Below, piece by piece: positions 1-64,000 of a DNA stretch of 64,000 bases. The notes below the pieces were generated by a model, which worked only from the letters and a program-made list of their open reading frames with translations, did no database searches and was not told the origin of the DNA. Position numbers and translations under genes: made by a program. This stretch comes from a virus, in the IMG/VR virus record IMGVR_UViG_3300046096_000411, positions 1 to 64,000 of that record; one strand, 5' to 3'. Every line of letters begins with the position of its first letter. Positions within the stretch are counted from its first letter, which is position 1.

Positions 1-63
1 GGGTTGCCAGCGGGCTTGCAAAGACGATGGTGCGGGATTTTGGGAGTTGGATTAGTGTGGTCA

Positions 64-1734
64 TTACGTGTAGCTGGTGTAGATTGGGACATAGCCGTAA
101 AAATTATTAGAAGTGTCGTAAATCGGTAAAACGCCCTTGACTGTTGCAACTGAGGATGCTGATGCCCTACCGTCTGTTGCGATGTATCCGTCATTTCTAA
201 TCGCAAACAACTTTGCCCCAGTGTGATTTTTTACACCCATAATCTGAATATCAGCACTAGACCCGCCAACTTGCTTAAAGAACATACCCAAAGTGTCGCG
301 CTCCACTGAATTGTAGGAAGTCACGCCATCGGTGTACGCAAAGTTCAATGCGCCGGAGATGGTCGGGGAAATGAAACGCTTCGACGGCCCCACCGAGATA
401 GTGTTGTTCAGGCTCTGGGTATAGAACCCGGTCGGCAACGACGCGGCAGTTTGCGTTGTGATGTAGATATCGCTTTGCTGAATCGTGTCCCCACCAGAGT
501 CAACAAGATTGACTGCAGCCGTTACCGCAACGCCGCCAACGTCAAGGAAAATCTGGCAGTGCTCAGAATATCCCCCGAGCCCGCTAGACCCGGCCGTAGC
601 ACCGCCAATTTGCGCGATGTAGTCGCAGTTGCTCTTGTCGCCGACAATTTTGATCTGCGAGTTCTTGGCATAGGTGCAAACCAGCGCATCGACAACCGTG
701 TCGTATGTTGCCCATGCGCCCCCGGCTGGATTTAACCTGCGAGCCGCAATCGACTTTGTTGTAATGATCTGCGCGTCGATCTGAACACCGTGAGCACGAC
801 TCAGCACTACATCATGCTGGCAGTTTATGAACTGCCCACGAACCTTGAAACCCATAGTCATACCGGACGAAAGAGCGCCCGTTGCCTCGCCTGCTGAGAA
901 TACCGCTCCGATGTGGCAATTCTCAGCCACTATATCGACATCAATGGAGTGCTTTTTACTTGCGAAGTTCACTAAGTCGATCTCAAGACCAACGCCGTAG
1001 ACGCAGCCTTTAGCATAAATGTGCGTTGCCTTAATCGTCCCGCACTCAGTCGCTGGTGTTCCAGGCTGGATACTAAACGCTTTTCCTCCATCAAGATAGC
1101 TCGGGCCGGACTTCTCAATGTATGGCAAGTCATCCATCCAAATCTTATCGAAAGTGAGATTGTCAAATCCACCAACGATTGAGATGCCGTTCGACCCCGC
1201 TCCGGTGGAGCCGGATAGGCTGGCTGTGATCTTCATGTTGCGGATGTGCAGGTTCTTGATCGAGTATAGGTTCAGCACATCGGCCCCATCAACAGAGTCC
1301 GACCGCAGAATCGTATTCGGCCCGTCGCCGTAGATTGTTATGTTCTGACAATCAATCAACGTGGTCGCTGGGTAGTCCGTGTTCTTGAATGGCATGTTGT
1401 TCACGCCGCTGCTGTAAACCCCCGCAGGAAAATACAAGTCCTTACCATTGGCAAGACAGTAGGTCCATGCCGTCGCAATCTTGGTGTACTCGTCAGAGCC
1501 ATCACCCACTGCACCAAAATCTTTAACGCTCACACTCTCGCGCAGTTTACTCTGCACAGTAGTAGCAACCGCACCAGTTCCAGCGGGGGTGTACCCCGGA
1601 TAAATCTTCAACACCCAGTCAGCCAACGCGCCAAGCAAGGTCTTCTTGGTAACGCCGGCATTCACCACTGGCATGGCGTCCGCAGCATTCAGCTCTGCCG
1701 CCTGGGTCATTTCGGAAATTTTGATGATCGACAT
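64..1734 (-). CDS. Tailspike / receptor-binding protein with pectate-lyase-like beta-helix
   Basis: N-terminal KISEM anchor, then GTGAVATTVQSKLRESVSVKDFGAVGDG...LYFPAGVY typical of tailspike beta-helix entry; last gene of tail module; visibly more AT-rich than flanks. Confidence 0.85.
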   Translation of the reverse strand: MSIIKISEMTQAAELNAADAMPVVNAGVTKKTLLGALADWVLKIYPGYTPAGTGAVATTVQSKLRESVSVKDFGAVGDGSDEYTKIATAWTYCLANGKDLYFPAGVYSSGVNNMPFKNTDYPATTLIDCQNITIYGDGPNTILRSDSVDGADVLNLYSIKNLHIRNMKITASLSGSTGAGSNGISIVGGFDNLTFDKIWMDDLPYIEKSGPSYLDGGKAFSIQPGTPATECGTIKATHIYAKGCVYGVGLEIDLVNFASKKHSIDVDIVAENCHIGAVFSAGEATGALSSGMTMGFKVRGQFINCQHDVVLSRAHGVQIDAQIITTKSIAARRLNPAGGAWATYDTVVDALVCTYAKNSQIKIVGDKSNCDYIAQIGGATAGSSGLGGYSEHCQIFLDVGGVAVTAAVNLVDSGGDTIQQSDIYITTQTAASLPTGFYTQSLNNTISVGPSKRFISPTISGALNFAYTDGVTSYNSVERDTLGMFFKQVGGSSADIQIMGVKNHTGAKLFAIRNDGYIATDGRASASSVATVKGVLPIYDTSNNFYGYVPIYTSYT

Positions 1735-1766
1735 TGCATTACTCCATTTTTTCTAATCGCCCGACG

Positions 1767-3137
1767 TCACTCTTCCACCCCAACGAGGCGGCCGCTTTCG
1801 GTCAGGATGTAAAACTCGTTCTCAGCTGCCACGGTCGTGACTGGCGACACCACTGCAGCCAGCTGCTCGCCATCTTCTGTGGTGAGGTTTTCGGACGCCT
1901 CAGTGAGCAGCAGCTCCTCTGGGGTGAGCAGGCGAGTAACTTCGCTGCGCACCGCTGGTCCAATTGCCGCCCAGGTTTCGATGCCGCTCCACGTGGATGG
2001 GCGCTCCCAGCTCTGCTGGTACTCCACAGTCGCGTAGTGGGTGCGGTAGTCGCGTACATGCAGCGCCGCGCGGACGATGTACTGGAAGCCAACCCATGTC
2101 TCTCCGCCCCATGGCTCGGCCACCCAACCTTGGGGCGGCACGACGATGTGAGACAGCCCGCGTCGCACCTCGCGCACATTGAACAGCGCCGGGTGGTTGA
2201 GCACTATGCCCGCGCCGTCGCTCAAATACAGGGTGTTGTCCAGCGTCGGACCGCCATCCATCAGCACCGCACCAGACCGCTGCCGCAACACCCCCATGCG
2301 TGCCGCGTGCCCAGCGGATGCATTCACCGCCGACGTGTGGAAGATGAGTGGCGGCAGGCTAATAACGCCCGCTGCGCGGTTTCTGTTGATCACTGGCGTG
2401 ACAGCACCCCAGTCAACCGTGGCGCGTGCCACGGGCTGGATCAGGTGGTGCCCGACCCGCTGGCCGTCCTGAAACTTAGCCGACCCCGACAGCTCGGAGT
2501 TGTCGAGCTGGAAAATCTCGCGCCAGGGTTCCTCGATGCGGACATCGAACCCGGTGGCGTCGCGGATGGCCAGCTCGATGGCGCGGGCGTTGTTGCGGGC
2601 TCGGAAGGCCTCGCGCGGAATTCTCACCCGCAGAGCCGCATCGGTCTCGCCTTGCAGCCGTGGCACGCCGTACAGCGTTGCCCATAGGTCGAGCCACTCG
2701 CCGTCGGCGGTGCCAATGACCATCTGCAGCAGCGCCTGGCGCACCTGCTCCTTGGCGCCCAGCACCTCGTCGGCGTAGCCGCTCAGCAGCACCCACAGCA
2801 GGGACGTGAAGCCCATGATGTGGTCGCCGTTGGATTGCGCCTCGTCGCCCAAGCCCTCCACCAGTACGACGGCGGACAGGCCCGAGAATTTCGCAGACAG
2901 CGACTCGATGGTGAACCCGTCTGCGGTCAACGCAGTGGCCAGCCCGTCAACGGTGTACTGCCGCAGGTCGTGGCTGACGACGAGAGCCCCAGCGGTGGCT
3001 GTTAGCACCCGGTCGGCAATCGCCCAGGACGCCCCATCCGCGTGCCGCAGGCGGAACGCCAGCTCAGACGCGGGGGCGACGTCAAACACCGCGGCGTGCG
3101 GGTACTTGAGCAGCCGCTGGAGTGCCGTCTGGGTCAT
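1767..3137 (-). CDS. Baseplate wedge (gpI-like) / tail-fibre attachment protein
   Basis: Follows baseplate J; ADGEWLDLWATLYGVPRLQGETDAALRVRI motif; C-terminal LLTE/TTEDG repeats. Confidence 0.7.
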   Translation of the reverse strand: MTQTALQRLLKYPHAAVFDVAPASELAFRLRHADGASWAIADRVLTATAGALVVSHDLRQYTVDGLATALTADGFTIESLSAKFSGLSAVVLVEGLGDEAQSNGDHIMGFTSLLWVLLSGYADEVLGAKEQVRQALLQMVIGTADGEWLDLWATLYGVPRLQGETDAALRVRIPREAFRARNNARAIELAIRDATGFDVRIEEPWREIFQLDNSELSGSAKFQDGQRVGHHLIQPVARATVDWGAVTPVINRNRAAGVISLPPLIFHTSAVNASAGHAARMGVLRQRSGAVLMDGGPTLDNTLYLSDGAGIVLNHPALFNVREVRRGLSHIVVPPQGWVAEPWGGETWVGFQYIVRAALHVRDYRTHYATVEYQQSWERPSTWSGIETWAAIGPAVRSEVTRLLTPEELLLTEASENLTTEDGEQLAAVVSPVTTVAAENEFYILTESGRLVGVEE

Positions 3138-4228
3138 AGTGCCGTGACGGTTAGTGTGCCGGCGGCCAGCGCCTCACTGGGGCCGCATACGATGTTGGCA
3201 TTTGTACTGGGAACGATGGACGCCACACCTGGCGCGGCCAGCATGGCCTCGACAAGCGAGCCCAGATACAGCGTGGCGCCAGGCGGGACGGCTGCAAGCT
3301 CTGCAGCCATGATGTCGCCGAGGCGCTGCTCCACGGTGCTGTTGAGCGTGTAGCCGTCGAACATTCCGACCTGAACAGTCAGAGGCACGGCGCGCTCCAG
3401 CATCGGCAGCACCTGCATCTCGACGCCGGCAGACCGGTACCCCGGCGTGATGGTGCCAAGCTGGTCGTCGCGGCTTCCGTCAAGCATGGCCTGAGCGGCG
3501 ACAAGCATCTCGGACGAAGGCTCGCCGCGATTGGTGTAGAGGTAAATCCTCACCAAGCCGGGCTGCTCATCGAGCCCGGCGCGGGTGACGTATTCGAAGA
3601 CGTTGCCGTCGGCGTCCAGCACCACGGGCTCGCGCGCGGCATAGAGGCACGCATACACGGTGCCGCGCGACAGCGCGCCGACAAACTCGGCAAACCGCGC
3701 CTCGCGCTCGGCATCCGTTTCAGGGTCGCGCCCGGTGGTGATGGCTGGGTTGCTGACGGTGTAGCCGCTGCCAAACGCCGACGATACCGTAATGAGCCCG
3801 GCGGCGATGTTGCCCACCAGACCCGGCGTGCCATACGACACCGGCACGCGTACAACGGTCTGGCTTGCAGCCCATGTGACGGCGGCGGTTGACGCGTATA
3901 GGCGGCCATCCACCGCGGTGAACACCGTGCCAATAGGGATGACCAGCGGCGACACCACGGGAGCCGGGCGGGAGATGCTGACAAACCCGGACGCACGAGC
4001 AGCCGGCAGCTTGGTGAAGCCAAACGACTGGAACGTGGCCACCGGGATGGCGTCGCGCAGCCCCAAGAACATCTGGAGGTAAAGCTCTTCGATCTCGACG
4101 GCCGGGGCCTCCATGAGCGTGCGCGCCACGGAGCCCGGCTGGAAGTCGGTGATCTTGGTGGTGACGCTGCGCGCGTGGTTGATTTGCGCGGCGACGATGG
4201 AAACAAAGTCCTTCAACTGGAATGACAC
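3134..4228 (-). CDS. Baseplate J-like wedge protein
   Basis: ITDFQPGSVARTLMEA, GLVGNIAAG, GRDPETDAEREARF motifs of Baseplate_J. Confidence 0.9.
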   Translation of the reverse strand: MSFQLKDFVSIVAAQINHARSVTTKITDFQPGSVARTLMEAPAVEIEELYLQMFLGLRDAIPVATFQSFGFTKLPAARASGFVSISRPAPVVSPLVIPIGTVFTAVDGRLYASTAAVTWAASQTVVRVPVSYGTPGLVGNIAAGLITVSSAFGSGYTVSNPAITTGRDPETDAEREARFAEFVGALSRGTVYACLYAAREPVVLDADGNVFEYVTRAGLDEQPGLVRIYLYTNRGEPSSEMLVAAQAMLDGSRDDQLGTITPGYRSAGVEMQVLPMLERAVPLTVQVGMFDGYTLNSTVEQRLGDIMAAELAAVPPGATLYLGSLVEAMLAAPGVASIVPSTNANIVCGPSEALAAGTLTVTAL

Positions 4229-4236
4229 GTGAATCC

Positions 4237-4854
4237 TTAATTGTTGACCACGAGGTCAACAGCACTACCCTCAATCGCCACCGCGCGAGCGGTGACCTTG
4301 ACGGCATCAAACTGCACATCGGCGCGCGAGAAATCGACGCTCGCCACCCTGTAATCGGCCTCTAGCGCAGACTGCACATACTGAGCACCAAGCAACCCAG
4401 CCACAGGGCCATTCATCGACCCCAAGAGCCGCCAAACACGGCAGCCGTACTCCGGGTGCCGTCTGGCCTGCCCGGTGGGCGTGATGAGCCTGTGCTCAAG
4501 CTGCTGGCGCAAGTTGTCCAGCCCGGCGTGCACCATGATATCGCCGGCGCCATCATCCTGGAGCTGCCGTCCAACCATGGCGCAATCGCGCTCGTAGACT
4601 TGGCCGCGCTCGGCATCGTCGGTCCACACACCCACAGGCGCCGGAACTTTCAGCCCGGCACCGCTGAGCACAACGCCCGGCGCGACGCGCTGCGGGTCGT
4701 CGGTGATGTATGGCCAAACCAGCTTGTTCAACCAAACCAGCTCCACCCAACGGTTTGCGTCGCCCAGCTCTCGCGCTGCAACGGCCTGCAGGTCGTCGCC
4801 GCGATGCGACTCGACCAGGCGGTAATTCGGCTCGCTGCGCTCAAACTCGCTCAC
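4237..4854 (-). CDS. LysM-like + gp25/gpW-like baseplate wedge protein
   Basis: GDDLQAVAARELGDANRWVELVWLN (LysM-like) followed by GLDNLRQQLEHRLITPTG...HPEYG...DYRVASV (gp25-like). Confidence 0.8.
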   Translation of the reverse strand: MSEFERSEPNYRLVESHRGDDLQAVAARELGDANRWVELVWLNKLVWPYITDDPQRVAPGVVLSGAGLKVPAPVGVWTDDAERGQVYERDCAMVGRQLQDDGAGDIMVHAGLDNLRQQLEHRLITPTGQARRHPEYGCRVWRLLGSMNGPVAGLLGAQYVQSALEADYRVASVDFSRADVQFDAVKVTARAVAIEGSAVDLVVNN

Positions 4855-6038
4855 GTTGCCACCCCCACGCCGCCCGATATGACCGAGGTCAACCGACCGA
4901 TTTCACCCATGGGGACAGGAGCCAGCACAGGGTCCATGCCGACCAGAGTCGATATGCTGCCACGCGCTGCACTAGTAACCGAGACAGGGCCTTTGTCGGG
5001 CGTCATCAGCTCGAAGACGTTGAGGTTGGCATACGGGCTGTATGGGCGGCCGCCAGTCGTGCTGGAGCAATTCGATGCCCCGTAAAGGCCCGTGTACTGC
5101 TCGTAGACTTTGCGCGGGCGCAGGCTGTTAGCGAAAATGCACAGGGCCTCGTTGTAGGCTGCGGCGACGTTTGAAATTTTGGAGCGAATGTCGCCGGGCA
5201 ATCCAGCAATCGAACTCACGACTCGAAACACGTTCAACCCGACACTAGCCAGACTACTGGCCACCGAAATCAAGCGGTTGCCGACGCCGGTCGCCAAGTT
5301 GTTTGAGTCACGCAGCACGCTGAGAACCGAGCTCAACACGCCATTGGTCGTGAGCACAAACCCGGCAATTGCCTCGGAAACCCCAGAGAATACGCCGTCA
5401 ACAGCGCCCAGCGCCTCGTCAACCCAGCTCTTTACGTTGGGCTGGTATGACACCAAGCGGCCGATTGTGCGATCCAGCGCAATAACACCGTTGGCCGGGC
5501 TTCCGTAGCCGGGCCCGAGTTTCACGGACGCCGACACCGACGTGCTGACGGCCTGCAATGTGATGTTGTACTGCCAGAGCAGAGGCCGCGACTTGGAGCG
5601 ACGCAGCACAAACTGAGTCGGCACCACGGACCACGCAAAGTTGTCCAGCGTGTCAATAAAAAGAAGTTTTACGAGCGCAGGGTCGATACCGTAATCAATC
5701 GCCGACTGTTTGGCGTCGTGGTAGTCGTGCACCACAAGCTGATTCAGGGCGTCAAACGCCTGAGCGCCGTCCATCCCGGTACCCAGCGCCTGGCGCCAGC
5801 CGGTGTGTCCGGAGATCGTAAGCGACGGCATCCCGGCGCCGAAGTTGTCAACCCAGCCTTTGACGTCGCCATGCGCCAGCGTCTGGTGCACGGCAGAGCG
5901 CGAAGGCTCGTTGCGGGTCAGGTCTTCGGGTCGAATATTGAGGCTGACCGCGCGCCCAACGGCGCCCACGTTGTCCAACGCGAACGCAATCGGACGAACT
6001 CCGGCTCGCTGTTCTGTGGGCGCAGGGCGGTCAATCAT
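4851..6038 (-). CDS. Baseplate / tail-tube initiator-like protein
   Basis: 395 aa between spike and wedge genes; LTISGHTG and YNITLQ tube-like strands; has own GTCGTGA promoter. Confidence 0.6.
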   Translation of the reverse strand: MIDRPAPTEQRAGVRPIAFALDNVGAVGRAVSLNIRPEDLTRNEPSRSAVHQTLAHGDVKGWVDNFGAGMPSLTISGHTGWRQALGTGMDGAQAFDALNQLVVHDYHDAKQSAIDYGIDPALVKLLFIDTLDNFAWSVVPTQFVLRRSKSRPLLWQYNITLQAVSTSVSASVKLGPGYGSPANGVIALDRTIGRLVSYQPNVKSWVDEALGAVDGVFSGVSEAIAGFVLTTNGVLSSVLSVLRDSNNLATGVGNRLISVASSLASVGLNVFRVVSSIAGLPGDIRSKISNVAAAYNEALCIFANSLRPRKVYEQYTGLYGASNCSSTTGGRPYSPYANLNVFELMTPDKGPVSVTSAARGSISTLVGMDPVLAPVPMGEIGRLTSVISGGVGVAT

Positions 6039-6060
6039 CCCGCCATTCTTGCGTCACGAC
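6039..6060 (-). promoter_or_regulatory. Late-promoter motif, leaderless (GTCGTGA cgca AGAAT ggcggg ATG)
   Basis: TCACGAC at 6054-6060, 15 nt before ATG at 6038. Confidence 0.8.
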
Positions 6061-6069
6061 GACAGCAGA

Positions 6070-6813
6070 TCAGCCGACGGGCGGGTCGGTGTTGGCCGGG
6101 CCACGCAGGATGCCGCTATGCACGTGCTCCAGGAAGCTGATGCCTTCAATCGTCACGTCGCCATCCACCACGACAGGGCCGGTGATATGGGTGCTCGGCG
6201 TATCGAGCGTGACGGACGGAGCCTTGATGGTAAGCGCCTCGGCGAACTCCAGCGCGCCACCCTTGGACACCGTCAAGCTGAGCGCGCCGTCGGGCGTCAG
6301 GCTCAAATCGAACGCTCCAGGCACGAACACGCGCACCCCGATATTGCGCCCGGTGTTGCGGTCAAGAGCGAGGTTCTTGTCCACGTTCTTACCGCCCAGG
6401 TCTTCGTGCTCCAGGCTTTCGGCAAACCGCACAAAGGCCCCGCTGGGGTGGTGCAGCTCCATGTTGCCGCTGGCATCCACGGTGGAGTAAACGTCGGACG
6501 TGTGGCGCGTGAAGGCGCGGTCCTGCTCCTTGAATGTCATCTGCGAAATTTGCGGGAACAGGTAGCCAACCACGACCGGGTTGTTTCTCACAAACCCGAC
6601 GAGCGCAATCTGGTCCTGCCCATTGCGCTTGGTGATGTCCCACTTGTCCGCACGCGCCGGCACGCTCGGCATATTGACCGAGCCCGAGCGGGCGCTGCCG
6701 TTTGGAGTGAGCACCTGCACACCGATCATGCGGGAGCCGTCGTCCATCATGACCAAATCGACGGAGTGATCCTCCGGGTGGACATCCACCACGATACCCT
6801 GACGCATACTCAT
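6070..6813 (-). CDS. Baseplate central spike (gpV/gp45-like)
   Basis: N-terminal OB-fold-like region; C-terminal beta repeats ending SFLEHVHSG (HxH metal-binding tip). Confidence 0.85.
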   Translation of the reverse strand: MSMRQGIVVDVHPEDHSVDLVMMDDGSRMIGVQVLTPNGSARSGSVNMPSVPARADKWDITKRNGQDQIALVGFVRNNPVVVGYLFPQISQMTFKEQDRAFTRHTSDVYSTVDASGNMELHHPSGAFVRFAESLEHEDLGGKNVDKNLALDRNTGRNIGVRVFVPGAFDLSLTPDGALSLTVSKGGALEFAEALTIKAPSVTLDTPSTHITGPVVVDGDVTIEGISFLEHVHSGILRGPANTDPPVG

Positions 6814-8366
6814 GGCAGCACCCCAAATCGGCTGGATTGCTCAACAAGCCACGGCGAGGACGACTGCCCCTCCATAGCCGTGCGCAACGCAAAACCCTCG
6901 CCGCGCTCGAATGTGAGCGTGGTCACGTAGCCTTGGTACGGGATGAACTCCTGGTCCACCTGGACGATGTAGGCGTCCCACACCATGCGCCCGACAACAA
7001 AGCGGGCGCAGTCGCCGGCCTTCAGCATTTCCGCGCTACCGGGGCGCATAAGCCCACCCTTGATGCGGGCTGTGCCGCGCTCCAGAACGACGTTGTCCCG
7101 GTTCATTTCCATCATGTGGCGGCGACGGCGCTCGATCCACGCCTCCTGCTTGACCGACCGCTCGTCGTGCTCCTTTTCAGGCTGCCCGCTTTGCTGGTTG
7201 GTGATTTCGTCCCCGGCCTGCTGCGTCTCGGCATACATGGGCCGCACGCCGTAATACTTCACGGCGGTGTTGGGGTATTCGCGGGTGGAAACAGTTTCGC
7301 TGTTTTCAGCGATGGCCGACAGCTTGCGCTGCATGTCATCAATCAGGTCAAAGCGGCTGTTGTTGACCCAGTAGAAGTTAGCCACCGCGGCATCGGTCCG
7401 CATCACGGACATGCTCACGATGTGCTCATCCAGCACCAGCACATAAATGGGGTCGGGCGCATCGTCCTGAATTTTGCGGTCGGTGGAGCCTTCCGGCGCC
7501 GTGAGGTGCAGAGCCGGGATGGCCCGGTACACGCAGTGCACGCCGTCCTCGCGGTCTTCCACGTACAGCTCGTTCCAGACGCCAACATCGCCGTGCAGGC
7601 GCATGATGTCCCAGAGCGAGCCCTGCATGGATTGAAACGACTGGTTCACCGACCCGTGCTTGACCGAGATGCTGTCGCCGGTCTGTATTTTTTTCGGAAT
7701 GTCCGAAGGCAGCGTGTCTGGCAGAAAGCCAGCCAGGTGCGGGTTGATGATCTTCTCGACCATCTGCCGAATGAACTCCCCAGCCGGCAGGGCCGCGACC
7801 ACGCTGACGCCAAAGAGCTCCGACAGGTTGAAGCTGGTGAGCAACGCCTTGCCTTCGACATAGGACGGCAGGTGCAGCACCTGGAACGTCTGCCAGATTT
7901 TCCCGTAGTCCTGCCCGGTGATGGTCACCTGCCGCTGCGGCGTGCCGTCTTGGCCCATGCTCTGACTGCGGTGCACCTCGGACACGAAGCCGCGCATGAC
8001 GATGGGGTACTTGCCGCCAAGCGGCGCAGGGCCGACCCCGCTCCACATGCGTATCTCGATCACGTCCATGGGCTCCACGAGGCCGTAGACGCTCTCCAGC
8101 GACTGGAAACCGGGAGGCGTGAAGTTCGACACCCAGTCCTTCTGAGCGGCATCCATGAAAGTGATGGACCAGCCACCGGCGGGCTCGCGCACCGACTTGC
8201 TCGTCCGCACGGATGAGCCGTCCCCAAGAAATGGGGACAGATCAATATAGGGGTCTTTTCCTTGGTACCGTGTGGATACGCCTGACTTGCCGTCAATCGT
8301 CCGGCGGTCAATGGTTTTGAAAAGCCATACCGCGCAGCGCGGGGTTGCATCTTGAAGCGTTGCCAT
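6810..8366 (-). CDS. Baseplate hub protein (gp27/gpD-like)
   Basis: MRGFVSEV...VTITGQDYGK motif; position between tape measure and spike. Confidence 0.75.
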   Translation of the reverse strand: MATLQDATPRCAVWLFKTIDRRTIDGKSGVSTRYQGKDPYIDLSPFLGDGSSVRTSKSVREPAGGWSITFMDAAQKDWVSNFTPPGFQSLESVYGLVEPMDVIEIRMWSGVGPAPLGGKYPIVMRGFVSEVHRSQSMGQDGTPQRQVTITGQDYGKIWQTFQVLHLPSYVEGKALLTSFNLSELFGVSVVAALPAGEFIRQMVEKIINPHLAGFLPDTLPSDIPKKIQTGDSISVKHGSVNQSFQSMQGSLWDIMRLHGDVGVWNELYVEDREDGVHCVYRAIPALHLTAPEGSTDRKIQDDAPDPIYVLVLDEHIVSMSVMRTDAAVANFYWVNNSRFDLIDDMQRKLSAIAENSETVSTREYPNTAVKYYGVRPMYAETQQAGDEITNQQSGQPEKEHDERSVKQEAWIERRRRHMMEMNRDNVVLERGTARIKGGLMRPGSAEMLKAGDCARFVVGRMVWDAYIVQVDQEFIPYQGYVTTLTFERGEGFALRTAMEGQSSSPWLVEQSSRFGVLP

Positions 8367-8371
8367 GGCCG

Positions 8372-11227
8372 TTAGTATCCCATGGAAGGACGCCAGTTCG
8401 ACTGGACGCGCGTCTGGACCTGCTGCGGTGCGCCCATGGGCCGACCGTTTGCATCCACCACGCGCACGGTAATGTCGTCGGCGCTAATGTTGTAGGACGG
8501 GTTCACACCACCGCGACCAGACCCGGCGCCGGATGGCAGCGGCGTCCCCTCCCCGATCTTGGTACCCTCAACGCGGGCCATGATATCGGCGGCATAGGCC
8601 TCGGCAGCCGGGCCTGAGCCGTTGTAGGCGCGAACACCAGAGCGCACGCTGCCCGTCCGCTGAATGTTGTTCTTGAGTAGCTTGGCCGCCTCTTCGATTG
8701 ATCGCTCGGGATTGCGCCAATCATCTGTCAGGCCACGCTCAGCCAGGAAGGCGGAATTGTGCTGCATCAAACCATAGTCCCGGGTGCCGTTGCGGTTGAC
8801 GCCACCCACCGCGCCAGGGCGCATGTTGGACTCTTTCATGGCCATGGCCTTCAAGAGACGCGGGTCCACGCCGTACTGCTTGCCGTACTTCACGAACAGG
8901 TCGTCAAACGTGCCGGGAGCCTCCGCGCCACCGCTTGACGTGTAGCTGCGACCACCGCCGCCGCCCGCGGCTGCAGGAGCACTCCCAAGACGACCCAGTC
9001 GAGAGCCTTCGGCTGCCGACTGGTTGATGCTGCCGGTGATTTCTGGGTCGGTGCTTTCCTTGCGCATCTGCTCGATGCGCTTCTCCCGCTCCTTGGTCTC
9101 GGCCTCAATCGCCAAGGCTTCTTTTTCCTGCAGATCAAGAATGCGCTTGCGCACGTCCTCAGACTTGCGGGCGTATTCGTCTGTCAGTTCGGTGATGTTC
9201 TTTTGCGCGCGCTCAATCTCTTCTGGCGTCATGGAGCCAAAGTTCTTCTTTAGCTCCGCCACGGCCGTGTTGCGCTTCACGCGAATGGACTCGGCCTCGC
9301 CAATAGCCCCGAGCCGCTGCGCCTCAAAACTGCCCTTGATGCCAGCCACCTTGTCCCGGGACTCCAGCGCCATGACCTCGGCCATGATTTCCTTGGGCGA
9401 CTTCTTGCCGCCGCCGGCCATGTACATGATGCCGTGGCGCATCTGGTCCACGATTGGCACCAGCTTGTCGGCCAAGTTGGTCTTGATGTTGTCGAGGCTG
9501 TTTTTACTGTCGCGGATATCCGAGCCTTGGGTGCGCTCCTGATCGTACTGAGCGGTGAGCTTGGCCAGCGTTTCGCGCTCCATGGGGGTGCCCAGCGAGC
9601 GACGCAGCTCTTCCTTGTCGGCTCCGCTCACATCCTTTCGGCTCAGAAGCGTGTCAGACAAGCCCTTGCGGTCGGCGTCGGACCCATACAACGCCTTGGA
9701 CAGGTTGCCGATGCCGTTGCCGGACAGTTTGGACAGGTCGCCAAACTTCTGCATCTCCCCGATCTGGTTCGGGTCCACGGACAGGATGCCCATGGCCTGC
9801 CGCATGTTGATGCCCAAGTGGTTCGCCGTGGCCTGAGCCAGCATTTTATTGTTCTTGCCGTACTGGCCGCGCATTTGTTCCAGCGACGACTGGAGGAACG
9901 TCTTGTCGCCACCGGGTCCGCTGATGCCAAAACGCTTAGCAATGCTGCCTTCACCAAACGCCTCGTCGTTGGTGGCAAACGCACCACCCTCGCGCAGAAT
10001 CTGGGTCTGGAACGGGTCGAGTCCCATGCGGGCCCCAACCATGGATGTGAAGAACTGCGAGGCCTCGCCCTTGGCGCCACCCGCAGACAGCGATCCATTG
10101 ATGCGTCCCAGCAGGCTTGCTGCTCCAGCCGGGTCCATGCCCGGGATGCCAGAGCCCACCATGCTGGAAAACATGCCGGCGTAGCCCGCGACGTTGGCCA
10201 CGCCCATGTTGCTACGGGTCTGAGCGGCGGCGTACCCGCCCAAGGCGTCCATGACTTCCTCGGCCTTGGCAAACGCCCCGGCCTTGCCGATGGTCTCGCC
10301 GATCAGCAACGCGAACCGACGGCTCTCTGTCGTGTTGCTGGTGACGCCGAGGCCGCGCATCTGGCCCATCACGCCCACGCCCTGTGACGGGTCGAGGCCG
10401 AAGGCGCGAGACATGCCCACACCCACGTCCAACTCGTCGCTGATGGTCTTGTACTGGTCGGTGGTGACGTTCCCCAGCTTGGTGAACTGCGCGGCCAGGC
10501 GCCCGGCCTCGTCGTAGGTGATCTTCAGGTTGTCGGCGCTGCCGTGAACCACGGATTTAAGCGCAGCAAACGAAACGTTCACGTCGCCCAGCGTCCGCTT
10601 CAGGGTGTCGAGCCCAATGTTGTTGCGCTCGGCCTGGTCGATCTTCTCCATGACGCCGCTGACCAGCTTGCCCACACCCAGCGCCAGCATACCGCCCATA
10701 AGGCCCATGAGCCCGGCACCAAAGCCAGCGGACATGCCAGTGCCCAAGGCATTGGCTGCAACGCCGCCAGCGGGGCCAGCAGACCCCAAGCCAGCCTGCG
10801 TGACGCGCTGCCACGTCGGCGTGACGTGAGGCGCGCCAGGCGGGCCATGCTGTGGATTGGTGGGCTGTGGATTGGTGGGCTGCTGACCGCCACCAGCGAA
10901 GGATGCGCCAGTCGAATACTCAAAGGCCTTGCGCATTTGCCGGGCGCGGGAATTAGGGTCAGCGTAGAGCTTCTCCCAATCCACGTTCAACAGGCTTGCG
11001 CCACCCTGCCCCGTCTCTTTCATGCGCTTATTCAAGTCGCCCTGAATTTTGCGCAGCTGCTCGAATTGCCTGACCATCTTGTCAAGGTCAGCCTTGGTCG
11101 TGCCGGAAAACGGCGTGAACTGCACCTTGTTCGCCGCTGCGATTTTCTGACCCAGGCTATTGATTTTCTGCTCAATACCCGAGGTGTCGAATTGCGCCTC
11201 TACGCCAATACCAATTTTGCTTGTCAT
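8372..11227 (-). CDS. Tape measure protein with C-terminal lytic transglycosylase (SLT) domain
   Basis: Long Ala/Gly helical protein after chaperones; LLKAMAMKESN, DYGLMQ, VRAYNG SLT motifs; start taken at MTSKIG overlapping upstream stop. Confidence 0.9.
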   Translation of the reverse strand: MTSKIGIGVEAQFDTSGIEQKINSLGQKIAAANKVQFTPFSGTTKADLDKMVRQFEQLRKIQGDLNKRMKETGQGGASLLNVDWEKLYADPNSRARQMRKAFEYSTGASFAGGGQQPTNPQPTNPQHGPPGAPHVTPTWQRVTQAGLGSAGPAGGVAANALGTGMSAGFGAGLMGLMGGMLALGVGKLVSGVMEKIDQAERNNIGLDTLKRTLGDVNVSFAALKSVVHGSADNLKITYDEAGRLAAQFTKLGNVTTDQYKTISDELDVGVGMSRAFGLDPSQGVGVMGQMRGLGVTSNTTESRRFALLIGETIGKAGAFAKAEEVMDALGGYAAAQTRSNMGVANVAGYAGMFSSMVGSGIPGMDPAGAASLLGRINGSLSAGGAKGEASQFFTSMVGARMGLDPFQTQILREGGAFATNDEAFGEGSIAKRFGISGPGGDKTFLQSSLEQMRGQYGKNNKMLAQATANHLGINMRQAMGILSVDPNQIGEMQKFGDLSKLSGNGIGNLSKALYGSDADRKGLSDTLLSRKDVSGADKEELRRSLGTPMERETLAKLTAQYDQERTQGSDIRDSKNSLDNIKTNLADKLVPIVDQMRHGIMYMAGGGKKSPKEIMAEVMALESRDKVAGIKGSFEAQRLGAIGEAESIRVKRNTAVAELKKNFGSMTPEEIERAQKNITELTDEYARKSEDVRKRILDLQEKEALAIEAETKEREKRIEQMRKESTDPEITGSINQSAAEGSRLGRLGSAPAAAGGGGGRSYTSSGGAEAPGTFDDLFVKYGKQYGVDPRLLKAMAMKESNMRPGAVGGVNRNGTRDYGLMQHNSAFLAERGLTDDWRNPERSIEEAAKLLKNNIQRTGSVRSGVRAYNGSGPAAEAYAADIMARVEGTKIGEGTPLPSGAGSGRGGVNPSYNISADDITVRVVDANGRPMGAPQQVQTRVQSNWRPSMGY

Positions 11228-11500
11228 AAAGTGCTCACATCTTCCCATTCATCCGGGTTGTTGGCCCCGATCAGCGCAGCCACATCGTCGGGGTTGAAAT
11301 CGTCGTCTTCCACAGCCTCCAAAGCCTTCGGATCGTCGTGGAACAGGTGCGCGTAGTAGTCCGCAAGCATCTCCTCCGGCGTAGCATCCAAAAAGCGTGG
11401 ATCAGTCGCCGGCAGGCTGTACTTTTTACGGTACCAAAACTCCACCGTCGTCACCCGATGCCGGGCTATTTCCTTTGCTTCCGCCGTTCTTTGAGCGACG
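11224..11500 (-). CDS. Tail assembly chaperone C-terminal extension (gpT-like), probably reached by +1 frameshift
   Basis: +1 frame relative to chaperone is open from 11544 to 11224 and reads FVAQRTAEAKEIARHRVTTVEFWYRKKYSLPATDPRFL. Confidence 0.7.
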
Positions 11501-11803
11501 AAAAGAGCGCTCCTGTTCGGCCAGCGCGTTGTGCACCTTGCCCATCAGAGCGTAGGATTCGTCATCCAGCGGGTCCAAATCATCCAAATCGAAGCCAGCC
11601 GGGGCGCGCACGGTGAGCACGCGCAACGTGGACATCCAGCCGCCCACGGTTTGCAGCCATGCGGTGGGCTCCACGCCGTCGATGATTCTGGCGAACTCCA
11701 CCTGAATGGCGATCTCATCGCGCATGGTGCGCTTACCAAACGTGAAAGAGCCAACGCCCTCTACCTTCACAACAAAATCAGTGTCCTGCGCAGTGCGTGC
11801 CAT
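11426..11803 (-). CDS. Tail assembly chaperone (gpG-like)
   Basis: About 125 aa gene between tube and tape measure with overlapping downstream frame. Confidence 0.75.
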   Translation of the reverse strand: MARTAQDTDFVVKVEGVGSFTFGKRTMRDEIAIQVEFARIIDGVEPTAWLQTVGGWMSTLRVLTVRAPAGFDLDDLDPLDDESYALMGKVHNALAEQERSFRRSKNGGSKGNSPASGDDGGVLVP

Positions 11804-11820
11804 ATTGAATCCCATTCATG

Positions 11821-11856
11821 AAAAAAGCCGCCGCTCCACCATTGGAGGGGCGGCCT
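11821..11856 (-). terminator. Rho-independent terminator after tail tube gene
   Basis: Imperfect GC stem (gccgcc/ggcggc with ctcca/tggag) followed by T6 on minus strand. Confidence 0.7.
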
Positions 11857-11870
11857 ATTATCGGGCAGGA

Positions 11871-12293
11871 TCAGGCTGCTGTGCCGACAACATCCAAAGC
11901 ATTGAACTGACCGCTGGCCACAATGATCTGGTGGGCGTTGATGTCGATATCGCCACTGGCGTAGGAGCAGCCAACGTACTTGCGCAACAGCTTGCCGTCG
12001 TCCTTGGAATACCACTCCAAGTCGAACACCAGGCCCTGCAGCATGGCGTCGCCGTTTTCGGCGGCGATACCAGCCTCAAGCATGGCGCCTTTGATCAGCA
12101 CCATCTGGCTGACGCTGATGGAGTGGCGCGCCATGGTGGGCACGTACTCCTGAACGTGAATGTCGCCGATGCCAGAAGCTGGCTCTGGGCTGTAGTCGTC
12201 GTTCAGGCGGACGGAGCGGACCATACCGATCTGCTTGCCGTCGAACACGACAACAACTCGGTTGCCGCTGCGGGTTTTGATGTTTTGTTTCAT
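11871..12293 (-). CDS. Tail tube protein
   Basis: 140 aa directly after sheath; GKQIGMVRSV, GIGDIHVQEYVP. Confidence 0.85.
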   Translation of the reverse strand: MKQNIKTRSGNRVVVVFDGKQIGMVRSVRLNDDYSPEPASGIGDIHVQEYVPTMARHSISVSQMVLIKGAMLEAGIAAENGDAMLQGLVFDLEWYSKDDGKLLRKYVGCSYASGDIDINAHQIIVASGQFNALDVVGTAA

Positions 12294-12304
12294 TTAGGTT
12301 CTCC

Positions 12305-14023
12305 TTATGCCGCAGTGGCAGAGCCGCTGAACGGCACAGCAAACACGGTCACCAGCACATAGTTGACGGGGATCACGGGCGAGCATTCGAACTCAACCCG
12401 CAGTACATCGCCCTCAAGCGTGGCCTTGATGTTGCGGTAGGCCGGGCTCTCAGTGTTGCCAGCCAACACGCCAGGGCCTTGGGGCTCTTCACGCGCCAGC
12501 TCGCGCAGCGTGGACTCAGCGATGCTGATAGCGCGGGACAACACCAGTGGGTTACCCTTGGCGCCGCGCAGCACGTCAAGCGCCTCGCGGACGTTGCGGT
12601 TGGTGAAGTCGAGGGCCACACCGCAGGACTGCTCCACGCGGTTGTAGTTTTCGTTCACAAGCCAGGTGCTGATGGACTTAACCACCTTGTAGCCACTGGA
12701 CGTGTTCTCCAAGCACAGCACGCCGCCGGTGATCAGCACGTCGGTGTCGATGGGGTTGCGGAGGTCGCGCTCCAGACCACGGACAGCAATCGTCTTGTTG
12801 GTCAGCGGGGTGCCAGGGTTTACGCCGGCAAACGCCCCAGCGATCAGCGCCGCAGAGATGTAAGCTGGGTACAGCGTCAGCACACCGGCTGCGTTGTAGT
12901 TGTAGTGCCCGAGGTGCACCAGGGACGTCCGGTCGCTGTTGAGCGCCTTCGCGGCGGCCACTGCGGCTGCATCGGTGCTGCTCAAGCCCATACCAACAAT
13001 TGCGCGACGCTCCATACGGGCGACGTTGCTCATGTAGACGGCGTGGGCATCGGCCATCGCGTGGATGGATGCGTCACCAGACACTGGGCAAATCCACTGC
13101 GCGTCAACCGTCTGCAGTACCTCGAAGGCGTCTGCCCAGTCGGCCGTAAGGGTCGAGCCATTGGAGCCACCGGACAGGAACGCAAAAGCGGACGCTGCGG
13201 GCGGCTTGCCAACGGCGGCCACGCGGGTGGCTCGAACAAAGTCCTGCTGCGCACCGTTGAACCAGTCCACCAACGCCTGAAGGTCTGCCTTCACGGTGTA
13301 GGGCGTGGTTTTCACGTTTTGAGTCGTGATGTAGTCCAGACCGTTCAAAGCGATCTTGGAGTAATTGCCGTCGCCAACAGTAGCGGAGAAGCCAGCCACC
13401 AAGTTGATGCGGTCCACCACGGCCTGAATGGTCGTGTACAGCGTCATGTCGATGGTCGCCACCGTGGTGCCAGTGGGCGCCTGCAGCACCACGCTGGTAC
13501 CGTCAATCGTCGCCACGGCTGTGGCCTCGGCACCGGTGTAGACCAGAGAGAAAGCGCTACGGGTCAGGTTGTCGATGGTGTAGTAGGCGTCGTCCTTCTG
13601 CACCGTTGGGCGCAGGCCGGTAACGCTACCCGCCTCAATCTTGACCTTGATCTTGTTCTCGTTCACGCCGTAGCCGACAGACGTGAGGTTGATCACGTTG
13701 GCGGTTGTGGAGTCCTTCAGGACGCCCGTCGCCTGCACAGCAGGGTTCACGCGAACAGCGACCACCTGGCTGGGGCCGTTGGTTTCACGGCTGGGGTCAA
13801 ACGCGGCAAGCACAGCGTCCAGCAACTCGCCAGACTCCAGCGTGCGCTGGGCTTCCTGCGGGCTGCCAAAGCGCAGCGCTGTCTTGGGCGCTCCACCGGC
13901 GGAAGACCCGACAATTGCAACGACGTTGCCGACGCTGAGGTTTTGATTGCGCATCGCGTCATCGTTGACGACAGACGCGGTGGTTGGTGTGATGAGCAGG
14001 CGCCCATTGAAGAATACAGACAT
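12305..14023 (-). CDS. Contractile tail sheath protein
   Basis: 572 aa; C-terminal VEFECSPVIPVNYVLVT sheath signature; precedes tube. Confidence 0.92.
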   Translation of the reverse strand: MSVFFNGRLLITPTTASVVNDDAMRNQNLSVGNVVAIVGSSAGGAPKTALRFGSPQEAQRTLESGELLDAVLAAFDPSRETNGPSQVVAVRVNPAVQATGVLKDSTTANVINLTSVGYGVNENKIKVKIEAGSVTGLRPTVQKDDAYYTIDNLTRSAFSLVYTGAEATAVATIDGTSVVLQAPTGTTVATIDMTLYTTIQAVVDRINLVAGFSATVGDGNYSKIALNGLDYITTQNVKTTPYTVKADLQALVDWFNGAQQDFVRATRVAAVGKPPAASAFAFLSGGSNGSTLTADWADAFEVLQTVDAQWICPVSGDASIHAMADAHAVYMSNVARMERRAIVGMGLSSTDAAAVAAAKALNSDRTSLVHLGHYNYNAAGVLTLYPAYISAALIAGAFAGVNPGTPLTNKTIAVRGLERDLRNPIDTDVLITGGVLCLENTSSGYKVVKSISTWLVNENYNRVEQSCGVALDFTNRNVREALDVLRGAKGNPLVLSRAISIAESTLRELAREEPQGPGVLAGNTESPAYRNIKATLEGDVLRVEFECSPVIPVNYVLVTVFAVPFSGSATAA

Positions 14024-14035
14024 GCTGGGCCTCGC

Positions 14036-14251
14036 TTAAACAGGCTTGTTGAGAAATGCGTCGAACCGAGATTTGAACTCGGACTCGGTGGCGCTCAGGC
14101 GTCCACCGGTGCGCTCGTGGTGCTCAAAGGAACCGATCAGCTCTGGACGCTTCACGGTCGCCGACAGGCGAGCACAAAACTCATTCAGATGCTGTGGAAG
14201 TTCCGGCGTCGCTGGCTCTGCCGACGCCACAGTGGTGGCTAACTTACTCAA
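14036..14251 (-). CDS. Small hypothetical virion-associated protein
   Basis: 71 aa, overlaps upstream stop, precedes sheath. Confidence 0.6.
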   Translation of the reverse strand: MSKLATTVASAEPATPELPQHLNEFCARLSATVKRPELIGSFEHHERTGGRLSATESEFKSRFDAFLNKPV

Positions 14252-15084
14252 TTGGCGCTCCTTAAAATTACTTCGTTGATGACGCTGTTCACTCGACCCG
14301 CAACGCGAACCGGGGCAAGGCAGGTGAACGTGCTCATCACCTGGTAGATGTGAGCGGGATACTCGCCGTTGACGGCATCAATGTCCTGCTGCGACAGGCC
14401 GCACTGCTGCCACCCCTCGTCAGCGAACACCGGCAGGTTTGCCACGACGATCCGTCGTATGGCCTTGCGAAGCTCCAGCCGCTCGTCGCTGTTCAAGCTC
14501 CAGCCGATCAGGGTCACGCTGACGTTTGCCAGCCACCCCTCGGACTCTGACCAATCGCCGCCAATCTCGTCGAACTGGTCGCCGATCATGTCCTCGCCAA
14601 CAAACCGCTCGCCGGGTTCCTCGTTTTCGAGGTGCACGGTCACGAGTGGCATGGCCAGGTCGCGCTCAAGCGACGGGGATGCGGTGTAAACCTGGATGTA
14701 ACCAAGCTCGGTGGCGAAGTTGCCGCGTTGGCACTCCACCAGGAGGCCGGACTCAATCCGTTGACGGAGCACCGACAGCACGTCGACGCTCATGTCCTCA
14801 TAGATAGCATCAGGCGTGCCGCTGGCCGTTGGTCCAGCCGTCCAGACCAAGCCATCGGACGTGTAGAACGGCCGATAGAAGGCCATCACCTGATTTTGCA
14901 GGAAGGCAGAGTCAACGATTACACGCTCGTCACCCTCATAGGCCACGACCGCCGATGCGTCGTCGTGGCTGGAAAATGTATTAGACCCCTTGCGAAGCAC
15001 CTTCCACCGGACGGCACCAGCTGGCGGCTCGATAAAGAGCCGCAGCGCATTGCCGACGTGGAGTGGTTGCACCATGGAGATCAC
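14248..15084 (-). CDS. Tail terminator / completion protein
   Basis: Position before sheath; PLVTVHLENE strand; GTG start lies 15 nt from GTCGTGA motif. Confidence 0.6.
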   Translation of the reverse strand: MISMVQPLHVGNALRLFIEPPAGAVRWKVLRKGSNTFSSHDDASAVVAYEGDERVIVDSAFLQNQVMAFYRPFYTSDGLVWTAGPTASGTPDAIYEDMSVDVLSVLRQRIESGLLVECQRGNFATELGYIQVYTASPSLERDLAMPLVTVHLENEEPGERFVGEDMIGDQFDEIGGDWSESEGWLANVSVTLIGWSLNSDERLELRKAIRRIVVANLPVFADEGWQQCGLSQQDIDAVNGEYPAHIYQVMSTFTCLAPVRVAGRVNSVINEVILRSAN

Positions 15085-15106
15085 GCCCGAATTTTTACAT
15101 CACGAC
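15085..15106 (-). promoter_or_regulatory. Late-promoter motif, leaderless (GTCGTGA tgta AAAAT tcgggc GTG)
   Basis: TCACGAC at 15100-15106. Confidence 0.8.
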
Positions 15107-15108
15107 CG

Positions 15109-15130
15109 GGCGTGACAACACAATCAAGAC
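15109..15130 (+). promoter_or_regulatory. Late-promoter motif variant, leaderless (GGCGTGA caac ACAAT caagac ATG)
   Basis: Back-to-back with the 15100-15106 copy; exact 15-nt spacing to ATG 15131. Confidence 0.75.
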
Positions 15131-16003
15131 ATGAGTGCACTCAGCTACACGATCACGTTCTCCGCCGGTGCCCAGCTCGAACTCGCGGCAGGCATCAATT
15201 CTCAGGTGATGCCGCTACTAAACCAGGCTGTGCGCGCTGTGGCGCAACAGACTGCAATCGATTGGCAGAAGGCCGTGCACCAGGCCAAGTTATGGAGCGG
15301 GGAAAAGGACGCATACGCCCAGAGCATCAAGTGGCAGATGACGGGCGACTTTAGCGCGATGGTCGAAACCGACTACAAGCACGCCGCCGAGATCGAAACC
15401 GGGCGCGGGCCACGCGACCTAAAGCAGATGCTACTGACAAGCCAGAAGGTCAGGCGCACCAAGGATGGGCGCCGGTTTCTGGTCATACCCATGCGCCATA
15501 ACACCCCGGGTAACACTGCGCACGCAAGCGCAGTGCCAGCCGCTGTACACAACCTCGCATCGGCCATGGCGCCGTCGCGCGTGGTCTCCATGGGGCAACG
15601 CCCCAGCGGGGAGGTCACGAACCTGTCCCCGAAATCCGGCATGTCGGCGGCCAGCAAGCAGACACCGTTCCTAAGCAACCCAAAGACAAAACAGGCCTCA
15701 ATGGTGGCAGCCCGCAAGTACGCATGGGGCGGCAGACTGACGATGGGGGCGCTCAAAGGCGCAGGGATGGACGCGGCGTCAGCGAAACGCTACGCGGGCA
15801 TGGTTCGCATGGACACCAGCACGCCGGGCGGCGGAAAGTCGTCTCAGCTTATGACGTTCAGAATCATGATGGAGGGCGCAACCGGCAAGTGGGTCATCCC
15901 GGCGCAGCCCGGCAAGTTCCTCGCCAGAGGTGTCGCCCAGGCCATGCAGCCCAAGGCCGAGGCGGCGTTTGCGGCCGCCGTGAAAAAGACGATCAGCGGC
16001 TGA
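15131..16003 (+). CDS. Neck / tail-completion-like protein, inverted relative to module
   Basis: 290 aa basic protein; YAQSIKW...HAAEIETGRGPRDLK...FLVIPMRH...WVIPAQPG resembles myovirus tail completion proteins. Confidence 0.65.
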   Translation: MSALSYTITFSAGAQLELAAGINSQVMPLLNQAVRAVAQQTAIDWQKAVHQAKLWSGEKDAYAQSIKWQMTGDFSAMVETDYKHAAEIETGRGPRDLKQMLLTSQKVRRTKDGRRFLVIPMRHNTPGNTAHASAVPAAVHNLASAMAPSRVVSMGQRPSGEVTNLSPKSGMSAASKQTPFLSNPKTKQASMVAARKYAWGGRLTMGALKGAGMDAASAKRYAGMVRMDTSTPGGGKSSQLMTFRIMMEGATGKWVIPAQPGKFLARGVAQAMQPKAEAAFAAAVKKTISG

Positions 16004-16634
16004 ACAAGTCCCACTTGCGGGCGACTACCTTCTTGGGCAGGCGCATGCCGCTGTGCATGTTCCGATTACTGGGCAGAGCTGCCCACACGAAATATTCAAG
16101 ATACCGCGTCCCAGTCAGGGAGTAGCTGGTGCCTGCAGGCGGCTCGCCCACGCCGCCGGGCCACGTGGGGCGACCGTCGGTACCGATCACCGGCAAACCG
16201 CCCTCCACAACAAGGCGAGTGGTCGGATGCAGCCAGAAACATCGCGTGACGCTGGCCACTGCGAATATCAGGCGCTCCGCAGGCGCACCACGCAGCAGCG
16301 GCTGGCTGAACACATCGGTGGCGTTGAGCATGACAACGCGGTCGAACTGGCCGGCGTCCCACAACGGGCTGGACTGGGGAATGCTGAGCACGGTGTCGCC
16401 GGACTCCCACTGCCCGGACTGCGCCCACTCCGCCAATGTCTCCTGCCCCGCGATGCCGGTCACCGTCCGCACGGGCTCATCCCACAGGCGGCCCTTGCCG
16501 GAGCACAGTATGTGCTTCGGGTCGGCCGCGCCTGATTGTGGGTTGACGCACGCACAGGCATAGGAGCGCCGCCAGTCCACGGACTGTCCGATGTTGGATA
16601 GGTGGCGATCAAACGCCGACGAATTGAACCGCAT
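15993..16634 (-). CDS. Head-tail adaptor / head closure protein
   Basis: WRRSYACACVNP...LCSGKG Cys motif seen in neck proteins; follows connector gene. Confidence 0.65.
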   Translation of the reverse strand: MRFNSSAFDRHLSNIGQSVDWRRSYACACVNPQSGAADPKHILCSGKGRLWDEPVRTVTGIAGQETLAEWAQSGQWESGDTVLSIPQSSPLWDAGQFDRVVMLNATDVFSQPLLRGAPAERLIFAVASVTRCFWLHPTTRLVVEGGLPVIGTDGRPTWPGGVGEPPAGTSYSLTGTRYLEYFVWAALPSNRNMHSGMRLPKKVVARKWDLFSR

Positions 16635-17713
16635 CAGATCACCACCATCCGCACGCCGTGAATGCGCGCCATGAGGCCGCCATTCGATCCAGCCGAGCCG
16701 TTGAGAATGGTGTCCACGGCATCGTGGTACTTGCTGGCGTCAACCGACAAGCTCTGCGACAGGCCGTCGGCGCTGATAGAGCCGGACTGAGGCATGAAGC
16801 CATCCTCCACGATCTTGACCACTGCCATTTTTTGCACGGCGTCGATCAGGTCCGGGTAGTCGCGGGCGGCGTTAGCCAGGCCGGCAATGTATTCCAGCTC
16901 CACGGTGAACGGGAGCTGGCGTCCGCCAGAGAAGTGGCTGAGGAACATGCCGCCCAGCAACGTCTGGTACGCCGTGCCCGTGGGCACGATCTGCACCTGT
17001 CCGTACCTGCCGTCGTGACGCACCCAGTCGGGCGGCACCTCCATGATCGTCTGCGCCGGTGACGGGTAGACGAATTTCATGCTGACAATGGATTGAATAG
17101 GCTTCTGACGGGTGAGGATCATTCCCCACTTGTCGCCGGTGTAGTTGCCGGGGTCGTAATCGTAGGCTGGGTCGATGTCCCACGGCATACCGGCAGGCAG
17201 CGCGGCTATCTGCTCGGGGGTTGGTGTGCGTGGGAAGAATCGGGTCGGCGCCAGCGGAATGCGCAGGGCATGCGCCACATGGGCCTCTGCTGCGAGCAGC
17301 TTCTCCCACAGGTACTCGTCGCTCACCTGCAGGTCGGGCATGATCGAGTTAGCCAGCAGCATGAGCCGGTCCGCCCGAATCTTGTCGATGACCACGTCCT
17401 GAATGAACAGGGCCGAGCGCACGATTTGACCCAGCGCCACGGATGTGACGGCAAAGCGCTTCACGCCACGGGACCACGCCACCACCAGAAGGGCGTCGCC
17501 CGTCGGAATCGCAAGGGTTTCTGCATCGGTCAAATCGACAGACACAGCACCAGGCGCAGTGCCAAGCGTGGCGGCCTTGGATGGCACGTAGACGGTGACG
17601 CCATCAACGGAGACGACCGATGCCGTCACGGCGCCTGTGATGGGTACGGCAGCGCCACTGGCCGTGACGATGACAGCCAGCGTGGCTGGCAGGTTCTGTG
17701 TGGTCGTGAGCAT
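16634..17713 (-). CDS. Head-tail connector (neck) protein
   Basis: VELEYIAGL, SISADGLSQS motifs; start moved to ATG 17713 because ATG 17728 lies inside the promoter -10 element. Confidence 0.7.
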   Translation of the reverse strand: MLTTTQNLPATLAVIVTASGAAVPITGAVTASVVSVDGVTVYVPSKAATLGTAPGAVSVDLTDAETLAIPTGDALLVVAWSRGVKRFAVTSVALGQIVRSALFIQDVVIDKIRADRLMLLANSIMPDLQVSDEYLWEKLLAAEAHVAHALRIPLAPTRFFPRTPTPEQIAALPAGMPWDIDPAYDYDPGNYTGDKWGMILTRQKPIQSIVSMKFVYPSPAQTIMEVPPDWVRHDGRYGQVQIVPTGTAYQTLLGGMFLSHFSGGRQLPFTVELEYIAGLANAARDYPDLIDAVQKMAVVKIVEDGFMPQSGSISADGLSQSLSVDASKYHDAVDTILNGSAGSNGGLMARIHGVRMVVI

Positions 17714-17716
17714 GAT

Positions 17717-17739
17717 GGCGGCAATCATTGCATCACGAC
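17717..17739 (-). promoter_or_regulatory. Late-promoter motif (GTCGTGA tgca ATGAT tgccgc), very short leader
   Basis: TCACGAC at 17733-17739 immediately after a terminator. Confidence 0.7.
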
Positions 17740-17740
17740 G

Positions 17741-17764
17741 AAAAAAAGCCGCCCGAAGGCGGCT
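17741..17764 (-). terminator. Rho-independent terminator
   Basis: AGCCGCC-TTCG-GGCGGCT followed by T-run on minus strand. Confidence 0.85.
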
Positions 17765-17785
17765 GGTTCAAAGCGACAACCAGGC

Positions 17786-18136
17786 TTAGAACGTGGTTTC
17801 GTCGTCGGCTGTGCCGTCGGCCTTGGCCGCGGGCTTCACGGCCTTGGCGGGGGCCACGGGCGCCACTGGCTTGACTGGTGTGGCGGGTGGGGTGACGGCC
17901 TTCAATGCAGCGGCGGCCTCGTCGGCGGCGCGCTGGGCAGCGGCGGCAATTTCAGCCTTGCGGCGAGCATCAGCAGCGGGGTCTTCCTTGTGCTCCACGT
18001 AGCCGGGGATGGATAGGAAGGCCTCGGCCTGCTCAGCGGAGACTTCATCGGACAGCATACCGCCTTCGGCGGGGGTGAACTTTACGCCGTTGATTTCAGC
18101 GGCGGCGTTCGGAAGAGTGCAAATTACTTTTGGCAT
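17786..18136 (-). CDS. Small Ala/Pro-rich protein after capsid gene (possible decoration protein)
   Basis: AGGAG SD; position directly after MCP. Confidence 0.65.
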   Translation of the reverse strand: MPKVICTLPNAAAEINGVKFTPAEGGMLSDEVSAEQAEAFLSIPGYVEHKEDPAADARRKAEIAAAAQRAADEAAAALKAVTPPATPVKPVAPVAPAKAVKPAAKADGTADDETTF

Positions 18137-18157
18137 AGAAAACTCCTAAGTTGGATG

Positions 18158-18184
18158 AAAACAAGCGCCCGGAGGCGCTTGTTT
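18158..18184 (-). terminator. Hairpin / terminator after major capsid gene
   Basis: Perfect 11-bp IR aaacaagcgcc-cgga-ggcgcttgttt. Confidence 0.75.
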
Positions 18185-18202
18185 GATTTTACCGATCTAC
18201 GA

Positions 18203-19711
18203 TCAGCCGTGCGGACGCCATGTGCTAGTTGCGGGAAGAATATTCTTCACGAAACCATGATGTTTCGGCTTGGTCACACGCAGGAAACCGAAGAGGAACT
18301 GGAACCACGATTGCACTGGCACGCCACCCACGCCGAAAGGCAATGGAATCTTGGTCATCGGCTGGAACTGGCGCCATCCGATTGCATCAGCCGACTGAGC
18401 CAGGTTCAACACTGGCACCTTGCAAGTACCAGGGATGTCGCGGTTCAAATCGGTAAACACGGTCGATGCACCAGTGCGGGGGATGATTTTCACCAAGCGC
18501 AGGTCGCTGGTACCGTCGGTACCATTCTGGCGGCCGCGATAGATCGCGTAGCCAGTCTCGGTGCCGGATGCGGACACAGTGATAGTCACGACAGCCTTCT
18601 TGCCTGCAGCCACGGCGATCTGGCCGGACTTCAGGATGGTGGACTGACCCTGACCAGCGCCGCCCACGCCGGCGACGGCGTAGTAGTAGTTACCAGCGCG
18701 AGGCGCGGTGAACTGGCTGGCTGCGTCGTCGGCTGTGGCGAGAACACCAATTGCGGCAGGCTTGAACGTGTTGTTAGCCGTGGCCAATGCGGGCTGCGAC
18801 ACCTCGAACGGCTTGGACATCACGAAGTCTGCGTGGTGCAGGAACGTGTCGATGTTGGTCTTCAACACGCCTTCGGTCAGGCGAATGCCGGACACGTGAG
18901 CGCCGACTGCCATGTTCTGGTTGCCACCATCTGGGCTCCAGCGGAATGCGGGGTCCAGACCCATGTTCAAGTCAGTCTGCACAGCAGTAGGCATGAACAC
19001 GTCGGTGATGCGGCCCCAAGAACCATAGTCAAACACCGAAGCGTTGATCTTGGCAAAAGGCTCCACGGAATTCAGGGGCAGGCCCTGCATGTCCACGACG
19101 TTGGAATCAGGCACATTGCCGGCTTCGATTTCCGCTTCGATCTGGGCAAAGATGCCATCGAACTCGGTTGGGCAAGCCTTGCTGTTTCCGTAGAACAACA
19201 GGTACTCAGCGTCGGTCATCAACTGCAGGGCGCCGTTGCGCTCTTCCACAGCGGTGGCTTCCACGATGTTCTTGCCGATGTTCAGCACGTAGCCGACCTG
19301 GCGCAAAGTCATCAGGAACTTGACCATGCCAACTTCACGGCTGTACTCGCCCTGAGCTGAGCGAACAACACCCATCTGGGAGTTGGTCGAACCGCCGAGG
19401 AATCCACCGATGCCAGTCTGGCGGGTGTACTCGTCAACGATGTTAGTCGCGTTGGTCTGCTGCAAGCGCTTGAACAACACGAAGTGTTCCTGCTCCTGAA
19501 TGGTGGTCTTCATGGCGGTGTCCAAAGACTGCACGCCCAGAGCGCCACCACCGGTCAGGGTGGAAACGTCGGTCTGGTACGAGCTGGCTTCGAGGGCCTT
19601 CTTCAGATCGCCCATGGCGTCCAAAGAGCCGCCCATAGAGGCGCCGAGGGAGGGATTGCTGCCGCCGGGGGCCATGCCCGCAAACTGCTGCATCAAGGTT
19701 TGAGCGTCCAT
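18203..19711 (-). CDS. Major capsid protein
   Basis: 502 aa after protease and scaffold; GALGVQSLD, EYLLFYGN...EFDGI motifs like SPO1/Twort-type capsids; putative cleavage LKK/AL. Confidence 0.9.
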   Translation of the reverse strand: MDAQTLMQQFAGMAPGGSNPSLGASMGGSLDAMGDLKKALEASSYQTDVSTLTGGGALGVQSLDTAMKTTIQEQEHFVLFKRLQQTNATNIVDEYTRQTGIGGFLGGSTNSQMGVVRSAQGEYSREVGMVKFLMTLRQVGYVLNIGKNIVEATAVEERNGALQLMTDAEYLLFYGNSKACPTEFDGIFAQIEAEIEAGNVPDSNVVDMQGLPLNSVEPFAKINASVFDYGSWGRITDVFMPTAVQTDLNMGLDPAFRWSPDGGNQNMAVGAHVSGIRLTEGVLKTNIDTFLHHADFVMSKPFEVSQPALATANNTFKPAAIGVLATADDAASQFTAPRAGNYYYAVAGVGGAGQGQSTILKSGQIAVAAGKKAVVTITVSASGTETGYAIYRGRQNGTDGTSDLRLVKIIPRTGASTVFTDLNRDIPGTCKVPVLNLAQSADAIGWRQFQPMTKIPLPFGVGGVPVQSWFQFLFGFLRVTKPKHHGFVKNILPATSTWRPHG

Positions 19712-19749
19712 TGCTGTGTCCTTAAGAGTAAAAGTTAATGATGCCGCGA

Positions 19750-20385
19750 TCAGGCGAGGGCGATCTTTTGGATCAAGCCCGGCTCAATTGGGTGATTGCC
19801 GCGTAAGCTAACGCTCACCACATTGAGTTCTTTGCCGCTGATCTTCCCGGCATCGAAAGCTGCATTAGCCTTGGCGAAAAACTGCTCGGGCGAGATACCC
19901 GCGTCAGCATTGGCCTTGGCCATCGTGTCGCCGATGGCGGGCTTCTCGATCATGGTCAGCATGGCTTTGCGGCCGCGACCTTGTGACGAGAGACTGGCCA
20001 CTTGGGCAGACAACGACTTGATCATGTCGCCTTGCTTGCGCACGACGGTACTAAAAGAGTTCAACGCTTTAGCCAGTACATCATCGGACTGGGTCTGGCG
20101 TTCCATTAGGGACTTCACCAGATCGGTGGCATCGACGGCTTCATGGCTTGCGCCAGACTCGTCGGTGAACGCGAAAGATTTGCCAAAGTCTGGTTTGTCG
20201 CCAGCGGCTGCAGGGGCAGCGACGCCACCATCAGCGGCAGCTGCTGCAATTGCGGCGTCGTCACCATCCTCGTCGTCTTCATCTTCGACGGGAACAGGTG
20301 GCTCAGCGATAGCCTTGGCCATCGTGTCGGTTTCGGTGCTAATGGCACCAAGCTCTTCAAGGAGCGCTTCAAAGTTCTTGCTCAT
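19750..20385 (-). CDS. Capsid scaffolding protein
   Basis: Acidic/helical, between protease and MCP, about seven hydrophobic-x-K-(S/A) sites. Confidence 0.75.
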   Translation of the reverse strand: MSKNFEALLEELGAISTETDTMAKAIAEPPVPVEDEDDEDGDDAAIAAAAADGGVAAPAAAGDKPDFGKSFAFTDESGASHEAVDATDLVKSLMERQTQSDDVLAKALNSFSTVVRKQGDMIKSLSAQVASLSSQGRGRKAMLTMIEKPAIGDTMAKANADAGISPEQFFAKANAAFDAGKISGKELNVVSVSLRGNHPIEPGLIQKIALA

Positions 20386-21290
20386 TTAATTCTCCGGTTT
20401 TTGGAAAGACCTGATTTTAGATCACCTAGAAAGCGATCCACCCACTCGGCCGACTCATCGAGCGAGAGCACGAAGGCTTCTGCGCTGTAGTGCATCAAGC
20501 CATTCGCAGACGTGTCGCTGACCTTGCCGCTTTTGACGGCGGCCGCGAGACGTTCACGAAAGTCGAAATATGACTTCGGGGAGCGCGACCCACCGTCCAA
20601 GGACTGAGTGGTCAGAGCGGCTCCGCCGGTTTTTGCTGTGGCATCCGTGGCGTAAGAGGCTTCGAGGGCTTTGGCCATATCGAAGCCGCCCGCGCCCCAG
20701 GACTTCGCCAGGACACCGAAAGGGATCGTAGACACACCACCGACGGTTTGATTCACCGGGTGCTGGCTAAGTGCGATGTTTGTCCAACGCACGCCACTGA
20801 CGACGCCAACGCGGTCGCCGGTATCGGGGTCGATGCGGGTGGACTTGGCTAACACCTTGCCGCCAACGCTGGGGTACCACTTGCGGGGCGGGCTCAGCTT
20901 CGTCATGCTGTCCCACACCTCATTTGCGCGCTTGGCTAGTGGCGTGTCGCCGGTAAAGAGTTGAGCCTTCACGAAGGTAGATGCGCCGCTCACACGGACA
21001 TCAACTGGCGTGCCGATTTCCCAGTGCTCTGGGTTGTCGATGCCGTACATCTTGGCGACGGCTGGCATTGATTTGTGGTCGAGGTCGATGTTACCGAACT
21101 TGAGGTAGTGCCCGGCCGACTCTTCAAGAGCCTTTGCCAGAACAATCTCGTTCTGCTGGTCTCGCGCCTCGCGGGAAGCCTCCAGATAGACGAATCGACT
21201 CCCGCCTTCCTGAGCAGGCGTGGCTTTCAGCATCATTTCGATACTGAGGTAATCGGGGAGGTCCGCAATCAGCTGCGCTTCGCTGGTCAT
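20382..21290 (-). CDS. Prohead (maturation) protease
   Basis: EASREARDQQNEIV, GNIDLDH (His), YPSVGG (Ser), IALSQHPVN of herpes/HK97-fold prohead proteases. Confidence 0.85.
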   Translation of the reverse strand: MTSEAQLIADLPDYLSIEMMLKATPAQEGGSRFVYLEASREARDQQNEIVLAKALEESAGHYLKFGNIDLDHKSMPAVAKMYGIDNPEHWEIGTPVDVRVSGASTFVKAQLFTGDTPLAKRANEVWDSMTKLSPPRKWYPSVGGKVLAKSTRIDPDTGDRVGVVSGVRWTNIALSQHPVNQTVGGVSTIPFGVLAKSWGAGGFDMAKALEASYATDATAKTGGAALTTQSLDGGSRSPKSYFDFRERLAAAVKSGKVSDTSANGLMHYSAEAFVLSLDESAEWVDRFLGDLKSGLSKNRRIK

Positions 21291-21312
21291 GAGCGAATTC
21301 TTGCGTCACGAC
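21291..21312 (-). promoter_or_regulatory. Late-promoter motif, leaderless (GTCGTGA cgca AGAAT tcgctc ATG)
   Basis: TCACGAC at 21306-21312; first 16 nt identical to the 6060 copy. Confidence 0.85.
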
Positions 21313-21337
21313 TGACGGCGCGGGTGACGACCCGGAT

Positions 21338-21595
21338 TTACTCGCCCAACGCCTGCCGTGCCTTCGCAATAACGGTGCCGAGTTGGCCGCGTTCATTAAT
21401 TAGGGACAGATAGCGCTCCTGCGACGCATCGGGTGCAGTCTCGACGCCGGGGTGCAGGCGCTCGATGGCGGCATTCACCTCGTCAAGACGGGACGTTGCG
21501 CTTTGCAGGATGCGGCGCTCGGCGGCCTCGGTCTTGGCGGCCAGGCTGTGCAGCTCACCCAAGTGAGCCCGGGTGTTCTCGATGTGCTTCTTCAT
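21338..21595 (-). CDS. Hypothetical coiled-coil protein
   Basis: 85 aa helical ORF, ATGA overlap with upstream gene. Confidence 0.65.
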   Translation of the reverse strand: MKKHIENTRAHLGELHSLAAKTEAAERRILQSATSRLDEVNAAIERLHPGVETAPDASQERYLSLINERGQLGTVIAKARQALGE

Positions 21596-21786
21596 TTGCG
21601 CACCTCAGCGAGACACTGCGACCGAAGGTCGGCCCGCTGGATCGAGTAGCACTGGCTAGGCTCCCGGTGGGCTCGCGCCAGACACATAGTGCGGGCGTCG
21701 GCGTCCTGGATGTTGTAGCAGGCGCTGGTATTGGCGACTGCGCCGGTTGCGGCGAATGCAAGGATTAGTGCGGCAAGAGTTCTCAT
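21592..21786 (-). CDS. Small secreted protein with two Cys repeats
   Basis: Signal peptide MRTLAALILAFAATGAVA; repeats CYNIQDADARTMCLA / CYSIQRADLRSQCLA. Confidence 0.7.
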   Translation of the reverse strand: MRTLAALILAFAATGAVANTSACYNIQDADARTMCLARAHREPSQCYSIQRADLRSQCLAEVRK

Positions 21787-21800
21787 GGCGTGAGGTTACC

Positions 21801-24800
21801 TCAAAACAAACCCTGCTGGTCGGACTGCGCTGCCGCGCGCCGGGCCGCAATGGCACCAGCCACGCCAGTATCGTCAAGCCCATCCAGCGGCGAAGCCATC
21901 ATATTCTTGAGTCCGTACTTGCGGTCCAGTCGCTCGCGGCTGCGGCGTTCCTCCGGGTGGTCACCCTGCAGGTCGATCAGCTCCACGCCATTCTTCTGCC
22001 CCAGGCGGTGAATGCGGGCATTCCGCTGGCTGTGCGTCTTGGCCGTCTGGCTGATATCGTGCTGGATCAGGAACTGGCCCGATTGCAGGTTCATGCCCAC
22101 GGCACCAGCATCGGACGCAATCAACACGTCGGCTTGCGCCTCACCCTGCTCCGGGTTGAACATTCGGCGCTTGGCGTCTTTTTCCTTGGCGCTGTCGCTG
22201 CCTGTGATGACCACTACCTTGCGCCCGGCCTTCTCCATGGCTGCCTTGTACTGGCTGACGGCCTCGCGGTTGCGGGCGAAGATCACGCCCTGCTTGCCCG
22301 GCCGCGCCTGCACCATCTCCACGGCGCGCTGCACCTTGGCGTTGTCGGGGTGGGTGTTGATAACGCGGTTCACCGCCGACGACTTGAGCATGCCCACGGC
22401 CTTCTGCAGCTTGGCGGCCACGGCCTCGTGCTCCGCCTCGGGAACACCATCAAACGAACCGGGCGAGATGTGGCGCACGGCCTCCACGTCCACCTTGCCA
22501 GCGCGCTGCGCCAGGCGAGCGCGGGCCAGGTGCTTGTCGAGCTCACCAAGAGCCTGTTGCTGCCCCTTGGACAGCGGCACGGTCTCCGTGCTGCGGCTGA
22601 CGGCGACGTCGGGCGTGATGGAGGTCGGGAACACGTAGCGGGCCATTTCCCGCTGCAGCGCCTCCTTGCTGGCGATGGTGTCAGCGCCATAGCGGCGCAT
22701 GAAGGCCGCCCGGTCGCCGTAGCGGCTGGGGTCCATCTTTTGCAGCATCGAGTGAATCTCGCTGGCGTCGTTCTTTACCGGGTCGCCTGACGAGAGCACG
22801 TGGTACGGTGTGTGGTGGCCGACCGCCTCGATGACGTTGGCCAGGCTGGAATTTTCCTTCCCCGCCCGGTTTAGTGTGTCGTGGGACTCGTCCACAAACG
22901 AAGCGTCGAAGTTGATACCCTCTTTCCCCATCACGCCAGCCGCCCAATCGCGCCGCTGGTCGGTGCTCATACTCTGCAGCTTCGCCGTCATGGCGCCTTC
23001 GTCAATTCCGGCGTGCTTGGCGCCGAGGTGCACCATGTCGTCGCGGAAGGATTGGTGGGTCATGACGCAAATGTGCGTGCCGGCGTCCTTGTAGGCTGCG
23101 ATGCGCTCGGACTGGCTCGCCCCGGGCTGAATGTGGGTCTTGAACTTGCCGGGTTCCAGCAGGCGCAATGCCTCGCCGGAGAATTGGCCCTGCACGACGG
23201 ATGGCACCATCATGATCGACCGCTTGACCTTTCCCATGCCAGACAGGTGCGCGTGGGAACCGAGCATCATGTTGGTTTTGCCTGACCCGGCACCGGCGGC
23301 CAGCATGGCGCGCTTATTGGCTGCTACCAGCTTGATCGCGCGCTGCTGGGCGGCGTACTTGCCCGACATGGATACGCCCCATAGCTTCGTGGGCTGGCCG
23401 GGTTTGAAATTCTCGCCAACGTGGCCCACCATGGCCGCAATCTGCCGCTCGGCGGCGTGCCCCAAGGTGTGGCGCTCGTCAGCCCCCAGCGGCACGGGAG
23501 CGCCGTCCTGACCGGGTCCAGTGGACTCCGGTGCGTCCTCGGACGAAAAGAACCCCATCTGCGCCTGCTCAAACGCGGCCTGCTCCTGCTTGGCGGCGTC
23601 AATCTTGTCGGCAACTGAGCCGCTGGAATACTTGCCACCCACCCGGTTGCGCAGCCGGTCCACCAGCTCTTTGTCCTTTGCCAGCCGAGCCTCGCGGGCG
23701 GCTGGGTCAACGGCGTCCAAGTGGTTGAGGTTGTTTCGGATGGTGCGCTTGCCCAGCTTCATGGGCGCGTCCGGGTTGAGCTTGTTGTGGGCGTCGATAA
23801 ACGAGCTGGCCATCTTCGAGCGAATAACGTCCTGCACGGCTTCGTAGGCACGCTCGTTGCCGCCCATTGTCTTGAGGTACTTGGACCACGTGAGGCTGCT
23901 GGCGTTGAGCTTGGCAGCCATGCCGTCGCGGTGCGTTTTCCAGTCCTGCCAATCAGGGTTGGGCACAGTGTCCCCGAACATATCGGTAGACTCTTTCTCG
24001 GGCTCGCCGGCGATGTGTTCCTCCAGCTCCTTGCGCATGGCACCAGCGGCGGCGTCCTCACGGGCGATGTGGCGGTAAAAATGCTCGCGCAGGGCAGATT
24101 GGTCCTTGTTGGTCAGCTCGCCGATTTGCTTGTAGGCGGCGGTGCCCTCTGGGGTTTCCGCCAGCGCACGGTGGAGCGCGTCCACAGAGTGCTGGTCAAT
24201 CTGGAATTTCTGCCGGTTGAGCGTGGTGCGCTCGCCTCCCAAGGCGGCCACGTGGCTGTCGGCGTATTTATCGAAGGTGTCAGCCAGCGCCTCAGCGCGC
24301 TGCTGCTTGCCGTCCGCGCCCTTGAGTGGGGCCACGGCGTCCAGCGCAGCGCGGTATTCCTCCGTGCGCCCTGCCCCGACCTTTTGGAAGAAGTCGGCGG
24401 ATTGAACGTCGGACAGGATGTCGGCTGGAGCGTCGCCGTCTGCGGCCCGCGCCCCAATATAGGTCTTCAGGCTGGCCTGCAGGTCTTCACCAGGCTGGAA
24501 CGGCTGCGCCATGCGCTCGGCCACGCCAGACTTCACGTCCATGACCATGTCGGGCCGATTGGCGACGCCCATGGGTAGCCAGCCGTCCTCGTCGTGGTCG
24601 CCGCGCATGATTGCCAGATTGCGCCGCACTTGGGCAATGTCCTCGCGCGCAACGGGCTTGGCAAGGCGCGCCATGCCAGCAGGCGTGACGGTGAGGAATG
24701 TGTCGCCACCGACTTTCTCCAGCTCGTAGTCGCCGGGCTGGAGCCCAATCGCCCGAACCTGCGTGATCGCAGCCTCGGGCGACGTGTTGCCAAGGGATAC

Positions 24801-26351
24801 CTGAAAGTCGCCGGAACCCGGGCCTTTCATGGCAACCACCAGTGCGGCGTTCGCCTCCATCTCGCCCAATGCCTGCCCCAAGATGCGCTGAGCATCCCCG
24901 ACGGCAGCGCGGCGGCGCGAATTCAGCTCTTGGGCCACCGCTAGGTCGGCGCCTGTTTTGGCCTCGTCCGAGAGGTCGATGGCGGCCGCGGCGTCGGTCA
25001 GCTCCCGCGCTTGCTTCAGCGCCTTGGTGCTGGTGGCCATGTAGTGGTTGACGTGCCAGTCCTGGATGCCCTCGGCGACGTGCTGAACCTCGTCAGGATT
25101 GAGGTCGGAGTGCAGGCGGCGCGCCAGCACCTGAGCGGCGCCAGCCACACCCAGCACGTCCACCACGGAGCGATCCACGAGGGCGTCACCACCCACGGCC
25201 ATAGCCAGTGCGTTGATGCTGTTGTACGCCCCAACGCCCATGTGCCCACCCAAGGTCTCGTTTGGCTGAGCCCCTGCGATTTTGCCAACTTCGGACAGAA
25301 AAGCGCGGGTCTGAGCGGTGCGTAGGTCGTTCTTGAGGTCTTCCTGCACCGAAGCGTCCACGTCGTCCGTAGTCTCCAGCACGAATGCCTTGGGCTCCAC
25401 GGGTGACTTGTCCACGTCGGCGTTGGCCTCTCGGGCGGCCTTTTCGATGAGTGCGAGCTTCTTGCCCTCCTTCACCAGATCGAGGGCGTCCTTGGCGGAA
25501 ATCAGGCTGGCGTCAGCCTTTGGTGCAGCGGGCTCCTTGATGCCAGCCAGCTCCTGTTTGATTAGTTTGGCGGCGTCGCCTTTTGCCAGTGCCTTCTGGC
25601 GCTGCTCGGGCGTCATGCCGCCCGTTTTCACTTCGGCCGCTTCGGCTTCGAGATTCTCCTGCGACAGCCCGGCAGCCTCGGCACGACCTTTGTAGTCGGC
25701 TTGGAACCCCAGCCCAGCACCAACCGGACGAACAGGGTCAAGGTCGGCGGCAGACACCTCATCAGGCGAATCGGAGAACAGCGGAACCTCGCCAACGCCG
25801 GCCTCTTCACGCGCGGCGGGGCTTATCACCAGCATTTGACGGCTCTGCTGGATTACCTCCTTGGCCTTGCTGAGCAGGTCGCGGTGGAATTTTGACCGCA
25901 CCTTGTCGCGCGCTGATTCGGATAAATGCTCGTAGTCGGCCTCGGGGAACTCCATGTCCTCGGGAGCCCAGCCTGCCTTTTTGGCGACGGCGCTGATAAC
26001 CGACTGCTCGGCCTTCTTGCGCTGCTCTGCAATGTCCTTGCGGACCTGCTCCTTGGCACCATGGATGCCGGCGGCTTTGTCAGCGGCGGTTTGTTCTTTG
26101 CGTGCAACACGCTTATCGGCGGCCTTTTTCCCGGCTTCAGCCTTGTAATCAGAGTGCGATTTAACGCCTCGCAGCTTGAGGTAGTTCAAGCTGCCGCCAG
26201 CGCCACCAATGACGCGAGCAGAGCCATCCGGGTGCGGCTGGATGAGCACGGCCTGACCCTTCGACCCGGGGCCGTTTGGATGGACTGTGATCCAGTGGGC
26301 GTCAGCCGGAATTGCGTCGGCCTTGATGAGAAGTCGTGGGATTTGCCGCAT
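21801..26351 (-). CDS. Large SF2/SNF2-type helicase, putative virion-packaged (DarB-like)
   Basis: Walker A GAGSGKT, VDESH, SGDP, GMNLQ, QRNARIHRLGQ in C-terminal third; N-terminal PRLLIK/A tag; located in head module. Confidence 0.85.
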   Translation of the reverse strand: MRQIPRLLIKADAIPADAHWITVHPNGPGSKGQAVLIQPHPDGSARVIGGAGGSLNYLKLRGVKSHSDYKAEAGKKAADKRVARKEQTAADKAAGIHGAKEQVRKDIAEQRKKAEQSVISAVAKKAGWAPEDMEFPEADYEHLSESARDKVRSKFHRDLLSKAKEVIQQSRQMLVISPAAREEAGVGEVPLFSDSPDEVSAADLDPVRPVGAGLGFQADYKGRAEAAGLSQENLEAEAAEVKTGGMTPEQRQKALAKGDAAKLIKQELAGIKEPAAPKADASLISAKDALDLVKEGKKLALIEKAAREANADVDKSPVEPKAFVLETTDDVDASVQEDLKNDLRTAQTRAFLSEVGKIAGAQPNETLGGHMGVGAYNSINALAMAVGGDALVDRSVVDVLGVAGAAQVLARRLHSDLNPDEVQHVAEGIQDWHVNHYMATSTKALKQARELTDAAAAIDLSDEAKTGADLAVAQELNSRRRAAVGDAQRILGQALGEMEANAALVVAMKGPGSGDFQVSLGNTSPEAAITQVRAIGLQPGDYELEKVGGDTFLTVTPAGMARLAKPVAREDIAQVRRNLAIMRGDHDEDGWLPMGVANRPDMVMDVKSGVAERMAQPFQPGEDLQASLKTYIGARAADGDAPADILSDVQSADFFQKVGAGRTEEYRAALDAVAPLKGADGKQQRAEALADTFDKYADSHVAALGGERTTLNRQKFQIDQHSVDALHRALAETPEGTAAYKQIGELTNKDQSALREHFYRHIAREDAAAGAMRKELEEHIAGEPEKESTDMFGDTVPNPDWQDWKTHRDGMAAKLNASSLTWSKYLKTMGGNERAYEAVQDVIRSKMASSFIDAHNKLNPDAPMKLGKRTIRNNLNHLDAVDPAAREARLAKDKELVDRLRNRVGGKYSSGSVADKIDAAKQEQAAFEQAQMGFFSSEDAPESTGPGQDGAPVPLGADERHTLGHAAERQIAAMVGHVGENFKPGQPTKLWGVSMSGKYAAQQRAIKLVAANKRAMLAAGAGSGKTNMMLGSHAHLSGMGKVKRSIMMVPSVVQGQFSGEALRLLEPGKFKTHIQPGASQSERIAAYKDAGTHICVMTHQSFRDDMVHLGAKHAGIDEGAMTAKLQSMSTDQRRDWAAGVMGKEGINFDASFVDESHDTLNRAGKENSSLANVIEAVGHHTPYHVLSSGDPVKNDASEIHSMLQKMDPSRYGDRAAFMRRYGADTIASKEALQREMARYVFPTSITPDVAVSRSTETVPLSKGQQQALGELDKHLARARLAQRAGKVDVEAVRHISPGSFDGVPEAEHEAVAAKLQKAVGMLKSSAVNRVINTHPDNAKVQRAVEMVQARPGKQGVIFARNREAVSQYKAAMEKAGRKVVVITGSDSAKEKDAKRRMFNPEQGEAQADVLIASDAGAVGMNLQSGQFLIQHDISQTAKTHSQRNARIHRLGQKNGVELIDLQGDHPEERRSRERLDRKYGLKNMMASPLDGLDDTGVAGAIAARRAAAQSDQQGLF

Positions 26352-26373
26352 CGTCAGAGGATACGGTCACGAC
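26352..26373 (-). promoter_or_regulatory. Late-promoter motif, leaderless (GTCGTGA ccgt ATCCT ctgacg ATG)
   Basis: TCACGAC at 26367-26373. Confidence 0.8.
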
Positions 26374-26389
26374 ACCATGATTCTTTTGG

Positions 26390-26785
26390 ATGAGAGACTT
26401 CGCCGAAATTGTGTGTTCTTACGCGGCGCCACAACAAAAACAGGGGGCAAGGGTGGGGAATGACAAACGCGCTCGCATTGAGCGCGCAAAGACGTTTGCA
26501 AAATCGGACGAGGGAATAAATGCAAGTCTGTCGGAGATGGCCGACTGCGCCTGCATGAGCCGCTTTCACTTCGCCCGAGTCTTCCGCGACGTTACGGGCA
26601 AGACTCCCATGGAGTACGTGCTGGAACAAAAAATGGAGTGCGCCAAGCGAAAGCTGGCTGCCGGGCGTTGCAGCCTCGCAAACGTGGCGGCGTCGTGCGG
26701 ATTTTCAGACCAGTCCCACATGACGCGGGTGTTTCGGCGCGACCAAGGGGAAACCCCGGCGCAATTCAAGCGCCGCCAAGAATAG
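26390..26785 (+). CDS. Stand-alone AraC-family DNA-binding protein (MarA/SoxS-like); true start may be GTG 26453
   Basis: SLSEMADCACMSRFHFARVFR...TPMEY...LANVAASCGFSDQSHMTRVFRR...TPAQF double HTH. Confidence 0.9.
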   Translation: MRDFAEIVCSYAAPQQKQGARVGNDKRARIERAKTFAKSDEGINASLSEMADCACMSRFHFARVFRDVTGKTPMEYVLEQKMECAKRKLAAGRCSLANVAASCGFSDQSHMTRVFRRDQGETPAQFKRRQE

Positions 26786-27923
26786 CCCGCAGCTCATCCG
26801 CAAAAGCCGGGTCGTCGCCTGGGGCGTCCTCAATCACGGGTACCCAGCGACCACGGCAATGCGGGTGAGCAAGTCCGGCTGGGATTTGCCACATCTCGTC
26901 TGGCTCGCGGTCCACCAGCACGTCACCGACGCGCTTCTTGGGGGATGCGGACCGGCCGACGTTGTTCTTTCCCGGCCAGATCATGGTGTCGGGGTTTTTG
27001 TCCGGGTGATCGGCGGCGACAACCGTGACCACGCGACCATCGATGCTGCGGCAGAAGGCGCACGCGCCCTCGTACCGCTCGACGCGCTGCACCTTGGTGC
27101 CGGGCTTCAGGTTGGCGATGTAGCCCTGCAACTGGGCCTCGCCGGCCTCGGTGACAGCGATGCGGCGCCAGTCTCGATTAAGGGCGCCGAACTCGTCCAG
27201 CAGTTTGGTCTGCAGGCTGCTGGTGCCGGGCGGCAGGTTGCCCAGCGCCCGCTGCTCCAGATCGGCGACCACCACGGCGCGCAGGCGGTGGCGGGTGTTG
27301 TCGGACAGGGCCTGAACGTGCTCAGCGGCACGCGCGCGCGCGAACGTGAGCACGGCCTGTGTGGCGGCAGACAGCGCAGTGGCTTGCGCCGCAGCTGACG
27401 GCAACACAGCCAGGATGGCGTCGGCCTGCTTCGCTGTGGGCGTCTTGCCTTCGAGGTTTGCCTGCACCTTGCCCATCATCGTGGCCTTGGTGGCGAGCCA
27501 GTCGGCCTCGGCCACGAGCTCGCCAGCGGGCAGGTGCCGCTGCACGACGTACTCGATGGCGATCATGTGGTCGTCCAACGTCCACACGGCGGGCGGCAGG
27601 CTTTCGAGGTACAGGCGCGCCAAGGACAGCTCCGCCTCGTTCCAGCGAGCGAGTGTGCCGGGCGGCGTTGGCTGGATGGATGCAGTGGGAATGTGGTTGG
27701 CGCCAGACTGCCACGCCAGCAGCTGCTGGTGCACGGCGTCCAGACGGGCGAGGCCGCGCTCGGTAAACAGCTCGATCAGGCGGCGCACCAATGGTGAATC
27801 GTGGGGCTTCCAAATTCCTTCAGACCCGTGGTCGTGGCCGTCGGAAAGCGCCTTGTAGAGCCCCTCCAACATATCGTTGGTGGCGCGGATCGGTACATGC
27901 AAGAGATCAAGGAATAAGCCCAT
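26766..27923 (-). CDS. MuF / SPP1 gp7-like minor head protein
   Basis: RRIAVTE, CAFC, HPHCRGRW motifs. Confidence 0.85.
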   Translation of the reverse strand: MGLFLDLLHVPIRATNDMLEGLYKALSDGHDHGSEGIWKPHDSPLVRRLIELFTERGLARLDAVHQQLLAWQSGANHIPTASIQPTPPGTLARWNEAELSLARLYLESLPPAVWTLDDHMIAIEYVVQRHLPAGELVAEADWLATKATMMGKVQANLEGKTPTAKQADAILAVLPSAAAQATALSAATQAVLTFARARAAEHVQALSDNTRHRLRAVVVADLEQRALGNLPPGTSSLQTKLLDEFGALNRDWRRIAVTEAGEAQLQGYIANLKPGTKVQRVERYEGACAFCRSIDGRVVTVVAADHPDKNPDTMIWPGKNNVGRSASPKKRVGDVLVDREPDEMWQIPAGLAHPHCRGRWVPVIEDAPGDDPAFADELRAILGGA

Positions 27924-27945
27924 TCGGGCAGTGTCGCGTCACGAC
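27924..27945 (-). promoter_or_regulatory. Late-promoter motif, leaderless (GTCGTGA cgcg ACACT gcccga ATG)
   Basis: TCACGAC at 27939-27945 directly after a terminator. Confidence 0.8.
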
Positions 27946-27972
27946 AAAAAAAACCCGGCGCGAGGCCGGGTT
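27946..27972 (-). terminator. Rho-independent terminator
   Basis: AACCCGGC stem / GCCGGGTT followed by T8 on minus strand. Confidence 0.85.
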
Positions 27973-28495
27973 AAAGGCTCCGGCCCAGGGAGGAAAGGCC
28001 GGCCACTTGCGTGGTGGTTGATGGTTGATACTCATGCCTTCCTTCGGAGCTGCTGCAGCAGCGATCCAGCCGACTTTTCTCGACCATCACATAGCCTCAC
28101 CGGACATCGCATTCCGGGCTTCGCGCTGCTGGGTTCGACCCATAAGGCTATGTGAGGGTGCCGTCTCTCCGGCTGTCAAGTACGTTTTGCTGGCCTGCGC
28201 CCTACTTTGACGCACTGTGTGTTCAACTTTCCCGGCCAGCCCGGTACAAACCAGCGTTTCGCTTTGCTGGAGCGTGATAGTCCTTGTACTTCGCACCATC
28301 AAGTGTGACGACTAAGATCGCCGGACTACTCGCGCACCGGCTACGCTATTCGATCAGTCATCACGCTTGATGGCTCCGGGCCCCGCCCCCGGAAGGTTGT
28401 CGCGGCTTTCACGCGCATCAGCCGGGAAACCCCAGCCTGCCGGTTACGCTATCCGGCACCATGGCAAGCAACTGAATTGCTTGCTGGTCGGCAAA
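27973..28495 (-). ncRNA. Putative structured non-coding RNA (about 520 nt)
   Basis: No convincing ORF; multiple long IRs (11-bp 28088/28145; 18-bp 28296/28356; 8-bp 28464); TATAGT at 28500-28505 upstream and terminator downstream; strand inferred. Confidence 0.5.
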
Positions 28496-28536
28496 GCAAA
28501 CTATACAACAAATTTACTGCGTTGTTACATCAACCA

Positions 28537-28573
28537 AGAAAAAATGGTGGCGTGCTACTAACACGCCACCATT
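28537..28573 (-). terminator. Rho-independent terminator
   Basis: Perfect 12-bp IR aatggtggcgtg / cacgccaccatt with T-run on minus strand. Confidence 0.8.
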
Positions 28574-28725
28574 CTCACCCACCATTCGACTACGGGTGAA
28601 CCCGCTGGCGGGAGCGTTCTCAGCGCATCTGCCTGGGACTGTTACCAGCCGAGGAACCCGGATGAGCGGGTCGAAAGTTCTCCCGGCGGCTTAGCCCCCG
28701 CCGGACCTGCCAGACTTCAGGTGTT

Positions 28726-28947
28726 CTAGGGCGTGCTATTAATTCCAAGTAGCATCAAAATAAGTGCCTCGTCGTCCTGCTGCCTGCGCTTGCGCGCCAG
28801 ATATGTGCTGTTGTTTCCGGTGCTTGTCGTTCCCGTTGGCGCCCAGTCGTAAACGGTCGCAGGCGGCAGAGGGTCTGGCGCGGCGAGCATCCGGCCAAAT
28901 GAATTGCCAAATGCCTTGCCGAATGACAGGCCCCATGCGGAAGCCAT
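28726..28947 (-). CDS. Small hypothetical virion-associated protein
   Basis: Abuts upstream stop; WG/FG repeats at N-terminus, RRQQDDEALILML C-terminus. Confidence 0.6.
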   Translation of the reverse strand: MASAWGLSFGKAFGNSFGRMLAAPDPLPPATVYDWAPTGTTSTGNNSTYLARKRRQQDDEALILMLLGINSTP

Positions 28948-29577
28948 TTAAGCACCCGGTCCCCAAGGGTCCGTGTCGCTACCCGTTCCACCCAGCTCCT
29001 GTCCTCTGACCTGCACCATGTTGACGGGCAGCGGTGCGGCCTGCAGCGCGGCAACCACAGCGGCAACGATCTGCACAAGGCCGGGATCGAGGCTCTCCGT
29101 TAGGCTGCGCTGTGCGGCACTCCACACCGCAGACGCGGTCTGTTCCGGCGTGAGCGCCGTGCCCGTGACCACGTTCTGATAGCTCACGGAGTTGTTCACC
29201 AGCGCCGACACAGTGGCTGGGTAGATTGGCTGACCATCAGCCGCCCAGTAAGCCGTCTCGAAGTCGTCCGAATAGAGCACGCCGGTCACGCGCACCTTGT
29301 TCATGTCGATGATCAGCTTCCAGCCATTCTGCAGGAAGTAGATCAAACCCGAGCGACCGCCAGGAATGGAGTCGTAGCCAGTGCGGCGCATGGCCAGCGT
29401 GTGGTAGTCGTTCCCGGGCAGCGCGGCCCAATCCACCCAGCGCGACCACACATCGGTCTGGAGATTGAGGGCGGTCACGTCGCTATTAACGGTGATTGTG
29501 CGCGCCAGGCCGTTGAAGGCGACCTTTTTGTTTTGCGCCCACTCAGCCCCCCATGCGCCCCAGACTAGAGCGGCCAT
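28948..29577 (-). CDS. Hypothetical structural protein
   Basis: 209 aa in tightly packed operon; TASAVWSAAQRSLT motif seen in phage fibre-associated proteins. Confidence 0.65.
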   Translation of the reverse strand: MAALVWGAWGAEWAQNKKVAFNGLARTITVNSDVTALNLQTDVWSRWVDWAALPGNDYHTLAMRRTGYDSIPGGRSGLIYFLQNGWKLIIDMNKVRVTGVLYSDDFETAYWAADGQPIYPATVSALVNNSVSYQNVVTGTALTPEQTASAVWSAAQRSLTESLDPGLVQIVAAVVAALQAAPLPVNMVQVRGQELGGTGSDTDPWGPGA

Positions 29578-29580
29578 CGA

Positions 29581-30942
29581 TTACCAAAGCTCCTTGTAGC
29601 CCAGATTCAAGCTGGCGCTTGTGGCACTCGCCGTCAGGCGCGTAACCAGCACCGACCACACCTCTGGCTGGCCGTTCGCGGCCGTCATGATGCCCTCGTC
29701 GTTCTTCTCGAAATACTGATCGAGGTCGAACGCATTAGCGCCAGCGCCGAAGTAGATCGTCTTGAACCGTTGCGCTGCCGACGTATCGACCGCTCCGGTG
29801 TAGTTGACCTCGCAGGCCGACGCCAAAGCGTCCCACGTGCCGCCAGTGACCGCCGTGTTCTGCCACAGCGTGACGGCCACCGGCTGGTCGCACCACGCGT
29901 TGAGCGTCTCAGGGTACACCACCACGCTGTTGTGCTTGCCGTTGTAGGTAGCCAGCGTGCGGATGCTGAAGGCGACGGTATCGGCGGTCACGCCGGTCAG
30001 CACGCGGTCCACGTCCGCGAAGCGCCAGAACGCGTAGTCCGCAAAGTCGCCCTCGGTGTAGACCGCCGAGCAAACGGACCGAAGCTCGCTCGAAGAACCA
30101 GTGGCGCCGGTGTTGATGTTTTCCAGAGCAACCGGCAGCGTCCCAGTCCGCATATACGGCAGAGTGTGGGCGCCAGCATTCTGGAATGTGTGGCACGTCA
30201 CGCGAGAGCCATCTGGCGCGAACACGCCAAAGCGCACGCGGCCAGCACCAAGCCACTGGTAGTCGATCCAGTAGACGTTGATCCCGGTCAGGTTCACGGC
30301 GTATCCACTCAGGCCTGTGCCATCAAGACGGTCGCCGCTCCACGCTGTGCTGGGGACGCGAGTCTCCACCACAGAGCCGCTGGTGCTGTTGCGGATCACG
30401 GCATTTAAGGTCGTGCCCTGCAGCTCGAAGAACACGCCATCGTTGTCATCGAAGCCGCCCCAACGGCGCGAGTTGCCAGCCTTTCCGGTGTCGCTCAGCG
30501 CGATTGTCTCCAAGAACAGGTTGGAGCTGCCTGGTTCGTAGTAGTGATAACGGTTGGTTGTCATCACCACGCGGCTGCCTGCCGCGCCATTGACGCTGAG
30601 CACTTGGCTCGACTCCGATGGCGTGTAGCTCGATGCGCCGCCGTTGGCCGTCACCGTCGAGAACAGCGCCTCGTAGGTGTCGAGGCTGCTCTCGTAAACA
30701 CCCAGCGCGCGGGCGGCGCTGACCTTCAGAGAGCCGAAGCCGGACAGCGTTGGCTGCCCTTCCGCAAAACGGACTGAGGCTGAACCCTGAACGTCGACCG
30801 CCAGCATATTGCCGGGCGTCTCCCGGTCGGCCAGATGGAGAACCTGGGCCTGAACGGTGTCGGCGCCGACGACATGCTGCTGCGAAAAAAGCTTCTTGCC
30901 GGTGCTGTCAGGGGGTACCTGAACGAATGAATCCGTGCCCAT
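29581..30942 (-). CDS. Beta-sandwich (lectin-like) structural protein
   Basis: YWIDYQWLGAGRVRFG...LPYMRTGTLP conserved phage motif. Confidence 0.65.
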   Translation of the reverse strand: MGTDSFVQVPPDSTGKKLFSQQHVVGADTVQAQVLHLADRETPGNMLAVDVQGSASVRFAEGQPTLSGFGSLKVSAARALGVYESSLDTYEALFSTVTANGGASSYTPSESSQVLSVNGAAGSRVVMTTNRYHYYEPGSSNLFLETIALSDTGKAGNSRRWGGFDDNDGVFFELQGTTLNAVIRNSTSGSVVETRVPSTAWSGDRLDGTGLSGYAVNLTGINVYWIDYQWLGAGRVRFGVFAPDGSRVTCHTFQNAGAHTLPYMRTGTLPVALENINTGATGSSSELRSVCSAVYTEGDFADYAFWRFADVDRVLTGVTADTVAFSIRTLATYNGKHNSVVVYPETLNAWCDQPVAVTLWQNTAVTGGTWDALASACEVNYTGAVDTSAAQRFKTIYFGAGANAFDLDQYFEKNDEGIMTAANGQPEVWSVLVTRLTASATSASLNLGYKELW

Positions 30943-30955
30943 CGGTTACTCCAAT

Positions 30956-32548
30956 TTAAGCCGCTGTGTAGGACGGGTCTGCCGTCGGACTGATGGCCAC
31001 ACCCATGTTAGCCGGTCCAAGCGTGAAGGCCGTATTCTCGGGCTCAATAAAGCCGGGACGGTTCCAAGTCAGGCGCAACGGGATCGGTGTGTTTGGTGGG
31101 TGGCCGCCGTTATTGTACGTTGAGTACGCGACAACAATATCCTGCGATGCAGCGATGGTGATGTCCTTCTGGTCGGTGCCAGCCTCGTTCTTCAGGTACA
31201 CCGGGGTTGCGGTGCCGAATGAGTCCTCGTGGATCAGCGAGAACGTGCCGCCGACAGCCAAAGAAGGAGCCGAAGGGGTCAACGTATAGATGGCGGGCCA
31301 TGCGCGATTATTGCCAGTGGAATCCACCAGCGTCAGGTTGTTACGCTGGCTGGCCTTGTAGTCCAGCAGGTACGCCTTGACGGTGAAAGCGTCACCGGAG
31401 AACACGGTGAGCGGCCACTGCTTGTCGCCGCGCTTGGTTGAGCCTGTGCCGTCGCTGTTGACGTTGGTCGGCTGGCGCCACAGGTAGTTGATCTTCTGGT
31501 GGACGGATTCGTTGGTCTGCAGGTCGCCGTCAACATAACCAGTGAAGTTGTACGGTGTGCCGTCCACGCTGCCGGAGTAGATGCTATCCACGTCCAGGTT
31601 GTAGGTGATGTTGGCAAATATACCGCCAGCAGCAATGGTTGCGTCCGCGACGATCAACTTGGGGTCGATTGCGTTGGCTGCTGAGATTGGGATAATCTCG
31701 GCGTAGTTCAACGCGTGCTGTTCCATGATGATGGTCTTGCCTTCGATAGCAAGACGCGTGTACCAGGTGCCGCGCTTATCAACTGGGGCGCCGCCGTTGT
31801 AGTCGTACAACAACACCAACTGGTTGGCGTAGCCGGTCATCACGAAGTTATTGGGCGCGGTCAGCTCGGAATCCGAGCTGGGCCAGTAAGTGATCTGGTC
31901 GGATGGCGCGTGCGCGTTGCTGGTGGAGCGCAGCAGGGCATAAATCTTGGTGGCCGCAGCGGTCTTGCTGGGGCGGAGTTCCAGCGCCGTATCGCGGATC
32001 GCGTTGGTTGTGCTGGCGTCGTGCGGCTCCCAGCCGTTGATCGAGGCAATCGACTTGGCGCGAGGCTCAATAGACGTGAAGGCAGGATCGTACTTATCCA
32101 GGTCGCTGGTGTCCCACAAGTCGACCATTTTGGATGCCAGGATAATACCCTGCACGCCATCAATGAAAGACAACCCGCCAGCCGCCAAGAACTGGTAGGT
32201 CTTCTTGATGGCCACGATGTTGATGTCGGCCCCGGCGGCTTCCGTTGCACCAGTGCCGCTGACGATGGTTGCCGTGATGCTGGTCGCGCTCGCGGCAGAC
32301 ACCGTCGCGGTCAATCCCTCGTTTGCAGCACTACCTGTGTTGCTGAGTTTGATCACGTCACCGATGGCAATGGCACGGTTCACTACGCCAGCAGTCTCGC
32401 TGGAGCCCGTGAAGTTGGCAGCCGTGGTGCCAAGCGTCAGGGTTGCGCCCGACTTGGTGATCGAAATATCAGTGCCGCTTTTGTCGGCGATATGAAATTT
32501 AAGGTTGGTGCCAAGCGTTAGCCCAGCTTTGGTGGTGATTTTTGCCAT
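30956..32548 (-). CDS. Ala/Thr/Gly-rich structural protein
   Basis: 530 aa beta-rich; AGGAG SD; ends PTADPSY. Confidence 0.65.
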   Translation of the reverse strand: MAKITTKAGLTLGTNLKFHIADKSGTDISITKSGATLTLGTTAANFTGSSETAGVVNRAIAIGDVIKLSNTGSAANEGLTATVSAASATSITATIVSGTGATEAAGADINIVAIKKTYQFLAAGGLSFIDGVQGIILASKMVDLWDTSDLDKYDPAFTSIEPRAKSIASINGWEPHDASTTNAIRDTALELRPSKTAAATKIYALLRSTSNAHAPSDQITYWPSSDSELTAPNNFVMTGYANQLVLLYDYNGGAPVDKRGTWYTRLAIEGKTIIMEQHALNYAEIIPISAANAIDPKLIVADATIAAGGIFANITYNLDVDSIYSGSVDGTPYNFTGYVDGDLQTNESVHQKINYLWRQPTNVNSDGTGSTKRGDKQWPLTVFSGDAFTVKAYLLDYKASQRNNLTLVDSTGNNRAWPAIYTLTPSAPSLAVGGTFSLIHEDSFGTATPVYLKNEAGTDQKDITIAASQDIVVAYSTYNNGGHPPNTPIPLRLTWNRPGFIEPENTAFTLGPANMGVAISPTADPSYTAA

Positions 32549-32560
32549 GATGGGCTCCTA

Positions 32561-34096
32561 TCAGGTTGCAGAATACGAAGGGTCCGGCGCCGATGTTACT
32601 GGCAGCTCTTGGTTGTTTGCGTTTAACGTGACGACAATGTCCTCGAACACGGTCCCGGGCAGCGTGAACTGTACCGTCACGGGCTTGTCATCGGGCGTGT
32701 AGCTGTAAATGTATGTTCCGGTGGTGACGTTGCCGTCGACCGCCAAGGTCTTGCTGCCGCGGCGCACGCGCACCTCGGTACCGACCGGTAGACCTGTAAA
32801 AGTCTTGGTGGCTGAGCTGACAACAACGACCGTCGCGCCAGCCGTGCGGTAGGTTGGCGTACTGCCGCCGCTGATGTTGATAGTGACTGTACCGCTGGCG
32901 ATGTTGACGAAAACCGCCTCATTGCCCGTGCTTCCGTTGGCGCCCGCGTAGCCTGTAAAGCCTACGTTTGTGAGCGTCAGGCTGGCCGCCGTCCCAGTGA
33001 TCTCGATTGCGTACCCGGTTCCGTCGCTGACGAACTGGGTGTTGGTCACGAGCGCGCACTGGGCTGGGGTTCCGGTGACGGCGGTGGACCCGGTCGGGCG
33101 GTCGAATGTGCAGCCGTCATAGGTCGCGCCGCCCAGCGTCACGATCCCGCAGCGGCGGAAGGTGGTGTCGATCAGAAAGCTGTTGCTCAGGAAAGCGAAG
33201 GTATCCATGCCGGTGAACGAGCAGGCGTCAATGTTGACGGATGCGTTGTCCACGACTTGCAGGCGGCCCTTGGAAACGGAGCCCAGGGCGAGAAACGAAA
33301 TGCCGGTCCAATCCACGCGGCTCGAAGCATTACGAATTTCGACCCGGTTGAAGTTGGCTGAAACCTTGGTGGTGTTGTCGATCAGGATTTGCGTGTTGCT
33401 ATCCCGGAAGTCCACCGCGCTGGTGTAGCCGAGCACCATCAGGCCCTTGAACTGGTACCCGCCGGGCACCGCTTCAATCAGGCCCCACCGGTTGCTTACG
33501 CTATCGTTTTGAGTCGCGTAGCCAGCGAAGGTGGCGTAGCCGTTGGCTAGGTCGCCGCCGTTGAAGCGGGACTCGCAGCGGCCATATCGCAGCGCGCCGG
33601 CGGCGAACGGGTTGCCCTTGGTCACAGGGTTGGCGTTGTTGGCGGCCCAGCCGAACGTCAGCAGCGTGGCGGTTGGAGCGCCCACGGTGTAGTCGGCCGT
33701 CAGGCTAGGGTCCACGGCCAGGTTCTGCCAGAGCTTGCCGGTGTGCACATCGGAGCCGCCAAGGTTCCATGCCTTGAATGCGGCAGTGCTGGAGCCAACG
33801 ATCAGGCGAATGCCGCCGTTGGCACCAGTGGCCAGCGCGTTCTGGCAGCTGAAATACTGCCACGCCAGAAACGCGCCATCGGTCGGGACAGTCACACCTG
33901 CACCAGCGGTGTAAACCAGTCCGCCCAAGCCGGTGGCGTTGTACGTCTTGGAAATGCAGCTGGTGCCGTTGATAAAGTAGTCGGTCTCGACCGATGGCGT
34001 CTGGCCAGCGGTCCACGTGCCCGGCTCTGTCCAACCCGTCGTGGCTTGCGCCGTGGACAGGGTGGACAGGTCGGTGGTGTAGCTGGCTGCCGCCAT
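32561..34096 (-). CDS. Beta-helix-containing fibre/spike-like protein
   Basis: DACSF/DTTF/DGCTF/NTQF beta-helix rungs; C-terminal Ig/transthyretin-like module ending APDPSY. Confidence 0.65.
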   Translation of the reverse strand: MAAASYTTDLSTLSTAQATTGWTEPGTWTAGQTPSVETDYFINGTSCISKTYNATGLGGLVYTAGAGVTVPTDGAFLAWQYFSCQNALATGANGGIRLIVGSSTAAFKAWNLGGSDVHTGKLWQNLAVDPSLTADYTVGAPTATLLTFGWAANNANPVTKGNPFAAGALRYGRCESRFNGGDLANGYATFAGYATQNDSVSNRWGLIEAVPGGYQFKGLMVLGYTSAVDFRDSNTQILIDNTTKVSANFNRVEIRNASSRVDWTGISFLALGSVSKGRLQVVDNASVNIDACSFTGMDTFAFLSNSFLIDTTFRRCGIVTLGGATYDGCTFDRPTGSTAVTGTPAQCALVTNTQFVSDGTGYAIEITGTAASLTLTNVGFTGYAGANGSTGNEAVFVNIASGTVTINISGGSTPTYRTAGATVVVVSSATKTFTGLPVGTEVRVRRGSKTLAVDGNVTTGTYIYSYTPDDKPVTVQFTLPGTVFEDIVVTLNANNQELPVTSAPDPSYSAT

Positions 34097-37000
34097 TAAG
34101 CGGTCACCTCGGCGGCGCGCTCAGGAGCGATCAGGCCGACCTGTGCGAAGTAGGCCACCGAGTCAACGGTGAGCTGCTCCTGCAAGTTGATGTACCGGAG
34201 CACGTCGATGCGGGCCATGATGTCCTTGACCACCTGGTCGGTGCTGGCGCGGATCGCCACCAGCTCGGCCACGGTGAAGCGCGACAGGAACGCCACGCGG
34301 GTGGGAAGACTGCTCTTAAATTGGTCCAACCCGTAGTCCCACACGTTGAAGTTGAGGTCGGGTACCTGCCCGCTCATCTGGGCAATGGAATAGCCCTCGG
34401 GCCACTCGATATCGGTGGGGTCATCGGTGGTGACGCCGATCAGCTTCTCGCCGTTGCGGGTGATGACATACCACTGCTTGTTGGGGTCGTAGGCGTCGTG
34501 CATCTGGTTCGACAGGCGGGCGTCAATCGCCGCGAAGTCGTCCAGCAGACGGGCCTGCACGGCGGCGGCAATATCGGCGGAGTCGCCAGTTTCTGCCACG
34601 GTTTCAGCCTGCACGGCCTCGTGCTGGTGCACTGGAATCAGGATGCTGCGGGCGTAAGGCACGGTCAGCGTTTCGGTGTGGTAGCCCGCCTTGGTGATGG
34701 TGACCACGCAATCCCGCGCGGCCCGGTCTGGGTAGCTGATGGATGCCGTGGCGGTCACGCTGGAGCCCGAGAACACGGTGTCGCCGTCCAGCGCCACGGC
34801 GATGTGGCTGCCGAACTGCAGGCCGGTAAGCATGAGTGATGCATGTGGCACATCCAGCGGGTACAGCGCGGCATTCTGGGCGACCAGAGTTGTGGAGCCG
34901 TCGATGCGAACGCTGGTGAGCTGGTTGCTGTAGTTGCTGGCCGTGCAGGTGATGCGCAGGCGTAGGCGGAAGCCGGTTGGGGTGACTTGCTCGGCTGCCA
35001 GTCGCGCCGTGGTCAGCACCTGGTAGGCGCCAGTGAAGCCAGCGCCACGGTCAATGTCGTACTCGACGGTGTGTAGCGCGGTGTTGCTGCCAGACACGGC
35101 AAAGCCGGTCAGTCCGGTCCAGCCAAGCATGGGCGCGGGCATTTCCCACACGGCGGCGTCGCCCTGGGCCATGACGATGCCGCCTGAGCCCGTGAATTGC
35201 GGGTTGCCGGCCTGCAGGGTGTACGTGCCGTCGCTGGCCATTGGCTCGGTGAAGGCGACGACCAGGCGCGCCGTGGTATCGCCGGTGAATGCGTCCCAGA
35301 ATGGCGTGCCATAGGTGCCGGTGTAGTTGGTGGGCACAGAGCCGCCGTTGTGGCGGTTGCCGCGACTGATAGCCCGGCACTGGGTTGGCGCCTGGGTCTT
35401 GCTGGCGTCGGCGGTGTAGCAGTTTTCCTGCTTATGGCCGGTTGACGAGCTGTTGGGCAGCACAAGGCCAGAGCGCAGCGCGGTGAGCCAGGAGCGGCGC
35501 AGCCATGCGTCAATGTTGTTGCCGCCGTCGCTGAAGAACTGGCCCATCACGTTCACGGTGCCGGCGTTGTACGGGGTGGCACCGGAGCCGACGTGCCCAG
35601 CAATCAGGTTGCGGGTGGTGCTGGCGTACACCAGTCCGCTGTACGGGTGGACGTTGGCTACGCCGGGCCAATTGCGGAAGTCCAGCACCTCGCAATCGGT
35701 GGCACCAAGCACCTCGACGGCATGGGAGGCTGACGTGGTGAGCGTGGTGCCGCGAACGTTGTCGGCGTAGGTGTGGCGCTTGATGCGAACCTTGGAGCCG
35801 TTGTTCACCAGTACGCGCTTGCCGACTGTCTCAGCCGCTTCGACCGTCACGTGCTCGCAGGCGTTGAAGAACGCAGAGCCCGCAACAGAGGTGCAGTCGC
35901 TGGCGAAGGCGCCACGCAGGCTGTCGAACGTCCACGCGCCGCCAAGGTTGCTGAAATACAGGGAGTAGTGGCTGGGCCCGGTGCACTCGGCGCGAACGCC
36001 GCCAATCCGCCCCACGATGCCACCGGCAACGCACTGCGTGATGCTGATCGGGCTAACTGCCGCAAAGCTGTTCTTGGTGGACAAGCCCACAAACAGGCCG
36101 TCAATCTCGGGGCGCGTCGCGCAGCGGCTCATGGCGAACTGGTCGCAGGTGTGCAGGTCTTTGATGGCAACGCTGTGCGGCTGGGCCAGCGTCCAGTACC
36201 ACGCCCCAGTGCTGCCGCCGTGGCGCAAATTGCCGCCGAAGGCGAACGAGGTCTTGTAACGGCTTGACAGCGAATCGTTGGGGTCGCTGTTCACGGCCTT
36301 GTTGCCGCCACAGCTCTGCAGGATCAGGTTAGGCACGCGCACCAAGCAGCCAGTAGCAGGCAGATCGCCCGCATTTTGGTTGTCCGTGCCGCGCCCCAGC
36401 GTCACCAGGCCTGTGGCGCTGATATGCACGTAGCGGCTGCGGCTGTCGTCGGAGATGAGTGTGCTCTTGAACTTGGTGCCAACGTTGGCCCAGAAGGCGT
36501 ACACGCCCGAGCCTGGGGCGGTCTCAATCTCAACGCCTGGGTAGTGGGTGGCGCCGTCGGCGCTGAAGTGTGGGAGCTGGATGGTCTGCCCGCGTGCACC
36601 ACTGGTGACGCCAGCCGCAAACCAAATAGCCGCGCCGTTGTTGACGTTGAGCAGCCCGCGGCGGCCCATCACGATGGACTTGCCCTCGGCGCCAACGACA
36701 ACCATCCAGCCGGTCTCGTCCGGGTCTGTGGCTGTGGCATTGATGCCGGTCAGGGCGCCAGCGGCGAAACCCGTGCCGCGCACCTTGAGCCAGCCGGAAT
36801 TGGGCATGTTGCCGGTGTGAACATCGCCACCGGTCTTATTGGCCATCACGCACAGCAGCTCAGCCGTTGCCGCGCCCTGCGTGATGACGGAGCCAGCATC
36901 GGGCACACGCCCGGAGCCAGCAGAAAATGGGATCAAGCGCACCGCGCTGGAATCAATGAAAAGCTCGCCACCCAAGGTGCCGGAGCCTGTGATGTGCCCG

Positions 37001-37149
37001 AGTGGGCCACCTGTTGCCGATTGGTTCGGGCCGTAGCGGCTGTCGCAATCAATCGTGAGTTTTCCGCCGTTGACGCTGTAGCTGTCTGCGCCAGACTTAC
37101 CCGCGAGTTCGGTGATGCGCTGCGCGCTCGTGACCGTGAAGTTAGCCAT
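34096..37149 (-). CDS. Large beta-helix fibre/spike-like protein with C-terminal assembly-chaperone-like domain
   Basis: About 1017 aa Gly/Thr/Ser-rich; C-terminus FLSRFTVAELVAI...GLIAPERAAEV resembles fibre-assembly proteins. Confidence 0.65.
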   Translation of the reverse strand: MANFTVTSAQRITELAGKSGADSYSVNGGKLTIDCDSRYGPNQSATGGPLGHITGSGTLGGELFIDSSAVRLIPFSAGSGRVPDAGSVITQGAATAELLCVMANKTGGDVHTGNMPNSGWLKVRGTGFAAGALTGINATATDPDETGWMVVVGAEGKSIVMGRRGLLNVNNGAAIWFAAGVTSGARGQTIQLPHFSADGATHYPGVEIETAPGSGVYAFWANVGTKFKSTLISDDSRSRYVHISATGLVTLGRGTDNQNAGDLPATGCLVRVPNLILQSCGGNKAVNSDPNDSLSSRYKTSFAFGGNLRHGGSTGAWYWTLAQPHSVAIKDLHTCDQFAMSRCATRPEIDGLFVGLSTKNSFAAVSPISITQCVAGGIVGRIGGVRAECTGPSHYSLYFSNLGGAWTFDSLRGAFASDCTSVAGSAFFNACEHVTVEAAETVGKRVLVNNGSKVRIKRHTYADNVRGTTLTTSASHAVEVLGATDCEVLDFRNWPGVANVHPYSGLVYASTTRNLIAGHVGSGATPYNAGTVNVMGQFFSDGGNNIDAWLRRSWLTALRSGLVLPNSSSTGHKQENCYTADASKTQAPTQCRAISRGNRHNGGSVPTNYTGTYGTPFWDAFTGDTTARLVVAFTEPMASDGTYTLQAGNPQFTGSGGIVMAQGDAAVWEMPAPMLGWTGLTGFAVSGSNTALHTVEYDIDRGAGFTGAYQVLTTARLAAEQVTPTGFRLRLRITCTASNYSNQLTSVRIDGSTTLVAQNAALYPLDVPHASLMLTGLQFGSHIAVALDGDTVFSGSSVTATASISYPDRAARDCVVTITKAGYHTETLTVPYARSILIPVHQHEAVQAETVAETGDSADIAAAVQARLLDDFAAIDARLSNQMHDAYDPNKQWYVITRNGEKLIGVTTDDPTDIEWPEGYSIAQMSGQVPDLNFNVWDYGLDQFKSSLPTRVAFLSRFTVAELVAIRASTDQVVKDIMARIDVLRYINLQEQLTVDSVAYFAQVGLIAPERAAEVTA

Positions 37150-37331
37150 CATTCGACCCATTTATTAAGGGGGCACCGAGTTTGCGGCAGCCAAGTTTTA
37201 GTAAGAATCGGGCAGGAGCAATTCCACAGCTTGCACCCCTCTACCCCCAAACCCAGCGGAATGCGCTGGTCGCAAGACTTGCACGTAGCAAGTCGTTGCA
37301 AGCGGACAGTGGAGATACGAACCGGGTTCAT
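37149..37331 (-). CDS. Small Cys-rich protein (RLxxCxxC...CxC...CPxxKW)
   Basis: 60 aa, six Cys; stop overlaps next start. Confidence 0.7.
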   Translation of the reverse strand: MNPVRISTVRLQRLATCKSCDQRIPLGLGVEGCKLWNCSCPILTKTWLPQTRCPLNKWVE

Positions 37332-37348
37332 GCCCCTGCCCTTATGGC

Positions 37349-38227
37349 TTAGTTGCCTTGGCCGTTACCGCCAGCCAGACCGAACAAACGGCCGCGCAAA
37401 GCAGTGCGGAAGGACTGACCGTGCACCACGCAGTTCACGTTCTTGATCATGTCCACAGTAATGAACGTGTCGTGAGCGGCGGCGTTGGATACTTCCAGAG
37501 CAGCCACAGCAGCAGCGGCACCAGCAGCAACACCAGCGGCGTTGTTTGCAGTTGCTTGGGCAGCGGCAGCGGCAGCTGCAGCGGCTGCAGCTGCAGTAGC
37601 AGCAGCGTCGGCAGCAGCTTGGGCGGCGGCGATGGAGGCAGCGCTGACGCTCAGGCCGGCAACCGCGTCTTGCAGAGCGGTGATGCGAACGGACTGCTGT
37701 GCGTCGGAGGCTTCGAGGTTGGTGACCTTGTTGGTCAGGTCAGCAATCGAAGCGGTCAGGGCAACGCAATCGCAGTCACCACCGGTGCCGCCAGTGCCTT
37801 CCGTCTGAATGGTAACGATCTGCTGGGTCAACGTGGCGACCGTGGCCTCCAAGGTCTCCAAGTCGCTACGCAGGGCATCGTCGCCAGCAACGCGGGCAGC
37901 GGTTTCGCTGGTCAGGGCGGTCTGGATGGCTTCAACAACAGCAGCCAGGTCGGCAACAGCGGTGCTACCTTCCAGAACGTCCAAGCGGTTGTCCAATGCG
38001 GACAACTGGGCCAGGATGGACTGGGCAGTAAGCTGGTCGCCTTCAGTGTTGCTTGCCAACAAAGCATTCAGCGTGGCGATTTGCGCGCTGATAGCGTTGA
38101 GGTCAGCGCCCTGCAGGGCGAGGACTTGGTCAAATTTATCTTGGACCGCTTGGCCGATCTCATCACCGAAGGTGGTGGAGATGCAGCTAATCAGCGTATT
38201 CAGTTCGTCGTTGTACGTGGTGGACAT
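37349..38227 (-). CDS. Coiled-coil fibre-like protein with poly-Ala tract
   Basis: Heptad pattern throughout; start taken at MSTTYN. Confidence 0.7.
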   Translation of the reverse strand: MSTTYNDELNTLISCISTTFGDEIGQAVQDKFDQVLALQGADLNAISAQIATLNALLASNTEGDQLTAQSILAQLSALDNRLDVLEGSTAVADLAAVVEAIQTALTSETAARVAGDDALRSDLETLEATVATLTQQIVTIQTEGTGGTGGDCDCVALTASIADLTNKVTNLEASDAQQSVRITALQDAVAGLSVSAASIAAAQAAADAAATAAAAAAAAAAAAQATANNAAGVAAGAAAAVAALEVSNAAAHDTFITVDMIKNVNCVVHGQSFRTALRGRLFGLAGGNGQGN

Positions 38228-38263
38228 AAGTGTTTCCAATTAGGGATGGGGACAAACCGCCTC

Positions 38264-38464
38264 TCACGCGGGCGGCGTTGCGTTCTCCAGCGTGCTGGGG
38301 GAATCGGTGGAGCAACCTTGGCCGTTCAGGACGGCCTGCAGGTCGCTGATGCGCTGCATGTGAGACGCGATTTCGGCTTGCACCAGGCAATGCAAGAGCT
38401 CGCCAATTTGCTCGCCAATGGCCACCGCGAAACAGGACAGTTTCTCATCTAAGATGTTGCTCAT
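38264..38464 (-). CDS. Small protein resembling N-terminus of downstream coiled-coil protein
   Basis: LSCFAVAIGEQIGE vs ISCISTTFGDEIGQ. Confidence 0.6.
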   Translation of the reverse strand: MSNILDEKLSCFAVAIGEQIGELLHCLVQAEIASHMQRISDLQAVLNGQGCSTDSPSTLENATPPA

Positions 38465-38499
38465 GTAGTTCCCTTGTGGATGCCAAAAGCAGCGGTAAA

Positions 38500-39504
38500 T
38501 TACGCCTGCTTCTGAACTGCTCGCGTTATGTTTCCGTCCTTGTCGCGCTCGATCTCGGTGACCATGCGGCGAGGCTCCGGCAATTCTAGCGTCACGTTTG
38601 GAGCTGGAACCACGACCGGCTCAATATTCACGATAGGAGCCGCGACGTTGACCACGGGCGCTGGCACGACCACGGGGTCGATGTTAACGACCGGCGCCGC
38701 CACATGCACGTCTGGAGCCGCCACATTGACCACTGGCGCAGGCACCACAATCGGCTCGATATTGACGACCGGCGCGGGCTGCTGGGGCACGTTGACGTGC
38801 ACCACGGGTGGCTGAGCCTCTGGCACCGTGATGTTGACGATAGGCGCGACCTGCTCCGGCACCTTGACGTCGATGCGCGGGTCAAAGTGGATGACGGGCT
38901 GGGCTTGCGCGAGCGCATGAATGGCCCCCACAAGCTGCGACTGCAGCTCGGCCAGACCATCCAGTCGGGCCACGATGGCGGAGGCGTCCTGGGCCCCGCT
39001 GGCGGCTACGGACGCAGCGGTCTGGTGCACAGCCACCACCATGCCGTCCAGCGACTTCGCCAGGTCGGATAACCCGTGAAGGTCAACGCGGGTCGCGGCA
39101 GGCATCAGACTGACGACTGGCGAATGAAAAGACTTGGCGAGAGACGACGGCCGGGCCTTGGGCTTGTCCAGCGCCAGGCGCTCGCCACGAGCCTCGGGCG
39201 GGATGCCGACATACCGGCGGTTGCCCGTCGAGTCTGCCACGATCATGCCGTCGGAGCCTTCCTCCAGAACCCGGTACCGCTGCACGGCCCGCTTTTTGTG
39301 TCCGGCGATGTGCTCCCACTTGACCTTATGCTGGGCGCCGCCGTGCTCCACGGTGCAGCCGTGCTGGCCGGCGCAAAGCACCTTGCCGGACACAGGGGTG
39401 CCGGCCTTGTGAAAATAAACCTCGTCGCCCGGGAACGCGTGGCACACGGCTGGCGTGGCCGCCTGCTTTTGGGTTGGCGACTTGGGGGCGTTGAAGCTGG
39501 CCAT
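38500..39504 (-). CDS. Portal-adjacent protein with PVVN(V/I) repeats
   Basis: TGATG coupling to portal; two LAKS sites; repeated PVVNV/PVVNI units. Confidence 0.75.
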   Translation of the reverse strand: MASFNAPKSPTQKQAATPAVCHAFPGDEVYFHKAGTPVSGKVLCAGQHGCTVEHGGAQHKVKWEHIAGHKKRAVQRYRVLEEGSDGMIVADSTGNRRYVGIPPEARGERLALDKPKARPSSLAKSFHSPVVSLMPAATRVDLHGLSDLAKSLDGMVVAVHQTAASVAASGAQDASAIVARLDGLAELQSQLVGAIHALAQAQPVIHFDPRIDVKVPEQVAPIVNITVPEAQPPVVHVNVPQQPAPVVNIEPIVVPAPVVNVAAPDVHVAAPVVNIDPVVVPAPVVNVAAPIVNIEPVVVPAPNVTLELPEPRRMVTEIERDKDGNITRAVQKQA

Positions 39505-41207
39505 CAGGGCTCCACGGTAAAAACAGGCAGGCCAAACGACTTCTGCATGTCTTGACCATCATCCTGCCCGGGGTCGGGCTGGCCGCCGTCATCAAACATG
39601 CCGTCCTCGGGTGCTTCGCCCTGCTGGTCGCCGCCTTCCTCTGGTGGCTGTCCGCCACCAGGTCCGGGGGCGCCGTAATCTTCCTGCTGGGCTTGGTTTT
39701 CAGCCTGCCACGCAGACATCAGCGACGGATTCAGCGGGGCGTTGCCCCATTCGCCCTTGACCTCTTCCATGCCCTGAGCCTTGCGGGCCTCATTGAGCGT
39801 GAGGATGGTCTTGTCCTTTTCCCAGCGCATCTGGGGGTCTTCTTCATCGAGGCCCGTCCAGCGAAAGACGTACTTGTCGCCGAATTCGGACACAATGTAG
39901 TCGGAAAACAAATCCTCGAAGTGGGACAGCAACGGGCGCAAGCCCTTGTCCTTGGAGTTGATCAGCTTTTCCTCGGTGTCCGAGCCGGACAGCGAAGACG
40001 TGCCAGAGGTGAATGACTCGAAGTTGATCTCGTCCGGCGCGATGCCGTAGATCGCGCAAATGATGGACGTGAGGAACGTCATCCACTTGGCGAACATGAT
40101 CTCGTTCACGTCCACGCCGAAGTTTTCAAACGCGGCCTTGGACTCCTGGTTCTTCGACACCAGCACAGGGAGCGTCCAGGCATTGTTGATGCCCTTGACC
40201 ATGGAATTCCAGTACCGCTTGAACGCGGCCATGTCCTGGTCGCTGTACTCGCCGGTCAGGTGCAGCAAGCCCTTGGGGATAGCGTTGCTGTCGAAATACT
40301 TGGTGTTGTAGCTGAAAGCGTTAAGGAAGCCCGTGACCACACGCACCAGCAGCTCGGTCTCGGACAGGCCGTAGCCGCCCACCAGAACATCGGTGCGGGG
40401 ATTGCGCGGGACGTAGATCAGGTCGTCGTGGGTGTAGGCGGCCCGGATGTTCCCATCCACCACCTGCAGCGCGAAAATCTCATCCTCGTCGCGGTAGCCC
40501 ACCTCGTTGGCAAGCCGGATGGTAGCGCCGTCCACGGCATACATGCCGTCAATACCCAGCGACTTGTTGCGCTTGTACTCGGTTTCGATTGGCGCGCTGT
40601 CCAGCGTAAGGCTGTCGCGCACCAGTTTGGCCATGAGGTTCGAGAAGTTGTCGCGCTTCAGGCGTGCGCGCTGGCGCGGGTTGCGCTCCCAGCCGCTGTG
40701 CGTGAAGAAGTCCTGCATAAGCGCGATGGATTGCTGCTCGTCGCTGCCGAGCTTGGCATTGGGGTCTTTCAGGCGAACCTGAAACCCGGGGCCTTTGCCA
40801 CCGTCTGGTACGCGGCAAAACCGCTTCACCTGGCGAATGCGGGTGAAGATTACCGCAGAAAGAATTGGGGTCTGGTCCACCATGCCGCGCAGCATGTCAA
40901 AACTCATGTTCGACCAGCGCTCACGCCACTCGCCCATGGCGTTGCCATAGGTGTCGTTCACCCACACGGACTGCATGCCGGCCTTGCCGTCGGCTATGGC
41001 CCGGCTCGGGAATGGTATGACGTTGGGTTTTGCCAGCGACTTTGCGAACTCGCTCTCTTCGTACTGCCGCTGCATGTACTCCACGACCGGCATCATGTCG
41101 GTGACGCTTTTGGGCAGCGCCGCCTGCTGCGCCTCTTGCATGGCGTGCGAGCGCTCATCTTGCGGAGCGGCGCCATTGAAGGCGGTGGATAGTGCAGTTT
41201 CAGCCAT
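39504..41207 (-). CDS. Portal protein
   Basis: YAVDGATIR, GYGLSETE, YFDSNAIPKGLL, ICAIYGIAPDEINF, LTLNEARK portal motifs. Confidence 0.92.
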   Translation of the reverse strand: MAETALSTAFNGAAPQDERSHAMQEAQQAALPKSVTDMMPVVEYMQRQYEESEFAKSLAKPNVIPFPSRAIADGKAGMQSVWVNDTYGNAMGEWRERWSNMSFDMLRGMVDQTPILSAVIFTRIRQVKRFCRVPDGGKGPGFQVRLKDPNAKLGSDEQQSIALMQDFFTHSGWERNPRQRARLKRDNFSNLMAKLVRDSLTLDSAPIETEYKRNKSLGIDGMYAVDGATIRLANEVGYRDEDEIFALQVVDGNIRAAYTHDDLIYVPRNPRTDVLVGGYGLSETELLVRVVTGFLNAFSYNTKYFDSNAIPKGLLHLTGEYSDQDMAAFKRYWNSMVKGINNAWTLPVLVSKNQESKAAFENFGVDVNEIMFAKWMTFLTSIICAIYGIAPDEINFESFTSGTSSLSGSDTEEKLINSKDKGLRPLLSHFEDLFSDYIVSEFGDKYVFRWTGLDEEDPQMRWEKDKTILTLNEARKAQGMEEVKGEWGNAPLNPSLMSAWQAENQAQQEDYGAPGPGGGQPPEEGGDQQGEAPEDGMFDDGGQPDPGQDDGQDMQKSFGLPVFTVEP

Positions 41208-41229
41208 GCGGGAAGTGTGCTGTCACGAC
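41208..41229 (-). promoter_or_regulatory. Late-promoter motif, leaderless (GTCGTGA cagc ACACT tcccgc ATG)
   Basis: TCACGAC at 41223-41229. Confidence 0.85.
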
Positions 41230-41249
41230 AACAAAAAAGAAGGCGCAGC

Positions 41250-41296
41250 GAGTTGCGGCAACATTTTTGCGGTAGAATTACTACATCAACAGGAGA
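41250..41296 (+). promoter_or_regulatory. Sigma70-like promoter (-10 TAGAAT) and SD for dUTPase island
   Basis: TAGAAT 41273-41278; AGGAG 41291-41295; overlaps CAACATTTTTGCGGT box. Confidence 0.5.
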
Positions 41297-41300
41297 AACC

Positions 41301-41420
41301 ATGAACATCAACGAAATGACCCCACGCGAACGCCAAATCGAAAAGTTGAAAGACTACTTGCTGGCAGTCTCCATCGGACTCGGTCTTGCTTGGATTTTGG
41401 TGGAATCCCTGTCCAAATAA
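41301..41420 (+). CDS. Small single-TM protein (39 aa)
   Basis: AGGAG SD; YLLAVSIGLGLAWILV hydrophobic stretch. Confidence 0.6.
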   Translation: MNINEMTPRERQIEKLKDYLLAVSIGLGLAWILVESLSK

Positions 41421-41468
41421 CGGCCCACGGCCACTGCCGCCAAAGTGGCCGACACCCAAGGAAATTCA

Positions 41469-41684
41469 ATGTCATCCAAACGCATCTACGCAACTACCGA
41501 CAACACGGGCGCGCGAAAACTCATCAGCGCCACGACATCGCACCAAGCGGTGGCCCACCACGCCAAGAGCACCATCAGCGTGCGCGTGGCTACGCCTGAA
41601 GACCTGATCGCGCTGACCAAGGCCGGTGTCGATGTCGAGGAAGTCGGAACAACATCATCCACAGAAGGCGGGGCTGCAGAATGA
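41469..41684 (+). CDS. Hypothetical protein
   Basis: AAGGA SD; stop overlaps dut start. Confidence 0.65.
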   Translation: MSSKRIYATTDNTGARKLISATTSHQAVAHHAKSTISVRVATPEDLIALTKAGVDVEEVGTTSSTEGGAAE

Positions 41685-42151
41685 TGCAAATGCAAATCGT
41701 CCCCCTCAAGGTCAAAAAACTGCACCTGGACGCCATTGTCCCAGTGCACCAGACAGCAGGCGCGGCCTGCTTTGATTTGCATTCCGTGCTAGAGGACGAC
41801 GTCCATCTCAACCACGGCCTAACCGTGAACCCCGGCACCAGCGAGGTCATCCGCACCGGGCTGGCTTTTGAGGTGCCCGCCGGCTACGTGATGCTGATAT
41901 ACAGCCGCAGCGGCCACGGCTTCAAAAACGGCGTGCGCCTGAGCAACTCCGTGGGCGTTATCGACTCGGACTACCGCGGGGAAATCAAGGTCGCGCTGCA
42001 CAACGACAGCCGCGCCAAGTTCAAGGTGGCCAACGGCGACCGCATCGCCCAAGCCATGCTGATGCCGGTACCGCGCTTGAACATAGTGGAGACTGAGCAA
42101 CTCAGCGAAACAGAGCGCGGCGCCGGCGGGTTCGGGAGCACCGGTCGATGA
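41681..42151 (+). CDS. dut: Trimeric dUTPase
   Basis: AACFDL, SRSG, GVIDSDYRGEI, GDRIAQ, RGAGGFGSTG (all five motifs). Confidence 0.97.
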   Translation: MMQMQIVPLKVKKLHLDAIVPVHQTAGAACFDLHSVLEDDVHLNHGLTVNPGTSEVIRTGLAFEVPAGYVMLIYSRSGHGFKNGVRLSNSVGVIDSDYRGEIKVALHNDSRAKFKVANGDRIAQAMLMPVPRLNIVETEQLSETERGAGGFGSTGR

Positions 42152-42609
42152 GAAAGCGCACGCGCCGAAAGATTTATGCGTTGGTTAACCCGATTGCCTA
42201 CGCAATCGAGGGAGCAAGCGTAACCCCCACGGACCAGCTCGATAGCCTTCGTGTTCTAGAGCTGTCCGCCATTGATGCGGTCGCTCGTGGAATGGGGACT
42301 GTAAAAGACCTTTCGGCGCTGCGCGACATGGCTAACCTCTGTGAAATGATGGCGCTCGGAGGTGTTGGACCCGAGGCGCTGGAGCCGTCAAGGCTGGCGC
42401 AAAGAGAGATGATCGACATAGTGGAGCGCCGGAAAAGAACCGGTCGCATTGGCGCCACAGGCTCAGGCCTTGAATCATTCCGCGAGCTTTTCAGGTGGCA
42501 CGACCTCCAGCGCACCAGCATCTCGCGCAGCGAGTATGAGAGATACATTGTGAAGACGACAAACGCCGTCAAAGGTGGCAGGGCCACCGTGGTCAACTTG
42601 GACAGTTAA
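42148..42609 (+). CDS. Hypothetical phage protein
   Basis: 153 aa helical, ATGA-coupled to dut. Confidence 0.7.
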   Translation: MRKRTRRKIYALVNPIAYAIEGASVTPTDQLDSLRVLELSAIDAVARGMGTVKDLSALRDMANLCEMMALGGVGPEALEPSRLAQREMIDIVERRKRTGRIGATGSGLESFRELFRWHDLQRTSISRSEYERYIVKTTNAVKGGRATVVNLDS

Positions 42610-45227
42610 ACCGCAATAAACAACGGGCACCCGGGGTCTGTTTCGCGCACGCGAACACCATCCCGCTCGTTGCATCGTCCGTTATCGAATGAAATACAGC
42701 GTCCGCACACGTCGCCTGACACCTGCAAAACCTCCTGAATGGCGTTGCTCAACGTCGGCGTGTACCGCTCAAGCACAACCTGCACCGACGTCTCCTTGGG
42801 CTTTTCTGGCTCCGGCAGGATAAACATATTGGTGCCATACGCGCGGGCCCATGCCACGTCCACAAGCATGTTGGCGTAGCTGGTGTGCGGGTCGATGCCG
42901 ACCTTCACCACCCGGCGTTTAAACTTTTTCTCTTCCTCGTCCTTTTCCGCGATCAGCGCTGTGCGGGTGAAGTGGAAGAACGCGTACTCCTTGCAGACGG
43001 CGGACATCCGCCATTTGCCCTTCTCCAGAACCTCCTGCACCAAGCCCTCGGGGTCAGGGAACAGGCAGAGCTTTTTCTGGAAGCGACCCATAGACACCTG
43101 CATGCACTTGTACTGGTCGAGCGTGACGGTGAAGCGGTCCCGCAATTCCTCGTCCGTCCGGCGTTCGCTGGTGTCCAGCTTGGGGGCGTCGCCCCAGCGC
43201 AGCATGTCGCCCTCCATGTTGCCGTAGCCAGCCAGGAACACGCGGCCGTCATGGCGGCGGGCAAACGACTTGGCATTGTCGTAGTTGGGAAGCGTTTCCA
43301 CCACACAGCACTGCACGCCGTAGGTCGACATCAGCTCGTCGCACCGGTCCCATGGCGAGGCCTCGGGGTCGTCTTTGGTGGGCGCTCGGAAGATGTACTC
43401 CATGTGCAGCACGGCCTGGCGGCCGTCGGGCAGCCGCTCCTTGATGATGGCCACAATGAAGGAGCCCATCTGGTCGAGCCCCATGAAGGTGCCCCTGCCA
43501 TTGCGCCGCCACTGGAGCCCGTACTCCACACCCACGCGGGCGCACTCGTTGAGCATTTCCAGATTCACCGGCACCTGTGACGGGTCGGTGTAGGGCTTGC
43601 CCAGCTTCCGGTTAAAAAAGTTCTTCATGTCGTCGGCGTTGTGGTACGCCTCGATGATGTCCCTGGGGCTGATTGTTGGCGACAGAAACTGCGGGAAGTG
43701 CACCGAGCGAATCTCGGAATCCGGCGTCTTTGCGATCCACTGGCCGATCTGCGGGTCGTCAATCCACCCCTGGCACGACACGCACCGGTAGCGGTACTCG
43801 CCACGGGCGGCGCCGCCCTCGCGCTGCAGCAGGCGCGGAGCCTCGGGGTCGTAGCCGATGCATTGGGGGAAATTTTCGTCCAGCACCTGTAGCATCGCGC
43901 AGTGCGGGCACTCGGTGTGGAACTGGTGCTGGGTGCCCTTTTTGTACCAGAAGTGAATGTCGGAGTCCGGCCAGTTGGCCGTGGAGCCCATGAGCGTGTA
44001 CCGCAGCGACGAGGCGGACATACGCTCGCGGGTTTTCTCCATGTCCGCGATTGCCATCTCCTGCACCTCGTCAAACGAGACGACGTCCATGGGGAAGGAT
44101 TCGGTCGCGGTCTTGCCGGTGGTCCACAGGAAGTGAAACCGGGACGAGCCCAAATTGCGAATAAGGATGTTGCCCTCGCCGCCACGGCCGCCGGATGCCT
44201 GCTTCTCGGTCATCAGCGCGTACACGTCGGGTACCGTCCGCACGATGGGCATGAAGCGCTCGCTCGACTTGCCAGAGGCCAGCATCTGCGACGGCATAAA
44301 CATGCCGATCTTGGCTGGCGAGAACCGCATGGCCAGGTAGATCATGGCCAACATTTCCATGACGGTGAAGCCCACCTGGGTGCACTTCATGATCACGTCG
44401 GTACGGTTGAAGGCGTCCTCAATCGTGGCGGGGATGAGTTCGTAAATGAACCGCATCGCCGGGCGGTCGGACAGCGTGAATGGCCGGCCGTCAACCTTGA
44501 GCCCTTCGGCTTCCAGCCGCTCGCACCACTGCAGGAACGTCTCGCCGGGCTTGAGTGAGCGCTGCTCTTGGGTGAACTCGACCGCCACATCAAAGAACTC
44601 AGCACCGAACCGCTGGCGCTGCTCCAGCTCGGTGCCCAGCGACGCGGCCAGTCGCGCCTCTTCAGGTAGGTGCGGATTGCAGAAGCTGTCGAACTGCCAC
44701 ACCGACCAGTCGGGGTCAGTCTGTCCGAGCCGGCACAGCCGGTAGAAGTCGTTGCGCTTGCCGAAAGCCCCGGACAGGAACCATGCGTCGCCGTTGTAGA
44801 CCTTCAACATGGGGCGAAGCACGTCCTCCCACAGATTGAGTAGGCCATCCACGAGCCGGGCGTCGTCCACCACGATCAGGCCGTACTGTTCGAACAGCTC
44901 CTGGGGCTTCTCGAAGCTGTAGAAGTCCACGAACCCGCCGGACACCAGCTCGATGCGTCGGGCGTTGACGCGGCGTTTGATGAGCGGGTCGATGGCGCGC
45001 ATCACAAGGCGGCGAGCCTCAATCATGGCGTCGTCGGTCGGCGAGAACCAAGCAACCGGCTTCTTGCTGTTGAGCGCGCCCTTGGGGCTGGCGAGTAGCA
45101 CCTCAATGCCAAGCGTTGTCTTGCCGAACTGCTCACCGGCGGCAACGGCGTTGTACCGGCTGGCGCGCGCCAAGGCCTTCTGCTGGGCCGCGTGGGGCGT
45201 TGGGAGCGATATTTTTACGGTAGCCAT
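42606..45227 (-). CDS. terL: Terminase large subunit (lambda gpA-like) with extra N-terminal terminase-ATPase-like domain
   Basis: MKCTQVGFT, VSFDEV, GSTAN, CPHC/CVSC, nuclease MGLDQ; N-terminal PHAAQ..GEQFGKT..IVVDDA domain; C-terminal Cys cluster. Confidence 0.88.
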   Translation of the reverse strand: MATVKISLPTPHAAQQKALARASRYNAVAAGEQFGKTTLGIEVLLASPKGALNSKKPVAWFSPTDDAMIEARRLVMRAIDPLIKRRVNARRIELVSGGFVDFYSFEKPQELFEQYGLIVVDDARLVDGLLNLWEDVLRPMLKVYNGDAWFLSGAFGKRNDFYRLCRLGQTDPDWSVWQFDSFCNPHLPEEARLAASLGTELEQRQRFGAEFFDVAVEFTQEQRSLKPGETFLQWCERLEAEGLKVDGRPFTLSDRPAMRFIYELIPATIEDAFNRTDVIMKCTQVGFTVMEMLAMIYLAMRFSPAKIGMFMPSQMLASGKSSERFMPIVRTVPDVYALMTEKQASGGRGGEGNILIRNLGSSRFHFLWTTGKTATESFPMDVVSFDEVQEMAIADMEKTRERMSASSLRYTLMGSTANWPDSDIHFWYKKGTQHQFHTECPHCAMLQVLDENFPQCIGYDPEAPRLLQREGGAARGEYRYRCVSCQGWIDDPQIGQWIAKTPDSEIRSVHFPQFLSPTISPRDIIEAYHNADDMKNFFNRKLGKPYTDPSQVPVNLEMLNECARVGVEYGLQWRRNGRGTFMGLDQMGSFIVAIIKERLPDGRQAVLHMEYIFRAPTKDDPEASPWDRCDELMSTYGVQCCVVETLPNYDNAKSFARRHDGRVFLAGYGNMEGDMLRWGDAPKLDTSERRTDEELRDRFTVTLDQYKCMQVSMGRFQKKLCLFPDPEGLVQEVLEKGKWRMSAVCKEYAFFHFTRTALIAEKDEEEKKFKRRVVKVGIDPHTSYANMLVDVAWARAYGTNMFILPEPEKPKETSVQVVLERYTPTLSNAIQEVLQVSGDVCGRCISFDNGRCNERDGVRVRETDPGCPLFIAV

Positions 45228-45248
45228 AACCCATCATTGTCTCACGAC
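45228..45248 (-). promoter_or_regulatory. Late-promoter motif, leaderless (GTCGTGA gaca ATGAT gggtt ATG)
   Basis: TCACGAC at 45242-45248, 14 nt to ATG. Confidence 0.75.
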
Positions 45249-45269
45249 TGGATGGGGCTGGCAGGCGGG

Positions 45270-45971
45270 CTACTTGAGCAGATCAGGGCGCACCATGAGC
45301 ATAGACTTTTCCATGGAGCCGCCGGGCTTTGCGTACTTGTAGCCGCCCCTAGCCATGCGCTGAGAGTCGGCGCCGCTGACTACGACGTGATGACTGTGAT
45401 CCGGGTGAGACATCACAAAGGCACCACCCTTGCTGTTTGCGCTTTTGTTTGAATACGAGTGGGCGCGGTCAGCAGTGGAGAAAACAGCAACCCCCGACTT
45501 TGACTTTGCTCCAGCACTGACGGCGTGGTTTGAGACGTCGTCGGCCGACATAGGAGGCTTAGGCTTTGCAGCACCGGCTGGCGCAGCAGGCTTCGCAGCC
45601 GGAAACTTCTTCTCGTACCCGGCAACCGAGCGCGCATGGTTCAAAGTCTTGAACCCGAGGCCCTCGTGGTGGTCTGGGTGGATGTGCTCCAAGACGTGAT
45701 CGCGGGCGGCTGTATCCATGCCTTTAAGGGTTCCCGACAGTGCCTTGTGATCGCCAGCCGCCATCTGGTCGGCGGCGATCTGGTTATGCCAGTGGTCTAT
45801 GTGGTCCGGCTTCGAGGACTCGCGCAAGGCCTTGGCGTGGGTACCGAGAGGCGGCGCCGCCGCCTGTCGCTTGTCGTCATGGGCCTGAACGATTGTGCCA
45901 TCGGAACGGGTGTAAGAATCGACGTGGGACTTCAGCATCTCGGGGAATACGATCAGGATTGGTTTCGACAT
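45270..45971 (-). CDS. Putative internal head (cargo) protein
   Basis: PILIVFPEMLK/SHVDSYTRSDGTIVQAH leader; His/Lys/Ala-rich; second MEK/S site near C-terminus. Confidence 0.65.
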   Translation of the reverse strand: MSKPILIVFPEMLKSHVDSYTRSDGTIVQAHDDKRQAAAPPLGTHAKALRESSKPDHIDHWHNQIAADQMAAGDHKALSGTLKGMDTAARDHVLEHIHPDHHEGLGFKTLNHARSVAGYEKKFPAAKPAAPAGAAKPKPPMSADDVSNHAVSAGAKSKSGVAVFSTADRAHSYSNKSANSKGGAFVMSHPDHSHHVVVSGADSQRMARGGYKYAKPGGSMEKSMLMVRPDLLK

Positions 45972-45985
45972 GGCGGCTCCAGAAT

Positions 45986-46008
45986 TTCCGACAGTATGCG
46001 GTCACGAC
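45986..46008 (-). promoter_or_regulatory. Late-promoter motif, leadered (GTCGTGA ccgc ATACT gtcgga A...GGAG...ATG)
   Basis: TCACGAC at 46002-46008 overlapping upstream stop codon; SD present downstream. Confidence 0.75.
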
Positions 46009-46343
46009 GCGCGCTGCGGGCGACCGGTGTAGGGGGCGGTTGGTTGCAGGCGGGCGTGTTCGCGCCAGAACGCGGAGTACGCGTTATGAAGATCGTCGTC
46101 ACGAACCGAGTTTTTGAAGTTGTCGTATTCAATGCTGGTGACCTCGGCGGAAATTGCCTCAGCGACCACATTGCGCGGCAGCACCGCGCGAAACGCGTAG
46201 TCGGTGTTGGTCGACTTTTTCACCTTGGCACCAGGAAACACGGCCTCGATGTCACCAGGTCGGCGCGCACGGACGAGCAGCTCGTCGGGGCCGCACTCCT
46301 TGGAAACGATGGACAGAAACGAATTATTCAAACAGACCCACAT
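46002..46343 (-). CDS. Conserved hypothetical protein (MW...FLSIV...LLVRAR...DY.FRA...YDNFKNSV)
   Basis: AGGAG SD at 46351-46355; well-formed globular sequence. Confidence 0.75.
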   Translation of the reverse strand: MWVCLNNSFLSIVSKECGPDELLVRARRPGDIEAVFPGAKVKKSTNTDYAFRAVLPRNVVAEAISAEVTSIEYDNFKNSVRDDDLHNAYSAFWREHARLQPTAPYTGRPQRAS

Positions 46344-46407
46344 AGAAACACTCCTAAAAAATTGGTGACGCAATATTACATCAACAATTTTGCGGTGTGT
46401 CGCTAAC

Positions 46408-47169
46408 TCAAATAAATTTTAGCCATTCGAGGGGTTCGGTGAGGATGAGCCTGTTGTTCTTTGACTGATTCAAAGCCCATGGGATTACTTGGCAGTTGTT
46501 CCAAACATGCAGGCCACACGCCGAGCGCCCAGCCAGAGGGATCATGTGATCCGAAGCCCAATCAGTCCCGGTTGATGCTCTGCGCAGGCGCACGAGATCA
46601 GCCGCCTCTACCCAAGCCAGATCATCAAGCTCGCCGTGCCAAACGGGGACGGCTCGCATTTTGTTTGCCTTCCTCTTTTGCTGCAAAGCCGTTCTTCTGT
46701 GCTGGTTTTCAGCGGACCATGCACGAACCCGAGCCCTTACGACATCGCCATTCTTCTCTCGATAGGCTTTCGACTTTTCCGCAAGAGCATCTTTGTTGCG
46801 CTGGTAGTAGCTCGCCCATTCTTCGGCGCGTTTTAATCTTGCCGCCTCTGGGCTGCGCTTCTTGCGTGGGTGGTTTGGTGGCCCAACAAACGCGTCTGCG
46901 CGAGCTTTGTCCCGCAGCTTCCGTTTCAGCCGCCCAACCTCGGATGACGACCGCTCCCTGTCGTACCTGAGCAACTTATCCGCGTTTCTTGCCCGGTAGG
47001 CTGCGTTGTACTTGCGCGCGCGAACCGGATCATAGTCAGCCCTCTTGCACTCGATGCATTTGGCGGATGCGGAAAGGCGCTCTGAAATGTGGCCATTCAC
47101 ACATGGCTTTCCAGTGAAGTAGCGGGCCAGCCCTTTTTCTATTGCCTCTGATCTTCCGATTTTTTCCAT
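46408..47169 (-). CDS. HNH endonuclease (homing-type)
   Basis: DHMIPL...CGLHVWNNCQVI...NQSKNN; N-terminal YFTGKPCVNGH...CIEC zinc motif; lower GC. Confidence 0.9.
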   Translation of the reverse strand: MEKIGRSEAIEKGLARYFTGKPCVNGHISERLSASAKCIECKRADYDPVRARKYNAAYRARNADKLLRYDRERSSSEVGRLKRKLRDKARADAFVGPPNHPRKKRSPEAARLKRAEEWASYYQRNKDALAEKSKAYREKNGDVVRARVRAWSAENQHRRTALQQKRKANKMRAVPVWHGELDDLAWVEAADLVRLRRASTGTDWASDHMIPLAGRSACGLHVWNNCQVIPWALNQSKNNRLILTEPLEWLKFI

Positions 47170-47178
47170 CGGTAGATA

Positions 47179-47973
47179 TTAGCTCTTCGGAGCGACCTTT
47201 GGTGCTTGGTGTAGCTTTTTCGGTGCAGGCCCAGCACCAACAGCCTCAGCAATTCCATGATCCGTTGGCATGTTGAGAACTTCGTACAGGTGTCCACGAG
47301 GGACGAGGCTCACGGCCTCTGATTCCCAGCCGCAGTCAGTTGGGTCGCCACCAACCCGCACCGCCCGGTAGAACCGGGCCTTGCTGGTGGTGCGCTCCAC
47401 GTCCATCAGGAAGCCGGTGATCTTGATCTTCAGCCCACTTTCTTCGTGGGCCTCTTTCGCTGCATTACCTTGCAGGCTCAAGCCCTTCTCTGCGCCCCCT
47501 TTGGGGAAGCTGGCTTGGTACCCACCGAAGGCATTGGTCGGATGGATCACCCAGCACCGGCCGTCCTTTTCCTCAATCACAACGCCAGAGGCGACCGCCT
47601 TGCCGGGTGTGACATGGAACGCTGGTTCTTCAATGTCGTGATCAACGCAGTCCGAATAATCCCAACCCTCGGCCGTGGTCGGCGCATCGCGCCAGCGGCG
47701 AAACGGCACGCCGTTCAACTCGCGGGGCACGTCGCCACCAGGCACAAACGTGGCCACGGCGTCGGGGTTGTCCCAAGTGGACTCGGCCGACGGATGGTGC
47801 GGGGCCTTGACCAGCACGGCCTCGCCCTTTTCGCCCAGCTTCGGGTGATGGTGCGGTGGCAGCGGCTCGTGGCCGTTGCGGTCATACGGGCGGACGTAGT
47901 GCTCGCCGCGCATGTGGCCCTTGACGTGGGCCTTGGCGAGATCGTCGCCGAACTCCAGTACGGCATCAGTCAT
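47179..47973 (-). CDS. Nudix hydrolase with putative capsid-targeting leader
   Basis: FPKGGAEKGLSLQGNAAKEAHEESGL Nudix box (first Glu replaced); N-terminal DLAK/AHVKGHMRG. Confidence 0.88.
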   Translation of the reverse strand: MTDAVLEFGDDLAKAHVKGHMRGEHYVRPYDRNGHEPLPPHHHPKLGEKGEAVLVKAPHHPSAESTWDNPDAVATFVPGGDVPRELNGVPFRRWRDAPTTAEGWDYSDCVDHDIEEPAFHVTPGKAVASGVVIEEKDGRCWVIHPTNAFGGYQASFPKGGAEKGLSLQGNAAKEAHEESGLKIKITGFLMDVERTTSKARFYRAVRVGGDPTDCGWESEAVSLVPRGHLYEVLNMPTDHGIAEAVGAGPAPKKLHQAPKVAPKS

Positions 47974-48475
47974 TGCCCACCACCCCCGTCAACGCCATAG
48001 AAATCGACCGGACGGCCGCCACCAGGGTCTGCTCTGTTTCCTCTCCTGGCGCGCCGGCGGACGCCTCGCGCAACAGGTCGTAGACCGAATGCACGAACAC
48101 GGCGAAGGCTTGGGCAACCAGCTGCACGTCGTCGTCGTCCGGCACCAGCTCCCGCTCCATGCGGTTGCGCAGGTGATCGGCCAGTGGTTTACCAGTCCAG
48201 TTGCGCACGGGCGCATAGGCGGGGTCCGCACCAGTGAACACGCTGGCGAGCTTCAGGCACTGCGCCCGGTCGGCGTCAGCGGCATCGCCGGGTGTGAGCA
48301 CGCCGTGCCCAACCTCGTCAAACCGCGTGATTACTTCGGATGCGAAGCCGCGCACGATACGCTCGACCTCCCGAATGTCGCCCAAGTACACGCGGCCATC
48401 GGTGGCGGCCTTCAGGGACTCAAGAATGCCAGAGGGGTCGGTGTGGAGGTTAAGTTTTTCGGTCATTTTGGTCAC
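47966..48475 (-). CDS. Hypothetical helical protein, candidate inhibitor/immunity partner of upstream ART-kinase
   Basis: GTGA-coupled to toxin-like gene; acidic, no targeting tag; function inferred from position only. Confidence 0.6.
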   Translation of the reverse strand: MTKMTEKLNLHTDPSGILESLKAATDGRVYLGDIREVERIVRGFASEVITRFDEVGHGVLTPGDAADADRAQCLKLASVFTGADPAYAPVRNWTGKPLADHLRNRMERELVPDDDDVQLVAQAFAVFVHSVYDLLREASAGAPGEETEQTLVAAVRSISMALTGVVGND

Positions 48476-51400
48476 TCAGTTGGCAGAATAACGGCTTCGA
48501 TCACGTGGCTTGACGATTTGCCAAACCCGTCCGCATCGCCGTCCTTGCCTTTTACAGACAGGATCATAAGGCGAGTTCCAGGCGGGAGGATCATCTCATC
48601 CTCGCCGGAGTTTGAAGATAAAGCACCACCACCAGCAATCGAGTGGTACCCGACCCATAAACCCTTCACGCCGGGGCCCACGTGTAGCTTCAGGTGCACG
48701 TTTCCACCCCAAGAAGACGGACGGATTGACGTGGACATGATCGCTGGCTCCTGAAGAATTTTCCCCGAGGACTTCAGCAGCTGATCAAGGTCACTGCCGT
48801 GCAGCGAAATCTTGCGCGACAGGACCGTGCCCGGTGCAATATCATGCCCCAGTGTTTTCAAAGCCTCGCCGGCAGCCTTTGCCGCGCCAGTCGGGTTGCC
48901 GCTCCACAGCGAGCCATTCATGGCGTGATACGAGCTGCCAGTGTAGCTCTTCACCGCCTGCTTTTGCGTGGCGGGCATTTTTGCAATCGCGGCTTGGGCC
49001 TGCTTGGCATAGGTCTGGGCGGAAAGCGCGCCGCCACCCTCTGCGTGCTTGATTTTTTCCGGCAGACCCAAATCCGCCAGATTTACCGACCCGGGCTCGC
49101 CGAGCACAATAAACTTGCCGAGCTTTTGCGCGACAGCGCTGGAAGCAGGACCAGTAAACGCGGGGTACGCAGCATTCAGCGAGTGCAGCGGGTGGCCGCC
49201 GTCAAACCTGAACTTCTTGGGCGGGTTTAGCTGGTAGTTGATCTCGTTGATGGCCTGCTGGGCGTAGCCCTTCACGTGCTGGCTGGGGTGCTCCAGCACA
49301 GGCTTGTGGCCAACAACCTGCCCGGAATCCTTGTCATAAACCGGCGCGGTCAGGCCTTTGATGGCGTCCAAGTCGCCCGTCTTGGCGGCGGCGAAAACCG
49401 CCTGCACGGCTTCCTCGTTGGCTTTGTTGAGAAACTCCTTCGAGGAAGGGCCAGAGCTGCCGTTGCCGCCCCAGTTGAGAAAGGACGGCGGCGCGCTGAT
49501 GTCTTCGGGTTTGAAGACCGGGGCCTTCTTCTTCTTGACGGCGGCAGGAAACCGCTTCGCCAGGTCGGCCTTGCGGGCAATAAGCGTCTCGGCCAACTTC
49601 GTCTTGGCTGCGGCATCGCCGGGTCCGTACTGGTTGACCATGGCGCGAATGGCCACGTCGCTGATGGCTAGCACCTTTGCCGCGCTGGCGGTCAGGTCGG
49701 CCTTGGTCATGCCCTTGAAGACAGACGCGGCCTGCGGGTTTTTGCCCGCGTCCAGCAGGGTGTCGAGCTCGTCCACCTTGGAGCCAAAAGGCTTCTTCTC
49801 GCCTTGGGCGCGGTATTCGAGCGAACCACCAGCATCCACGCGGTGGGCCTTGCCGTCGGGGCCAACCTGCAGGTTGTCGTAGCCGAGGCCGACCACGTCC
49901 CAGTTGCCCAGCCATGCATCAACCGCGAAACCGGCCTGCGCGCCATCAACCTTGGCAAGCGCGCCAGGAGTGGCGGCCTTTTTGATGTCCACCCACTTGG
50001 AGGCAATGCCGACCTTGCCACCCTTAGTGACAAGCACGGCGTCTTGGCTGGACAAGCCCGCGAGGGCGTACAGCTTGGCCGCGAGCACTTCGGACTTGGC
50101 GGTGTCGGCGTCGGCGGGGAATTTGCAGTACCACTCCTGGCCGGCGGGGTCTTTGAACTTGCCGCCGGGGTTGGAGCCGCCCTGCCCGCCGGTTTGAGCC
50201 CATCCGTCCATGGGGAGCATGCCGCCGGCGGCGGTTGGGGGCACCTGAGCTGCGGGAGCGGCGGCGGTTACGGGGGAGGGCCCGGTGCCATCGCTCCACG
50301 CAGAGGTGTCCACTCCCATGGCCTGCGCCACGGCTTTGATGTGGCTGGCAGTTTTGGGGAAGCTCATCGCGTGAGCCTTGGTGTAGGCGTTAGCCATGCC
50401 CACGCCGTCGCCTTTCTTGGCTGCGGCTGTGGCCAGCTTGCCTGCCCCGTTGTTTGAAAACTTAGACTGGCCTGGGCTGATCGTCTGGATGGCGGTACTG
50501 ATGTCGATCAGGGTTGCCTTTTTGACCTTGGCCGGGGCGGCAGGCTTGTAAGTCGGGTCGAGCTTTTTCAGCGCGGCATCTGGCGGGATGGGGTATCCCA
50601 TCGCCTTCATCTGGGGGAGAATTTCGGCGAGCGTTTCGCCCGGAATGGTGTCGGGCTCGGCGAACGAGTCATCCGTCACGCCAAATTCAAACCCGTCATC
50701 GCCGCCTCCGGCGAGGTAATAACCTTTCCCGTCTTTCTCAAATTCCAGCGATGGGCTGCCATCGAGGCCGGGATTGGATGCCGAGTGGGTCCACCCACCC
50801 ATGCCGTCATCCTGCTTGACCCAGTGCCCATTTTTGAACACCAGCATGCCGTCGGCGCCAGGCTTTGTGTCGCCTTCCTTGGGGCCGGGCTCCACGGCGG
50901 CTGGGGCTTCGTACTCGTGCTGAGCGGTACCGGAATAGTTGTAGCCCTTGGCCTTCTTCTCCCCCATGAGCTTGACGGCGGCATTTTTTGCGGCCTGCTC
51001 GGATGGAAATACCTTCTCGGTGACCTGCCCCTTGGTGCCGATTTTCCCGTAGTGCGTCTTCATCACGGAGCCGAGCGTCGACACCGACCAGAACTTGCTG
51101 TGGCCGGGCTCCTTGTTTTCGTAGAGCGGGGCGTCGATTTTTAGTTTTTGCGCGGGGGTTGCAGGCGCAGCTGGGGCGGGCGCAGGGGAAGCCCGCTGAG
51201 GCTTCGTCCCAGCCAGCGCATGCCCCTGCAGCTCTTGCGCTTTCTGCTGAGCCGCCTCCAAAGCGTCATCGTAGTCTTCGTCCGTTTGCTTTTCTGCCGG
51301 CATACTCTCGTTCACGGCATCCATGAAGTATTCCATGGCGGCGTCCGGGTCGTGGTCCGTCAGCGCCTCGTAGGCATCGGCCTGCGCCTTGGTGGGGACT

Positions 51401-52782
51401 TTCCCAGCGGAGATTGCGGCCTTCCACTCGCTGACGACGGGGTATGGGTCGGCGGCTGGCGCGGGGGGTGTAGCAGTCTGCATCCCGATTGCCGCAGCAT
51501 GGTGCGACAGGTCGTGCGACGCCAGTGCATCGTGCATTTCAGGCTCGCCGCCAGGATTTGCTGCCAGCCAGTCCTGAGCCGCGAGCTTGGCGGCGATAAC
51601 CTTGTCGTAGGGTGACGACATTTTGTGCGCAGCCAGCGTGTGCGCGAGGTGGTCGTAGGCAGGCTTACCTTGGAGCGCAACCGGCGCAGGCTCCACAGGC
51701 ACAGCCGCGGTCGCGCCATCCACACCCAGGCCGGCCAGCGCGGTCTGCGCGGTGAGAGCCTGCTTCTTGGCGTAGGTCTGCTTGGCGTCGGCCTTCGAGT
51801 TGATAAAGGCCTGCAGCCCGGCGGTGTCGCCAGCGAAGGCCATGGCCTCGATCTTCGCCATGGCGGCGTTGTGGCTCTTGGCGTTGGTGTTCTCGGGGGG
51901 CAGCTTCAGCTTGAACCATGGGATGGATTGCAGGTTCTGCAGCTGCTGGGCTGAGAGCGCACCAGAGGCGGGCGGGGCCGATGCCGGAATCTCGGCTTCG
52001 GGAGCGGCGGGCGCGGCGGCCTGCGGAGCTGCCTGCTTTTTGGCCGTGCCCTTGGCAACAGCCTCGGCCAGCGTAGCGGCGGGGATAGTCGCGGAGTTTG
52101 TCTGGTTCGGCACCTTCGCGCCGACCTTGTGCATGTAGACATGCTGGCCGTCGGGGCTGGTGTTGTAGACCACCCACTTGCCGGCGTTCATCTTCTCGTA
52201 CTGGCTGGAGAACTCGAAGACGGTGCCGGTTGCTACAGTTTCGGCAGATGCCGGAGTAATCGCGGCGGGCTCGGGCTCCTTCGGCGCCAGGTGCTCAGGC
52301 AACCCAGTCGGATGCGGGTCGGCGGGCTCAGCCACCTGGGCGGCGGCGTGGGTACCGGGTTTCTGGCCCGGGGTGACGGTGTGCGTAGAGCCGTGCAGGC
52401 CCAACAAGTGGTTGGCGATTTTCGCCAGCTTCGCGCCGTAGGTGTTCGTGCCAAAACCCGCACCAACGATGGCCGTCACATCGCCCGCATCGGACCACGC
52501 GCGCAGCTTTTCCAGCGCCTTATTGAAAACGGGCGCGTTCACATTGGAGTCCGGCAGCTTCAGCGCGGACCATTGGTCGTCGGTAAAGTGCGCGGCGGCC
52601 TCGTGGTGCCCAGCGGATTTGGGGTGCGCAGCGACAGGTGCGCCCTTGGGGGCTGGTGCGTCTTGGGTGATCTTTCGCCACCGGGGAGGGTTGCCGTAAA
52701 GAGCGTACCCACCCTTATGGGCAATCGAGGTGCCGGTGCCGGGTCCGGATTTCAGCAGCAGGATGAGACGCGGTGTGTTCAT
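48472..52782 (-). CDS. Polyvalent protein: WGR domain + HipA/PI3-PI4-kinase-like domain + R-S-E ADP-ribosyltransferase
   Basis: WGR: HSKFWSV..HYGKIGTKGQ..EKKAKGY; kinase: GSNPGG..WYCK..SEVLAAKLY..LGNWD..DN..VDAG; ART: YTGSSYHAMNGSL..LSR..MSTS..EDEMILP. Confidence 0.88.
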   Translation of the reverse strand: MNTPRLILLLKSGPGTGTSIAHKGGYALYGNPPRWRKITQDAPAPKGAPVAAHPKSAGHHEAAAHFTDDQWSALKLPDSNVNAPVFNKALEKLRAWSDAGDVTAIVGAGFGTNTYGAKLAKIANHLLGLHGSTHTVTPGQKPGTHAAAQVAEPADPHPTGLPEHLAPKEPEPAAITPASAETVATGTVFEFSSQYEKMNAGKWVVYNTSPDGQHVYMHKVGAKVPNQTNSATIPAATLAEAVAKGTAKKQAAPQAAAPAAPEAEIPASAPPASGALSAQQLQNLQSIPWFKLKLPPENTNAKSHNAAMAKIEAMAFAGDTAGLQAFINSKADAKQTYAKKQALTAQTALAGLGVDGATAAVPVEPAPVALQGKPAYDHLAHTLAAHKMSSPYDKVIAAKLAAQDWLAANPGGEPEMHDALASHDLSHHAAAIGMQTATPPAPAADPYPVVSEWKAAISAGKVPTKAQADAYEALTDHDPDAAMEYFMDAVNESMPAEKQTDEDYDDALEAAQQKAQELQGHALAGTKPQRASPAPAPAAPATPAQKLKIDAPLYENKEPGHSKFWSVSTLGSVMKTHYGKIGTKGQVTEKVFPSEQAAKNAAVKLMGEKKAKGYNYSGTAQHEYEAPAAVEPGPKEGDTKPGADGMLVFKNGHWVKQDDGMGGWTHSASNPGLDGSPSLEFEKDGKGYYLAGGGDDGFEFGVTDDSFAEPDTIPGETLAEILPQMKAMGYPIPPDAALKKLDPTYKPAAPAKVKKATLIDISTAIQTISPGQSKFSNNGAGKLATAAAKKGDGVGMANAYTKAHAMSFPKTASHIKAVAQAMGVDTSAWSDGTGPSPVTAAAPAAQVPPTAAGGMLPMDGWAQTGGQGGSNPGGKFKDPAGQEWYCKFPADADTAKSEVLAAKLYALAGLSSQDAVLVTKGGKVGIASKWVDIKKAATPGALAKVDGAQAGFAVDAWLGNWDVVGLGYDNLQVGPDGKAHRVDAGGSLEYRAQGEKKPFGSKVDELDTLLDAGKNPQAASVFKGMTKADLTASAAKVLAISDVAIRAMVNQYGPGDAAAKTKLAETLIARKADLAKRFPAAVKKKKAPVFKPEDISAPPSFLNWGGNGSSGPSSKEFLNKANEEAVQAVFAAAKTGDLDAIKGLTAPVYDKDSGQVVGHKPVLEHPSQHVKGYAQQAINEINYQLNPPKKFRFDGGHPLHSLNAAYPAFTGPASSAVAQKLGKFIVLGEPGSVNLADLGLPEKIKHAEGGGALSAQTYAKQAQAAIAKMPATQKQAVKSYTGSSYHAMNGSLWSGNPTGAAKAAGEALKTLGHDIAPGTVLSRKISLHGSDLDQLLKSSGKILQEPAIMSTSIRPSSWGGNVHLKLHVGPGVKGLWVGYHSIAGGGALSSNSGEDEMILPPGTRLMILSVKGKDGDADGFGKSSSHVIEAVILPTE

Positions 52783-52804
52783 CCGCGCATTTTGAAGTCA
52801 CGAC
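52783..52804 (-). promoter_or_regulatory. Late-promoter motif, leaderless (GTCGTGA cttc AAAAT gcgcgg ATG)
   Basis: TCACGAC at 52798-52804. Confidence 0.85.
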
Positions 52805-52815
52805 GCGCGGCAGCG

Positions 52816-53136
52816 TCACGCCACCGGCACGACCTTGCAGGTCTTCGCGCCGAACTGGACCTCCACGTCCACGGCGAAAACGCCAGACAGGCGGATCGGC
52901 GCGCGCTTGATGGACAGCGACTCGGCGTGCGTGAGCATGTCCACCGACCACTCGTACTCGGGCATTTTGCGCGCCAAGCGCTTCGCCATTTTCATAGCCA
53001 TGCCCTCGGTGGGACGGATGGTGTAGATCATCCGGCGGCCGGGGTCTTGCGCGGGGAAGCCCGGGATGACAACCAGGATGGTCGGGTACTTCCGGGGCGG
53101 CTTCTTTTCCTTGGGCGGGGCGGCGGTTTCAGCCAT
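52816..53136 (-). CDS. Hypothetical protein
   Basis: GGAGG SD before MAETAAP. Confidence 0.6.
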   Translation of the reverse strand: MAETAAPPKEKKPPRKYPTILVVIPGFPAQDPGRRMIYTIRPTEGMAMKMAKRLARKMPEYEWSVDMLTHAESLSIKRAPIRLSGVFAVDVEVQFGAKTCKVVPVA

Positions 53137-53326
53137 GAAGCGCCTCCCGGAGCGCCCGCTGTGCGCCCTGGACGCGGACAGCCAGCCAGAAAGCCACGCC
53201 AGCCAAGGCAACGCGCAGGCAGGTCCAATGACTTAGGATCATCGGTCGGTCGCAGTCAGGTGCGGACGGGCCACCAGGAGCGCAGCCACACGCCCCGCAG
53301 TAGGTACAGGGCGAGCGGGGGCCACA

Positions 53327-53707
53327 TCAGACAACGCTCCCAGCGGCCAGCTTGCTGCGAAGCTCGTAGCCCATGAGGGGCCACACCTTGTTGATGGCGT
53401 TGGCGCGGGCAATCTTGCGGCCCACCTCGGCGTCGAAGTTTTCCGGGCTGGCGCAGGCGCTTTCACCAGTGACGGTGAAGCCGTTACGCAGCATCAGCAC
53501 ACAAAACGTCAGCAATCCGAGTGAGGACGGGATAGCGTTAAGTTCTTCGTCGCCTGAACCCTTCGGCAGAGTGGCAACAACTCCAGCCGCTGCGGTGAAA
53601 TAGTGCTCGCTGACGATGTTCGCCTCGATGTCCGCAGGCGTCACGCGCGGGGCGGTCAACCCCTTAGCGACAATCTCGGCCTCAATGGCCTGATCGGCCG
53701 CGCTCAC
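53327..53707 (-). CDS. Phage gp49/gp66-family protein (candidate nucleotide-signal sponge)
   Basis: APRVTPADIEANI..LTFCVLMLRNGFTVTGESACASPENFDAEVGRKIA..KVWPLMGYEL family signature; GTGA-coupled start. Confidence 0.85.
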   Translation of the reverse strand: MSAADQAIEAEIVAKGLTAPRVTPADIEANIVSEHYFTAAAGVVATLPKGSGDEELNAIPSSLGLLTFCVLMLRNGFTVTGESACASPENFDAEVGRKIARANAINKVWPLMGYELRSKLAAGSVV

Positions 53708-54087
53708 TGCACCACCTCGGGCGCCTTCACCATGCCAATCGACTCGCGGGCCTTGAGCACCTTGTCGGCGTCGGCCAGGCGGTTGATCATGTCCACAGCG
53801 GCAGGGTCGCCAGCAGCAGCGGCGGCCTCGACGGACTTGGACGCGCCAACCGTGTCGAACACGAATGTGCACTTGTGCTGGGTGCCGCCAACGGGGAAGC
53901 TGGTGCCATCCCACACGACGAGCAGGTCTTCGACGTGCTGCTCAGCGGCGGCAGACACGCCCATCAGCACCAGAGGCGGCAGGTCGGAGACGAACTCGCC
54001 GTCGCCCTTGTGAATGAAAAGCATGTTGCCGCCGGTGGGGCTGGCGACGACAAGGACGGCGTCCTTGGGAAGTGAAAACGAAAACAT
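53704..54087 (-). CDS. Hypothetical protein
   Basis: AGGAG SD before MFSFSLPK. Confidence 0.7.
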   Translation of the reverse strand: MFSFSLPKDAVLVVASPTGGNMLFIHKGDGEFVSDLPPLVLMGVSAAAEQHVEDLLVVWDGTSFPVGGTQHKCTFVFDTVGASKSVEAAAAAGDPAAVDMINRLADADKVLKARESIGMVKAPEVVQ

Positions 54088-54109
54088 GGCGGCTCCTGAA
54101 AAAATTGAT

Positions 54110-54132
54110 GAGATCAACCGTCTTCTCACGAC
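54110..54132 (-). promoter_or_regulatory. Late-promoter motif, leadered (GTCGTGA gaag ACGGT tgatct...AGGAG...ATG)
   Basis: TCACGAC at 54126-54132. Confidence 0.65.
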
Positions 54133-54213
54133 CGGCTGGTGGCAAAATGGTCGGCGTGGCAGCACTTCGACATACCGCCACGCCTATCAACCACCGCTAA
54201 AAAGGAGCGATGA

Positions 54214-55017
54214 GTGACTGCAAATAATTCTACAGTAAAAACATTTTACACCTACGCGCACTACCGCGCGGACCAGCCGGAGCGCGGTCCGTTCTACATC
54301 GGCAAGGGCACGGGGCCACGGGCGTGGAAAACATCAGGCACGGGCAGATCAAAGTGGTGGCAGCGCATCGTTGCAAAGCACGGGCTCAAGGTCGAAATAC
54401 TGGCTCCATGGCCAACGGAGGACGACGCATACAGCCACGAGCGGCTGATGATTGAGTGCTTCCGCGACCTCGGTGATCTGGTGAACCTGACATCCGGCGG
54501 CGACGGCCTACGCGACCCAGACGGGTCCATTCGGGCGCGCATCGGAAGCAAAATCCGGCGTCACTGGGAAGACCCAGCAAGGCGCGCGCATTGGCTGGCC
54601 CAACGCAGCACACCCGAGGTTGTTGCGAAAAAGAGCAAGGCGCTGCGCGAGGCATTCGCCGCGCCTGGCAGCAAGGAGAAGCGCAGCGCGGCGGTAAAGG
54701 CATCGCACTCCAGGCCAGAAGTCCGGGAGCGCATCCTGAAGAACGCGGCAGACCCTGGATACCGCGCCAAGCTCAGCGCTGGCGTGAAGGCGGCCCTCGC
54801 AAGACCGGAGGCCAAAAGCCGAAAGTCGGCAGCCAGCAAGGCCATGTGGAAAGACGAGAAGCACCGCGAGCGATTCGCGGACCTGATGCGCCAGAAGGCC
54901 GAGGAACGGTGGGCAACGCTGCCGCCCGAAAAAGCCGCCAAGCTACGCCATGCGGCGGAGCTGGACCGCGCTCGCAAGGAGCGCAAGCGGTCAGAAAACG
55001 TCAACAGGATCGACTGA
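54214..55017 (+). CDS. GIY-YIG-type homing endonuclease with basic helical repeats
   Basis: FYTYAH..PFYIGKG..R..E..LVNLTSGGDG; antisense to neighbours. Confidence 0.85.
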   Translation: MTANNSTVKTFYTYAHYRADQPERGPFYIGKGTGPRAWKTSGTGRSKWWQRIVAKHGLKVEILAPWPTEDDAYSHERLMIECFRDLGDLVNLTSGGDGLRDPDGSIRARIGSKIRRHWEDPARRAHWLAQRSTPEVVAKKSKALREAFAAPGSKEKRSAAVKASHSRPEVRERILKNAADPGYRAKLSAGVKAALARPEAKSRKSAASKAMWKDEKHRERFADLMRQKAEERWATLPPEKAAKLRHAAELDRARKERKRSENVNRID

Positions 55018-56469
55018 TTGATTGGCGGCGATCTCGGCGCCCGCCTCGGACCCGATCCGCTGCTCACCATCGCGCGGGAACGTCTCGCGCGTCACCGCGT
55101 GCACAGCATGGACGCCCGTGAACATCTCCAACCGGCGCACGATGACATCGACGTACTTGGGGTCCAGCTCCATGAGGCGCGCGCGCATGCCGGCCTGGTG
55201 GGCGGCAACAGCGGTGGAGCCAGAGCCACCAAAGGCATCCAGAACCACGTCGCCGGGTCGCGCAGAGTTGCGGAGCTGGCGCAGCACCAGATTGGTCGGC
55301 TTCATGGTCGGGTGAAGATCGGACTTTGACGGGCGTGGCTCCTGGATCACGGAGCTTGGAGCGGACTCGACCGTGGCGTCACCGGACACGATGAACACCT
55401 CGTCGCCGATTACCACCTTCCAGCGCCCATCCTCCATTTTCTGGAACGGGCTACCCGAACCCATCTCGGAGAACGTCGTCTGCTTGCGACCGCCGTACCA
55501 ACGATGCGCAGCGCCCGGTTTCCAGCCGTAGAGCGCCGGCTCAGAAATTGGCTGATGATCCCAGCGCGACAGCACGAGCGAGTTCTTCTTCCACGACAAC
55601 ACGCTCTGGAGCTTAAAGCCCGCATCACGGAAAGCCGTCCTGAAGTTGATCCCTTCGCTGTCCGCATGGAAAACGTAGATGGCCGAGCCGGGCTTCATCT
55701 GGTCAAACACGGCGCGGTACATGGCCAGCAGGAAGTTGTAGAAATCCTTGTCACCCATCGAGTCATTCAGGATCGCGCCGGTCTTGTTTTTCCGGCCTTG
55801 GGACTTGGCGATCTGGTCGTTTTTCCCGCCGATATCAACGTTATAGGGCGGATCGGTCCAGACCACATCGGCCAGCTCGCCAGCCATAAGCACGTCCCAA
55901 TCCTTCGGCTCAAGCGACGAGCCGCACATGACGCGGTGCCCGGCGACCTCCCACACGTCACCCAGGCGCGAGTGCGGCACCACAGGAACATCCGGCACGG
56001 CATCGGGGTCGCCCCCGGCACCAGACGCATCAGGATCGACCATGCCCTCGAACAGCTTGGCCAGGTCTTCCTCGGCAAAGCCGGTGTACAGCTCGAGGTC
56101 GTAGCCAGCGGCACGCAGGTCGTCGGTTTCGAGTTTCAGAACGTCCAAGTCCCACGTGGCCATCTCGGCCAGGCGGTTGTCGGAGATCACCAGCGCGCGG
56201 CGCTCGTCGTCGGCGAGGTGGGACAGGTCGATGCCGGGTACGCGGGACAGGCCCAGCTTTTTCGCGGCCATGATTCGGCCGTGACCGGCAAGGATGCCGC
56301 CATCAGCCACCAAGATGGGGGTGGTCCAGCCGACGCGCTGGATGGTGCCAGCGAGCGCCTCGATTTGAGCCGGGCTGTGCTTGCGGGAATTTCGAGCGTA
56401 AGGCAGCAGCGCCTCGACCTCGAACATGCGAATCTCAGACGGCATCCGCACGCCTTCATCGGCCGCCAT
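54991..56469 (-). CDS. ParB-like domain + N6-adenine/N4-cytosine DNA methyltransferase
   Basis: PYARNSRKH..GWTTPIL..AGHGR..DNRLAE (ParB/Srx); TDPPYN, HPTMKP, VLDAFGGSGST. Confidence 0.95.
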   Translation of the reverse strand: MAADEGVRMPSEIRMFEVEALLPYARNSRKHSPAQIEALAGTIQRVGWTTPILVADGGILAGHGRIMAAKKLGLSRVPGIDLSHLADDERRALVISDNRLAEMATWDLDVLKLETDDLRAAGYDLELYTGFAEEDLAKLFEGMVDPDASGAGGDPDAVPDVPVVPHSRLGDVWEVAGHRVMCGSSLEPKDWDVLMAGELADVVWTDPPYNVDIGGKNDQIAKSQGRKNKTGAILNDSMGDKDFYNFLLAMYRAVFDQMKPGSAIYVFHADSEGINFRTAFRDAGFKLQSVLSWKKNSLVLSRWDHQPISEPALYGWKPGAAHRWYGGRKQTTFSEMGSGSPFQKMEDGRWKVVIGDEVFIVSGDATVESAPSSVIQEPRPSKSDLHPTMKPTNLVLRQLRNSARPGDVVLDAFGGSGSTAVAAHQAGMRARLMELDPKYVDVIVRRLEMFTGVHAVHAVTRETFPRDGEQRIGSEAGAEIAANQSVDPVDVF

Positions 56470-57074
56470 CAGAACTCACCGCCGTCGTCGGTACTGGGGG
56501 CAACGGCGGGCGCAGCAGCACCACGCTCGACCACCACGACGGTCTGGCCGTCACCGGCGCGCGCGTCGTGGTTGATGCCATACGCACGGCACTCGCCGAC
56601 CTGCACCAGCGTCAGGGTCTCGGCGGTGATCTTCGCCAGCTTGGCGCGTTCGAAGCCGCCAGCGATGTCGCCCTTACCCGCCTGCTGCAGAGCCTCGTAG
56701 GCGACCTTTCGCGGAGCCGCCCATTCCTTGCGGTGGCGGTCCAGCACATCGGCGCGGACATCGGCGGCGAACTCCTGCGCAACTTCGCGCGAGGCCTCGG
56801 CGGCGGCGACTTCATCGGAGAGAGGTTTTCCTAATTCGGACATGCGAACCTTAAATTTATTGGCAAGCTCGCCAGCGCGAGCGGAAAGCCCGGCAGCAGC
56901 CCGGGTAGCGACGACCCACTTGCCCTCGGACTTCCACGAGCGCACCAGCTTCTGGTCCACGCCCACAGCGGCCGCAACGGTGTCGACGGTTGCGCCAGGC
57001 TGGCCCTCGAACAGAGCGCGGGCTGAGGCACGACGGGCGGCCATGTCCTCGACAAGTTTCTTTTTTACGGTCAT
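56469..57074 (-). CDS. Candidate terminase small subunit (N-terminal HTH)
   Basis: TVDTVAAAVGVDQKLVRSWKSEGKW HTH then helices; adjacent to ParB-MTase as commonly seen near packaging genes; late promoter. Confidence 0.55.
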   Translation of the reverse strand: MTVKKKLVEDMAARRASARALFEGQPGATVDTVAAAVGVDQKLVRSWKSEGKWVVATRAAAGLSARAGELANKFKVRMSELGKPLSDEVAAAEASREVAQEFAADVRADVLDRHRKEWAAPRKVAYEALQQAGKGDIAGGFERAKLAKITAETLTLVQVGECRAYGINHDARAGDGQTVVVVERGAAAPAVAPSTDDGGEF

Positions 57075-57096
57075 GGGCGAATCCTGCCATCACGAC
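57075..57096 (-). promoter_or_regulatory. Late-promoter motif, leaderless (GTCGTGA tggc AGGAT tcgccc ATG)
   Basis: TCACGAC at 57090-57096. Confidence 0.8.
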
Positions 57097-57257
57097 CGGA
57101 CGGGCCCGCGTCGCGCCCTTGGGGCAGGCAGAGTGAGCGAAACCCACGCCCAGCAAGGCCGGGCGGGCACAGGCTCGGTGACTTGCAATCATTTCGACCG
57201 CGAGCGGCCAACAAAAAGGCCCAGCGGTGGGGCTGGGCCAGTGAGGGAGGAACAACG

Positions 57258-57539
57258 TCAGCGAGCAGAGCGACACCATCGCCAAGTGCCCCGACTGCGC
57301 CAAAGCCAGCGGACGCCCCACAAGGCAGCGTCCAGCAGCAGGAGCGCAACGACCCCACCGGAAATGAGCAACGGGCCCGCCAGCAGCGCAAACAGCCACG
57401 GGCCCTCGATGATGATTAGGTAGGCCAGCAGCGACAGCCACAGCGTGACGGCGTACAGGCAGGCAATCAGGACGTGCACCAGAGCGACTCCATCGGCGGC
57501 AACGGCCAAGGGTAGGGCGGCGTGCGGGAGCTGGCTCAT
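57258..57539 (-). CDS. Small multi-TM membrane protein
   Basis: Two to three hydrophobic segments, basic C-terminus. Confidence 0.5.
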   Translation of the reverse strand: MSQLPHAALPLAVAADGVALVHVLIACLYAVTLWLSLLAYLIIIEGPWLFALLAGPLLISGGVVALLLLDAALWGVRWLWRSRGTWRWCRSAR

Positions 57540-57570
57540 GGGAAGGCGGGAAAAGCCGTGACGGGCCGGG

Positions 57571-57804
57571 TCAACGCAGGGCCTCGCGCCAGCGGATGGG
57601 CCAGAGCACGGCGTACTCGAACGCCACGACGAGTAGCGAGACGGAAGCCACCATGGCAGCAACCCAGAGCGGCAGGCCGGAGCGACGCGCCGCGTGAACG
57701 ACGTGGTCGATTGATCGTTGGTGGCACAGCATCCGCGCCAAGGAGATACCCGACACGGAGCAGCCGGTAGCGACGTAGGCGAGAAGGAGGTCGGAGGCGG
57801 TCAT
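57571..57804 (-). CDS. Small two-TM membrane protein
   Basis: Two hydrophobic segments; preceded by GGCGTGA promoter variant. Confidence 0.55.
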   Translation of the reverse strand: MTASDLLLAYVATGCSVSGISLARMLCHQRSIDHVVHAARRSGLPLWVAAMVASVSLLVVAFEYAVLWPIRWREALR

Positions 57805-57827
57805 GAGGCGGATTGTGACATCACGCC
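57805..57827 (-). promoter_or_regulatory. Late-promoter motif variant (GGCGTGA tgtc ACAAT ccgcctc ATG)
   Basis: TCACGCC at 57821-57827, 16 nt to ATG. Confidence 0.6.
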
Positions 57828-58042
57828 CAGGCGGTCATGGTTCCCGCAGCGCCCACAGGGCGGCCTTGCCAAGCGGGCCAGCGTGCACACTGGCGCACAG
57901 GTGCCATGCGGCCGCTGCCACGCGGGTGCGGCGGGGTGGCGAAAGTCCGTACTCCGACGCGGCGGGCAGCATCATGCGCTGGCCACGGCGGCGGCGGAAC
58001 CACTCGCGGCCGTCGGGGGCCAGCCACGGGTCGGAGCGGTCA

Positions 58043-58303
58043 TTACACGGCACCCCGGGCACGGATGGCGTCAACAATTGACGGGCCAGAGTCATCACAT
58101 GGGGCAACAGCATCGCTGCAGTCTTGCGCCAGCTTCGCGCACGCCTCGCGCTCGGCGGCGGCCACCAAGGCGGCGAAGCGCTCCAGCTTTGCCGTGGAGT
58201 CGATGCCCAGCAACTCGTCAAGGCCGACGCGGGCCTGCTGTTTGCGGTCGTGAACCTCAAACCCAGCCTCGCGCGCCAAGCGCAGCACGTCGTCGCGGGT
58301 CAT
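58043..58303 (-). CDS. Hypothetical phage protein
   Basis: MTRDDVLRLAREAGF..LERFAALVAAAEREACA..AIRARG, common in betaproteobacterial phages. Confidence 0.75.
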   Translation of the reverse strand: MTRDDVLRLAREAGFEVHDRKQQARVGLDELLGIDSTAKLERFAALVAAAEREACAKLAQDCSDAVAPCDDSGPSIVDAIRARGAV

Positions 58304-58503
58304 CGCGGCACCACAGCCCGCGCCCGCTTGGCATTGCGCGCAGCCCGGCGACGGGCGGCGGACTCGATGCGGGCAAGGTCGTCCGCGACAGGGCGTGGGG
58401 CTGGTCGCGGCTGGGTAGGCCGGCCGGTGGCACCGAGCGCACCCGGCGAGGCCAGCACGCTCAACGCAGCCGCCAGGAACAGCGAAGCGCGACCGGACCT
58501 CAC
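58300..58503 (-). CDS. Hypothetical protein
   Basis: Coupled at both ends; hydrophobic N-terminus, Arg-rich C-terminus. Confidence 0.55.
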   Translation of the reverse strand: MRSGRASLFLAAALSVLASPGALGATGRPTQPRPAPRPVADDLARIESAARRRAARNAKRARAVVPR

Positions 58504-58898
58504 AGCCGCCCCCAGAAGTTTGACACCACCACCAGCGCGCCACCCAGCAACAGCGGAACCAGCGCGATCACGGCCAGAAAGCTAAACCCGGCGGGCTCGG
58601 GTACATCGGTGATTGACTCGGGCCGAACCTCGGGACGGTTCAGCAGCCAGCGCTCGCGGCGCAGACGCATGCGGAGTACCGGGCCCACGGGGTCGGGCCA
58701 CGCGACCTCGGGCATGAACAGGTGGCAGGGCACGCGGTCACCCACCAGAGCAGGCGCATCGGGCTCCACGAGGTCGATGGGTAGGCCGTGGTGGCGCGCA
58801 CGCGGCAAAGCGGGCGCCAAGCCCAGGCAAGCGCCAGAGCACTCGCCCTCGGGGTAGTTGCAGCCCGCTTGGGGGCACGGGCTCAGGGAAACGGACAT
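58500..58898 (-). CDS. Hypothetical protein with Cys cluster and C-terminal TM helix
   Basis: CPQAGCNYPEGECSGAC; FLAVIALVPLLLGGALVVV. Confidence 0.6.
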   Translation of the reverse strand: MSVSLSPCPQAGCNYPEGECSGACLGLAPALPRARHHGLPIDLVEPDAPALVGDRVPCHLFMPEVAWPDPVGPVLRMRLRRERWLLNRPEVRPESITDVPEPAGFSFLAVIALVPLLLGGALVVVSNFWGRL

Positions 58899-59194
58899 CA
58901 GGAACCTCCAGAAGAAGCGGCTGCAGCAGCGCGGCGGCGCTCCCACAAGCCAAGGATTGTCGCCTCAAGGCGGCGTCGGTATTCGGAGCCAAACTCGGCC
59001 TCACGCCGCGCGAGGTGAGCGACGCGGGTGGGCTTGTCGGCCATTCGGAGAATCGAACGAGCCTCGACCTCGCGGTCGCGCGTTTCGGCTAACCAGCCGG
59101 GACACCACGTACACACGGTCCTGCCGGTCAGTAGCACCACGGTGGGCGCGTCGGCGGCGCCAAGCCGTTTGCAACCATCGCAGCCGTCGCTCAC
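58898..59194 (-). CDS. Hypothetical Zn-binding protein
   Basis: CDGC...CTWC; coupled to neighbour. Confidence 0.65.
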   Translation of the reverse strand: MSDGCDGCKRLGAADAPTVVLLTGRTVCTWCPGWLAETRDREVEARSILRMADKPTRVAHLARREAEFGSEYRRRLEATILGLWERRRAAAAASSGGS

Positions 59195-59296
59195 GACTTA
59201 CCCCGGAGACGAGGCGAGCAGGCGGGCGGGGCAAAGGTAAGGGGCAGGGCGTAATTCATGGCGTCGCAAAATTGATGCGGGAATTTTACCATGAGA

Positions 59297-59860
59297 TCAG
59301 GCGGCGGCGTCCTCTTCGGGCCAGAGAATGCCATACGGGCAGACCTTGCGGACGCGTGAGGGCGAGCAGTCGTAGGGCGCGACCGAGAACAACCCGCACA
59401 GCTTCTCGAAGTCGCGCCAAAGCAGGCCTTCGAAGCCGTTGGTTTTCACGAAGAACGGGAGCTGGGTGGGCAGCATGTCGGAGTCGTCGTCCACGATGGC
59501 GTACCGCTCAACGCCAGGATGCCGGGACAGCCAATCCGCAATCTCGTCGCCGCGGCAACCACCCAGCGACGGCGTGCGGTCCACCACGGGCAAGTCCAAC
59601 CCAGCGGCCACGGACGCGAAGCTGTGGACGATGCGCCAGGACGAGGACAGCACCACGGAAACGCCGCCAACCCGGCAAAGCCCGCGCACCAGGCCAAGCG
59701 CGGCGTGGTCAAACAAGGCCACGCCCTCGGCCGAAAAGTCACCCGAAAACCCACCAAGGCCAACACAGGTCCGGTGCGAGTTCAACACGCCGTCGATGTC
59801 GAGGAAAAGCACGCGGGTCGCGGTAACCGGCACGGAAGCGGGAGCAGTGGAATCACGCAT
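59297..59860 (-). CDS. HAD-superfamily phosphatase (Swiss-Army-Knife RNA-repair type)
   Basis: VLFLDIDGVLN, VVLSSSWR, RGDEIADWL, YAIVDDDSDM. Confidence 0.9.
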   Translation of the reverse strand: MRDSTAPASVPVTATRVLFLDIDGVLNSHRTCVGLGGFSGDFSAEGVALFDHAALGLVRGLCRVGGVSVVLSSSWRIVHSFASVAAGLDLPVVDRTPSLGGCRGDEIADWLSRHPGVERYAIVDDDSDMLPTQLPFFVKTNGFEGLLWRDFEKLCGLFSVAPYDCSPSRVRKVCPYGILWPEEDAAA

Positions 59861-59934
59861 CAAAAACACCTTTTTGCGCCCTATTTGCGCCCAGAGAAAA
59901 CGGCCAACAAAGAAAACCCAACAAAATCAACGGG

Positions 59935-60327
59935 TTACGCATGGTTGCTCACTGATTTGGAATCATTCGGCCTAGGAGATTCCCCAGCAACGGCAATGAT
60001 TTGCGAGGGTAGCGTGGGCGTCGGGCTGGGGTTTGGTGCGCACCGCACACCAACATCAACCTCTCCGCCTTTGCCCTTCAGCCGAAGGCCACAGGAGCAT
60101 AGCACGTCGGGCGCAGCACCCACGGCCTCAGCCCCGCAATTTGAGCACACGTAGCGCCTCGCGTCGGCTCCTGGCGCCAAGGCGGAAAGCAGGCGGCCAA
60201 AGCAGTGTCGGCACACGTGCTGCTCCAAGCGAAACCCCACGTCTGGCGCGGGCGCGCGCGTTTTTTTTGAAATTGGGGACAGATTGGAACCGCGCAGTTC
60301 CGACGCACGCACATTACTCAAAGTCAT
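59935..60327 (-). CDS. Zn-finger protein
   Basis: HVCRHCFGR, YVCSNCG, LCSCG. Confidence 0.7.
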   Translation of the reverse strand: MTLSNVRASELRGSNLSPISKKTRAPAPDVGFRLEQHVCRHCFGRLLSALAPGADARRYVCSNCGAEAVGAAPDVLCSCGLRLKGKGGEVDVGVRCAPNPSPTPTLPSQIIAVAGESPRPNDSKSVSNHA

Positions 60328-60899
60328 AAGCCAACCACTCCCAAACGTCCCAAACCCATAACAACCCGCCGCGTCGAATCCCGCAGCAGCTCCACCACCA
60401 GCTCATCCATCCCAGCCGTCAACTCCCGCACCAGAACCCGGACCTCGCCACCCACCGCGTACACCAGTCGCCGTTTCGCCAGCACCGGGTGCAACTTCGG
60501 AAACTGCCCCTTGGCATTCTTCCCCTTCACCCACTCGTACTCGCGGTTTTTACACCCCACGCACACATTCCCCCCGATTAACCGAAGGTCAGTCCGGTGG
60601 CACCGCGCGCAAATCGAAACCCCTCGCAGCCGGTGATAGCTCGCATCCCCCTCGCCCGAATGCCCAGCCCCAACCGAGCAAGTTCGACACCGAAACAACC
60701 GCTCCGGCACACGCTCCGCCGAATTCGCCTCGCTCCACATCCCCACACACGACGCCACACGAATGCTCGCGCTCAACCGGTCACACCGAAACATCGGCTG
60801 GCCCGGCATCAGCCCGGACTCGAAGTAATGCACCCCAGCCACACGGACCGAGCCAGGCTCAGGGCAGGAAGCACGGGAAGCGGAAGCAGCAACAGGCAT
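60324..60899 (-). CDS. Multi-Cys Zn-binding protein
   Basis: CRTC, CARC, CVGCKNREYE. Confidence 0.7.
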   Translation of the reverse strand: MPVAASASRASCPEPGSVRVAGVHYFESGLMPGQPMFRCDRLSASIRVASCVGMWSEANSAERVPERLFRCRTCSVGAGHSGEGDASYHRLRGVSICARCHRTDLRLIGGNVCVGCKNREYEWVKGKNAKGQFPKLHPVLAKRRLVYAVGGEVRVLVRELTAGMDELVVELLRDSTRRVVMGLGRLGVVGL

Positions 60900-60999
60900 G
60901 GCAACGACCCGGTAATTTTGATGCCCGGAATTATGCCACCCCTACGGTCACGACAGAACGACAAGCCGTGTATTGGCGGGAAAACAACAAAACACAGAA

Positions 61000-61352
61000 T
61001 GTAACGGCGTCAACAAAAGCGTAACGGCCAGCGTTGACAGATTTTCCCCAACAAAATCAAGCCTTTATATATATATGTAACGATGTAACGTAAATATATA
61101 TATAGAGCCCCATTGTGATAACAACCACCCCCTACGGGCTCTCATCACCAAGGGGTACCCCCCCCACCTTTGCTTATTAGCTGTTGTCTCCGAAAATCGC
61201 GTTACAGCGTTGACAATGCCAAAAAGCCCCAACAAAATCAACGGTAACAAGCGTTGTCAGGCCTCCGTTACTGGCGTTTACAAGATTTTGTCAACGCTCG
61301 GAGGCGAAACAGCGTTACATCGCAGCGTTTACAAGGGTTTTCGAGCGTTACA
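61000..61352. repeat. Iteron-like GTAACG/CGTTAC repeats around AT tracts; putative origin or packaging site
   Basis: GTAACG at 61001, 61021, 61077, 61085; CGTTAC at 61200, 61266, 61313, 61346; (TA)n tracts 61064-61104; CCCCAACAAAATCAA at 61046 and 61227. Confidence 0.7.
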
Positions 61353-61368
61353 TTTTGTTTTTGAAGTT

Positions 61369-61397
61369 GGTTTGCATTGAAATTGTTGTGGCACAAT
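61369..61397 (+). promoter_or_regulatory. Sigma70-like extended -10 promoter for rightward early genes
   Basis: TG-G-CACAAT at 61389-61397 in AT-rich context. Confidence 0.5.
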
Positions 61398-61442
61398 ACA
61401 AGCATCACAACAGCAACGGACCCGGACCAACCGGGCAAGACG

Positions 61443-61793
61443 ATGAACCGAACCGACACCCTCGCAGCCCTACGCGTAGCCGGATACCACAACGACCAGC
61501 GCGCCAGGGTGCGCTTGATGGTCGAGAACCGCATCAGCCGCGAAGCCGCGGACAAGGCGTGGGTCACCGGCCAAGTCCAGAAGCGCCAGGGCATGCCCTG
61601 CGGGTGCTTCGCCTGCAAAGAAGCCTTCCACGCCAACGTGCGCAAGCAAGAGCGCCTGCTCAACGCCGGATGCCTGACCACATGGGGCGCTGCCACCGGC
61701 CGCACCACATGGACCGTCGCCGGGCAGGTCGTCGGCCACTCGGTCGGCCAGGTCGGCGCCACCACCGCATACATCAACCAACCAGCAGAATGA
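61443..61793 (+). CDS. Hypothetical protein
   Basis: First ORF of rightward coupled operon; CGCFAC motif. Confidence 0.6.
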   Translation: MNRTDTLAALRVAGYHNDQRARVRLMVENRISREAADKAWVTGQVQKRQGMPCGCFACKEAFHANVRKQERLLNAGCLTTWGAATGRTTWTVAGQVVGHSVGQVGATTAYINQPAE

Positions 61794-62071
61794 ACATGAC
61801 CACCGCCACCACCCCCCTCGAATGGTCCGACCTCTGGGACGCCATGGACGCAGCCCCCACAGAGTGGATCGAAACCACCCGCGACATGTACTGGCAGATG
61901 CTCGAGTGCCTGCCACCCCGAGCCCAGCGGCGCGGCGCATTTTTGGTCGGCGAGCCCAAGACGCACAACGACCAAGGCCAGGCCGTCTACGCCTGCTTTG
62001 ACGAGCGCGCCGATGGCCGATTTTTTGCCCGCCACCTGACAGTGGCTGAGTTTTTCAAGGAGATTTCATGA
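61790..62071 (+). CDS. Hypothetical protein (DUF1419-like)
   Basis: WIETTRDMYWQMLECLPP..AFLVGEP. Confidence 0.65.
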   Translation: MNMTTATTPLEWSDLWDAMDAAPTEWIETTRDMYWQMLECLPPRAQRRGAFLVGEPKTHNDQGQAVYACFDERADGRFFARHLTVAEFFKEIS

Positions 62072-62487
62072 CCACCACCACCCTCACCACAGGCCGCGAG
62101 TACCGCGTGTCCAGCGTCCGAAAAGGCAAATTCACCGGCAAGCTGACACACGCCGACGACACATGGGCCACATTCGAAATCACCGCCGGCAAGGCTGACG
62201 CGATGCTGACCGAGAACGTCCGCAAGAAGGGCGAAGAAGTCACGGTGCGCCGAGAGTTGTGCGCCTTCACCGAGGTGCTCACCCACCGCGTCCGCACCTC
62301 CTGCGACAAGTTCCAAGTCAAGCACATGGGCCGCTGGTTCAACGTCGTCGCCCGCTTCCCCGACACCGCAGCCGGCATCAAGAAATCCAACAACTACATG
62401 ATTGCCAACCCGAACACGGGCTTACTGACCATCACCGACGGCTGGATCAACATCGCCGACATGGACGACGCGGGAGTGGCGGCGTGA
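62068..62487 (+). CDS. Hypothetical protein
   Basis: AGGAG SD, ATGA coupling. Confidence 0.7.
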   Translation: MTTTTLTTGREYRVSSVRKGKFTGKLTHADDTWATFEITAGKADAMLTENVRKKGEEVTVRRELCAFTEVLTHRVRTSCDKFQVKHMGRWFNVVARFPDTAAGIKKSNNYMIANPNTGLLTITDGWINIADMDDAGVAA

Positions 62488-62747
62488 TCCAACGACGCGG
62501 ATTTCTTGGAGCAATGCTGGCGCTCGTGGCAGCTCCAAGTCTAGCTGGCCACCAACCAACGAAACTGGCTCGAGCCATTGCGCCTAGACGTTACTTGTCA
62601 GTTCTTGACTTTGGTGCCGACCCGACGGGACGCGATGATAGTAGTGCCGCGTTTCAGCGAGCCATAGACGCAGCTGGTTCCGGCGATGTTGTGCGTGTCC
62701 CGATTGGAACGTATCGCGTCCAGCCATCTATAGGCGGCGCAGCATGA
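62484..62747 (+). CDS. Twin-arginine-signal mini-protein with tailspike beta-helix cap fragment
   Basis: QRRGFLGAMLALVAAP; SVLDFGADPTGRDDSSAAFQRAIDA..VRVPIGTYRV. Confidence 0.65.
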   Translation: MIQRRGFLGAMLALVAAPSLAGHQPTKLARAIAPRRYLSVLDFGADPTGRDDSSAAFQRAIDAAGSGDVVRVPIGTYRVQPSIGGAA

Positions 62748-62977
62748 CCACACAAAAAAGCTATTTCCAAGAATACGAAGCCATGATCAAACACAACAAA
62801 CTCAACCAGCCATGCAGCACTTTTGAACTATTCCTGAACATGGTCGGCGACTTTCTGGCGGCCCTTGGGCTTGTAGCCGCCGTTGCACTTTTCGGCCTGT
62901 ACTACGGTGGGTTTTTCCACTGGGCGGCAAAGAGTTTGCCGGACAACGCGATTTTGCAATTCTTTTTTGGAGCGTGA
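62744..62977 (+). CDS. Small membrane protein
   Basis: FLAALGLVAAVALFGLYYGGFF TM segment. Confidence 0.6.
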   Translation: MTTQKSYFQEYEAMIKHNKLNQPCSTFELFLNMVGDFLAALGLVAAVALFGLYYGGFFHWAAKSLPDNAILQFFFGA

Positions 62978-62980
62978 GAC

Positions 62981-63547
62981 ATGACCATCAGAATAATCTC
63001 AGACCGTGAGGTCACTCTGCAAATGCAAATAGAGGTGCAAGGCAAGGTACTCCAAAAAACCATGAACGAAGCGATTGCCCAAACCAAACGCATTGCGGAA
63101 CTTGAGGTGGAGGTTACGTCGCTACGCTCTGAAAGCGCACACCATTTACGCGAATACAAAGCTGCGCGGGGCGAACTCCATAAAGCGCAGGCAGCTATCG
63201 AGGCCAGCCGGAAGCAGGAGCCTGTGGCGACGGTGCGCCATGAACTTCGCCCATGGGAGAAGGCCGCACTCGCCCCGCCACACCCAAGACATTTCGGAAT
63301 CCCGAAGGAGCACTGTGAAGCCGCGCAGCATTACGCAAATTTCTGGCACCAGAACCGACTAGATGCTGTCCGCGTGAAGCAAGAAGCCGCGCAGCCAGTA
63401 CAAGTGCCGCTGACGGCTGAGCGGATAGTTTCAGCCTGCTACTCATTCCGCCATGACTTTGGACTGTTGCCACAAGAAACACGCGATTCACTTACCCGAA
63501 CCGCAACAGACTGGGCTCAAGCATTCGGCATCGGAGGCGGACAATGA
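62981..63547 (+). CDS. Hypothetical phage protein (coiled coil, QEPVA motif)
   Basis: GGAG SD; mosaic early-gene motifs QEPVA and PLTAERI. Confidence 0.65.
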   Translation: MTIRIISDREVTLQMQIEVQGKVLQKTMNEAIAQTKRIAELEVEVTSLRSESAHHLREYKAARGELHKAQAAIEASRKQEPVATVRHELRPWEKAALAPPHPRHFGIPKEHCEAAQHYANFWHQNRLDAVRVKQEAAQPVQVPLTAERIVSACYSFRHDFGLLPQETRDSLTRTATDWAQAFGIGGGQ

Positions 63548-63741
63548 CCCGCCCAGACTCCCCCTGCATCGCCATCTGCGACACGCTCTACCAACCAACC
63601 CACTGCTCAGGATGCGGCCGCACCATCCAAGAGGTAGCCAACTGGGTCATCCTCAGCGAGGCCGAGAAAGACGCGGTGTGGCAGCGCATCGAGACAGAAG
63701 GCACCGCCAAGAGGTTCACCACTTACCGGGAGCGGACATGA
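63544..63741 (+). CDS. DUF1289 / YdhL-like small Cys protein
   Basis: SPCIAIC..HCSGCGRTIQEVANW..EKDAVW. Confidence 0.85.
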   Translation: MTRPDSPCIAICDTLYQPTHCSGCGRTIQEVANWVILSEAEKDAVWQRIETEGTAKRFTTYRERT

Positions 63742-63989
63742 CCACCAGCGTCCCCTACGCCGCGTTTTTCCTCGGCTTCCCCGTCGTCATCACCGCACCA
63801 GGCCAGTACGTCACCCGGTCGGGCGAGGTGGTCGAGGTGGACGACGACAGCAGCTACCACTGGAAGCGCGGCCGGTACCAGTGCGGCACAGTCGAGACAT
63901 GGCACCGCAGCGGCCGCATCTTTTCTGGTACCGAGACGGCCAACGACATCGTGCAGCCGGTCGCGACGGAATCCGGGCTCGCGCCATGA
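63738..63989 (+). CDS. Hypothetical protein
   Basis: ATGA coupling; PGQYVTRSGEVV..TWHRSGR..NDIV motif. Confidence 0.65.
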   Translation: MTTSVPYAAFFLGFPVVITAPGQYVTRSGEVVEVDDDSSYHWKRGRYQCGTVETWHRSGRIFSGTETANDIVQPVATESGLAP

Positions 63990-64000
63990 AACTCCACACC

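What the first reader, a model, noticed from the sequence alone, without database searches (positions are those of the whole stretch)
6039..57827. A leaderless late regulon: G(T/G)CGTGA-N4-A-N3-T-N6 promoters that place +1 on the start codon
Seen: 14 gene-proximal copies fit the pattern, 13 on the minus strand (motif 5' ends at 6060, 15106, 17739, 21312, 26373, 27945, 41229, 45248, 46008, 52804, 54132, 57096, 57827) and one on the plus strand (15109). Every copy has A five nt and T nine nt after the heptamer. In 11 of 14 the ATG/GTG follows 14-16 nt after it (exactly 15 nt in nine) with no SD. The two clearly leadered copies (46008, 54132) have GGAG/AGGAG SDs, and 17739 predicts a leader of about 3-4 nt. 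Known: A(-11) and T(-7) are the near-invariant bases of sigma70-family -10 elements, and +1 lies about 7 nt after T(-7). Inference: GTCGTGA at -22..-16 is read by a phage activator or sigma factor, and the first gene of most late operons (terL, portal, protease, MuF, helicase, ART) is translated from leaderless mRNA. That could let late genes escape a block on SD-led host translation, possibly one imposed by the phage ART/kinase. This last link is speculative.
Basis: partly seen in the sequence, partly recalled or inferred. Interest (0 to 1): 0.92.

Follow-up and report, generated by a model that had tools for sequence, protein, structure and literature searches.

The report
Phage promoter class making leaderless mRNAs
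A 16-base signal (GTCGTGA, four bases, A, three bases, T) in front of the packaging, head, tail and effector operons of this 93-kb freshwater phage is very probably a phage-specific promoter without a -35 box. In about two thirds of its copies it should start the mRNA on the ATG itself, and the same signal runs through a whole clade of phages of Proteobacteria.

Summary
The window holds 14 copies of G(T/G)CGTGA-N4-A-N3-T against 0.77 expected, and the whole 93,362-bp phage genome holds 18. All 14 window copies lie in gaps between genes and point at the next gene. The start codon is 14-16 nt after the heptamer in 11 of 14.

The signal is conserved with the same geometry in eight published relatives that infect Aeromonas, Pseudomonas, Bordetella, Escherichia, Yersinia and Enterobacter, and in about 20 metagenomic contigs. 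In seven complete genomes, 80 of 130 heptamers carry the A/T at exactly this spacing.

Start-codon distances fall into two groups: 14-16 nt (37 sites) or 27 nt and more (33 sites, often with a Shine-Dalgarno). Only 5 sites lie between. That pattern fits a transcription start about 15 nt after the heptamer. There is no -35 signal.

Leaderless copies are common in the Pseudomonas, Bordetella, Aeromonas and freshwater phages (35 of 64) and rare in the E. coli and Yersinia phages (2 of 16).

The factor that reads the heptamer is not identified. No sigma factor, P1 Lpa, Ogr or Mor homologue was found. The idea that leaderless mRNAs escape a block on Shine-Dalgarno-led translation is not supported.

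No RNA data exist. This scan has already noted the motif in at least six other genomes of the clade.

The parts
6045..6060 (-). Promoter copy GTCGTGA-CGCA-A-GAA-T. ATG 6038 lies 15 nt after the heptamer. The gene is 4851-6038 (395 aa, tail tube initiator/baseplate).
   Evidence: (PF23980)
15091..15106 (-). Promoter copy. GTG 15084 lies 15 nt after the heptamer. The gene is 14248-15084 (278 aa; its ST4 homologue is annotated as head-to-tail adaptor). This is the left half of a back-to-back divergent pair.
15109..15124 (+). Promoter copy with the variant heptamer GGCGTGA. ATG 15131 lies 15 nt after it. The gene is 15131-16003 (290 aa, phrog_16819, function unknown). This is the right half of the divergent pair, and the two copies fill the whole 46-bp gap.
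17724..17739 (-). Promoter copy directly after a terminator hairpin (17747-17764). ATG 17713 lies 19 nt after the heptamer, which predicts a leader of about 4 nt. The gene is 16634-17713 (359 aa).
21297..21312 (-). Promoter copy. ATG 21290 lies 15 nt after the heptamer. The gene is 20382-21290 (302 aa; its ST4 homologue is annotated as capsid maturation protease).
26358..26373 (-). Promoter copy. ATG 26351 lies 15 nt after the heptamer. The gene is 21801-26351 (1516 aa, SNF2/DEAD helicase).
27930..27945 (-). Promoter copy directly after a terminator hairpin (27952-27972). ATG 27923 lies 15 nt after the heptamer. The gene is 26766-27923 (385 aa, conserved, function unknown).
41214..41229 (-). 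Promoter copy. ATG 41207 lies 15 nt after the heptamer. The gene is the portal, 39504-41207.
   Evidence: PF04860
45233..45248 (-). Promoter copy. ATG 45227 lies 14 nt after the heptamer. The gene is the large terminase, 42606-45227.
   Evidence: (PF05876)
45993..46008 (-). Promoter copy with a leader. ATG 45971 lies 30 nt after the heptamer and is preceded by GGAG. The gene is 45270-45971 (233 aa, function unknown).
52789..52804 (-). Promoter copy. ATG 52782 lies 15 nt after the heptamer. The gene is 48472-52782 (1436 aa, WGR domain plus ADP-ribosyltransferase).
54117..54132 (-). Promoter copy with a leader. ATG 54087 lies 38 nt after the heptamer and is preceded by AGGAG. The gene is 53704-54087 (127 aa).
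57081..57096 (-). Promoter copy. ATG 57074 lies 15 nt after the heptamer. The gene is 56469-57074 (201 aa), followed by the ParB-N6/N4 methylase gene 54991-56469.
57812..57827 (-). Promoter copy with the variant heptamer GGCGTGA. ATG 57804 lies 16 nt after it. The ORF is 57571-57804 (77 aa; whether it is a real gene is uncertain).
60324..60899 (-). Candidate trans factor 'Zn175', unproven. It is a conserved protein of about 175 aa with invariant C39 C51 C71 C74 H80 C97 C100 C113 C116. It is the first gene of the leftward early operon. It matches no Pfam or PHROG family and no solved fold.
59935..60327 (-). Candidate trans factor 'Zn130', unproven. It is a conserved zinc-ribbon protein (invariant C39 C42 C61 C64 C77 C79 C96) and its gene overlaps the end of Zn175.
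26390..26785 (+). AraC-family regulator with two helix-turn-helix units, only 131 aa, antisense to the flanking late genes. It is not the universal reader of the heptamer, because the E. coli and Yersinia relatives lack it but keep the motif.

Best explanation
GTCGTGA-N4-A-N3-T is the promoter of the middle/late transcription units of this temperate myophage and its clade. Three steps make up the model.

1. The -10 part. The second half of the motif (consensus c-A-n-a-A/C-T, often with G at -14) is taken to act as a -10 element, and its A(-11) and T(-7) are read by the sigma-2 domain of the host primary sigma factor. This step is inferred.

2. The heptamer. It sits at -22..-16 at a rigid distance from the -10 part. 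It replaces the missing -35 box and is read by a phage-encoded specificity factor, either an activator or a sigma-like or sigma-remodelling protein, that has not been identified. This step is inferred. The candidates are two conserved early zinc proteins (Zn175 and Zn130) and a 75-aa helix-turn-helix protein.

3. The start site. Transcription then starts about 7 nt after T(-7). In roughly half the copies across the clade, and in 10 of the 15 GTCGTGA copies of this genome, that base is the A of the ATG. The first cistron (terminase, portal, protease, adaptor, baseplate hub, helicase, ART protein) would then be translated from a leaderless mRNA. Downstream cistrons use ordinary Shine-Dalgarno sites.

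The sequence and comparative data show the motif, its position, its conservation and its geometry.
For: Enrichment:
- The window holds 14 copies against 0.77 expected, and the genome holds 18.

Conservation:
- ST4 has 10 copies.
- Touem01 has 14, Dolphis 13, PHB04 12, fHe-Yen8-01 7 and ECML-606-1 9. Nearly all lie on the gene strand, and the reversed-pattern control gives 0.
- phiT5282EW has 10 and Jeremy 12.
- 22 IMG/VR loci give 60 of 132 sites with a long-ORF start exactly 15 nt after the heptamer.
- The terminase promoter is conserved at orthologous positions.

Geometry:
- 80 of 130 heptamers in seven genomes have the A/T at N4. The other offsets give 0-14, most of them 0-4.
- There is no information at -37..-30. 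Position -14 is G in 64%, -8 is A or C, and +1 is A in 58%.
- Start distances are 14-16 nt in 37 sites, 17-26 nt in 5 and 27 nt or more in 33. Of those 33, 17 carry a Shine-Dalgarno-like 4-mer, against a 12% background.

Context:
- Back-to-back divergent copies fill the 46-bp gap at 15085-15130 and are conserved in six relatives.
- Terminators lie directly upstream at 17747-17764 and 27952-27972, and canonical sigma-70 promoters are not enriched in 14-30 kb of the late region.

Start codons:
- 35 of 37 leaderless starts are ATG, and protein conservation begins at Met1.

Host pattern:
- The same promoters carry leaders with Shine-Dalgarno sequences in the E. coli and Yersinia phages. Leaderless copies are 2 of 16 there against 35 of 64 elsewhere.
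Against: - No transcription start has been mapped, and no RNA run holding this phage was listed.
- No reader protein is identified. No Sigma70_r2, Sigma70_r4_2, Ogr_Delta or Mor domain and no P1 Lpa homologue was found in the genome.
- The zinc-protein candidates have no known fold or family.
- Morganella phage Mecenats66 keeps homologues of those candidates but has no strict copy of the motif. Conservation therefore does not tie them to the heptamer.
- T at -12, an important base for sigma-70, is present in only 8 of 78 sites.
- The host contrast rests on one enteric lineage, so it is not phylogenetically independent.
Confidence: 0.72

Rival explanations
1. A very divergent phage-encoded sigma factor, undetectable by Pfam, reads the heptamer and the -10-like part as one extended element. 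T4 gp55 reads TATAAATA in this way. Under this rival the host primary sigma factor plays no part.
For: - The heptamer-to-A/T spacing is rigid, which suits a single reader.
- T(-12) is missing and -12 is mostly C.
- The heptamer is identical across hosts of two proteobacterial classes.
- Zn175, at about 175 aa, has the size of a small sigma factor.
Against: - No Sigma70_r2 or Sigma70_r4_2 match was found in six-frame searches.
- The Zn175 model (pLDDT 87) is a mixed alpha/beta zinc protein. No solved chain aligned to it with Z of 3 or more.
- A(-11) and T(-7) are the signature of group 1-3 sigma factors, which the host already supplies.
Confidence: 0.15
2. The host sigma-70 holoenzyme reads the motif by itself as an unusual extended -10 promoter. 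No phage factor is needed, and timing is set by repression or by genome copy number.
For: - Bases -15/-14 are TG in about a third of sites and G(-14) is present in 64%.
- A(-11), A(-9), A/C(-8) and T(-7) resemble TATAAT.
- No activator has been identified.
Against: - These phages carry integrases and appear temperate. More than 15 constitutive promoters in front of lysis and virion genes would be lethal in a lysogen unless each were repressed.
- There is no -35 and mostly no T(-12), so activity with sigma-70 alone should be weak.
- An invariant 7-bp element at -22..-16 is not a known contact of sigma-70 holoenzyme.
Confidence: 0.08
3. The motif acts at the RNA level. It would be a translation-initiation signal or a processing signal in read-through transcripts, for example the site of an endoribonuclease that trims the mRNA to the AUG. 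It would not be a promoter.
For: - The motif keeps a fixed distance to the start codon in half of the copies.
- Start-associated sequences are known in some mycobacteriophages (from my own knowledge; not checked here).
Against: - 33 of 80 copies lie 27-66 nt from the start and have their own Shine-Dalgarno.
- The back-to-back divergent pair cannot both be fed by upstream transcripts.
- Terminators sit directly upstream of some copies.
- The conserved A and T have exactly the -11/-7 spacing of a -10 element.
Confidence: 0.03
4. The heptamer is an operator for a repressor, in the way P1 C1 operators are scattered over the genome, and it overlaps weak -10-only promoters.
For: - It is a dispersed, asymmetric, strictly conserved short site at many transcription units of a temperate phage.
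- One copy lies upstream of the early Zn175 operon in this genome.
Against: - Without a -35 or another positive element these promoters would hardly fire even when derepressed.
- The copy upstream of Zn175 is not conserved in relatives.
- The strict phasing with the -10 part is typical of an element that recruits polymerase.
Confidence: 0.02

Closest known systems
Late promoters of coliphage P1, activated by Lpa (gp10)
   Same: - Both have a -10 hexamer of the form nAnnnT and no -35.
- Both have a conserved phage-specific element abutting the -10 at a fixed short distance. The P1 GenBank record calls it the '-22 region': AAGTnACTT, then 4 nt, then the hexamer.
- Both occur in about a dozen copies scattered in front of the morphogenesis, packaging and lysis operons of a temperate myophage of about 93 kb. 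PMC10695390 reports 11 P1 late promoters with a 9-bp inverted repeat as the Lpa site.
   Different: - The sequence and symmetry differ: an asymmetric GTCGTGA against the 9-bp inverted repeat AAGTnACTT.
- The register differs: -22..-16 here against -25..-17 in P1.
- tblastn finds no Lpa homologue here or in ST4 (best E 1.5).
- The two P1 late promoters read here have leaders. At LPpac the -10 ends 35 nt before the pacA start.
- Here about half the copies put +1 on the ATG.
Leaderless genes with a -10 element directly upstream of the ORF (Deinococcus-Thermus, actinobacteria; lambda cI from PRM; Thermus phage phiYS40 middle/late genes)
   Same: A -10 element lies about 6-7 nt upstream of the ATG, with no Shine-Dalgarno, and the start codon is AUG. 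PMC12340547 describes this as a common mode of expression in Deinococcus-Thermus. The phiYS40 and lambda cI cases come from my own knowledge, and the phiYS40 paper could not be opened here.
   Different: - The hosts here are Beta- and Gammaproteobacteria, where leaderless mRNAs are rare and poorly translated (established for E. coli).
- The -10 is coupled to a phage-specific upstream heptamer.
- Only first cistrons are leaderless.
- The enteric members of the clade have mostly replaced the leaderless layout with leaders carrying Shine-Dalgarno sequences.
Phage T4 middle (MotA/AsiA) and late (gp55/gp33/gp45) promoters
   Same: Phage-specific promoter classes that keep a -10-like element, dispense with the host -35 and depend on phage proteins that redirect host RNA polymerase (from my own knowledge).
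   Different: - The T4 MotA box lies at -30 and the T4 late element is TATAAATA at -10.
- Neither resembles GTCGTGA at -22..-16.
- No sigma domain was detected here.
- T4 mRNAs have leaders.

Membership tests
Sigma-70-type promoter (-35/-10) | A at -11 and T at -7 of a -10 hexamer | tested here: met
   80 of 130 GTCGTGA heptamers in seven genomes have A and T at exactly this spacing. Other offsets are near background. Positions -9 (A) and -8 (A/C) are also biased.
Sigma-70-type promoter (-35/-10) | A TTGACA-like -35 hexamer 16-18 bp upstream of the -10 | tested here: not met
   Information content is 0.1 bit or less at every position from -50 to -25 over 78 sites.
Sigma-70-type promoter (-35/-10) | T at -12, or a TG extended -10 at -15/-14 | tested here: inconclusive
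   T(-12) is present in 8 of 78 sites, with C in 42. G(-14) is present in 50 of 78 and T(-15) in 28 of 78.
P1 Lpa-dependent late promoters | A conserved element next to a -10 hexamer at a fixed distance, with no -35 | tested here: met
   Searches give this for the present motif. Searches give it for P1.
P1 Lpa-dependent late promoters | The 9-bp inverted repeat AAGTnACTT as the upstream element | tested here: not met
   The element here is the asymmetric GTCGTGA, and its register is shifted by about 3-4 bp.
P1 Lpa-dependent late promoters | An Lpa (gp10) homologue encoded by the phage | tested here: not met
   tblastn of P1 Lpa against this genome and ST4 gives a best E of 1.5. Sequence search only, so a fold-level relative is not excluded.
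P1 Lpa-dependent late promoters | Dependence on the host protein SspA | not testable with these tools
   This needs genetics or in vitro transcription.
Leaderless mRNA | The transcription start coincides with the A of the start codon | not testable with these tools
   No RNA run holding this phage was listed. The start is predicted only from geometry: T(-7), six bases, then ATG in 28 of 80 sites, and within one base of that in 37 of 80.
Leaderless mRNA | An AUG start, no room for a Shine-Dalgarno, and a start codon that is the true N-terminus | tested here: met
   35 of 37 starts are ATG. The ATG is the first possible in-frame start. Orthologue conservation begins at residue 1-3.
Phage-encoded sigma factor | Sigma-70 region 2 or region 4 domains in a phage protein | tested here: not met
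   Six-frame searches with PF04542 and PF08281 give no match at E of 10 or less, while the control genomes gave matches. A very divergent sigma factor is not excluded.
P2 Ogr/Delta and Mu Mor/C late activators | An Ogr_Delta zinc finger or a Mor domain | tested here: not met
   PF04606 and PF08765 give no match at E of 10 or less.

The most novel reading that the evidence does not exclude
The clade uses a new kind of RNA-polymerase specificity factor: the conserved early zinc proteins Zn175 and Zn130, which match no known family or fold. This factor would read GTCGTGA at -22..-16, stand in for -35 recognition and place +1 on the ATG. The leaderless layout would be adaptive, keeping low-copy first cistrons (terminase, portal, protease, adaptor) weakly translated next to Shine-Dalgarno-led capsid, sheath and tube genes. 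It would be tolerated in Pseudomonas, Bordetella and Aeromonas hosts and selected against in Enterobacterales.
Probability: 0.2. Interest if true: 0.75.

Novelty: new variant of a known kind. Interest (0 to 1): 0.6.

Why it matters
- The motif gives a one-line rule for finding the middle/late transcription units in a widespread but little-studied clade of about 90-kb temperate myophages. It also corrects start codons there. For example, the ST4 portal is annotated 90 nt downstream of the conserved leaderless ATG.
- It points to a phage transcription factor that has not yet been identified.
- It offers a natural experiment on leaderless translation in Proteobacteria. The same promoters are leaderless in Pseudomonas, Bordetella and Aeromonas phages and have leaders in E. 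coli and Yersinia phages.
- Cultured members on E. coli, P. putida and other laboratory hosts make all of this testable.

Tried and rejected
RNA evidence

Known regulators sought and not found
- Sigma70_r2 and Sigma70_r4_2 gave no match.
- P1 Lpa gave nothing by tblastn.
- Ogr_Delta and Mor gave no match.
- T7-type RNA polymerase PF00940 gave no match, but the control genomes gave none either, so this is uninformative.

AraC-type protein
It was rejected as a universal factor because fHe-Yen8-01 and ECML-606-1 lack any HTH_18 gene yet keep the motif.

Zn175 and Zn130
- They match no Pfam or PHROG family.
- Foldseek against the PDB found nothing at E of 0.001 or less.
- VIA-align gave a best Z of 2.8 for Zn175. 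For Zn130 it gave Z 4.1-4.8 to generic zinc ribbons of Elf1, TFIIS and Rpb9, which is a lead only.
- PDB profile searches gave only chance-level hits.
- The ESM Atlas returned only unnamed viral clusters.
- Homologues occur only on contigs of this clade. Co-occurrence therefore cannot discriminate, and the motif-less Mecenats66 keeps homologues.

Other checks
- The heptamer upstream of the Zn175 gene in this genome is not conserved in relatives, so it is not general autoregulation.
- A k-mer search for a replacement motif in Mecenats66 found none.
- A TGGCAC resemblance to the sigma-54 -24 box was rejected, because there is no -12 element and the register is wrong.
- The literature search for the heptamer returned only primer noise.
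- The papers on Mecenats66 and Touem01 do not mention promoters.
- The P1 genome paper, the Lehnherr 1991 paper and the phiYS40 paper could not be opened.

Full report
**What the window is.** It is the first 64 kb of a 93,362-bp viral contig (61.6% G+C, rated complete by CheckV) assembled from freshwater metagenomes.
- Its terminase, portal, sheath, tube and baseplate genes place it in a clade of myophages of about 86-96 kb.
- Published members are Aeromonas ST4, Pseudomonas Touem01, Dolphis and Jeremy, Bordetella PHB04, Yersinia fHe-Yen8-01, Escherichia ECML-606-1, Enterobacter phiT5282EW and, more distantly, Morganella Mecenats66.
- The phage carries an integrase, as ST4 does, and Touem01 is predicted to be temperate.

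- The pattern G(T/G)CGTGA-N4-A-N3-T occurs 14 times in the window at exactly the listed places, against 0.77 expected from dinucleotide shuffles. It occurs 18 times in the genome.
The start is at 15 nt in nine copies, and at 14 and 16 nt in one copy each. Two copies have leaders with GGAG or AGGAG, and one predicts a leader of about 4 nt.
- All 14 window copies lie in gaps between genes and face the next gene.
- Of the 24 GTCGTGA heptamers on the gene strand of the whole genome, 15 carry the A/T. None of the 9 on the other strand does.

**It is conserved, which makes it more than a curiosity of one genome.**
- ST4 shares only about 70-74% DNA identity in the conserved genes, yet it has 10 copies, all on the gene strand. 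ATG follows 15 nt after the heptamer at the terminase, portal and adaptor genes.
- Touem01, Dolphis, PHB04, fHe-Yen8-01 and ECML-606-1 have 14, 13, 12, 7 and 9 copies. The reversed-pattern control gives none. phiT5282EW has 10 and Jeremy 12.
- In ST4, this genome and 22 IMG/VR loci around the terminase gene, 60 of 132 sites have a long-ORF start exactly 15 nt after the heptamer, and 75 have it within 14-16 nt.
- The terminase promoter sits at the orthologous place in most of these loci.
- The heptamer is the same in genomes of 47% and 65% G+C and in phages of Beta- and Gammaproteobacteria.

**Anatomy, from seven complete genomes.**
- Of 130 GTCGTGA heptamers, 80 have A and T at exactly N4 and N8. 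Other offsets stay near background.
- A count matrix over 78 sites shows no information from -50 to -25, so there is no -35 box.
- Beyond the imposed bases it shows C/T at -15, G at -14 (64%), C at -12 (T in only 8), A at -9, A or C at -8, and A at +1 (58%).
- The distance to the first long-ORF start falls into two groups: 14-16 nt in 37 sites, 17-26 nt in 5, and 27 nt or more in 33. Of those 33, 17 have a Shine-Dalgarno-like 4-mer at the right place, against a 12% background.
- This is what a fixed transcription start about 15 nt after the heptamer predicts. Either the ATG is the 5' end, or the leader is long enough to hold a ribosome-binding site.
- 35 of the 37 leaderless starts are ATG. 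Orthologous proteins are conserved from residue 1-3, for example M-I-S/T-M-V-Q/L-P for the adaptor and M-T-D-x-A-L-E-V-A for the portal.

**Why it is a promoter and not an RNA signal.**
- The gap 15085-15130 consists of nothing but two back-to-back copies (TCACGAC-CG-GGCGTGA), each 15 nt from its own start codon. This divergent pair is conserved in six relatives. Neither copy can be supplied by read-through.
- Good terminator hairpins end 7-8 nt before the copies at 17739 and 27945. Canonical sigma-70 promoters are not enriched in the stretch of the late region that was scanned, 14-30 kb.
- The leadered copies vary in distance to the ATG but not in internal geometry.

**Host dependence.**
- Leaderless copies by genome: 10 of 15 here, 5 of 10 in ST4, 7 of 14 in Touem01, 6 of 13 in Dolphis and 7 of 12 in PHB04. 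In ECML-606-1 they are 1 of 9 and in fHe-Yen8-01 1 of 7. Fisher's test gives p = 0.004, but the two enteric phages are one lineage.
- At orthologous promoters (portal, protease, baseplate hub, the 290-aa gene) the enteric phages keep the promoter and add a leader with GGAGG-type sites.
- At their protease promoter an ATG-TTT-TGA mini-ORF still sits exactly 15 nt after the heptamer.
- This fits the known poor translation of leaderless mRNAs in E. coli. It is also independent support for the predicted +1.

**Who reads the heptamer is unresolved.**
- An identical heptamer across distant hosts, a temperate lifestyle and the lack of a -35 all argue for a phage-encoded factor.
- None of the usual kinds is detectable. 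There are no sigma domains, no P1 Lpa, and no Ogr/Delta or Mor domain.
- An AraC-type protein is encoded at 26390-26785. The two enteric members lack it but keep the motif.
- The small non-structural proteins shared by all seven motif-bearing genomes are two adjacent early zinc proteins and a 75-aa helix-turn-helix protein.
  - Zn175 is at 60324-60899 with nine invariant Cys/His. Zn130 is at 59935-60327.
  - The two zinc-protein genes head the leftward early operon, beside an iteron and AT-rich region with sigma-70-like promoters.
- Zn175 folds confidently (pLDDT 87) but matches nothing solved.
- Zn130 is a zinc ribbon with only weak likeness to the Elf1, TFIIS and Rpb9 ribbons (Z 4.1-4.8).
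- Their homologues occur only in this clade.
- Mecenats66 keeps diverged homologues of all three but has no strict motif copy and no obvious replacement. These proteins are therefore candidates, not findings.

- Only first cistrons are leaderless. The major capsid, sheath, tube and most other late genes have AAGGA/GGAG sites. A block on Shine-Dalgarno-led translation would stop virion production.
- The enteric relatives keep the ART protein but use leaders.
- A simpler inference is that leaderless first cistrons are low-copy proteins whose weak translation is tolerated or useful. This is untested.

**Comparison with known systems.**
- The nearest architecture is the P1 late promoter. The P1 GenBank record annotates a '-22 region' (AAGTnACTT), 4 nt, then a -10 hexamer, with no -35. 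PMC10695390 reports 11 such promoters activated by Lpa.
- The present element differs in sequence, symmetry and register, and has no Lpa homologue.
- The two P1 late promoters read here have leaders.
- Leaderless genes with a -10 next to the ORF are common in Deinococcus-Thermus (PMC12340547). They are known for lambda cI and Thermus phage phiYS40 (from my own knowledge). They are not known as the rule for the first cistrons of phages of Proteobacteria.
- I therefore class this as a new variant of a known kind.

**Earlier notes from this scan.** The scan has already flagged the same motif in at least six other genomes of this clade and in a second window of this genome. Two follow-up reports also named P1 Lpa promoters as the closest known system. 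I checked that comparison and the zinc-protein lead myself.

Noticed in passing
window 15085-15130: The whole 46-bp gap between two divergent genes is made of two back-to-back promoter copies, each placing +1 on its own start codon. The pair is conserved in six relatives. The right-hand copy always uses a variant heptamer (GGCGTGA, ATCGTGA or GTAGTGA).
   Followed up: yes
window 26390-26785 (+): A 131-aa AraC-family protein (HTH_18, E 8e-24), about the size of MarA or SoxS, is encoded antisense between two late genes. Its start lies 17 nt beyond the helicase promoter's heptamer. Relatives have forms of 300-350 aa. The E. coli and Yersinia phages have none.
   Followed up: partly
window 28948-39504 (-): Six ORFs (209, 453, 530, 511, 1021 and 334 aa) form a block of about 10 kb between the portal gene and the 385-aa gene. 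None has a Pfam hit. Five of the six have no homologue in the eight relatives compared; the 334-aa ORF has partial ones in PHB04 and Mecenats66. None has a heptamer promoter of its own. The block ends in a strong terminator (28540-28576).
   Followed up: partly
window about 60950-61150, and the same place in ST4, Dolphis, PHB04, ECML-606-1 and fHe-Yen8-01: Upstream of the Zn175 operon lie (TA)n and trinucleotide runs plus short direct repeats (CGTTAC here, GGTAGC in ST4, GGTAACC in Dolphis, GTTCCAG in fHe-Yen8-01). This looks like an origin or an immunity-type iteron region whose repeat unit differs in each phage.
   Followed up: no
ECML-606-1 near 34491 (-) and fHe-Yen8-01 near 3726 (+): At the protease promoter of both enteric phages a two-codon ORF, ATG-TTT-TGA, sits exactly 15 nt after the heptamer. 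It is followed by AAGGG and then the real ATG. It may be a relic of the leaderless start or a site where ribosomes load.
   Followed up: no
Mecenats66 (L085-L089): This syntenic relative (terminase 39% identical) has no strict motif copy. Remnants remain at the protease gene (GTCGTGA with altered spacing) and at the adaptor gene (ATCGTGA-N4-A-N3-T with a leader of about 10 nt). It keeps diverged Zn175, Zn130 and 75-aa helix-turn-helix homologues.
   Followed up: partly
L003-L005 (IMG/VR, terminase 93-98% identical to the window): In the closest relatives the terminase gene has no heptamer. A hairpin is followed by TATCAT, six bases and then ATG. The leaderless -10 geometry is therefore kept without the phage-specific element.
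   Followed up: no
genome 83847-84125 (+), outside the window (L052:5847-6125): A 92-aa DksA-like zinc-finger protein (phrog_54, E 1e-7) lies just after the integrase gene. Proteins of this type act on RNA polymerase. It is absent from the two enteric phages. A GGCGTGA motif copy at 83839 overlaps its start.
   Followed up: no
ST4 record OR261032, portal gene: The annotated portal start (70060) is 90 nt downstream of the conserved leaderless ATG (70150), which follows the heptamer by 15 nt. Gene callers that require a Shine-Dalgarno probably truncate first cistrons throughout this clade.
   Followed up: partly
window 60948-60954 (-): A GTCGTGA heptamer lies upstream of the Zn175 gene but 12 nt from a CATAAT hexamer, which is not the usual geometry. 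It is present in the closest IMG/VR relatives only.
   Followed up: partly

Follow-up and report, generated by a model that had tools for sequence, protein, structure and literature searches.

Why do the head proteins of a tailed phage and several non-homologous proteins encoded beside them share a short hydrophobic-x-Lys-Ser/Ala string? We addressed this question in a 64-kb window (the whole stretch of DNA analysed), which is part of the 93,362-bp genome of a PHB04/Dolphis-like myophage. The original prediction had read the string as a portable address for encapsidation and maturation cleavage. Every site that it listed, in head genes and in four enzyme leaders, was located in the gene named, on the minus strand, and we found three more: FVKA 106 in the protease, LPKS 31 in the portal protein and FHKA 31 in the product of the gene at 38500. 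The tagged genes all lie within the late structural gene block, on one strand. The head genes are listed below; a slash marks a predicted cut and the number after a motif is its first residue.

18203..19711, minus strand: major capsid protein of the SPO1/A511/phi812 type, 502 aa (phrog_752 at 1.9e-83), LKKA at residue 36
19598-19711, minus strand: predicted capsid propeptide, residues 1-38, end DLKK/ALEAS
19750..20385, minus strand: scaffolding protein, 211 aa, seven sites (MAKA 22 and 155, FGKS 67, LVKS 89, LAKA 104, MIKS 121, FAKA 170)
20382..21290, minus strand: prohead protease, 302 aa (phrog_1028 at 3.2e-29), six sites (N-terminal MLKA 20 at residues 20-23, LAKA 51, FVKA 106, LAKS 147 and 194, MAKA 205)
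20586..20684, minus strand: copy of the capsid N-arm in the protease, residues about 203-235, from alignment with the capsid
26766..27923, minus strand: conserved head-module protein, 385 aa, N-terminal site LYK/A at residues 22-25
27852-27923, minus strand: predicted propeptide of the 26766 protein
38500..39504, minus strand: 334-aa product of the gene directly downstream of the portal gene, FHKA 31, LAKS 122 and 148
39504..41207, minus strand: portal protein, 567 aa (Pfam Phage_portal at 4e-21), FAKS 54, MQKS 554, LPKS 31
39507-39539, minus strand: portal C-terminal tail, 11 aa, DMQK/SFGLPVFTVEP

We counted the core motif [LMF]-x-K-[SA] against a background of 2000 within-protein shuffles. 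The scaffold has 7 sites compared to 0.56 expected and the protease 6 compared to 0.60 (p<0.0005 for both), and enrichment was also found in the 38500 gene product (3 vs 0.25, p=0.002) and the portal protein (3 vs 0.67, p=0.03). The single capsid site, taken alone, represents no enrichment (1 vs 0.52), and the motif is absent from 15 of the 17 called tail and baseplate-side genes. As to the N-terminal enrichment that had been proposed as a check, a site falls within the first 25 residues in 7 of 13 genes classed as head or cargo and in none of the 24 remaining late genes (Fisher 1.7e-4); this grouping was partly post hoc, having in part been set after the motif was seen. The positions of the sites are also conserved. 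All seven scaffold sites hold their place in the scaffolds of PHB04, ST4 and Dolphis at 36-38% identity, as do all six protease sites (conserved in four phages), and the capsid L-x-K/A is kept in four relatives. With enrichment confined to head-internal proteins and tail genes almost free of the motif, the observation is not due to chance.

The capsid site can be compared with an annotated one. PDB matches to the capsid protein are SPO1 Gp6.1 (9VEL) and the phi812 major capsid protein, present in the PDB as 463-aa and 439-aa chains. Herelleviridae were also matched by tblastn; together with the phrog_1028 protease and phrog_752 capsid, these matches show that the phage encodes protease, scaffold and capsid genes homologous to those of the SPO1/A511 type. 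The annotated mature peptide of the A511 capsid begins at residue 24 (EDALK/SFTTGYG), which aligns to residue 40 of the window capsid; the predicted cut at K38/A39 is thus within one residue of the A511 mature N-terminus, ALK/S. Similarly, ALNK/ALEAG of SPO1 Gp6.1 aligns to DLKK/ALEAS in the window. In Herelleviridae (A511 Cps K23/S24, phi812/K, SPO1 Gp6.1) the capsid is cut after Lys at a position homologous to the window site; the literature searched for this family documents the site for the capsid protein only, with no family-wide consensus and no use on cargo enzymes found. A second copy of the capsid N-arm lies in the protease and opens exactly at a site (FDMAK/ALEASYATD..TGGAAL..QSLD; capsid counterpart GDLKK/ALEASSYQTD..TGGGAL..QSLD). 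In ST4, the capsid matches the protease by BLASTP with 86% across 28 aa.

All 20 residues were tried at P1 in the scaffold and protease of eight phages, including Thermus phage Lalka27a and Bacillus phage SPO1. Lys was the sole enriched residue, with 5-11 Lys sites in the scaffolds compared to about 1 expected; in SPO1, the scaffold count of h-x-K-S is 11 compared to 1.3 expected. Specificity varies within the protease family: in the capsid site of A511, Leu occupies P2 instead of P3, and its candidate scaffold has no motif enrichment. Judged from sequence, [LMFIV]-x-K/[SAG] is most likely the recognition site of the SPO1/A511-type prohead protease. The proposal of a prohead-protease site is supported: the motif is enriched and position-conserved in scaffold, protease, capsid and portal, with Lys as the only enriched P1 residue and a match to A511 K/S. 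Alternatively, the scaffold enrichment might reflect coiled-coil composition, scaffolds being helical and rich in Lys and Ala, and the N-terminal strings might be unrelated to the virion and represent a host-protease degron, a translation-initiation feature or a lineage habit. Short hydrophobic-basic N-termini have a likeness to some ClpXP N-degrons. We consider this explanation highly improbable. Lys alone is enriched at P1, whereas Glu, Arg and Gln, just as characteristic of coiled coils, show no enrichment; the motif is enriched in the non-coiled protease as well and present at the annotated A511 capsid cut; tagged genes are located in the head modules of several phages; and, as Sec or Tat signal peptides, the leaders would be too short.

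The remaining head-module genes vary in how well their sites are kept. In the portal protein, FAK/S near residue 54 and the C-terminal site are conserved in four phages and LPKS 31 is not. The 38500 gene product is, from its sequence, a candidate internal head protein; its PHB04 homologue, gp034, aligns only across residues 26-110, and both LAKS sites are outside this block. In the 26766 protein, [IL][YF]K[AS] is conserved in four phages. Pfam and PHROG searches with 26766-27923 returned no match, and so none to Phage_Mu_F (PF04233); in a language-model (Atlas) neighbour cluster (score 0.95), 27% of members carry PF04233. The protein is possibly MuF-like, and its original 'MuF' label is best treated as a lead. 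In the procapsid, the protease would trim the capsid protein at K38/A39, chop the scaffold to 15-45-aa peptides (the lengths obtained if every site is cut), cut itself at sites including the one that opens the N-arm copy, and remove the 11-aa C-terminal tail of the portal protein.

The same site closes an N-terminal leader in four further genes of the block.

21801..26351, minus strand: SNF2/SF2 helicase protein, 1516 aa (phrog_62; Pfam Helicase_C, SNF2-rel, ResIII)
26322-26351, minus strand: SNF2 leader, residues 1-10, MRQIPRLLIK/A
45270..45971, minus strand: 45270 protein, 233 aa, with a tag common to Dolphis gp116 and many database proteins
45930-45971, minus strand: 45270 leader, residues 1-14, MSKPILIVFPEMLK/S
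45873-45929, minus strand: 45270 hairpin, SHVDSYTRSDGTIVQAHDD
47179..47973, minus strand: Nudix hydrolase, 264 aa (Pfam NUDIX at 6.6e-9)
47932-47973, minus strand: Nudix leader, residues 1-14, end GDDLAK/A
47878-47931, minus strand: Nudix hairpin, AHVKGHMRGEHYVRPYDR
48472..52782, minus strand: WGR and ADP-ribosyltransferase (ART) polyvalent protein, 1436 aa (Pfam WGR, ADPrib_exo_Tox)
52750-52782, minus strand: WGR/ART leader, residues 1-11, MNTPRLILLLK/S, followed by a diverged hairpin

The 45270 protein had no match in Pfam and PHROG searches, and a fifth tagged candidate is present in the same genome at 91118-91534. A short hydrophobic leader had been claimed for all four genes. Leaders of the Nudix class, however, have no hydrophobic run. 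The Nudix and 45270 leaders both run on into HV..[HY].R....V..[HY]D, as had been described. The WGR/ART leader is, by profile alignment, a diverged copy of the hairpin tag (hhalign of the tag profile with ART N-termini, 95.4%, E 1.7e-8). All four leaders are conserved in orthologues: those of WGR/ART read MRLLLLK/S, ..AVLLIK/A and MLVLAK/A, Nudix orthologues keep L-x-K/[AG]HVKGY, and gp025 of PHB04, the SNF2 counterpart, begins with MKPILFLK/A. In L021, where the SNF2 homologue is fused, QTLAK/ASIPDGARWITVHPNG is kept at an internal module junction and the hydrophobic run is lost. Within the two giant enzymes, internal sites are about as frequent as expected by chance and are unconserved; for example, orthologues of the ART protein have FNKQ in place of FNKA. 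In the AF2 model of the Nudix protein, pLDDT is below 50 for residues 1-19 and above 89 for the core, which begins at about residue 40, and only a weak hairpin (residues 20-27) appears, outside the confident core; according to this model the Nudix tag is disordered and outside the Nudix fold.

The tag extends well beyond the window. PHB04 has five tagged proteins (gp025 helicase, gp027 DarB-like methylase, gp028 InPase, gp032 HD hydrolase and gp049), encoded between protease and portal beside an 'Ulx-like anti-restriction' gene and the DarB homologue. In ECML-606-1 the tag is on a Nudix protein and on a 2253-aa protein with the shared ART N-terminus, and in viral contigs it is on methylase and ART proteins. 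A tag profile search (E<=0.01) identified 266 database proteins, with the tag almost always at the extreme N-terminus and with Nudix, ART, kinase, Zeta, ParB-like and other domains as partners. The presence of the leader on non-homologous enzymes, in relatives and in these 266 proteins, supports the portability that had been proposed. Among the 120 listed of the 266 matches, the hairpin is N-terminal in 112; these have L, F or M at P3 in 96 cases, K at P1 in 92 and A, S or G at P1' in 92. Leaders among the listed matches are 3 to 54 residues long (median 9). Strings of a hydrophobic run plus K[SA] fall within about 20 residues of the start codon in 13 of 34 cases, where about 8% would be expected (binomial 1e-6). 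A variable leader, an invariant L-x-K/[SA] and an HVxGYTRxDGTxVxPH hairpin make up the recurrent unit, which at about 30 aa is longer than the 10-15-aa address first proposed. Thermus phage Lalka27a has a K-type scaffold, yet the one large helicase examined there is without a leader. The tag is widespread and apparently undescribed.

We favor the view, with a probability of roughly 0.6, that the tag is a capsid-targeting propeptide that can be cleaved off, with analogues in the T4 capsid-targeting sequence (CTS) and the P1 DarB signal but no relation to them in sequence. The SNF2, WGR/ART, Nudix and 45270 proteins each have a short flexible N-terminal leader closed by the putative protease site and, in most cases, a basic beta-hairpin (HVxGYTRxDGTxVxPH or a diverged copy) follows. 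Leader and hairpin would dock the late-expressed enzymes on the scaffold/protease core for entry into the assembling procapsid; the cut at K/[SA] inside the head would free the mature enzymes, to be ejected with the DNA and to act early as anti-defence or host-takeover factors. We infer that the enzymes are cleaved, that virions contain them and that they are injected, and likewise which segment of the tag serves as the address; a search for a virion proteome from this phage group returned none. More tentatively, the leader-K/[SA]-HVxGYTRxDGTxVxPH unit may be an unrecognised, sequence-searchable capsid-loading tag in which the leader docks in the scaffold/protease core and is cut off by the Lys-specific protease, and the basic hairpin stays on the mature enzyme for internal-head or DNA docking.

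K-[AS] also opens the conserved module K-A-H-V-x-G-Y, and its invariance could therefore reflect binding or folding, not cleavage. The tag could be an uncut virion-loading or docking module, with L-x-K-[AS] forming the opening strand of a small beta module (leader strand plus hairpin) whose binding partner is scaffold, portal or DNA, and with its likeness to scaffold sites due to shared protease-groove binding or coincidence. K-[AS]-H-V-x-G-Y forms one unbroken conserved stretch in 112 of the 120 matches listed, and the hairpin is an independent unit because some kinases (P0027, P0045, P0068) have it as leaderless tandem repeats and in P0104 it follows a signal peptide. Furthermore, phage N4 packages its virion RNA polymerase without processing it (PMC5512222). 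However, the P3, P1 and P1' preferences of the tag are those of the multi-site scaffold and of the protease sites, and the residues ahead of P3 are free in length and composition. Leaders that lack the canonical hairpin (SNF2, InPase) still finish in h-x-K/A, the internal junction in L021 keeps L-A-K/A alone, and the site falls within a segment modelled as disordered. We consider an uncut module unlikely.

It is also improbable, in our view, that the leader, although a substrate of the prohead protease, functions as a safety propeptide, with the address elsewhere (the hairpin or other domains) and toxic enzymes (ART, Nudix, helicase) prevented from acting in the producer before they are inside the procapsid. 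The cargo is potentially harmful to the producer, including ART and the Zeta toxin and kinase fusions among the matches; the ART and Nudix genes flank a 169-aa ORF (47966-48475) whose ends overlap them; and Nudix-class leaders are very short, non-hydrophobic (MDLMK/A) and seemingly too small as an address. By contrast, a disordered 5-14-aa leader far from the active site is an unlikely inhibitor of Nudix, InPase, HD and SNF2 folds. In known systems the prohead protease is active only inside proheads, and the substrate must therefore already be targeted there.

A cleaved targeting peptide has precedents. The T4 CTS of IPI-III and Alt is, like the tag, a short N-terminal leader that closes in a tripeptide-type site used on scaffold and capsid, and its cargo also includes an ADP-ribosyltransferase. 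It is cut by the prohead protease gp21 at L or I-x-E, with Glu at P1 instead of Lys, whereas the protease here is of the SPO1/A511 lineage (phrog_1028). There is no sequence similarity between the two, the tag usually has an extra basic hairpin, and T4 cargo consists of small internal proteins while the putative cargo here includes giant polyvalent enzymes. According to passages in PMC9024508 and PMC12991175 that cite this work, the T4 CTS is portable to foreign proteins. In P1, the N-terminal 30 aa of DarB suffice for capsid targeting of a reporter (PMC9024508), and large anti-restriction-type enzyme genes adjoin the portal and protease genes, as in PHB04, where the gene next to 'Ulx-like anti-restriction', gp027, is homologous to DarB (28.7% identity over 56%). 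The first 50 residues of P1 DarB (MNKLSMGVFRCSS...) have no similarity to the tag, the P1 capsid is cut after Glu120 whereas the window capsid is predicted to be cut after Lys, and Dar N-termini have no consensus according to the P1 authors, unlike the one recognisable tag on many proteins here. We rejected the tag as a homologue of the T4 or P1 signals: the sequences are unrelated, the T4 motif ends in Glu, and the likeness is at the level of mechanism, not ancestry. Its sequence features are nonetheless those of the capsid-targeting class, an N-terminal peptide common to unrelated proteins that closes in a putative protease site. For phiKZ-like jumbo phages (SPN3US gp245, 201phi2-1), PMC10052503 and PMC7411985 describe ejection-protein propeptides processed at S, A or G-x-E and many head-internal or ejected proteins that share the protease motif with capsid and scaffold, as here; the protease family and motif of those phages differ, and their propeptides are long with no single recognisable module.

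Polyvalent proteins were predicted to be packaged (Iyer et al. 2017, PMC5512222), and several of their domains occur on tagged proteins (ART-PolyVal, InPase, ddrB-ParB, LPD3, Zeta and the MTase-helicase dyad). A term search of that text found neither an N-terminal tag nor a shared protease site. The WGR and ART protein and the SF2 helicase, with its 1000-aa N-terminal region, fit the polyvalent definition; the Nudix and 45270 proteins are single-domain and were rejected as polyvalent. The tag is thus not restricted to the polyvalent set and is also on small single-domain Nudix, HD and InPase proteins. If the more tentative reading of a capsid-loading tag is correct, a scan for the N-terminal tag would list the injected effectors of any such phage (ART, DarB-like methylase, helicase, Nudix, InPase, HD, Zeta and kinase), polyvalent fusions with internal copies of the site would be polyproteins processed into pieces within the capsid, and the tag would be in use across the large PHB04/Dolphis-like myophage lineage. 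Several PHB04/Dolphis-like myophages carry integrase genes.

The window makes up the initial 64 kb of one 93,362-bp contig (GC ~62%), and almost all of its late genes lie on the minus strand. Its capsid protein is 59-69% identical to those of 90-95-kb myophages (Aeromonas ST4, Bordetella PHB04, Pseudomonas Dolphis and Jeremy, Yersinia fHe-Yen8-01 and Escherichia ECML-606-1) and 22-33% identical to the capsids of Thermus phages and of Herelleviridae (SPO1 and staphylococcal and enterococcal Twort-like phages). The genes discussed here are as follows.

18203-19711, minus strand, capsid protein (phrog_752)
19750-20385, minus strand, scaffold
20382-21290, minus strand, prohead protease (phrog_1028)
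21801-26351, minus strand, SF2/SNF2 protein, 1516 aa (phrog_62)
26766-27923, minus strand, 26766 gene
38500-39504, minus strand, 38500 gene, 334 aa
39504-41207, minus strand, portal
42606-45227, minus strand, large terminase, 873 aa
45270-45971, minus strand, 45270 protein
47179-47973, minus strand, Nudix
48472-52782, minus strand, WGR and ADP-ribosyltransferase (ART) protein, 1436 aa

The prohead protease had no Pfam matches and no PDB sequence matches; conserved D-H and S-V-G-G strings read from the alignment are the sole basis for its tentative Ser/His assemblin-like assignment. The terminase matches two different TerL PHROGs in series, phrog_2 at residues 9-213 and phrog_675 at residues 230-796. 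The N-terminus of a 64-aa ORF between the protease and SNF2 genes (21592-21786, minus strand) resembles a signal peptide, and the ORF has two Cys repeats (CY.I.....R..CLA). It is kept in ST4, PHB04 and Dolphis; such a secreted-looking protein is odd in a head module.

Every instance of the motif [LMF]-x-K-[SA] named in the original prediction was found in the window. Against 2000 shuffles per protein, the motif was enriched in the scaffold (7 sites versus 0.56 expected), the protease (6 versus 0.60), the 38500 gene (3 versus 0.25) and the portal (3 versus 0.67), and 15 of the 17 called tail and baseplate-side genes lacked it. Internal copies in both giant enzymes were near expectation and unconserved, and were not counted as sites. 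The anticipated N-terminal enrichment was borne out: 7 of the 13 head or cargo genes have a site within their first 25 residues, as against none of the 24 remaining late genes (Fisher 1.7e-4), a test that is partly circular because the cargo members were picked once the motif had been seen.

Alignment to PHB04, ST4 and Dolphis shows all seven scaffold and all six protease sites at unchanged positions, even though the scaffolds are only 36-38% identical. The capsid site is conserved as LKKA, LSKA, LQKA or LIKA, and the sites in the 26766 gene and near portal residue 54 are likewise conserved. We tried each residue at P1, the position preceding the cut, in [LMFIV]-x-?-[SAG] across eight phages, Thermus Lalka27a and Bacillus SPO1 among them. 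Lysine was the sole enriched P1 residue in both the scaffold (5-11 sites versus ~1 expected) and the protease (6-8 versus ~1.2); the SPO1 scaffold has 11 sites versus 1.3 expected. Cutting at all seven sites would reduce the window's scaffold to peptides of 15-45 residues. Judged by these sequence patterns, the motif behaves like a prohead-protease site. A scan of ORFs in 80 viral loci carrying relatives of P0002, a tag-profile match, for hydrophobic-x-?-small enrichment found no K-type scaffold and neither K nor E enrichment; the sole flagged ORF had T at P1. In the portal, a low-complexity acidic, Gly/Pro-rich linker leads to a C-terminal site, [ML]-x-K/[SA]-F-G-[LF]-P-V-F (slash, predicted cut), and then to the last 11 residues, SFGLPVFTVEP (39507-39539, minus strand). 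Both site and tail are conserved in four phages, and the tail may be a removable docking peptide. The product of the 38500 gene, downstream of the portal, has a C-terminal third ending in a P-[VI]-V-N-[IV] / V-V-P-A-P repeat run; its PHB04 homologue, gp034, matches across residues 26-110 only and differs elsewhere.

The motif can be related to known capsid cuts. The Lys/Ser cleavage of the Listeria phage A511 capsid, cited in the original prediction, was confirmed by the mat_peptide annotation of the GenBank record, from which we took the cut site: the mature protein starts at residue 24, after EDALK. The A511 capsid protein was retrieved with the SPO1 capsid query only; via phi812 and SPO1 alignments its mature start corresponds to residue 40 of the window capsid, where the predicted cut is K38/A39. 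For the phi812 capsid protein, chains of two lengths are deposited, 463 and 439 residues, which fits loss of 24 residues, and SPO1 Gp6.1 ALNK/ALEAG aligns to DLKK/ALEAS in the window. A511 has Leu at P2 and no enrichment in its scaffold candidate, so the precise subsite rule differs within the protease family. A Lys consensus for the whole of Herelleviridae was not found in the literature searched.

The leaders of the SNF2, ART, 45270 and Nudix proteins are conserved in orthologues, and the tag also heads non-homologous proteins of related phages.

Tagged N-termini in the window and in related phages (slash, predicted cut).
SNF2: MRQIPRLLIK/A in the window; MKPILFLK/A in PHB04
ART: MNTPRLILLLK/S in the window; orthologues MRLLLLK/S, ..AVLLIK/A, MLVLAK/A
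45270 protein: ..EMLK/SHVDSYTRSDGT in the window; ..DLVK/AHVAGYTRSDGT in Dolphis gp116
Nudix: DLAK/AHVKGH in the window; orthologues DLMK/AHVKGY, PLVK/GHVKGY, MTKLFLK/AQVKGY
PHB04 gp027, 2097-aa DarB homologue: MIILLTK/A, then hairpin
PHB04 gp028, InPase: MGAVVLLK/A
PHB04 gp032, HD hydrolase: MIVFLK/AQVAGYTRQDGT
PHB04 gp049: tagged

Across four genomes, 13 of 34 strings with a hydrophobic run and K[SA] fall within ~20 residues of a start codon, versus ~8% expected (binomial 1e-6). We rejected a signal peptide reading, as the enzymes bearing the leaders are of cytoplasmic type and each leader contains just 3-6 hydrophobic residues. Matches in a tag scan of viral contigs all came from the same phage lineage, in which the tag is found on methylases, ART proteins, small acidic proteins adjoining the 26766 homologue, and a JAB-like-SNF2 fusion.

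A profile built from ten tags of 45 residues each matched 266 proteins at E<=0.01 among 5.8 billion. The basic hairpin HVxGYTRxDGTxVxPH was N-terminal in 112 of the 120 matches listed, and these N-terminal matches have L/F/M at P3 in 96, K at P1 in 92 and A/S/G at P1' in 92. Among the matches listed, the leader before the site runs from 3 to 54 residues (median 9). Fused domains include NUDIX, ART-PolyVal, InPase, ddrB-ParB, Zeta toxin, protein kinases, HD_4 and LPD3, and the ART N-termini are a diverged form of the tag (hhalign 95.4%, E 1.7e-8). In a few kinases the hairpin occurs in tandem with no leader ahead of it, and in one protein such tandem copies follow a signal peptide, which makes the hairpin a separate unit. 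With it included, the recurring unit is ~30 residues long rather than the 10-15 originally proposed. A full-text literature search found the tag and hairpin strings described in no paper.

The Nudix protein of the window, predicted with AlphaFold2 (44 homologues, mean pLDDT 87.7), has pLDDT <50 at residues 1-19, which include the leader and K14/A15, a weak hairpin at residues 20-27 and a confident core from ~residue 40 onwards. As modeled, the tag is a flexible appendage reachable by a protease, outside the enzyme fold. The K-[AS] pair doubles as the start of the conserved K-A-H-V-x-G-Y block, and because of this a docking module that is left uncut is a real rival to cleavage. A site that is cut is what we favor: in the viral locus L021 (6564-12245, plus strand), a 1893-aa SNF2 homologue begins with a canonical tag and a JAB/RadC-like domain (HNHPSGN), and an L-A-K/A site, QTLAK/ASIPDGARWITVHPNG, is kept where these join the IPDGARWITVHPNG module. 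The hydrophobic run is absent there and yet the site persists, which would be expected were the Lys site the part that counts, and this hints at cleavage of polyvalent fusions into their modules within the head. From their sequences we infer that the four tagged enzymes would be cut, packaged and injected. The proposal of a portable address for encapsidation and maturation cleavage is partly supported, with corrections to the tag size and to the 'MuF' label of the 26766 gene.

The C-terminal part of the protease holds a copy of the capsid N-arm (20586-20684, minus strand) that starts exactly at a protease K/A site (FDMAK/ALEASYATD..TGGAAL..QSLD, versus GDLKK/ALEASSYQTD..TGGGAL..QSLD in the capsid) and is kept in the window phage, PHB04, ST4 and Dolphis. 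The C-terminal fragment of a self-cleaved protease would begin like the mature capsid protein, and the copy points to a way in which the protease may be incorporated into the shell.

The principle is not new. The tag shares its logic with the capsid targeting sequence of T4, which gp21 cuts at L/I-x-E, and with the DarB signal of phage P1, in which the first 30 residues of DarB are enough to load a reporter (PMC9024508); it is a new sequence version of a known kind of system. In contrast to both, the residue at the P1 position of the cleavage site is Lys and the protease is of another lineage; the N-terminus of phage P1 DarB has no similarity to the tag, and membership by descent therefore fails. 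Term searches of a polyvalent-protein survey found no account of the tag in the text that they covered (PMC5512222), and no virion proteome of PHB04, Mecenats66 or fHe-Yen8-01 was found in the literature searched.

Proteins that travel with phage DNA are usually learnt through virion proteomics alone. A sequence-readable tag would directly predict injected early effectors across this lineage and its metagenomic relatives, among them ADP-ribosyltransferases, methylases and helicases that counter restriction, and Nudix, InPase and HD enzymes that degrade nucleotide signals. It would also offer a testable specificity rule for the SPO1/A511-type prohead protease family, so far documented for the capsid protein only, and a putative third capsid-loading signal, independent of T4 and phage P1, through which laboratory phages of Proteobacteria could be loaded with reporter or cargo proteins.

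PHB04 has six genes between protease and portal (L001 25939-35744): a tagged helicase, an 'Ulx-like anti-restriction' gene, the tagged DarB homologue, the tagged InPase, a phosphatase and the tagged HD hydrolase. The same slot in the window (28948-38239) instead holds five large Lys-poor ORFs, one of which matches phrog_1645, 'virion structural protein'. Outside the window, among the tail-fibre genes of the source genome, a 138-aa ORF (G000 91118-91534, minus strand; L109:7118-7534) with no Pfam matches contains an HELVH string resembling a metallopeptidase motif. It starts MYPFTFFVK/ALPPHV and may be a fifth tagged protein.

Follow-up and report, generated by a model that had tools for sequence, protein, structure and literature searches.

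Organization of the cassette

The window analyzed here, a stretch of 64,000 nucleotides of viral DNA, is colinear with the genome of Pseudomonas phage Dolphis and derives from a Dolphis-like temperate myophage with a genome of ∼93 kb. Immediately upstream of the terminase and portal genes the window contains three genes on the minus strand (Table 1), which are flanked by a DNA methylase gene and the terminase gene and have the same orientation as the late genes. An earlier reading of this DNA without database searches (the sequence-only reading) had described the three open reading frames; they are present where it had placed them, and its domain boundaries are correct to a few codons. It had counted the middle gene from a GTG codon. 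This open reading frame exists, but its most probable start codon is the ATG at position 48466, the start shared by nearly all of the 47 homologue clusters. The stop codon of the large gene is then followed by 5 nt and the ATG of the middle gene (TGA, 5 nt, ATG), and the middle gene and the Nudix gene overlap by 8 nt (ATGACTGA).

The co-conservation of the three genes, on which the sequence-only reading had staked its interpretation, was checked and holds: they are kept together in 34 related loci, and in all 34 the order is large protein, ∼165-aa gene, and Nudix gene. In one Oxalobacter prophage the homologue of the middle protein is encoded in frame with the leader-bearing Nudix protein.

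The promoter-like motif in front of the large gene occurs 14 times in the window compared to 0.77 expected copies. The other copies are found directly upstream of the portal, terminase, protease, and baseplate genes and of further morphogenesis genes. This agrees with the previous assignment of the cassette to a late operon, and the cassette would be co-transcribed with the morphogenesis genes.

Table 1. Features of the cassette and their positions in the window.
Feature	Position	Strand	Basis or remark
Promoter-like motif GTCGTGA-N4-A-N3-T	52789–52804	minus	Ends 6 nt ahead of the ATG of the large gene
Large gene, polyvalent effector protein (1436 aa)	48472–52782	minus	ORF, translation, homologues; N-terminal half variable, kinase–ART C-terminal half conserved
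Leader of the large protein (residues 1–37)	52672–52782	minus	Hydrophobic run PRLILLLK/S, then His/Gly/aromatic box IAHKGGYALYGNPPRWRK; candidate capsid-targeting/cleavage signal
Helical module, other copies	∼52378–52590 and ∼51727–51960	minus	Repeat seen by eye
WGR domain, optional module (residues 558–617)	50932–51111	minus	Pfam PF05406, PDB 2ra8
CtkA/HipA-like protein-kinase-fold domain (residues 855–1085)	49528–50220	minus	Fold and motifs
Helical module, copy 3 (∼60–70 aa)	49303–49500	minus	Repeat seen by eye; part of the conserved C-terminal unit
C-terminal R-S-ExE ADP-ribosyltransferase domain, polymorphic tip (residues 1192–1436)	48475–49209	minus	Pfam PF03496, PHROG Alt-like families
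Middle gene counted from GTG (169 aa)	47966–48475	minus	ORF, translation
Middle gene from ATG, acidic all-helical partner protein (166 aa, pI 4.7)	47966–48466	minus	ATG start, homologues; without leader
Nudix gene (264 aa)	47179–47973	minus	ORF, translation
Leader of the Nudix protein	47878–47973	minus	DDLAK/A and box HVKGHMRGEHYVRPY; conserved in nearly all homologues
Nudix fold	47305–47598	minus	Pfam PF00293

Architecture of the large protein

The conserved core of the large protein is formed by a kinase and an ADP-ribosyltransferase (ART) domain, a combination found in at least 495 protein clusters. In the best 119 of the 495 matching clusters residues 855–1436 are covered to 99–100% with 57–98% identity, and these 119 homologues have lengths of 1084–2253 aa. 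Ahead of the conserved C-terminal 580 aa the N-terminal halves are shuffled and carry WGR, GNAT, or ART-PolyVal domains. Ala/Pro linkers between the domains had been noted before, and such Ala/Pro-rich stretches are found at residues 239–280 and 520–552.

WGR domains of PARPs bind nucleic acids and regulate the attached enzyme. The WGR domain of the large protein is recognized by profile (PF05406, E 2.6e-11, 43.9 bits at a cut-off of 22; PDB 2ra8, E 7.8e-6). It is present in only 26 of the 120 homologues listed, and the three-domain layout of WGR, kinase, and ART described in the sequence-only reading is not a fixed one. For the same reason the nucleic-acid sensing ascribed to the protein is speculation. 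The helical module, for which a Pfam search of the large protein gave no match, is found by tblastn in most related loci.

Fusion partners of the kinase module in further viral contigs are Phage_Mu_F (loci L039 and L044), an ART, and, in more distant relatives, a Zeta toxin, LPD38, or a Nudix domain. The large protein has two properties of a polyvalent protein: it combines at least two unrelated effector domains in an architecture that varies among its relatives, and it is linked to head-packaging components by the neighboring terminase and portal genes, by the promoter motif of these genes, and by the MuF fusions.

Kinase and ADP-ribosyltransferase domains

The large protein had been proposed to carry a kinase and an arginine-type ART, and both are borne out by fold and motifs. 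The kinase domain has a two-lobed kinase fold with a Gly-rich loop (GSNPGG), the pair of K887 and the helix-C glutamate E898, the D-x4-N motif (D955 and N960), and the DxG motif (D983-A-G985). In 42 sequences with 33–89% identity to the kinase domain of the window, residues G869, K887, E898, D955, N960, G985, and G986 are invariant and D983 is kept at 90% or more. The kinase resembles CtkA from Helicobacter pylori (PDB 3akj, 3akk, and 3akl) and the HipA/HipT toxin kinases with ∼19% identity. Unlike them it forms part of a giant phage protein, and residues 855–1085 give no Pfam match even at E ≤ 1, including HipA_C, HipA_2, and PI3_PI4_kinase. Weak hints are an Atlas feature-space neighbor carrying HipA_2 and a profile match to LepB with E 0.056. 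From its fold and motifs the domain is predicted to phosphorylate host proteins on serine or threonine.

The ART domain contains a match to ADPrib_exo_Tox (PF03496, residues 1338–1412, E 2.3e-7, 30.8 bits at a cut-off of 23.4), and a profile of its family matches the structures of Lmo0066 (5e-11), SpvB (1e-7), and VIP2 (9e-7). The catalytic motifs follow each other in the expected order with R1323, S1350-T-S1352, and E1394-D-E1396. S1352, E1394, and E1396 are invariant in 21 ART homologues; in one divergent ART type from other loci the catalytic arginine is replaced by lysine. At least three divergent ART types occur at this C-terminal position. By its fold and motifs, the R-S-ExE domain would ADP-ribosylate arginines of host proteins.

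The middle gene encodes a putative partner of the ART tip

The middle protein is found in 35 of the 41 ART-bearing loci and in none of the 52 loci without ART. The distances between ART domains correlate with those between middle proteins (r = 0.89), also when the kinase is taken into account (partial Mantel r = 0.81, p ≤ 0.0005). There are 46 pairs of loci in which the kinases are similar but the ARTs are not, and in all 46 the Nudix proteins are similar and the middle proteins dissimilar. A variable tip on a conserved carrier, with a small gene downstream that changes in step with the tip whereas kinase and Nudix remain alike, is the signature of a toxin and its partner, although the co-divergence could come in part from the physical adjacency of both sequences within one recombination tract. 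The ART tip is exchanged between phages along with the downstream 166-aa protein, for which specific binding to the ART domain is therefore the most likely role. The middle gene is thus tied specifically to the ART tip. The sequence-only reading had proposed that the untagged middle protein protects the producing cell. It may stay behind for this purpose, but its homologue in Yersinia phage fHe-Yen8-01 is annotated as particle associated, a flag that is unselective (see below).

The partner could act as an inhibitor or immunity factor and prevent ART activity in the producer. The immunity proteins of colicins travel with their toxin, and the partner could likewise be a chaperone that travels with the ART. 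An inhibitor is not obligatory, as the ART Alt from bacteriophage T4 needs no immunity protein. A further possibility, which we regard as rather doubtful, is that the 166-aa protein is no inhibitor at all but a packaging adaptor or folding chaperone specific for each ART type, which is either co-packaged or recycled. In favor of this are the co-variation with the ART, the particle flag of the fHe-Yen8-01 homologue, and the shared reading frame in the Oxalobacter prophage. On the contrary, the protein has no leader of the kind carried by the putative cargo proteins, and the particle flag is weak evidence (see below). In addition, the acidic partner stands opposite a basic ART tip (pI 9.2), which is the charge pattern typical of immunity pairs.

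The Nudix hydrolase is linked to the kinase-bearing effector

The third protein contains a Nudix fold (PF00293, residues 126–223, E 6.6e-9, 36.3 bits at a cut-off of 21.1). Of the canonical box GX5EX7REUXEEXGU, the part [KR]E-x2-EE-x-G[LI] with the catalytic glutamates is conserved in 27 homologues; the first glutamate of the canonical box is replaced by leucine or methionine, and the copy of the window has lysine instead of arginine. The closest solved relatives are weak and generic: the best PDB match is an Ap4A hydrolase with E 0.05, and an NCBIfam match lies far below its cut-off.

The sequence-only reading had seen in the Nudix protein a dedicated trimmer of the marks set by the ART. In such a writer–eraser pathway the Nudix enzyme would act on the product of the ART, either by converting protein-linked ADP-ribose to phosphoribose or by removing free ADP-ribose or NAD that stem from the ART. 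Of the 41 loci with an ART, 37 also have the Nudix, and in L046, L094, and L099 a single polypeptide even comprises Nudix, kinase, and ART. Nudix enzymes are able to cleave ADP-ribose conjugates (PMC9503650), and an ART domain is also combined with a Nudix domain in HopAG1, an effector of a plant pathogen (PMC9963460). However, after correction for the kinase the divergence of the Nudix protein shows no relation to the ART type (partial r = −0.03). In addition, loci L045, L048, and L061 as well as a plasmid of Pseudomonas juntendi encode the Nudix domain fused to the kinase; in the Nudix–kinase fusions of L045, L048, L056, and L061 the family HMM and, where scanned, Pfam revealed no Alt-type ART. 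Because of these fusions a dedicated trimmer is disfavored, and we consider the writer–eraser pathway unlikely. Instead, the Nudix protein would be a separate cargo enzyme whose functional tie is to the kinase-bearing effector as a whole rather than specifically to the ART. Its substrate in the host is probably a nucleoside diphosphate linked to another moiety, for example, ADP-ribose, an NAD-derived signal, an alarmone, or an RNA cap.

A common leader and the predicted delivery with the virion

Both the large protein and the Nudix protein start with a leader followed by a conserved box. Homologues of the large protein retain the leader as their N-terminus even where the rest of the N-terminal half is different. 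In the 93-kb genome exactly four proteins carry both leader and box; among them is an SNF2 helicase protein of 1516 aa whose gene lies within the head module. The pattern hydrophobic-x-K-[SA] alone carries little information; the core box is absent from 50 mononucleotide shuffles. We suggest that the leader is a candidate capsid-targeting signal, comparable to that of the T4 internal proteins and Alt or to the N-terminal signal of P1 DarB, and that it may be removed by the prohead protease, for which there was no Pfam match. The cargo would then be ejected along with the DNA.

In phage fHe-Yen8-01 the homologues of all three cassette proteins are annotated in GenBank as "phage particle associated protein". 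This flag is weak evidence because ∼52 of the 136 genes carry it, including those of the primase, DNA methyltransferases, and the terminase; a literature search did not find the paper behind the annotation. Taken together, the conserved leader, the kinase–MuF fusions in relatives, and this annotation make delivery of the cassette proteins with the virion plausible; the late promoter motif is a further piece of indirect evidence.

Alternatively, the proteins are not injected: being made late they would act in the producing cell, either shutting down host or defense functions before lysis or modifying phage proteins, and the leader would serve another purpose. The late-type promoter motif and the unselective particle annotation are compatible with this explanation. 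Nevertheless, we think it improbable, as other phages have this kinase module joined to MuF, a head protein, the SNF2 protein encoded between head genes has the leader too, and a dedicated ART partner is more sensible if the activity must be restrained in the producer. Very improbable is a toxin–antitoxin or abortive-infection/exclusion module expressed from the prophage and serving the lysogen: a toxin with a small partner would fit, and the phage group does carry integrases and other toxin–antitoxin pairs (e.g., MazEF in Dolphis), but the promoter motif is the one preceding structural genes, the product of more than 1,400 aa has a shuffled polyvalent architecture, and the cassette lies between DNA methylase and terminase, co-oriented with the late genes.

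Thus, we favor with moderate confidence that the cassette encodes host-takeover enzymes which are packed into the capsid and injected, with a partner for the ART and a separate Nudix hydrolase. The sequence-only reading is supported in part: the kinase–ART protein, the late operon, and the co-conservation are retained, WGR is no constant part of the layout, and the dedicated trimmer is not favored.

Comparison with known systems

The ART Alt of T4 is a head-packaged and injected arginine ADP-ribosyltransferase. The large protein likewise has an R-S-ExE ART, which matches the PHROG Alt-like families; late expression, a head-targeting signal at the N-terminus that is expected to be cleaved, and an early effect on the proteins of the newly infected host are predicted to be shared as well. 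On the other hand, Alt is a single enzyme without kinase, dedicated partner gene, or polymorphic tips. Alt and other head-packaged ARTs and Nudix enzymes have been described (PMC5512222, PMC9503650).

The polyvalent proteins of phages and conjugative elements were defined by Iyer, Burroughs, Anand, de Souza, and Aravind (2017; PMC5512222), and the concept was extended to NAD/ADPr systems (PMC9503650). With these the cassette has in common a very large multi-enzyme polypeptide, domains shuffled among orthologues, the linkage to head and packaging genes (MuF and LPD38 as fusion partners of the kinase in relatives), and the predicted packing into the capsid and injection. It differs in its ART, which is of the Alt/VIP2/C3 type, in its CtkA/HipA-like kinase, whose C-lobe is helical, and in two additional genes, one for the co-varying partner and one for the leader-bearing Nudix protein.

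CDI, Rhs, and T6SS effectors as well as colicins likewise combine a conserved delivery part with an exchangeable toxin tip at the C-terminus and a small gene downstream that changes with the tip, the partner being acidic and the toxin basic. In contrast to these, delivery of the cassette is predicted to proceed by capsid ejection and not by a secretion system; no known relative of the partner family was found.

The Dar system of P1, likened here by its description, belongs to a temperate myophage of ∼93 kb with giant injected enzymes. A short signal at its N-terminus brings DarB into the capsid, from which it is injected (PMC9024508); the window likewise encodes a giant leader-bearing protein, the 1516-aa SNF2 helicase protein. 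The Dar proteins have no consensus signal, whereas in the phage of the window one putative signal is common to four proteins. Finally, the type III effector HopAG1 from Pseudomonas syringae, which resembles the cassette in its domain description, unites ART and Nudix in one injected effector (PMC9963460), but is delivered into plant cells by a secretion system.

Implications

As a more tentative extension, the cassette may be a polymorphic toxin system of phages that is ejected from the capsid: the kinase-bearing protein would be the carrier of interchangeable ART warheads with their cognate inhibitor or chaperone, kinase and Nudix would be the constant core, and a previously undescribed N-terminal signal would load four enzymes. 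The consensus of this possible shared signal would be a hydrophobic run with K/[AS], then H-V-x-G-Y-x-R-x-D-G-T-x-V-x-P-H.

If this is true, the kinase–ART protein, the Nudix hydrolase, the SNF2 helicase protein, and a 233-aa protein of unknown function would be loaded into the head, and the joint target of kinase and Nudix would be a host pathway, for example, nucleotide or NAD-derived immune signaling. Packing host-takeover cargo into the capsid is a known strategy; the form predicted here from the sequence appears to be widespread.

Genomic context of the cassette

The window covers most of one phage genome of 93,362 bp and is colinear with Pseudomonas phage Dolphis, which has a contractile tail and an integrase. 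The three cassette genes, coding for a large kinase–ADP-ribosyltransferase (ART) protein, a middle protein and a Nudix hydrolase, are tightly packed: the large gene is joined to the middle gene by TGA, 5 nt and ATG, and the middle gene overlaps the Nudix gene by 8 nt (ATGACTGA). The ATG that yields a middle protein of 166 aa is most likely the start, as nearly all of 47 homologue clusters begin in this way.

The endonuclease-VII-like gene which follows the Nudix gene looks like a homing-endonuclease insertion without a Dolphis counterpart and was dropped as a cassette member. Downstream of it lie two small genes and the genes of the terminase and the portal. From the portal to the gp6-like gene about 11.5 kb have no Dolphis counterpart; the products (1021, 511, 530, 453, 334, and 296 aa) gave no Pfam match among those scanned, and the region perhaps represents a fibre or decoration module that has been replaced. 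We also dropped the reading of the 1436-aa protein as a tail or other structural component, as the tape measure and tail genes are located elsewhere.

The cassette is preceded by a promoter-like motif, GKCGTGA-N4-A-N3-T, of which 14 copies (13 on the minus strand) are found between positions 6045 and 57827 of the window, against 0.77 expected by chance. It is located directly upstream of the large gene, the portal, terminase, protease, baseplate, and other morphogenesis genes. The copies end a few bases before the start codons of the morphogenesis genes, a position which suggests that the late transcripts are near-leaderless.

Features of the cassette and of related genes in the window
Feature	Position	Strand	Remarks
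Promoter-like motif	52789-52804	-	first in cassette order
Large gene, 1436 aa	48472-52782	-	
Helical module (~60-70 aa), copy 1	52378-52590	-	in large protein
Helical module, copy 2	51727-51960	-	in large protein
Helical module, copy 3	49303-49500	-	in large protein
Middle gene	47966-48475	-	likeliest start ATG at 48466 (166 aa)
Nudix gene, 264 aa	47179-47973	-	
Endonuclease-VII-like protein, 253 aa	46408-47169	-	PHROG 1035, E 4e-18; between Nudix and next gene
Protein of unknown family, 233 aa	45270-45971	-	directly upstream of terminase; own promoter motif
Terminase	42606-45227		
Portal	39504-41207		
Region from portal to gp6-like gene	27924-39503	-	
Protein with C-terminal SNF2/DEAD helicase, 1516 aa	21801-26351	-	Pfam, PHROG 62

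Domains of the large protein

The sequence-only reading had proposed an injected WGR–kinase–ART protein which senses nucleic acid and writes modifications, together with a candidate immunity gene and a Nudix hydrolase trimming the ART marks or destroying ADPR/NAD-derived immune signals. The observation is confirmed, but the interpretation is supported only in part. Pfam places a WGR domain at residues 558–617 (E 2.6e-11) and ADPrib_exo_Tox at residues 1338–1412 (E 2.3e-7), and the PHROGs match is to Alt-like ART families. What is conserved is the segment of residues 855–1436 comprising the kinase, a helical module and the ART, with 57–98% identity over 99–100% coverage in the best 119 of 495 matching clusters, whose proteins have 1084–2253 aa. 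The WGR domain is optional, being present in 26 of 120 listed homologues, and some relatives carry GNAT or ART-PolyVal instead. Thus, the three domains do not form a fixed layout but one shuffle of a polyvalent protein, and a role of the WGR domain as nucleic-acid sensor is unsupported. The helical module (L-P-x2-N-x-N-A ... A-x2-G-D ... T-Y-x-K-K) is shared by most homologues, and Pfam has no match for it.

For residues 855–1085, the kinase module, searches of Pfam, NCBIfam and PDB sequences gave nothing significant, the sole match being a weak one of a kinase family profile (LepB, E 0.056). The kinase fold was therefore established by structure prediction. When 42 viral copies with 33–89% identity to this domain were aligned, G869, K887, E898, D955, N960, D962, N970, G985, and G986 were invariant and D983 nearly so. 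The AlphaFold2 model from this alignment (pLDDT 95.5, pTM 0.92) has CtkA of H. pylori as its top Foldseek match (TM 0.69), ahead of many eukaryotic-like kinases. Hence the earlier assignment of a HipA/PI3-PI4K-like kinase with intact motifs was correct. As the domain is not covered by any curated sequence family, we file it by function rather than as a member of a named family: it is predicted to work like a CtkA/HipA-type Ser/Thr kinase. In an exhaustive search the module was recovered from 4,695 clusters (50% identity), almost without exception as part of proteins with lengths from 700 to over 7,000 aa (one has 7,004 aa). Some proteins contain several copies, with up to five matches each. 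At one locus (L062:1925-5767) two tandem kinase modules and then an ART are found in a single protein.

The C-terminal R-S-ExE ART is likewise genuine. The motif residues R1323, S1350-T-S1352, and E1394-D-E1396 are in place, and a profile of 21 homologous ART tips (residues 1192–1436 in the large protein) matches Listeria Lmo0066 (5e-11), SpvB (1e-7), and VIP2 (9e-7) in the PDB, as well as Vis and C3. ExE enzymes are arginine specific, and from this the domain is probably an arginine-specific ART. The tips can be sorted into three or more divergent types, in all of which ExE is unchanged. One of them (loci L021, L030, and L031) retains ExE but has a Lys where the R-S-E triad has its catalytic-site Arg; its activity or specificity may be altered.

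The ART tip and its probable partner

We compared 80 viral and 13 bacterial-genome loci, all of them holding the kinase module. ART, middle gene and Nudix gene occur together in 34 of these loci, with an identical gene order wherever the layout was examined and a middle open reading frame of about 140–170 aa. The middle proteins form one fast-evolving family, to whose profile the homologue from Yersinia phage fHe-Yen8-01 matches with E 4e-32. Pairwise distances of ART tip and middle protein are correlated with r = 0.89 and, with kinase distance controlled, still with a partial r = 0.81 (p <= 0.0005), with the caveat that the adjacency of ART and middle gene within a single recombination tract could account for part of this. 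After the same control the values are −0.03 for ART and Nudix and 0.005 for middle protein and Nudix. In all 46 of 46 discordant locus pairs, defined by a kinase distance below 0.35 and an ART distance above 0.65, the middle proteins are dissimilar (0.71–0.86) whereas the Nudix proteins are still similar (0.13–0.36). In addition, the middle protein was found in none of the 52 loci without this ART. The middle protein is acidic with a pI of 4.7 (family median 4.75), the ART tip basic with one of 9.2 (median 9.06). ART tip and middle protein thus show the signature of a putative toxin tip with a cognate partner.

Scans of Pfam, PHROG and NCBIfam with the 166-aa protein gave nothing, and its family profile found only unnamed proteins of about 160–168 aa in a set of 5.8 billion proteins. 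It is modeled as a confident six-helix bundle (pLDDT 88.6), for which the structure search gave no meaningful relative. Complex prediction with the ART domain scored 0.81, 0.00, and 0.00 in the individual runs, which speaks neither for nor against binding. In Oxalobacter paraformigenes (L090:9763-10941) a middle homologue (residues 2–115) and the Nudix share one open frame, which reflects either a natural gene fusion or misassembly; the LAKA-HNPGYVRKDGTVVKPF box of this Nudix is now internal.

The Nudix protein matches PF00293. Of the Nudix box, 27 homologues conserve the catalytic part, [KR]E-x2-EE-x-G[LI], but not the first canonical Glu. A role as trimmer of ART marks is not favoured, as the similarity pattern of the Nudix tracks the kinase and not the ART. 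Nudix, kinase and ART form single polypeptides of 1306–1437 aa at three loci (L046; L094 from Ca. Contendobacter odensis; L099 from a Thalassobaculaceae MAG), and in L099 a middle-protein gene still follows. The Nudix is also fused to kinase proteins without detectable Alt-type ART (L045, L048, L056, L061, and a P. juntendi plasmid). Thus, the Nudix appears to belong functionally with the effector as a whole.

A shared leader and proposed virion cargo

The large protein begins with M-N-T-PRLILLLK, followed by S and IAHKGGYALYGNPPRWRK. In its homologues a hydrophobic run up to K[AS] is retained, and AH-x-(A/G)GY-x-L-x-NGRWHK comes next; this holds also for those with an otherwise unrelated N-terminal half. 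The Nudix N-terminus reads DDLAK, then A-HVKGHMRGEHYVRPY, and nearly all its homologues have L-x-K[AS] followed by H-V-x-G-Y-x-(R/K)-x-D-G-T-Y-V-K-P-H. In the whole genome this leader plus His/Gly/aromatic box occurs in four proteins only, the other two being the 233-aa and the 1516-aa protein; 50 mononucleotide shuffles contained zero copies of the core box. We read the leader as a candidate head-targeting signal, possibly cleaved after the K, analogous to the capsid-targeting sequence of T4 and the signal of P1 DarB (PMC9024508). Since the prohead protease, like capsid and scaffold, has no Pfam match, the proposed specificity for K followed by A or S is not tied to any protease family.

The 1516-aa SNF2 protein starts with MRQIPRLLIK and A. 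Its gene, for which Dolphis has no counterpart, is located between those of the gp6-like head protein and the prohead protease and carries a separate copy of the promoter motif. The protein is probably another polyvalent protein packed into the capsid, the second one here, and similar in concept to DarB. The 233-aa protein, with MSKPILIVFPEMLK before and S-HVDSYTRSDGTIVQAH after the presumed cleavage position, resembles the N-terminus of Dolphis gp116 in its first 38 residues and is a candidate for a fourth cargo protein.

Fusions of the kinase module to the head protein MuF occur at two loci (L039 and L044), and a third (L056) has a fusion to LPD38. In fHe-Yen8-01 all three homologues are annotated as particle associated. 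This flag carries small weight, since primase, methyltransferases and terminase bear it too (about 52 genes out of 136 in all), and the literature yielded no paper describing the cassette proteins or the virion proteomics of Dolphis, fHe-Yen8-01, Touem01, or related phages. The flag is nonetheless a warning against assuming that the leaderless middle protein stays outside the particle. Taken together, promoter motif, leader, fusions and annotation point indirectly to the cassette enzymes being virion cargo.

Comparison with known systems and implications

The idea of phages packing and injecting ARTs, Nudix enzymes and polyvalent multi-enzyme proteins encoded near terminase and portal has been published (PMC5512222; PMC9503650), and HopAG1 of P. 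syringae likewise joins an ART and a Nudix (PMC9963460). In contrast to the polyvalent proteins of the 2017 study (PMC5512222), an Alt/VIP2-type ART, which that study reported as not seen, is here part of a polyvalent protein, and the CtkA/HipA-like kinase clade is distinct from the one described there. The present cassette further differs from published packed effectors in its polymorphic ART tip with a co-varying partner gene and in several putative cargo enzymes sharing one leader. The relatives in phages Dolphis, Jeremy, Touem01, ST4, and fHe-Yen8-01 are annotated merely as ADP-ribosyltransferase or hypothetical protein. The kinase–ART–Nudix cassette is widespread and uncharacterised.

If the leader is a capsid-targeting signal, foreign proteins could be loaded into these phages with its help, and cargo proteins would become predictable from sequence. 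The kinase family is large, lacks a curated model and resides almost always in giant phage proteins, so that thousands of genes could be annotated once its substrates are defined. If our model is right, a kinase, an arginine ART and a Nudix are injected together by a single widespread lineage of temperate myophages (about 90–100 kb) whose hosts are Pseudomonas, Aeromonas, Yersinia, Escherichia, and Enterobacter; prophages related to it are found in other bacterial genomes. The ART evolves in the manner of a polymorphic toxin that has a matching partner, and the toxin/immunity logic known from bacterial warfare would thereby extend to the takeover of hosts by phages.
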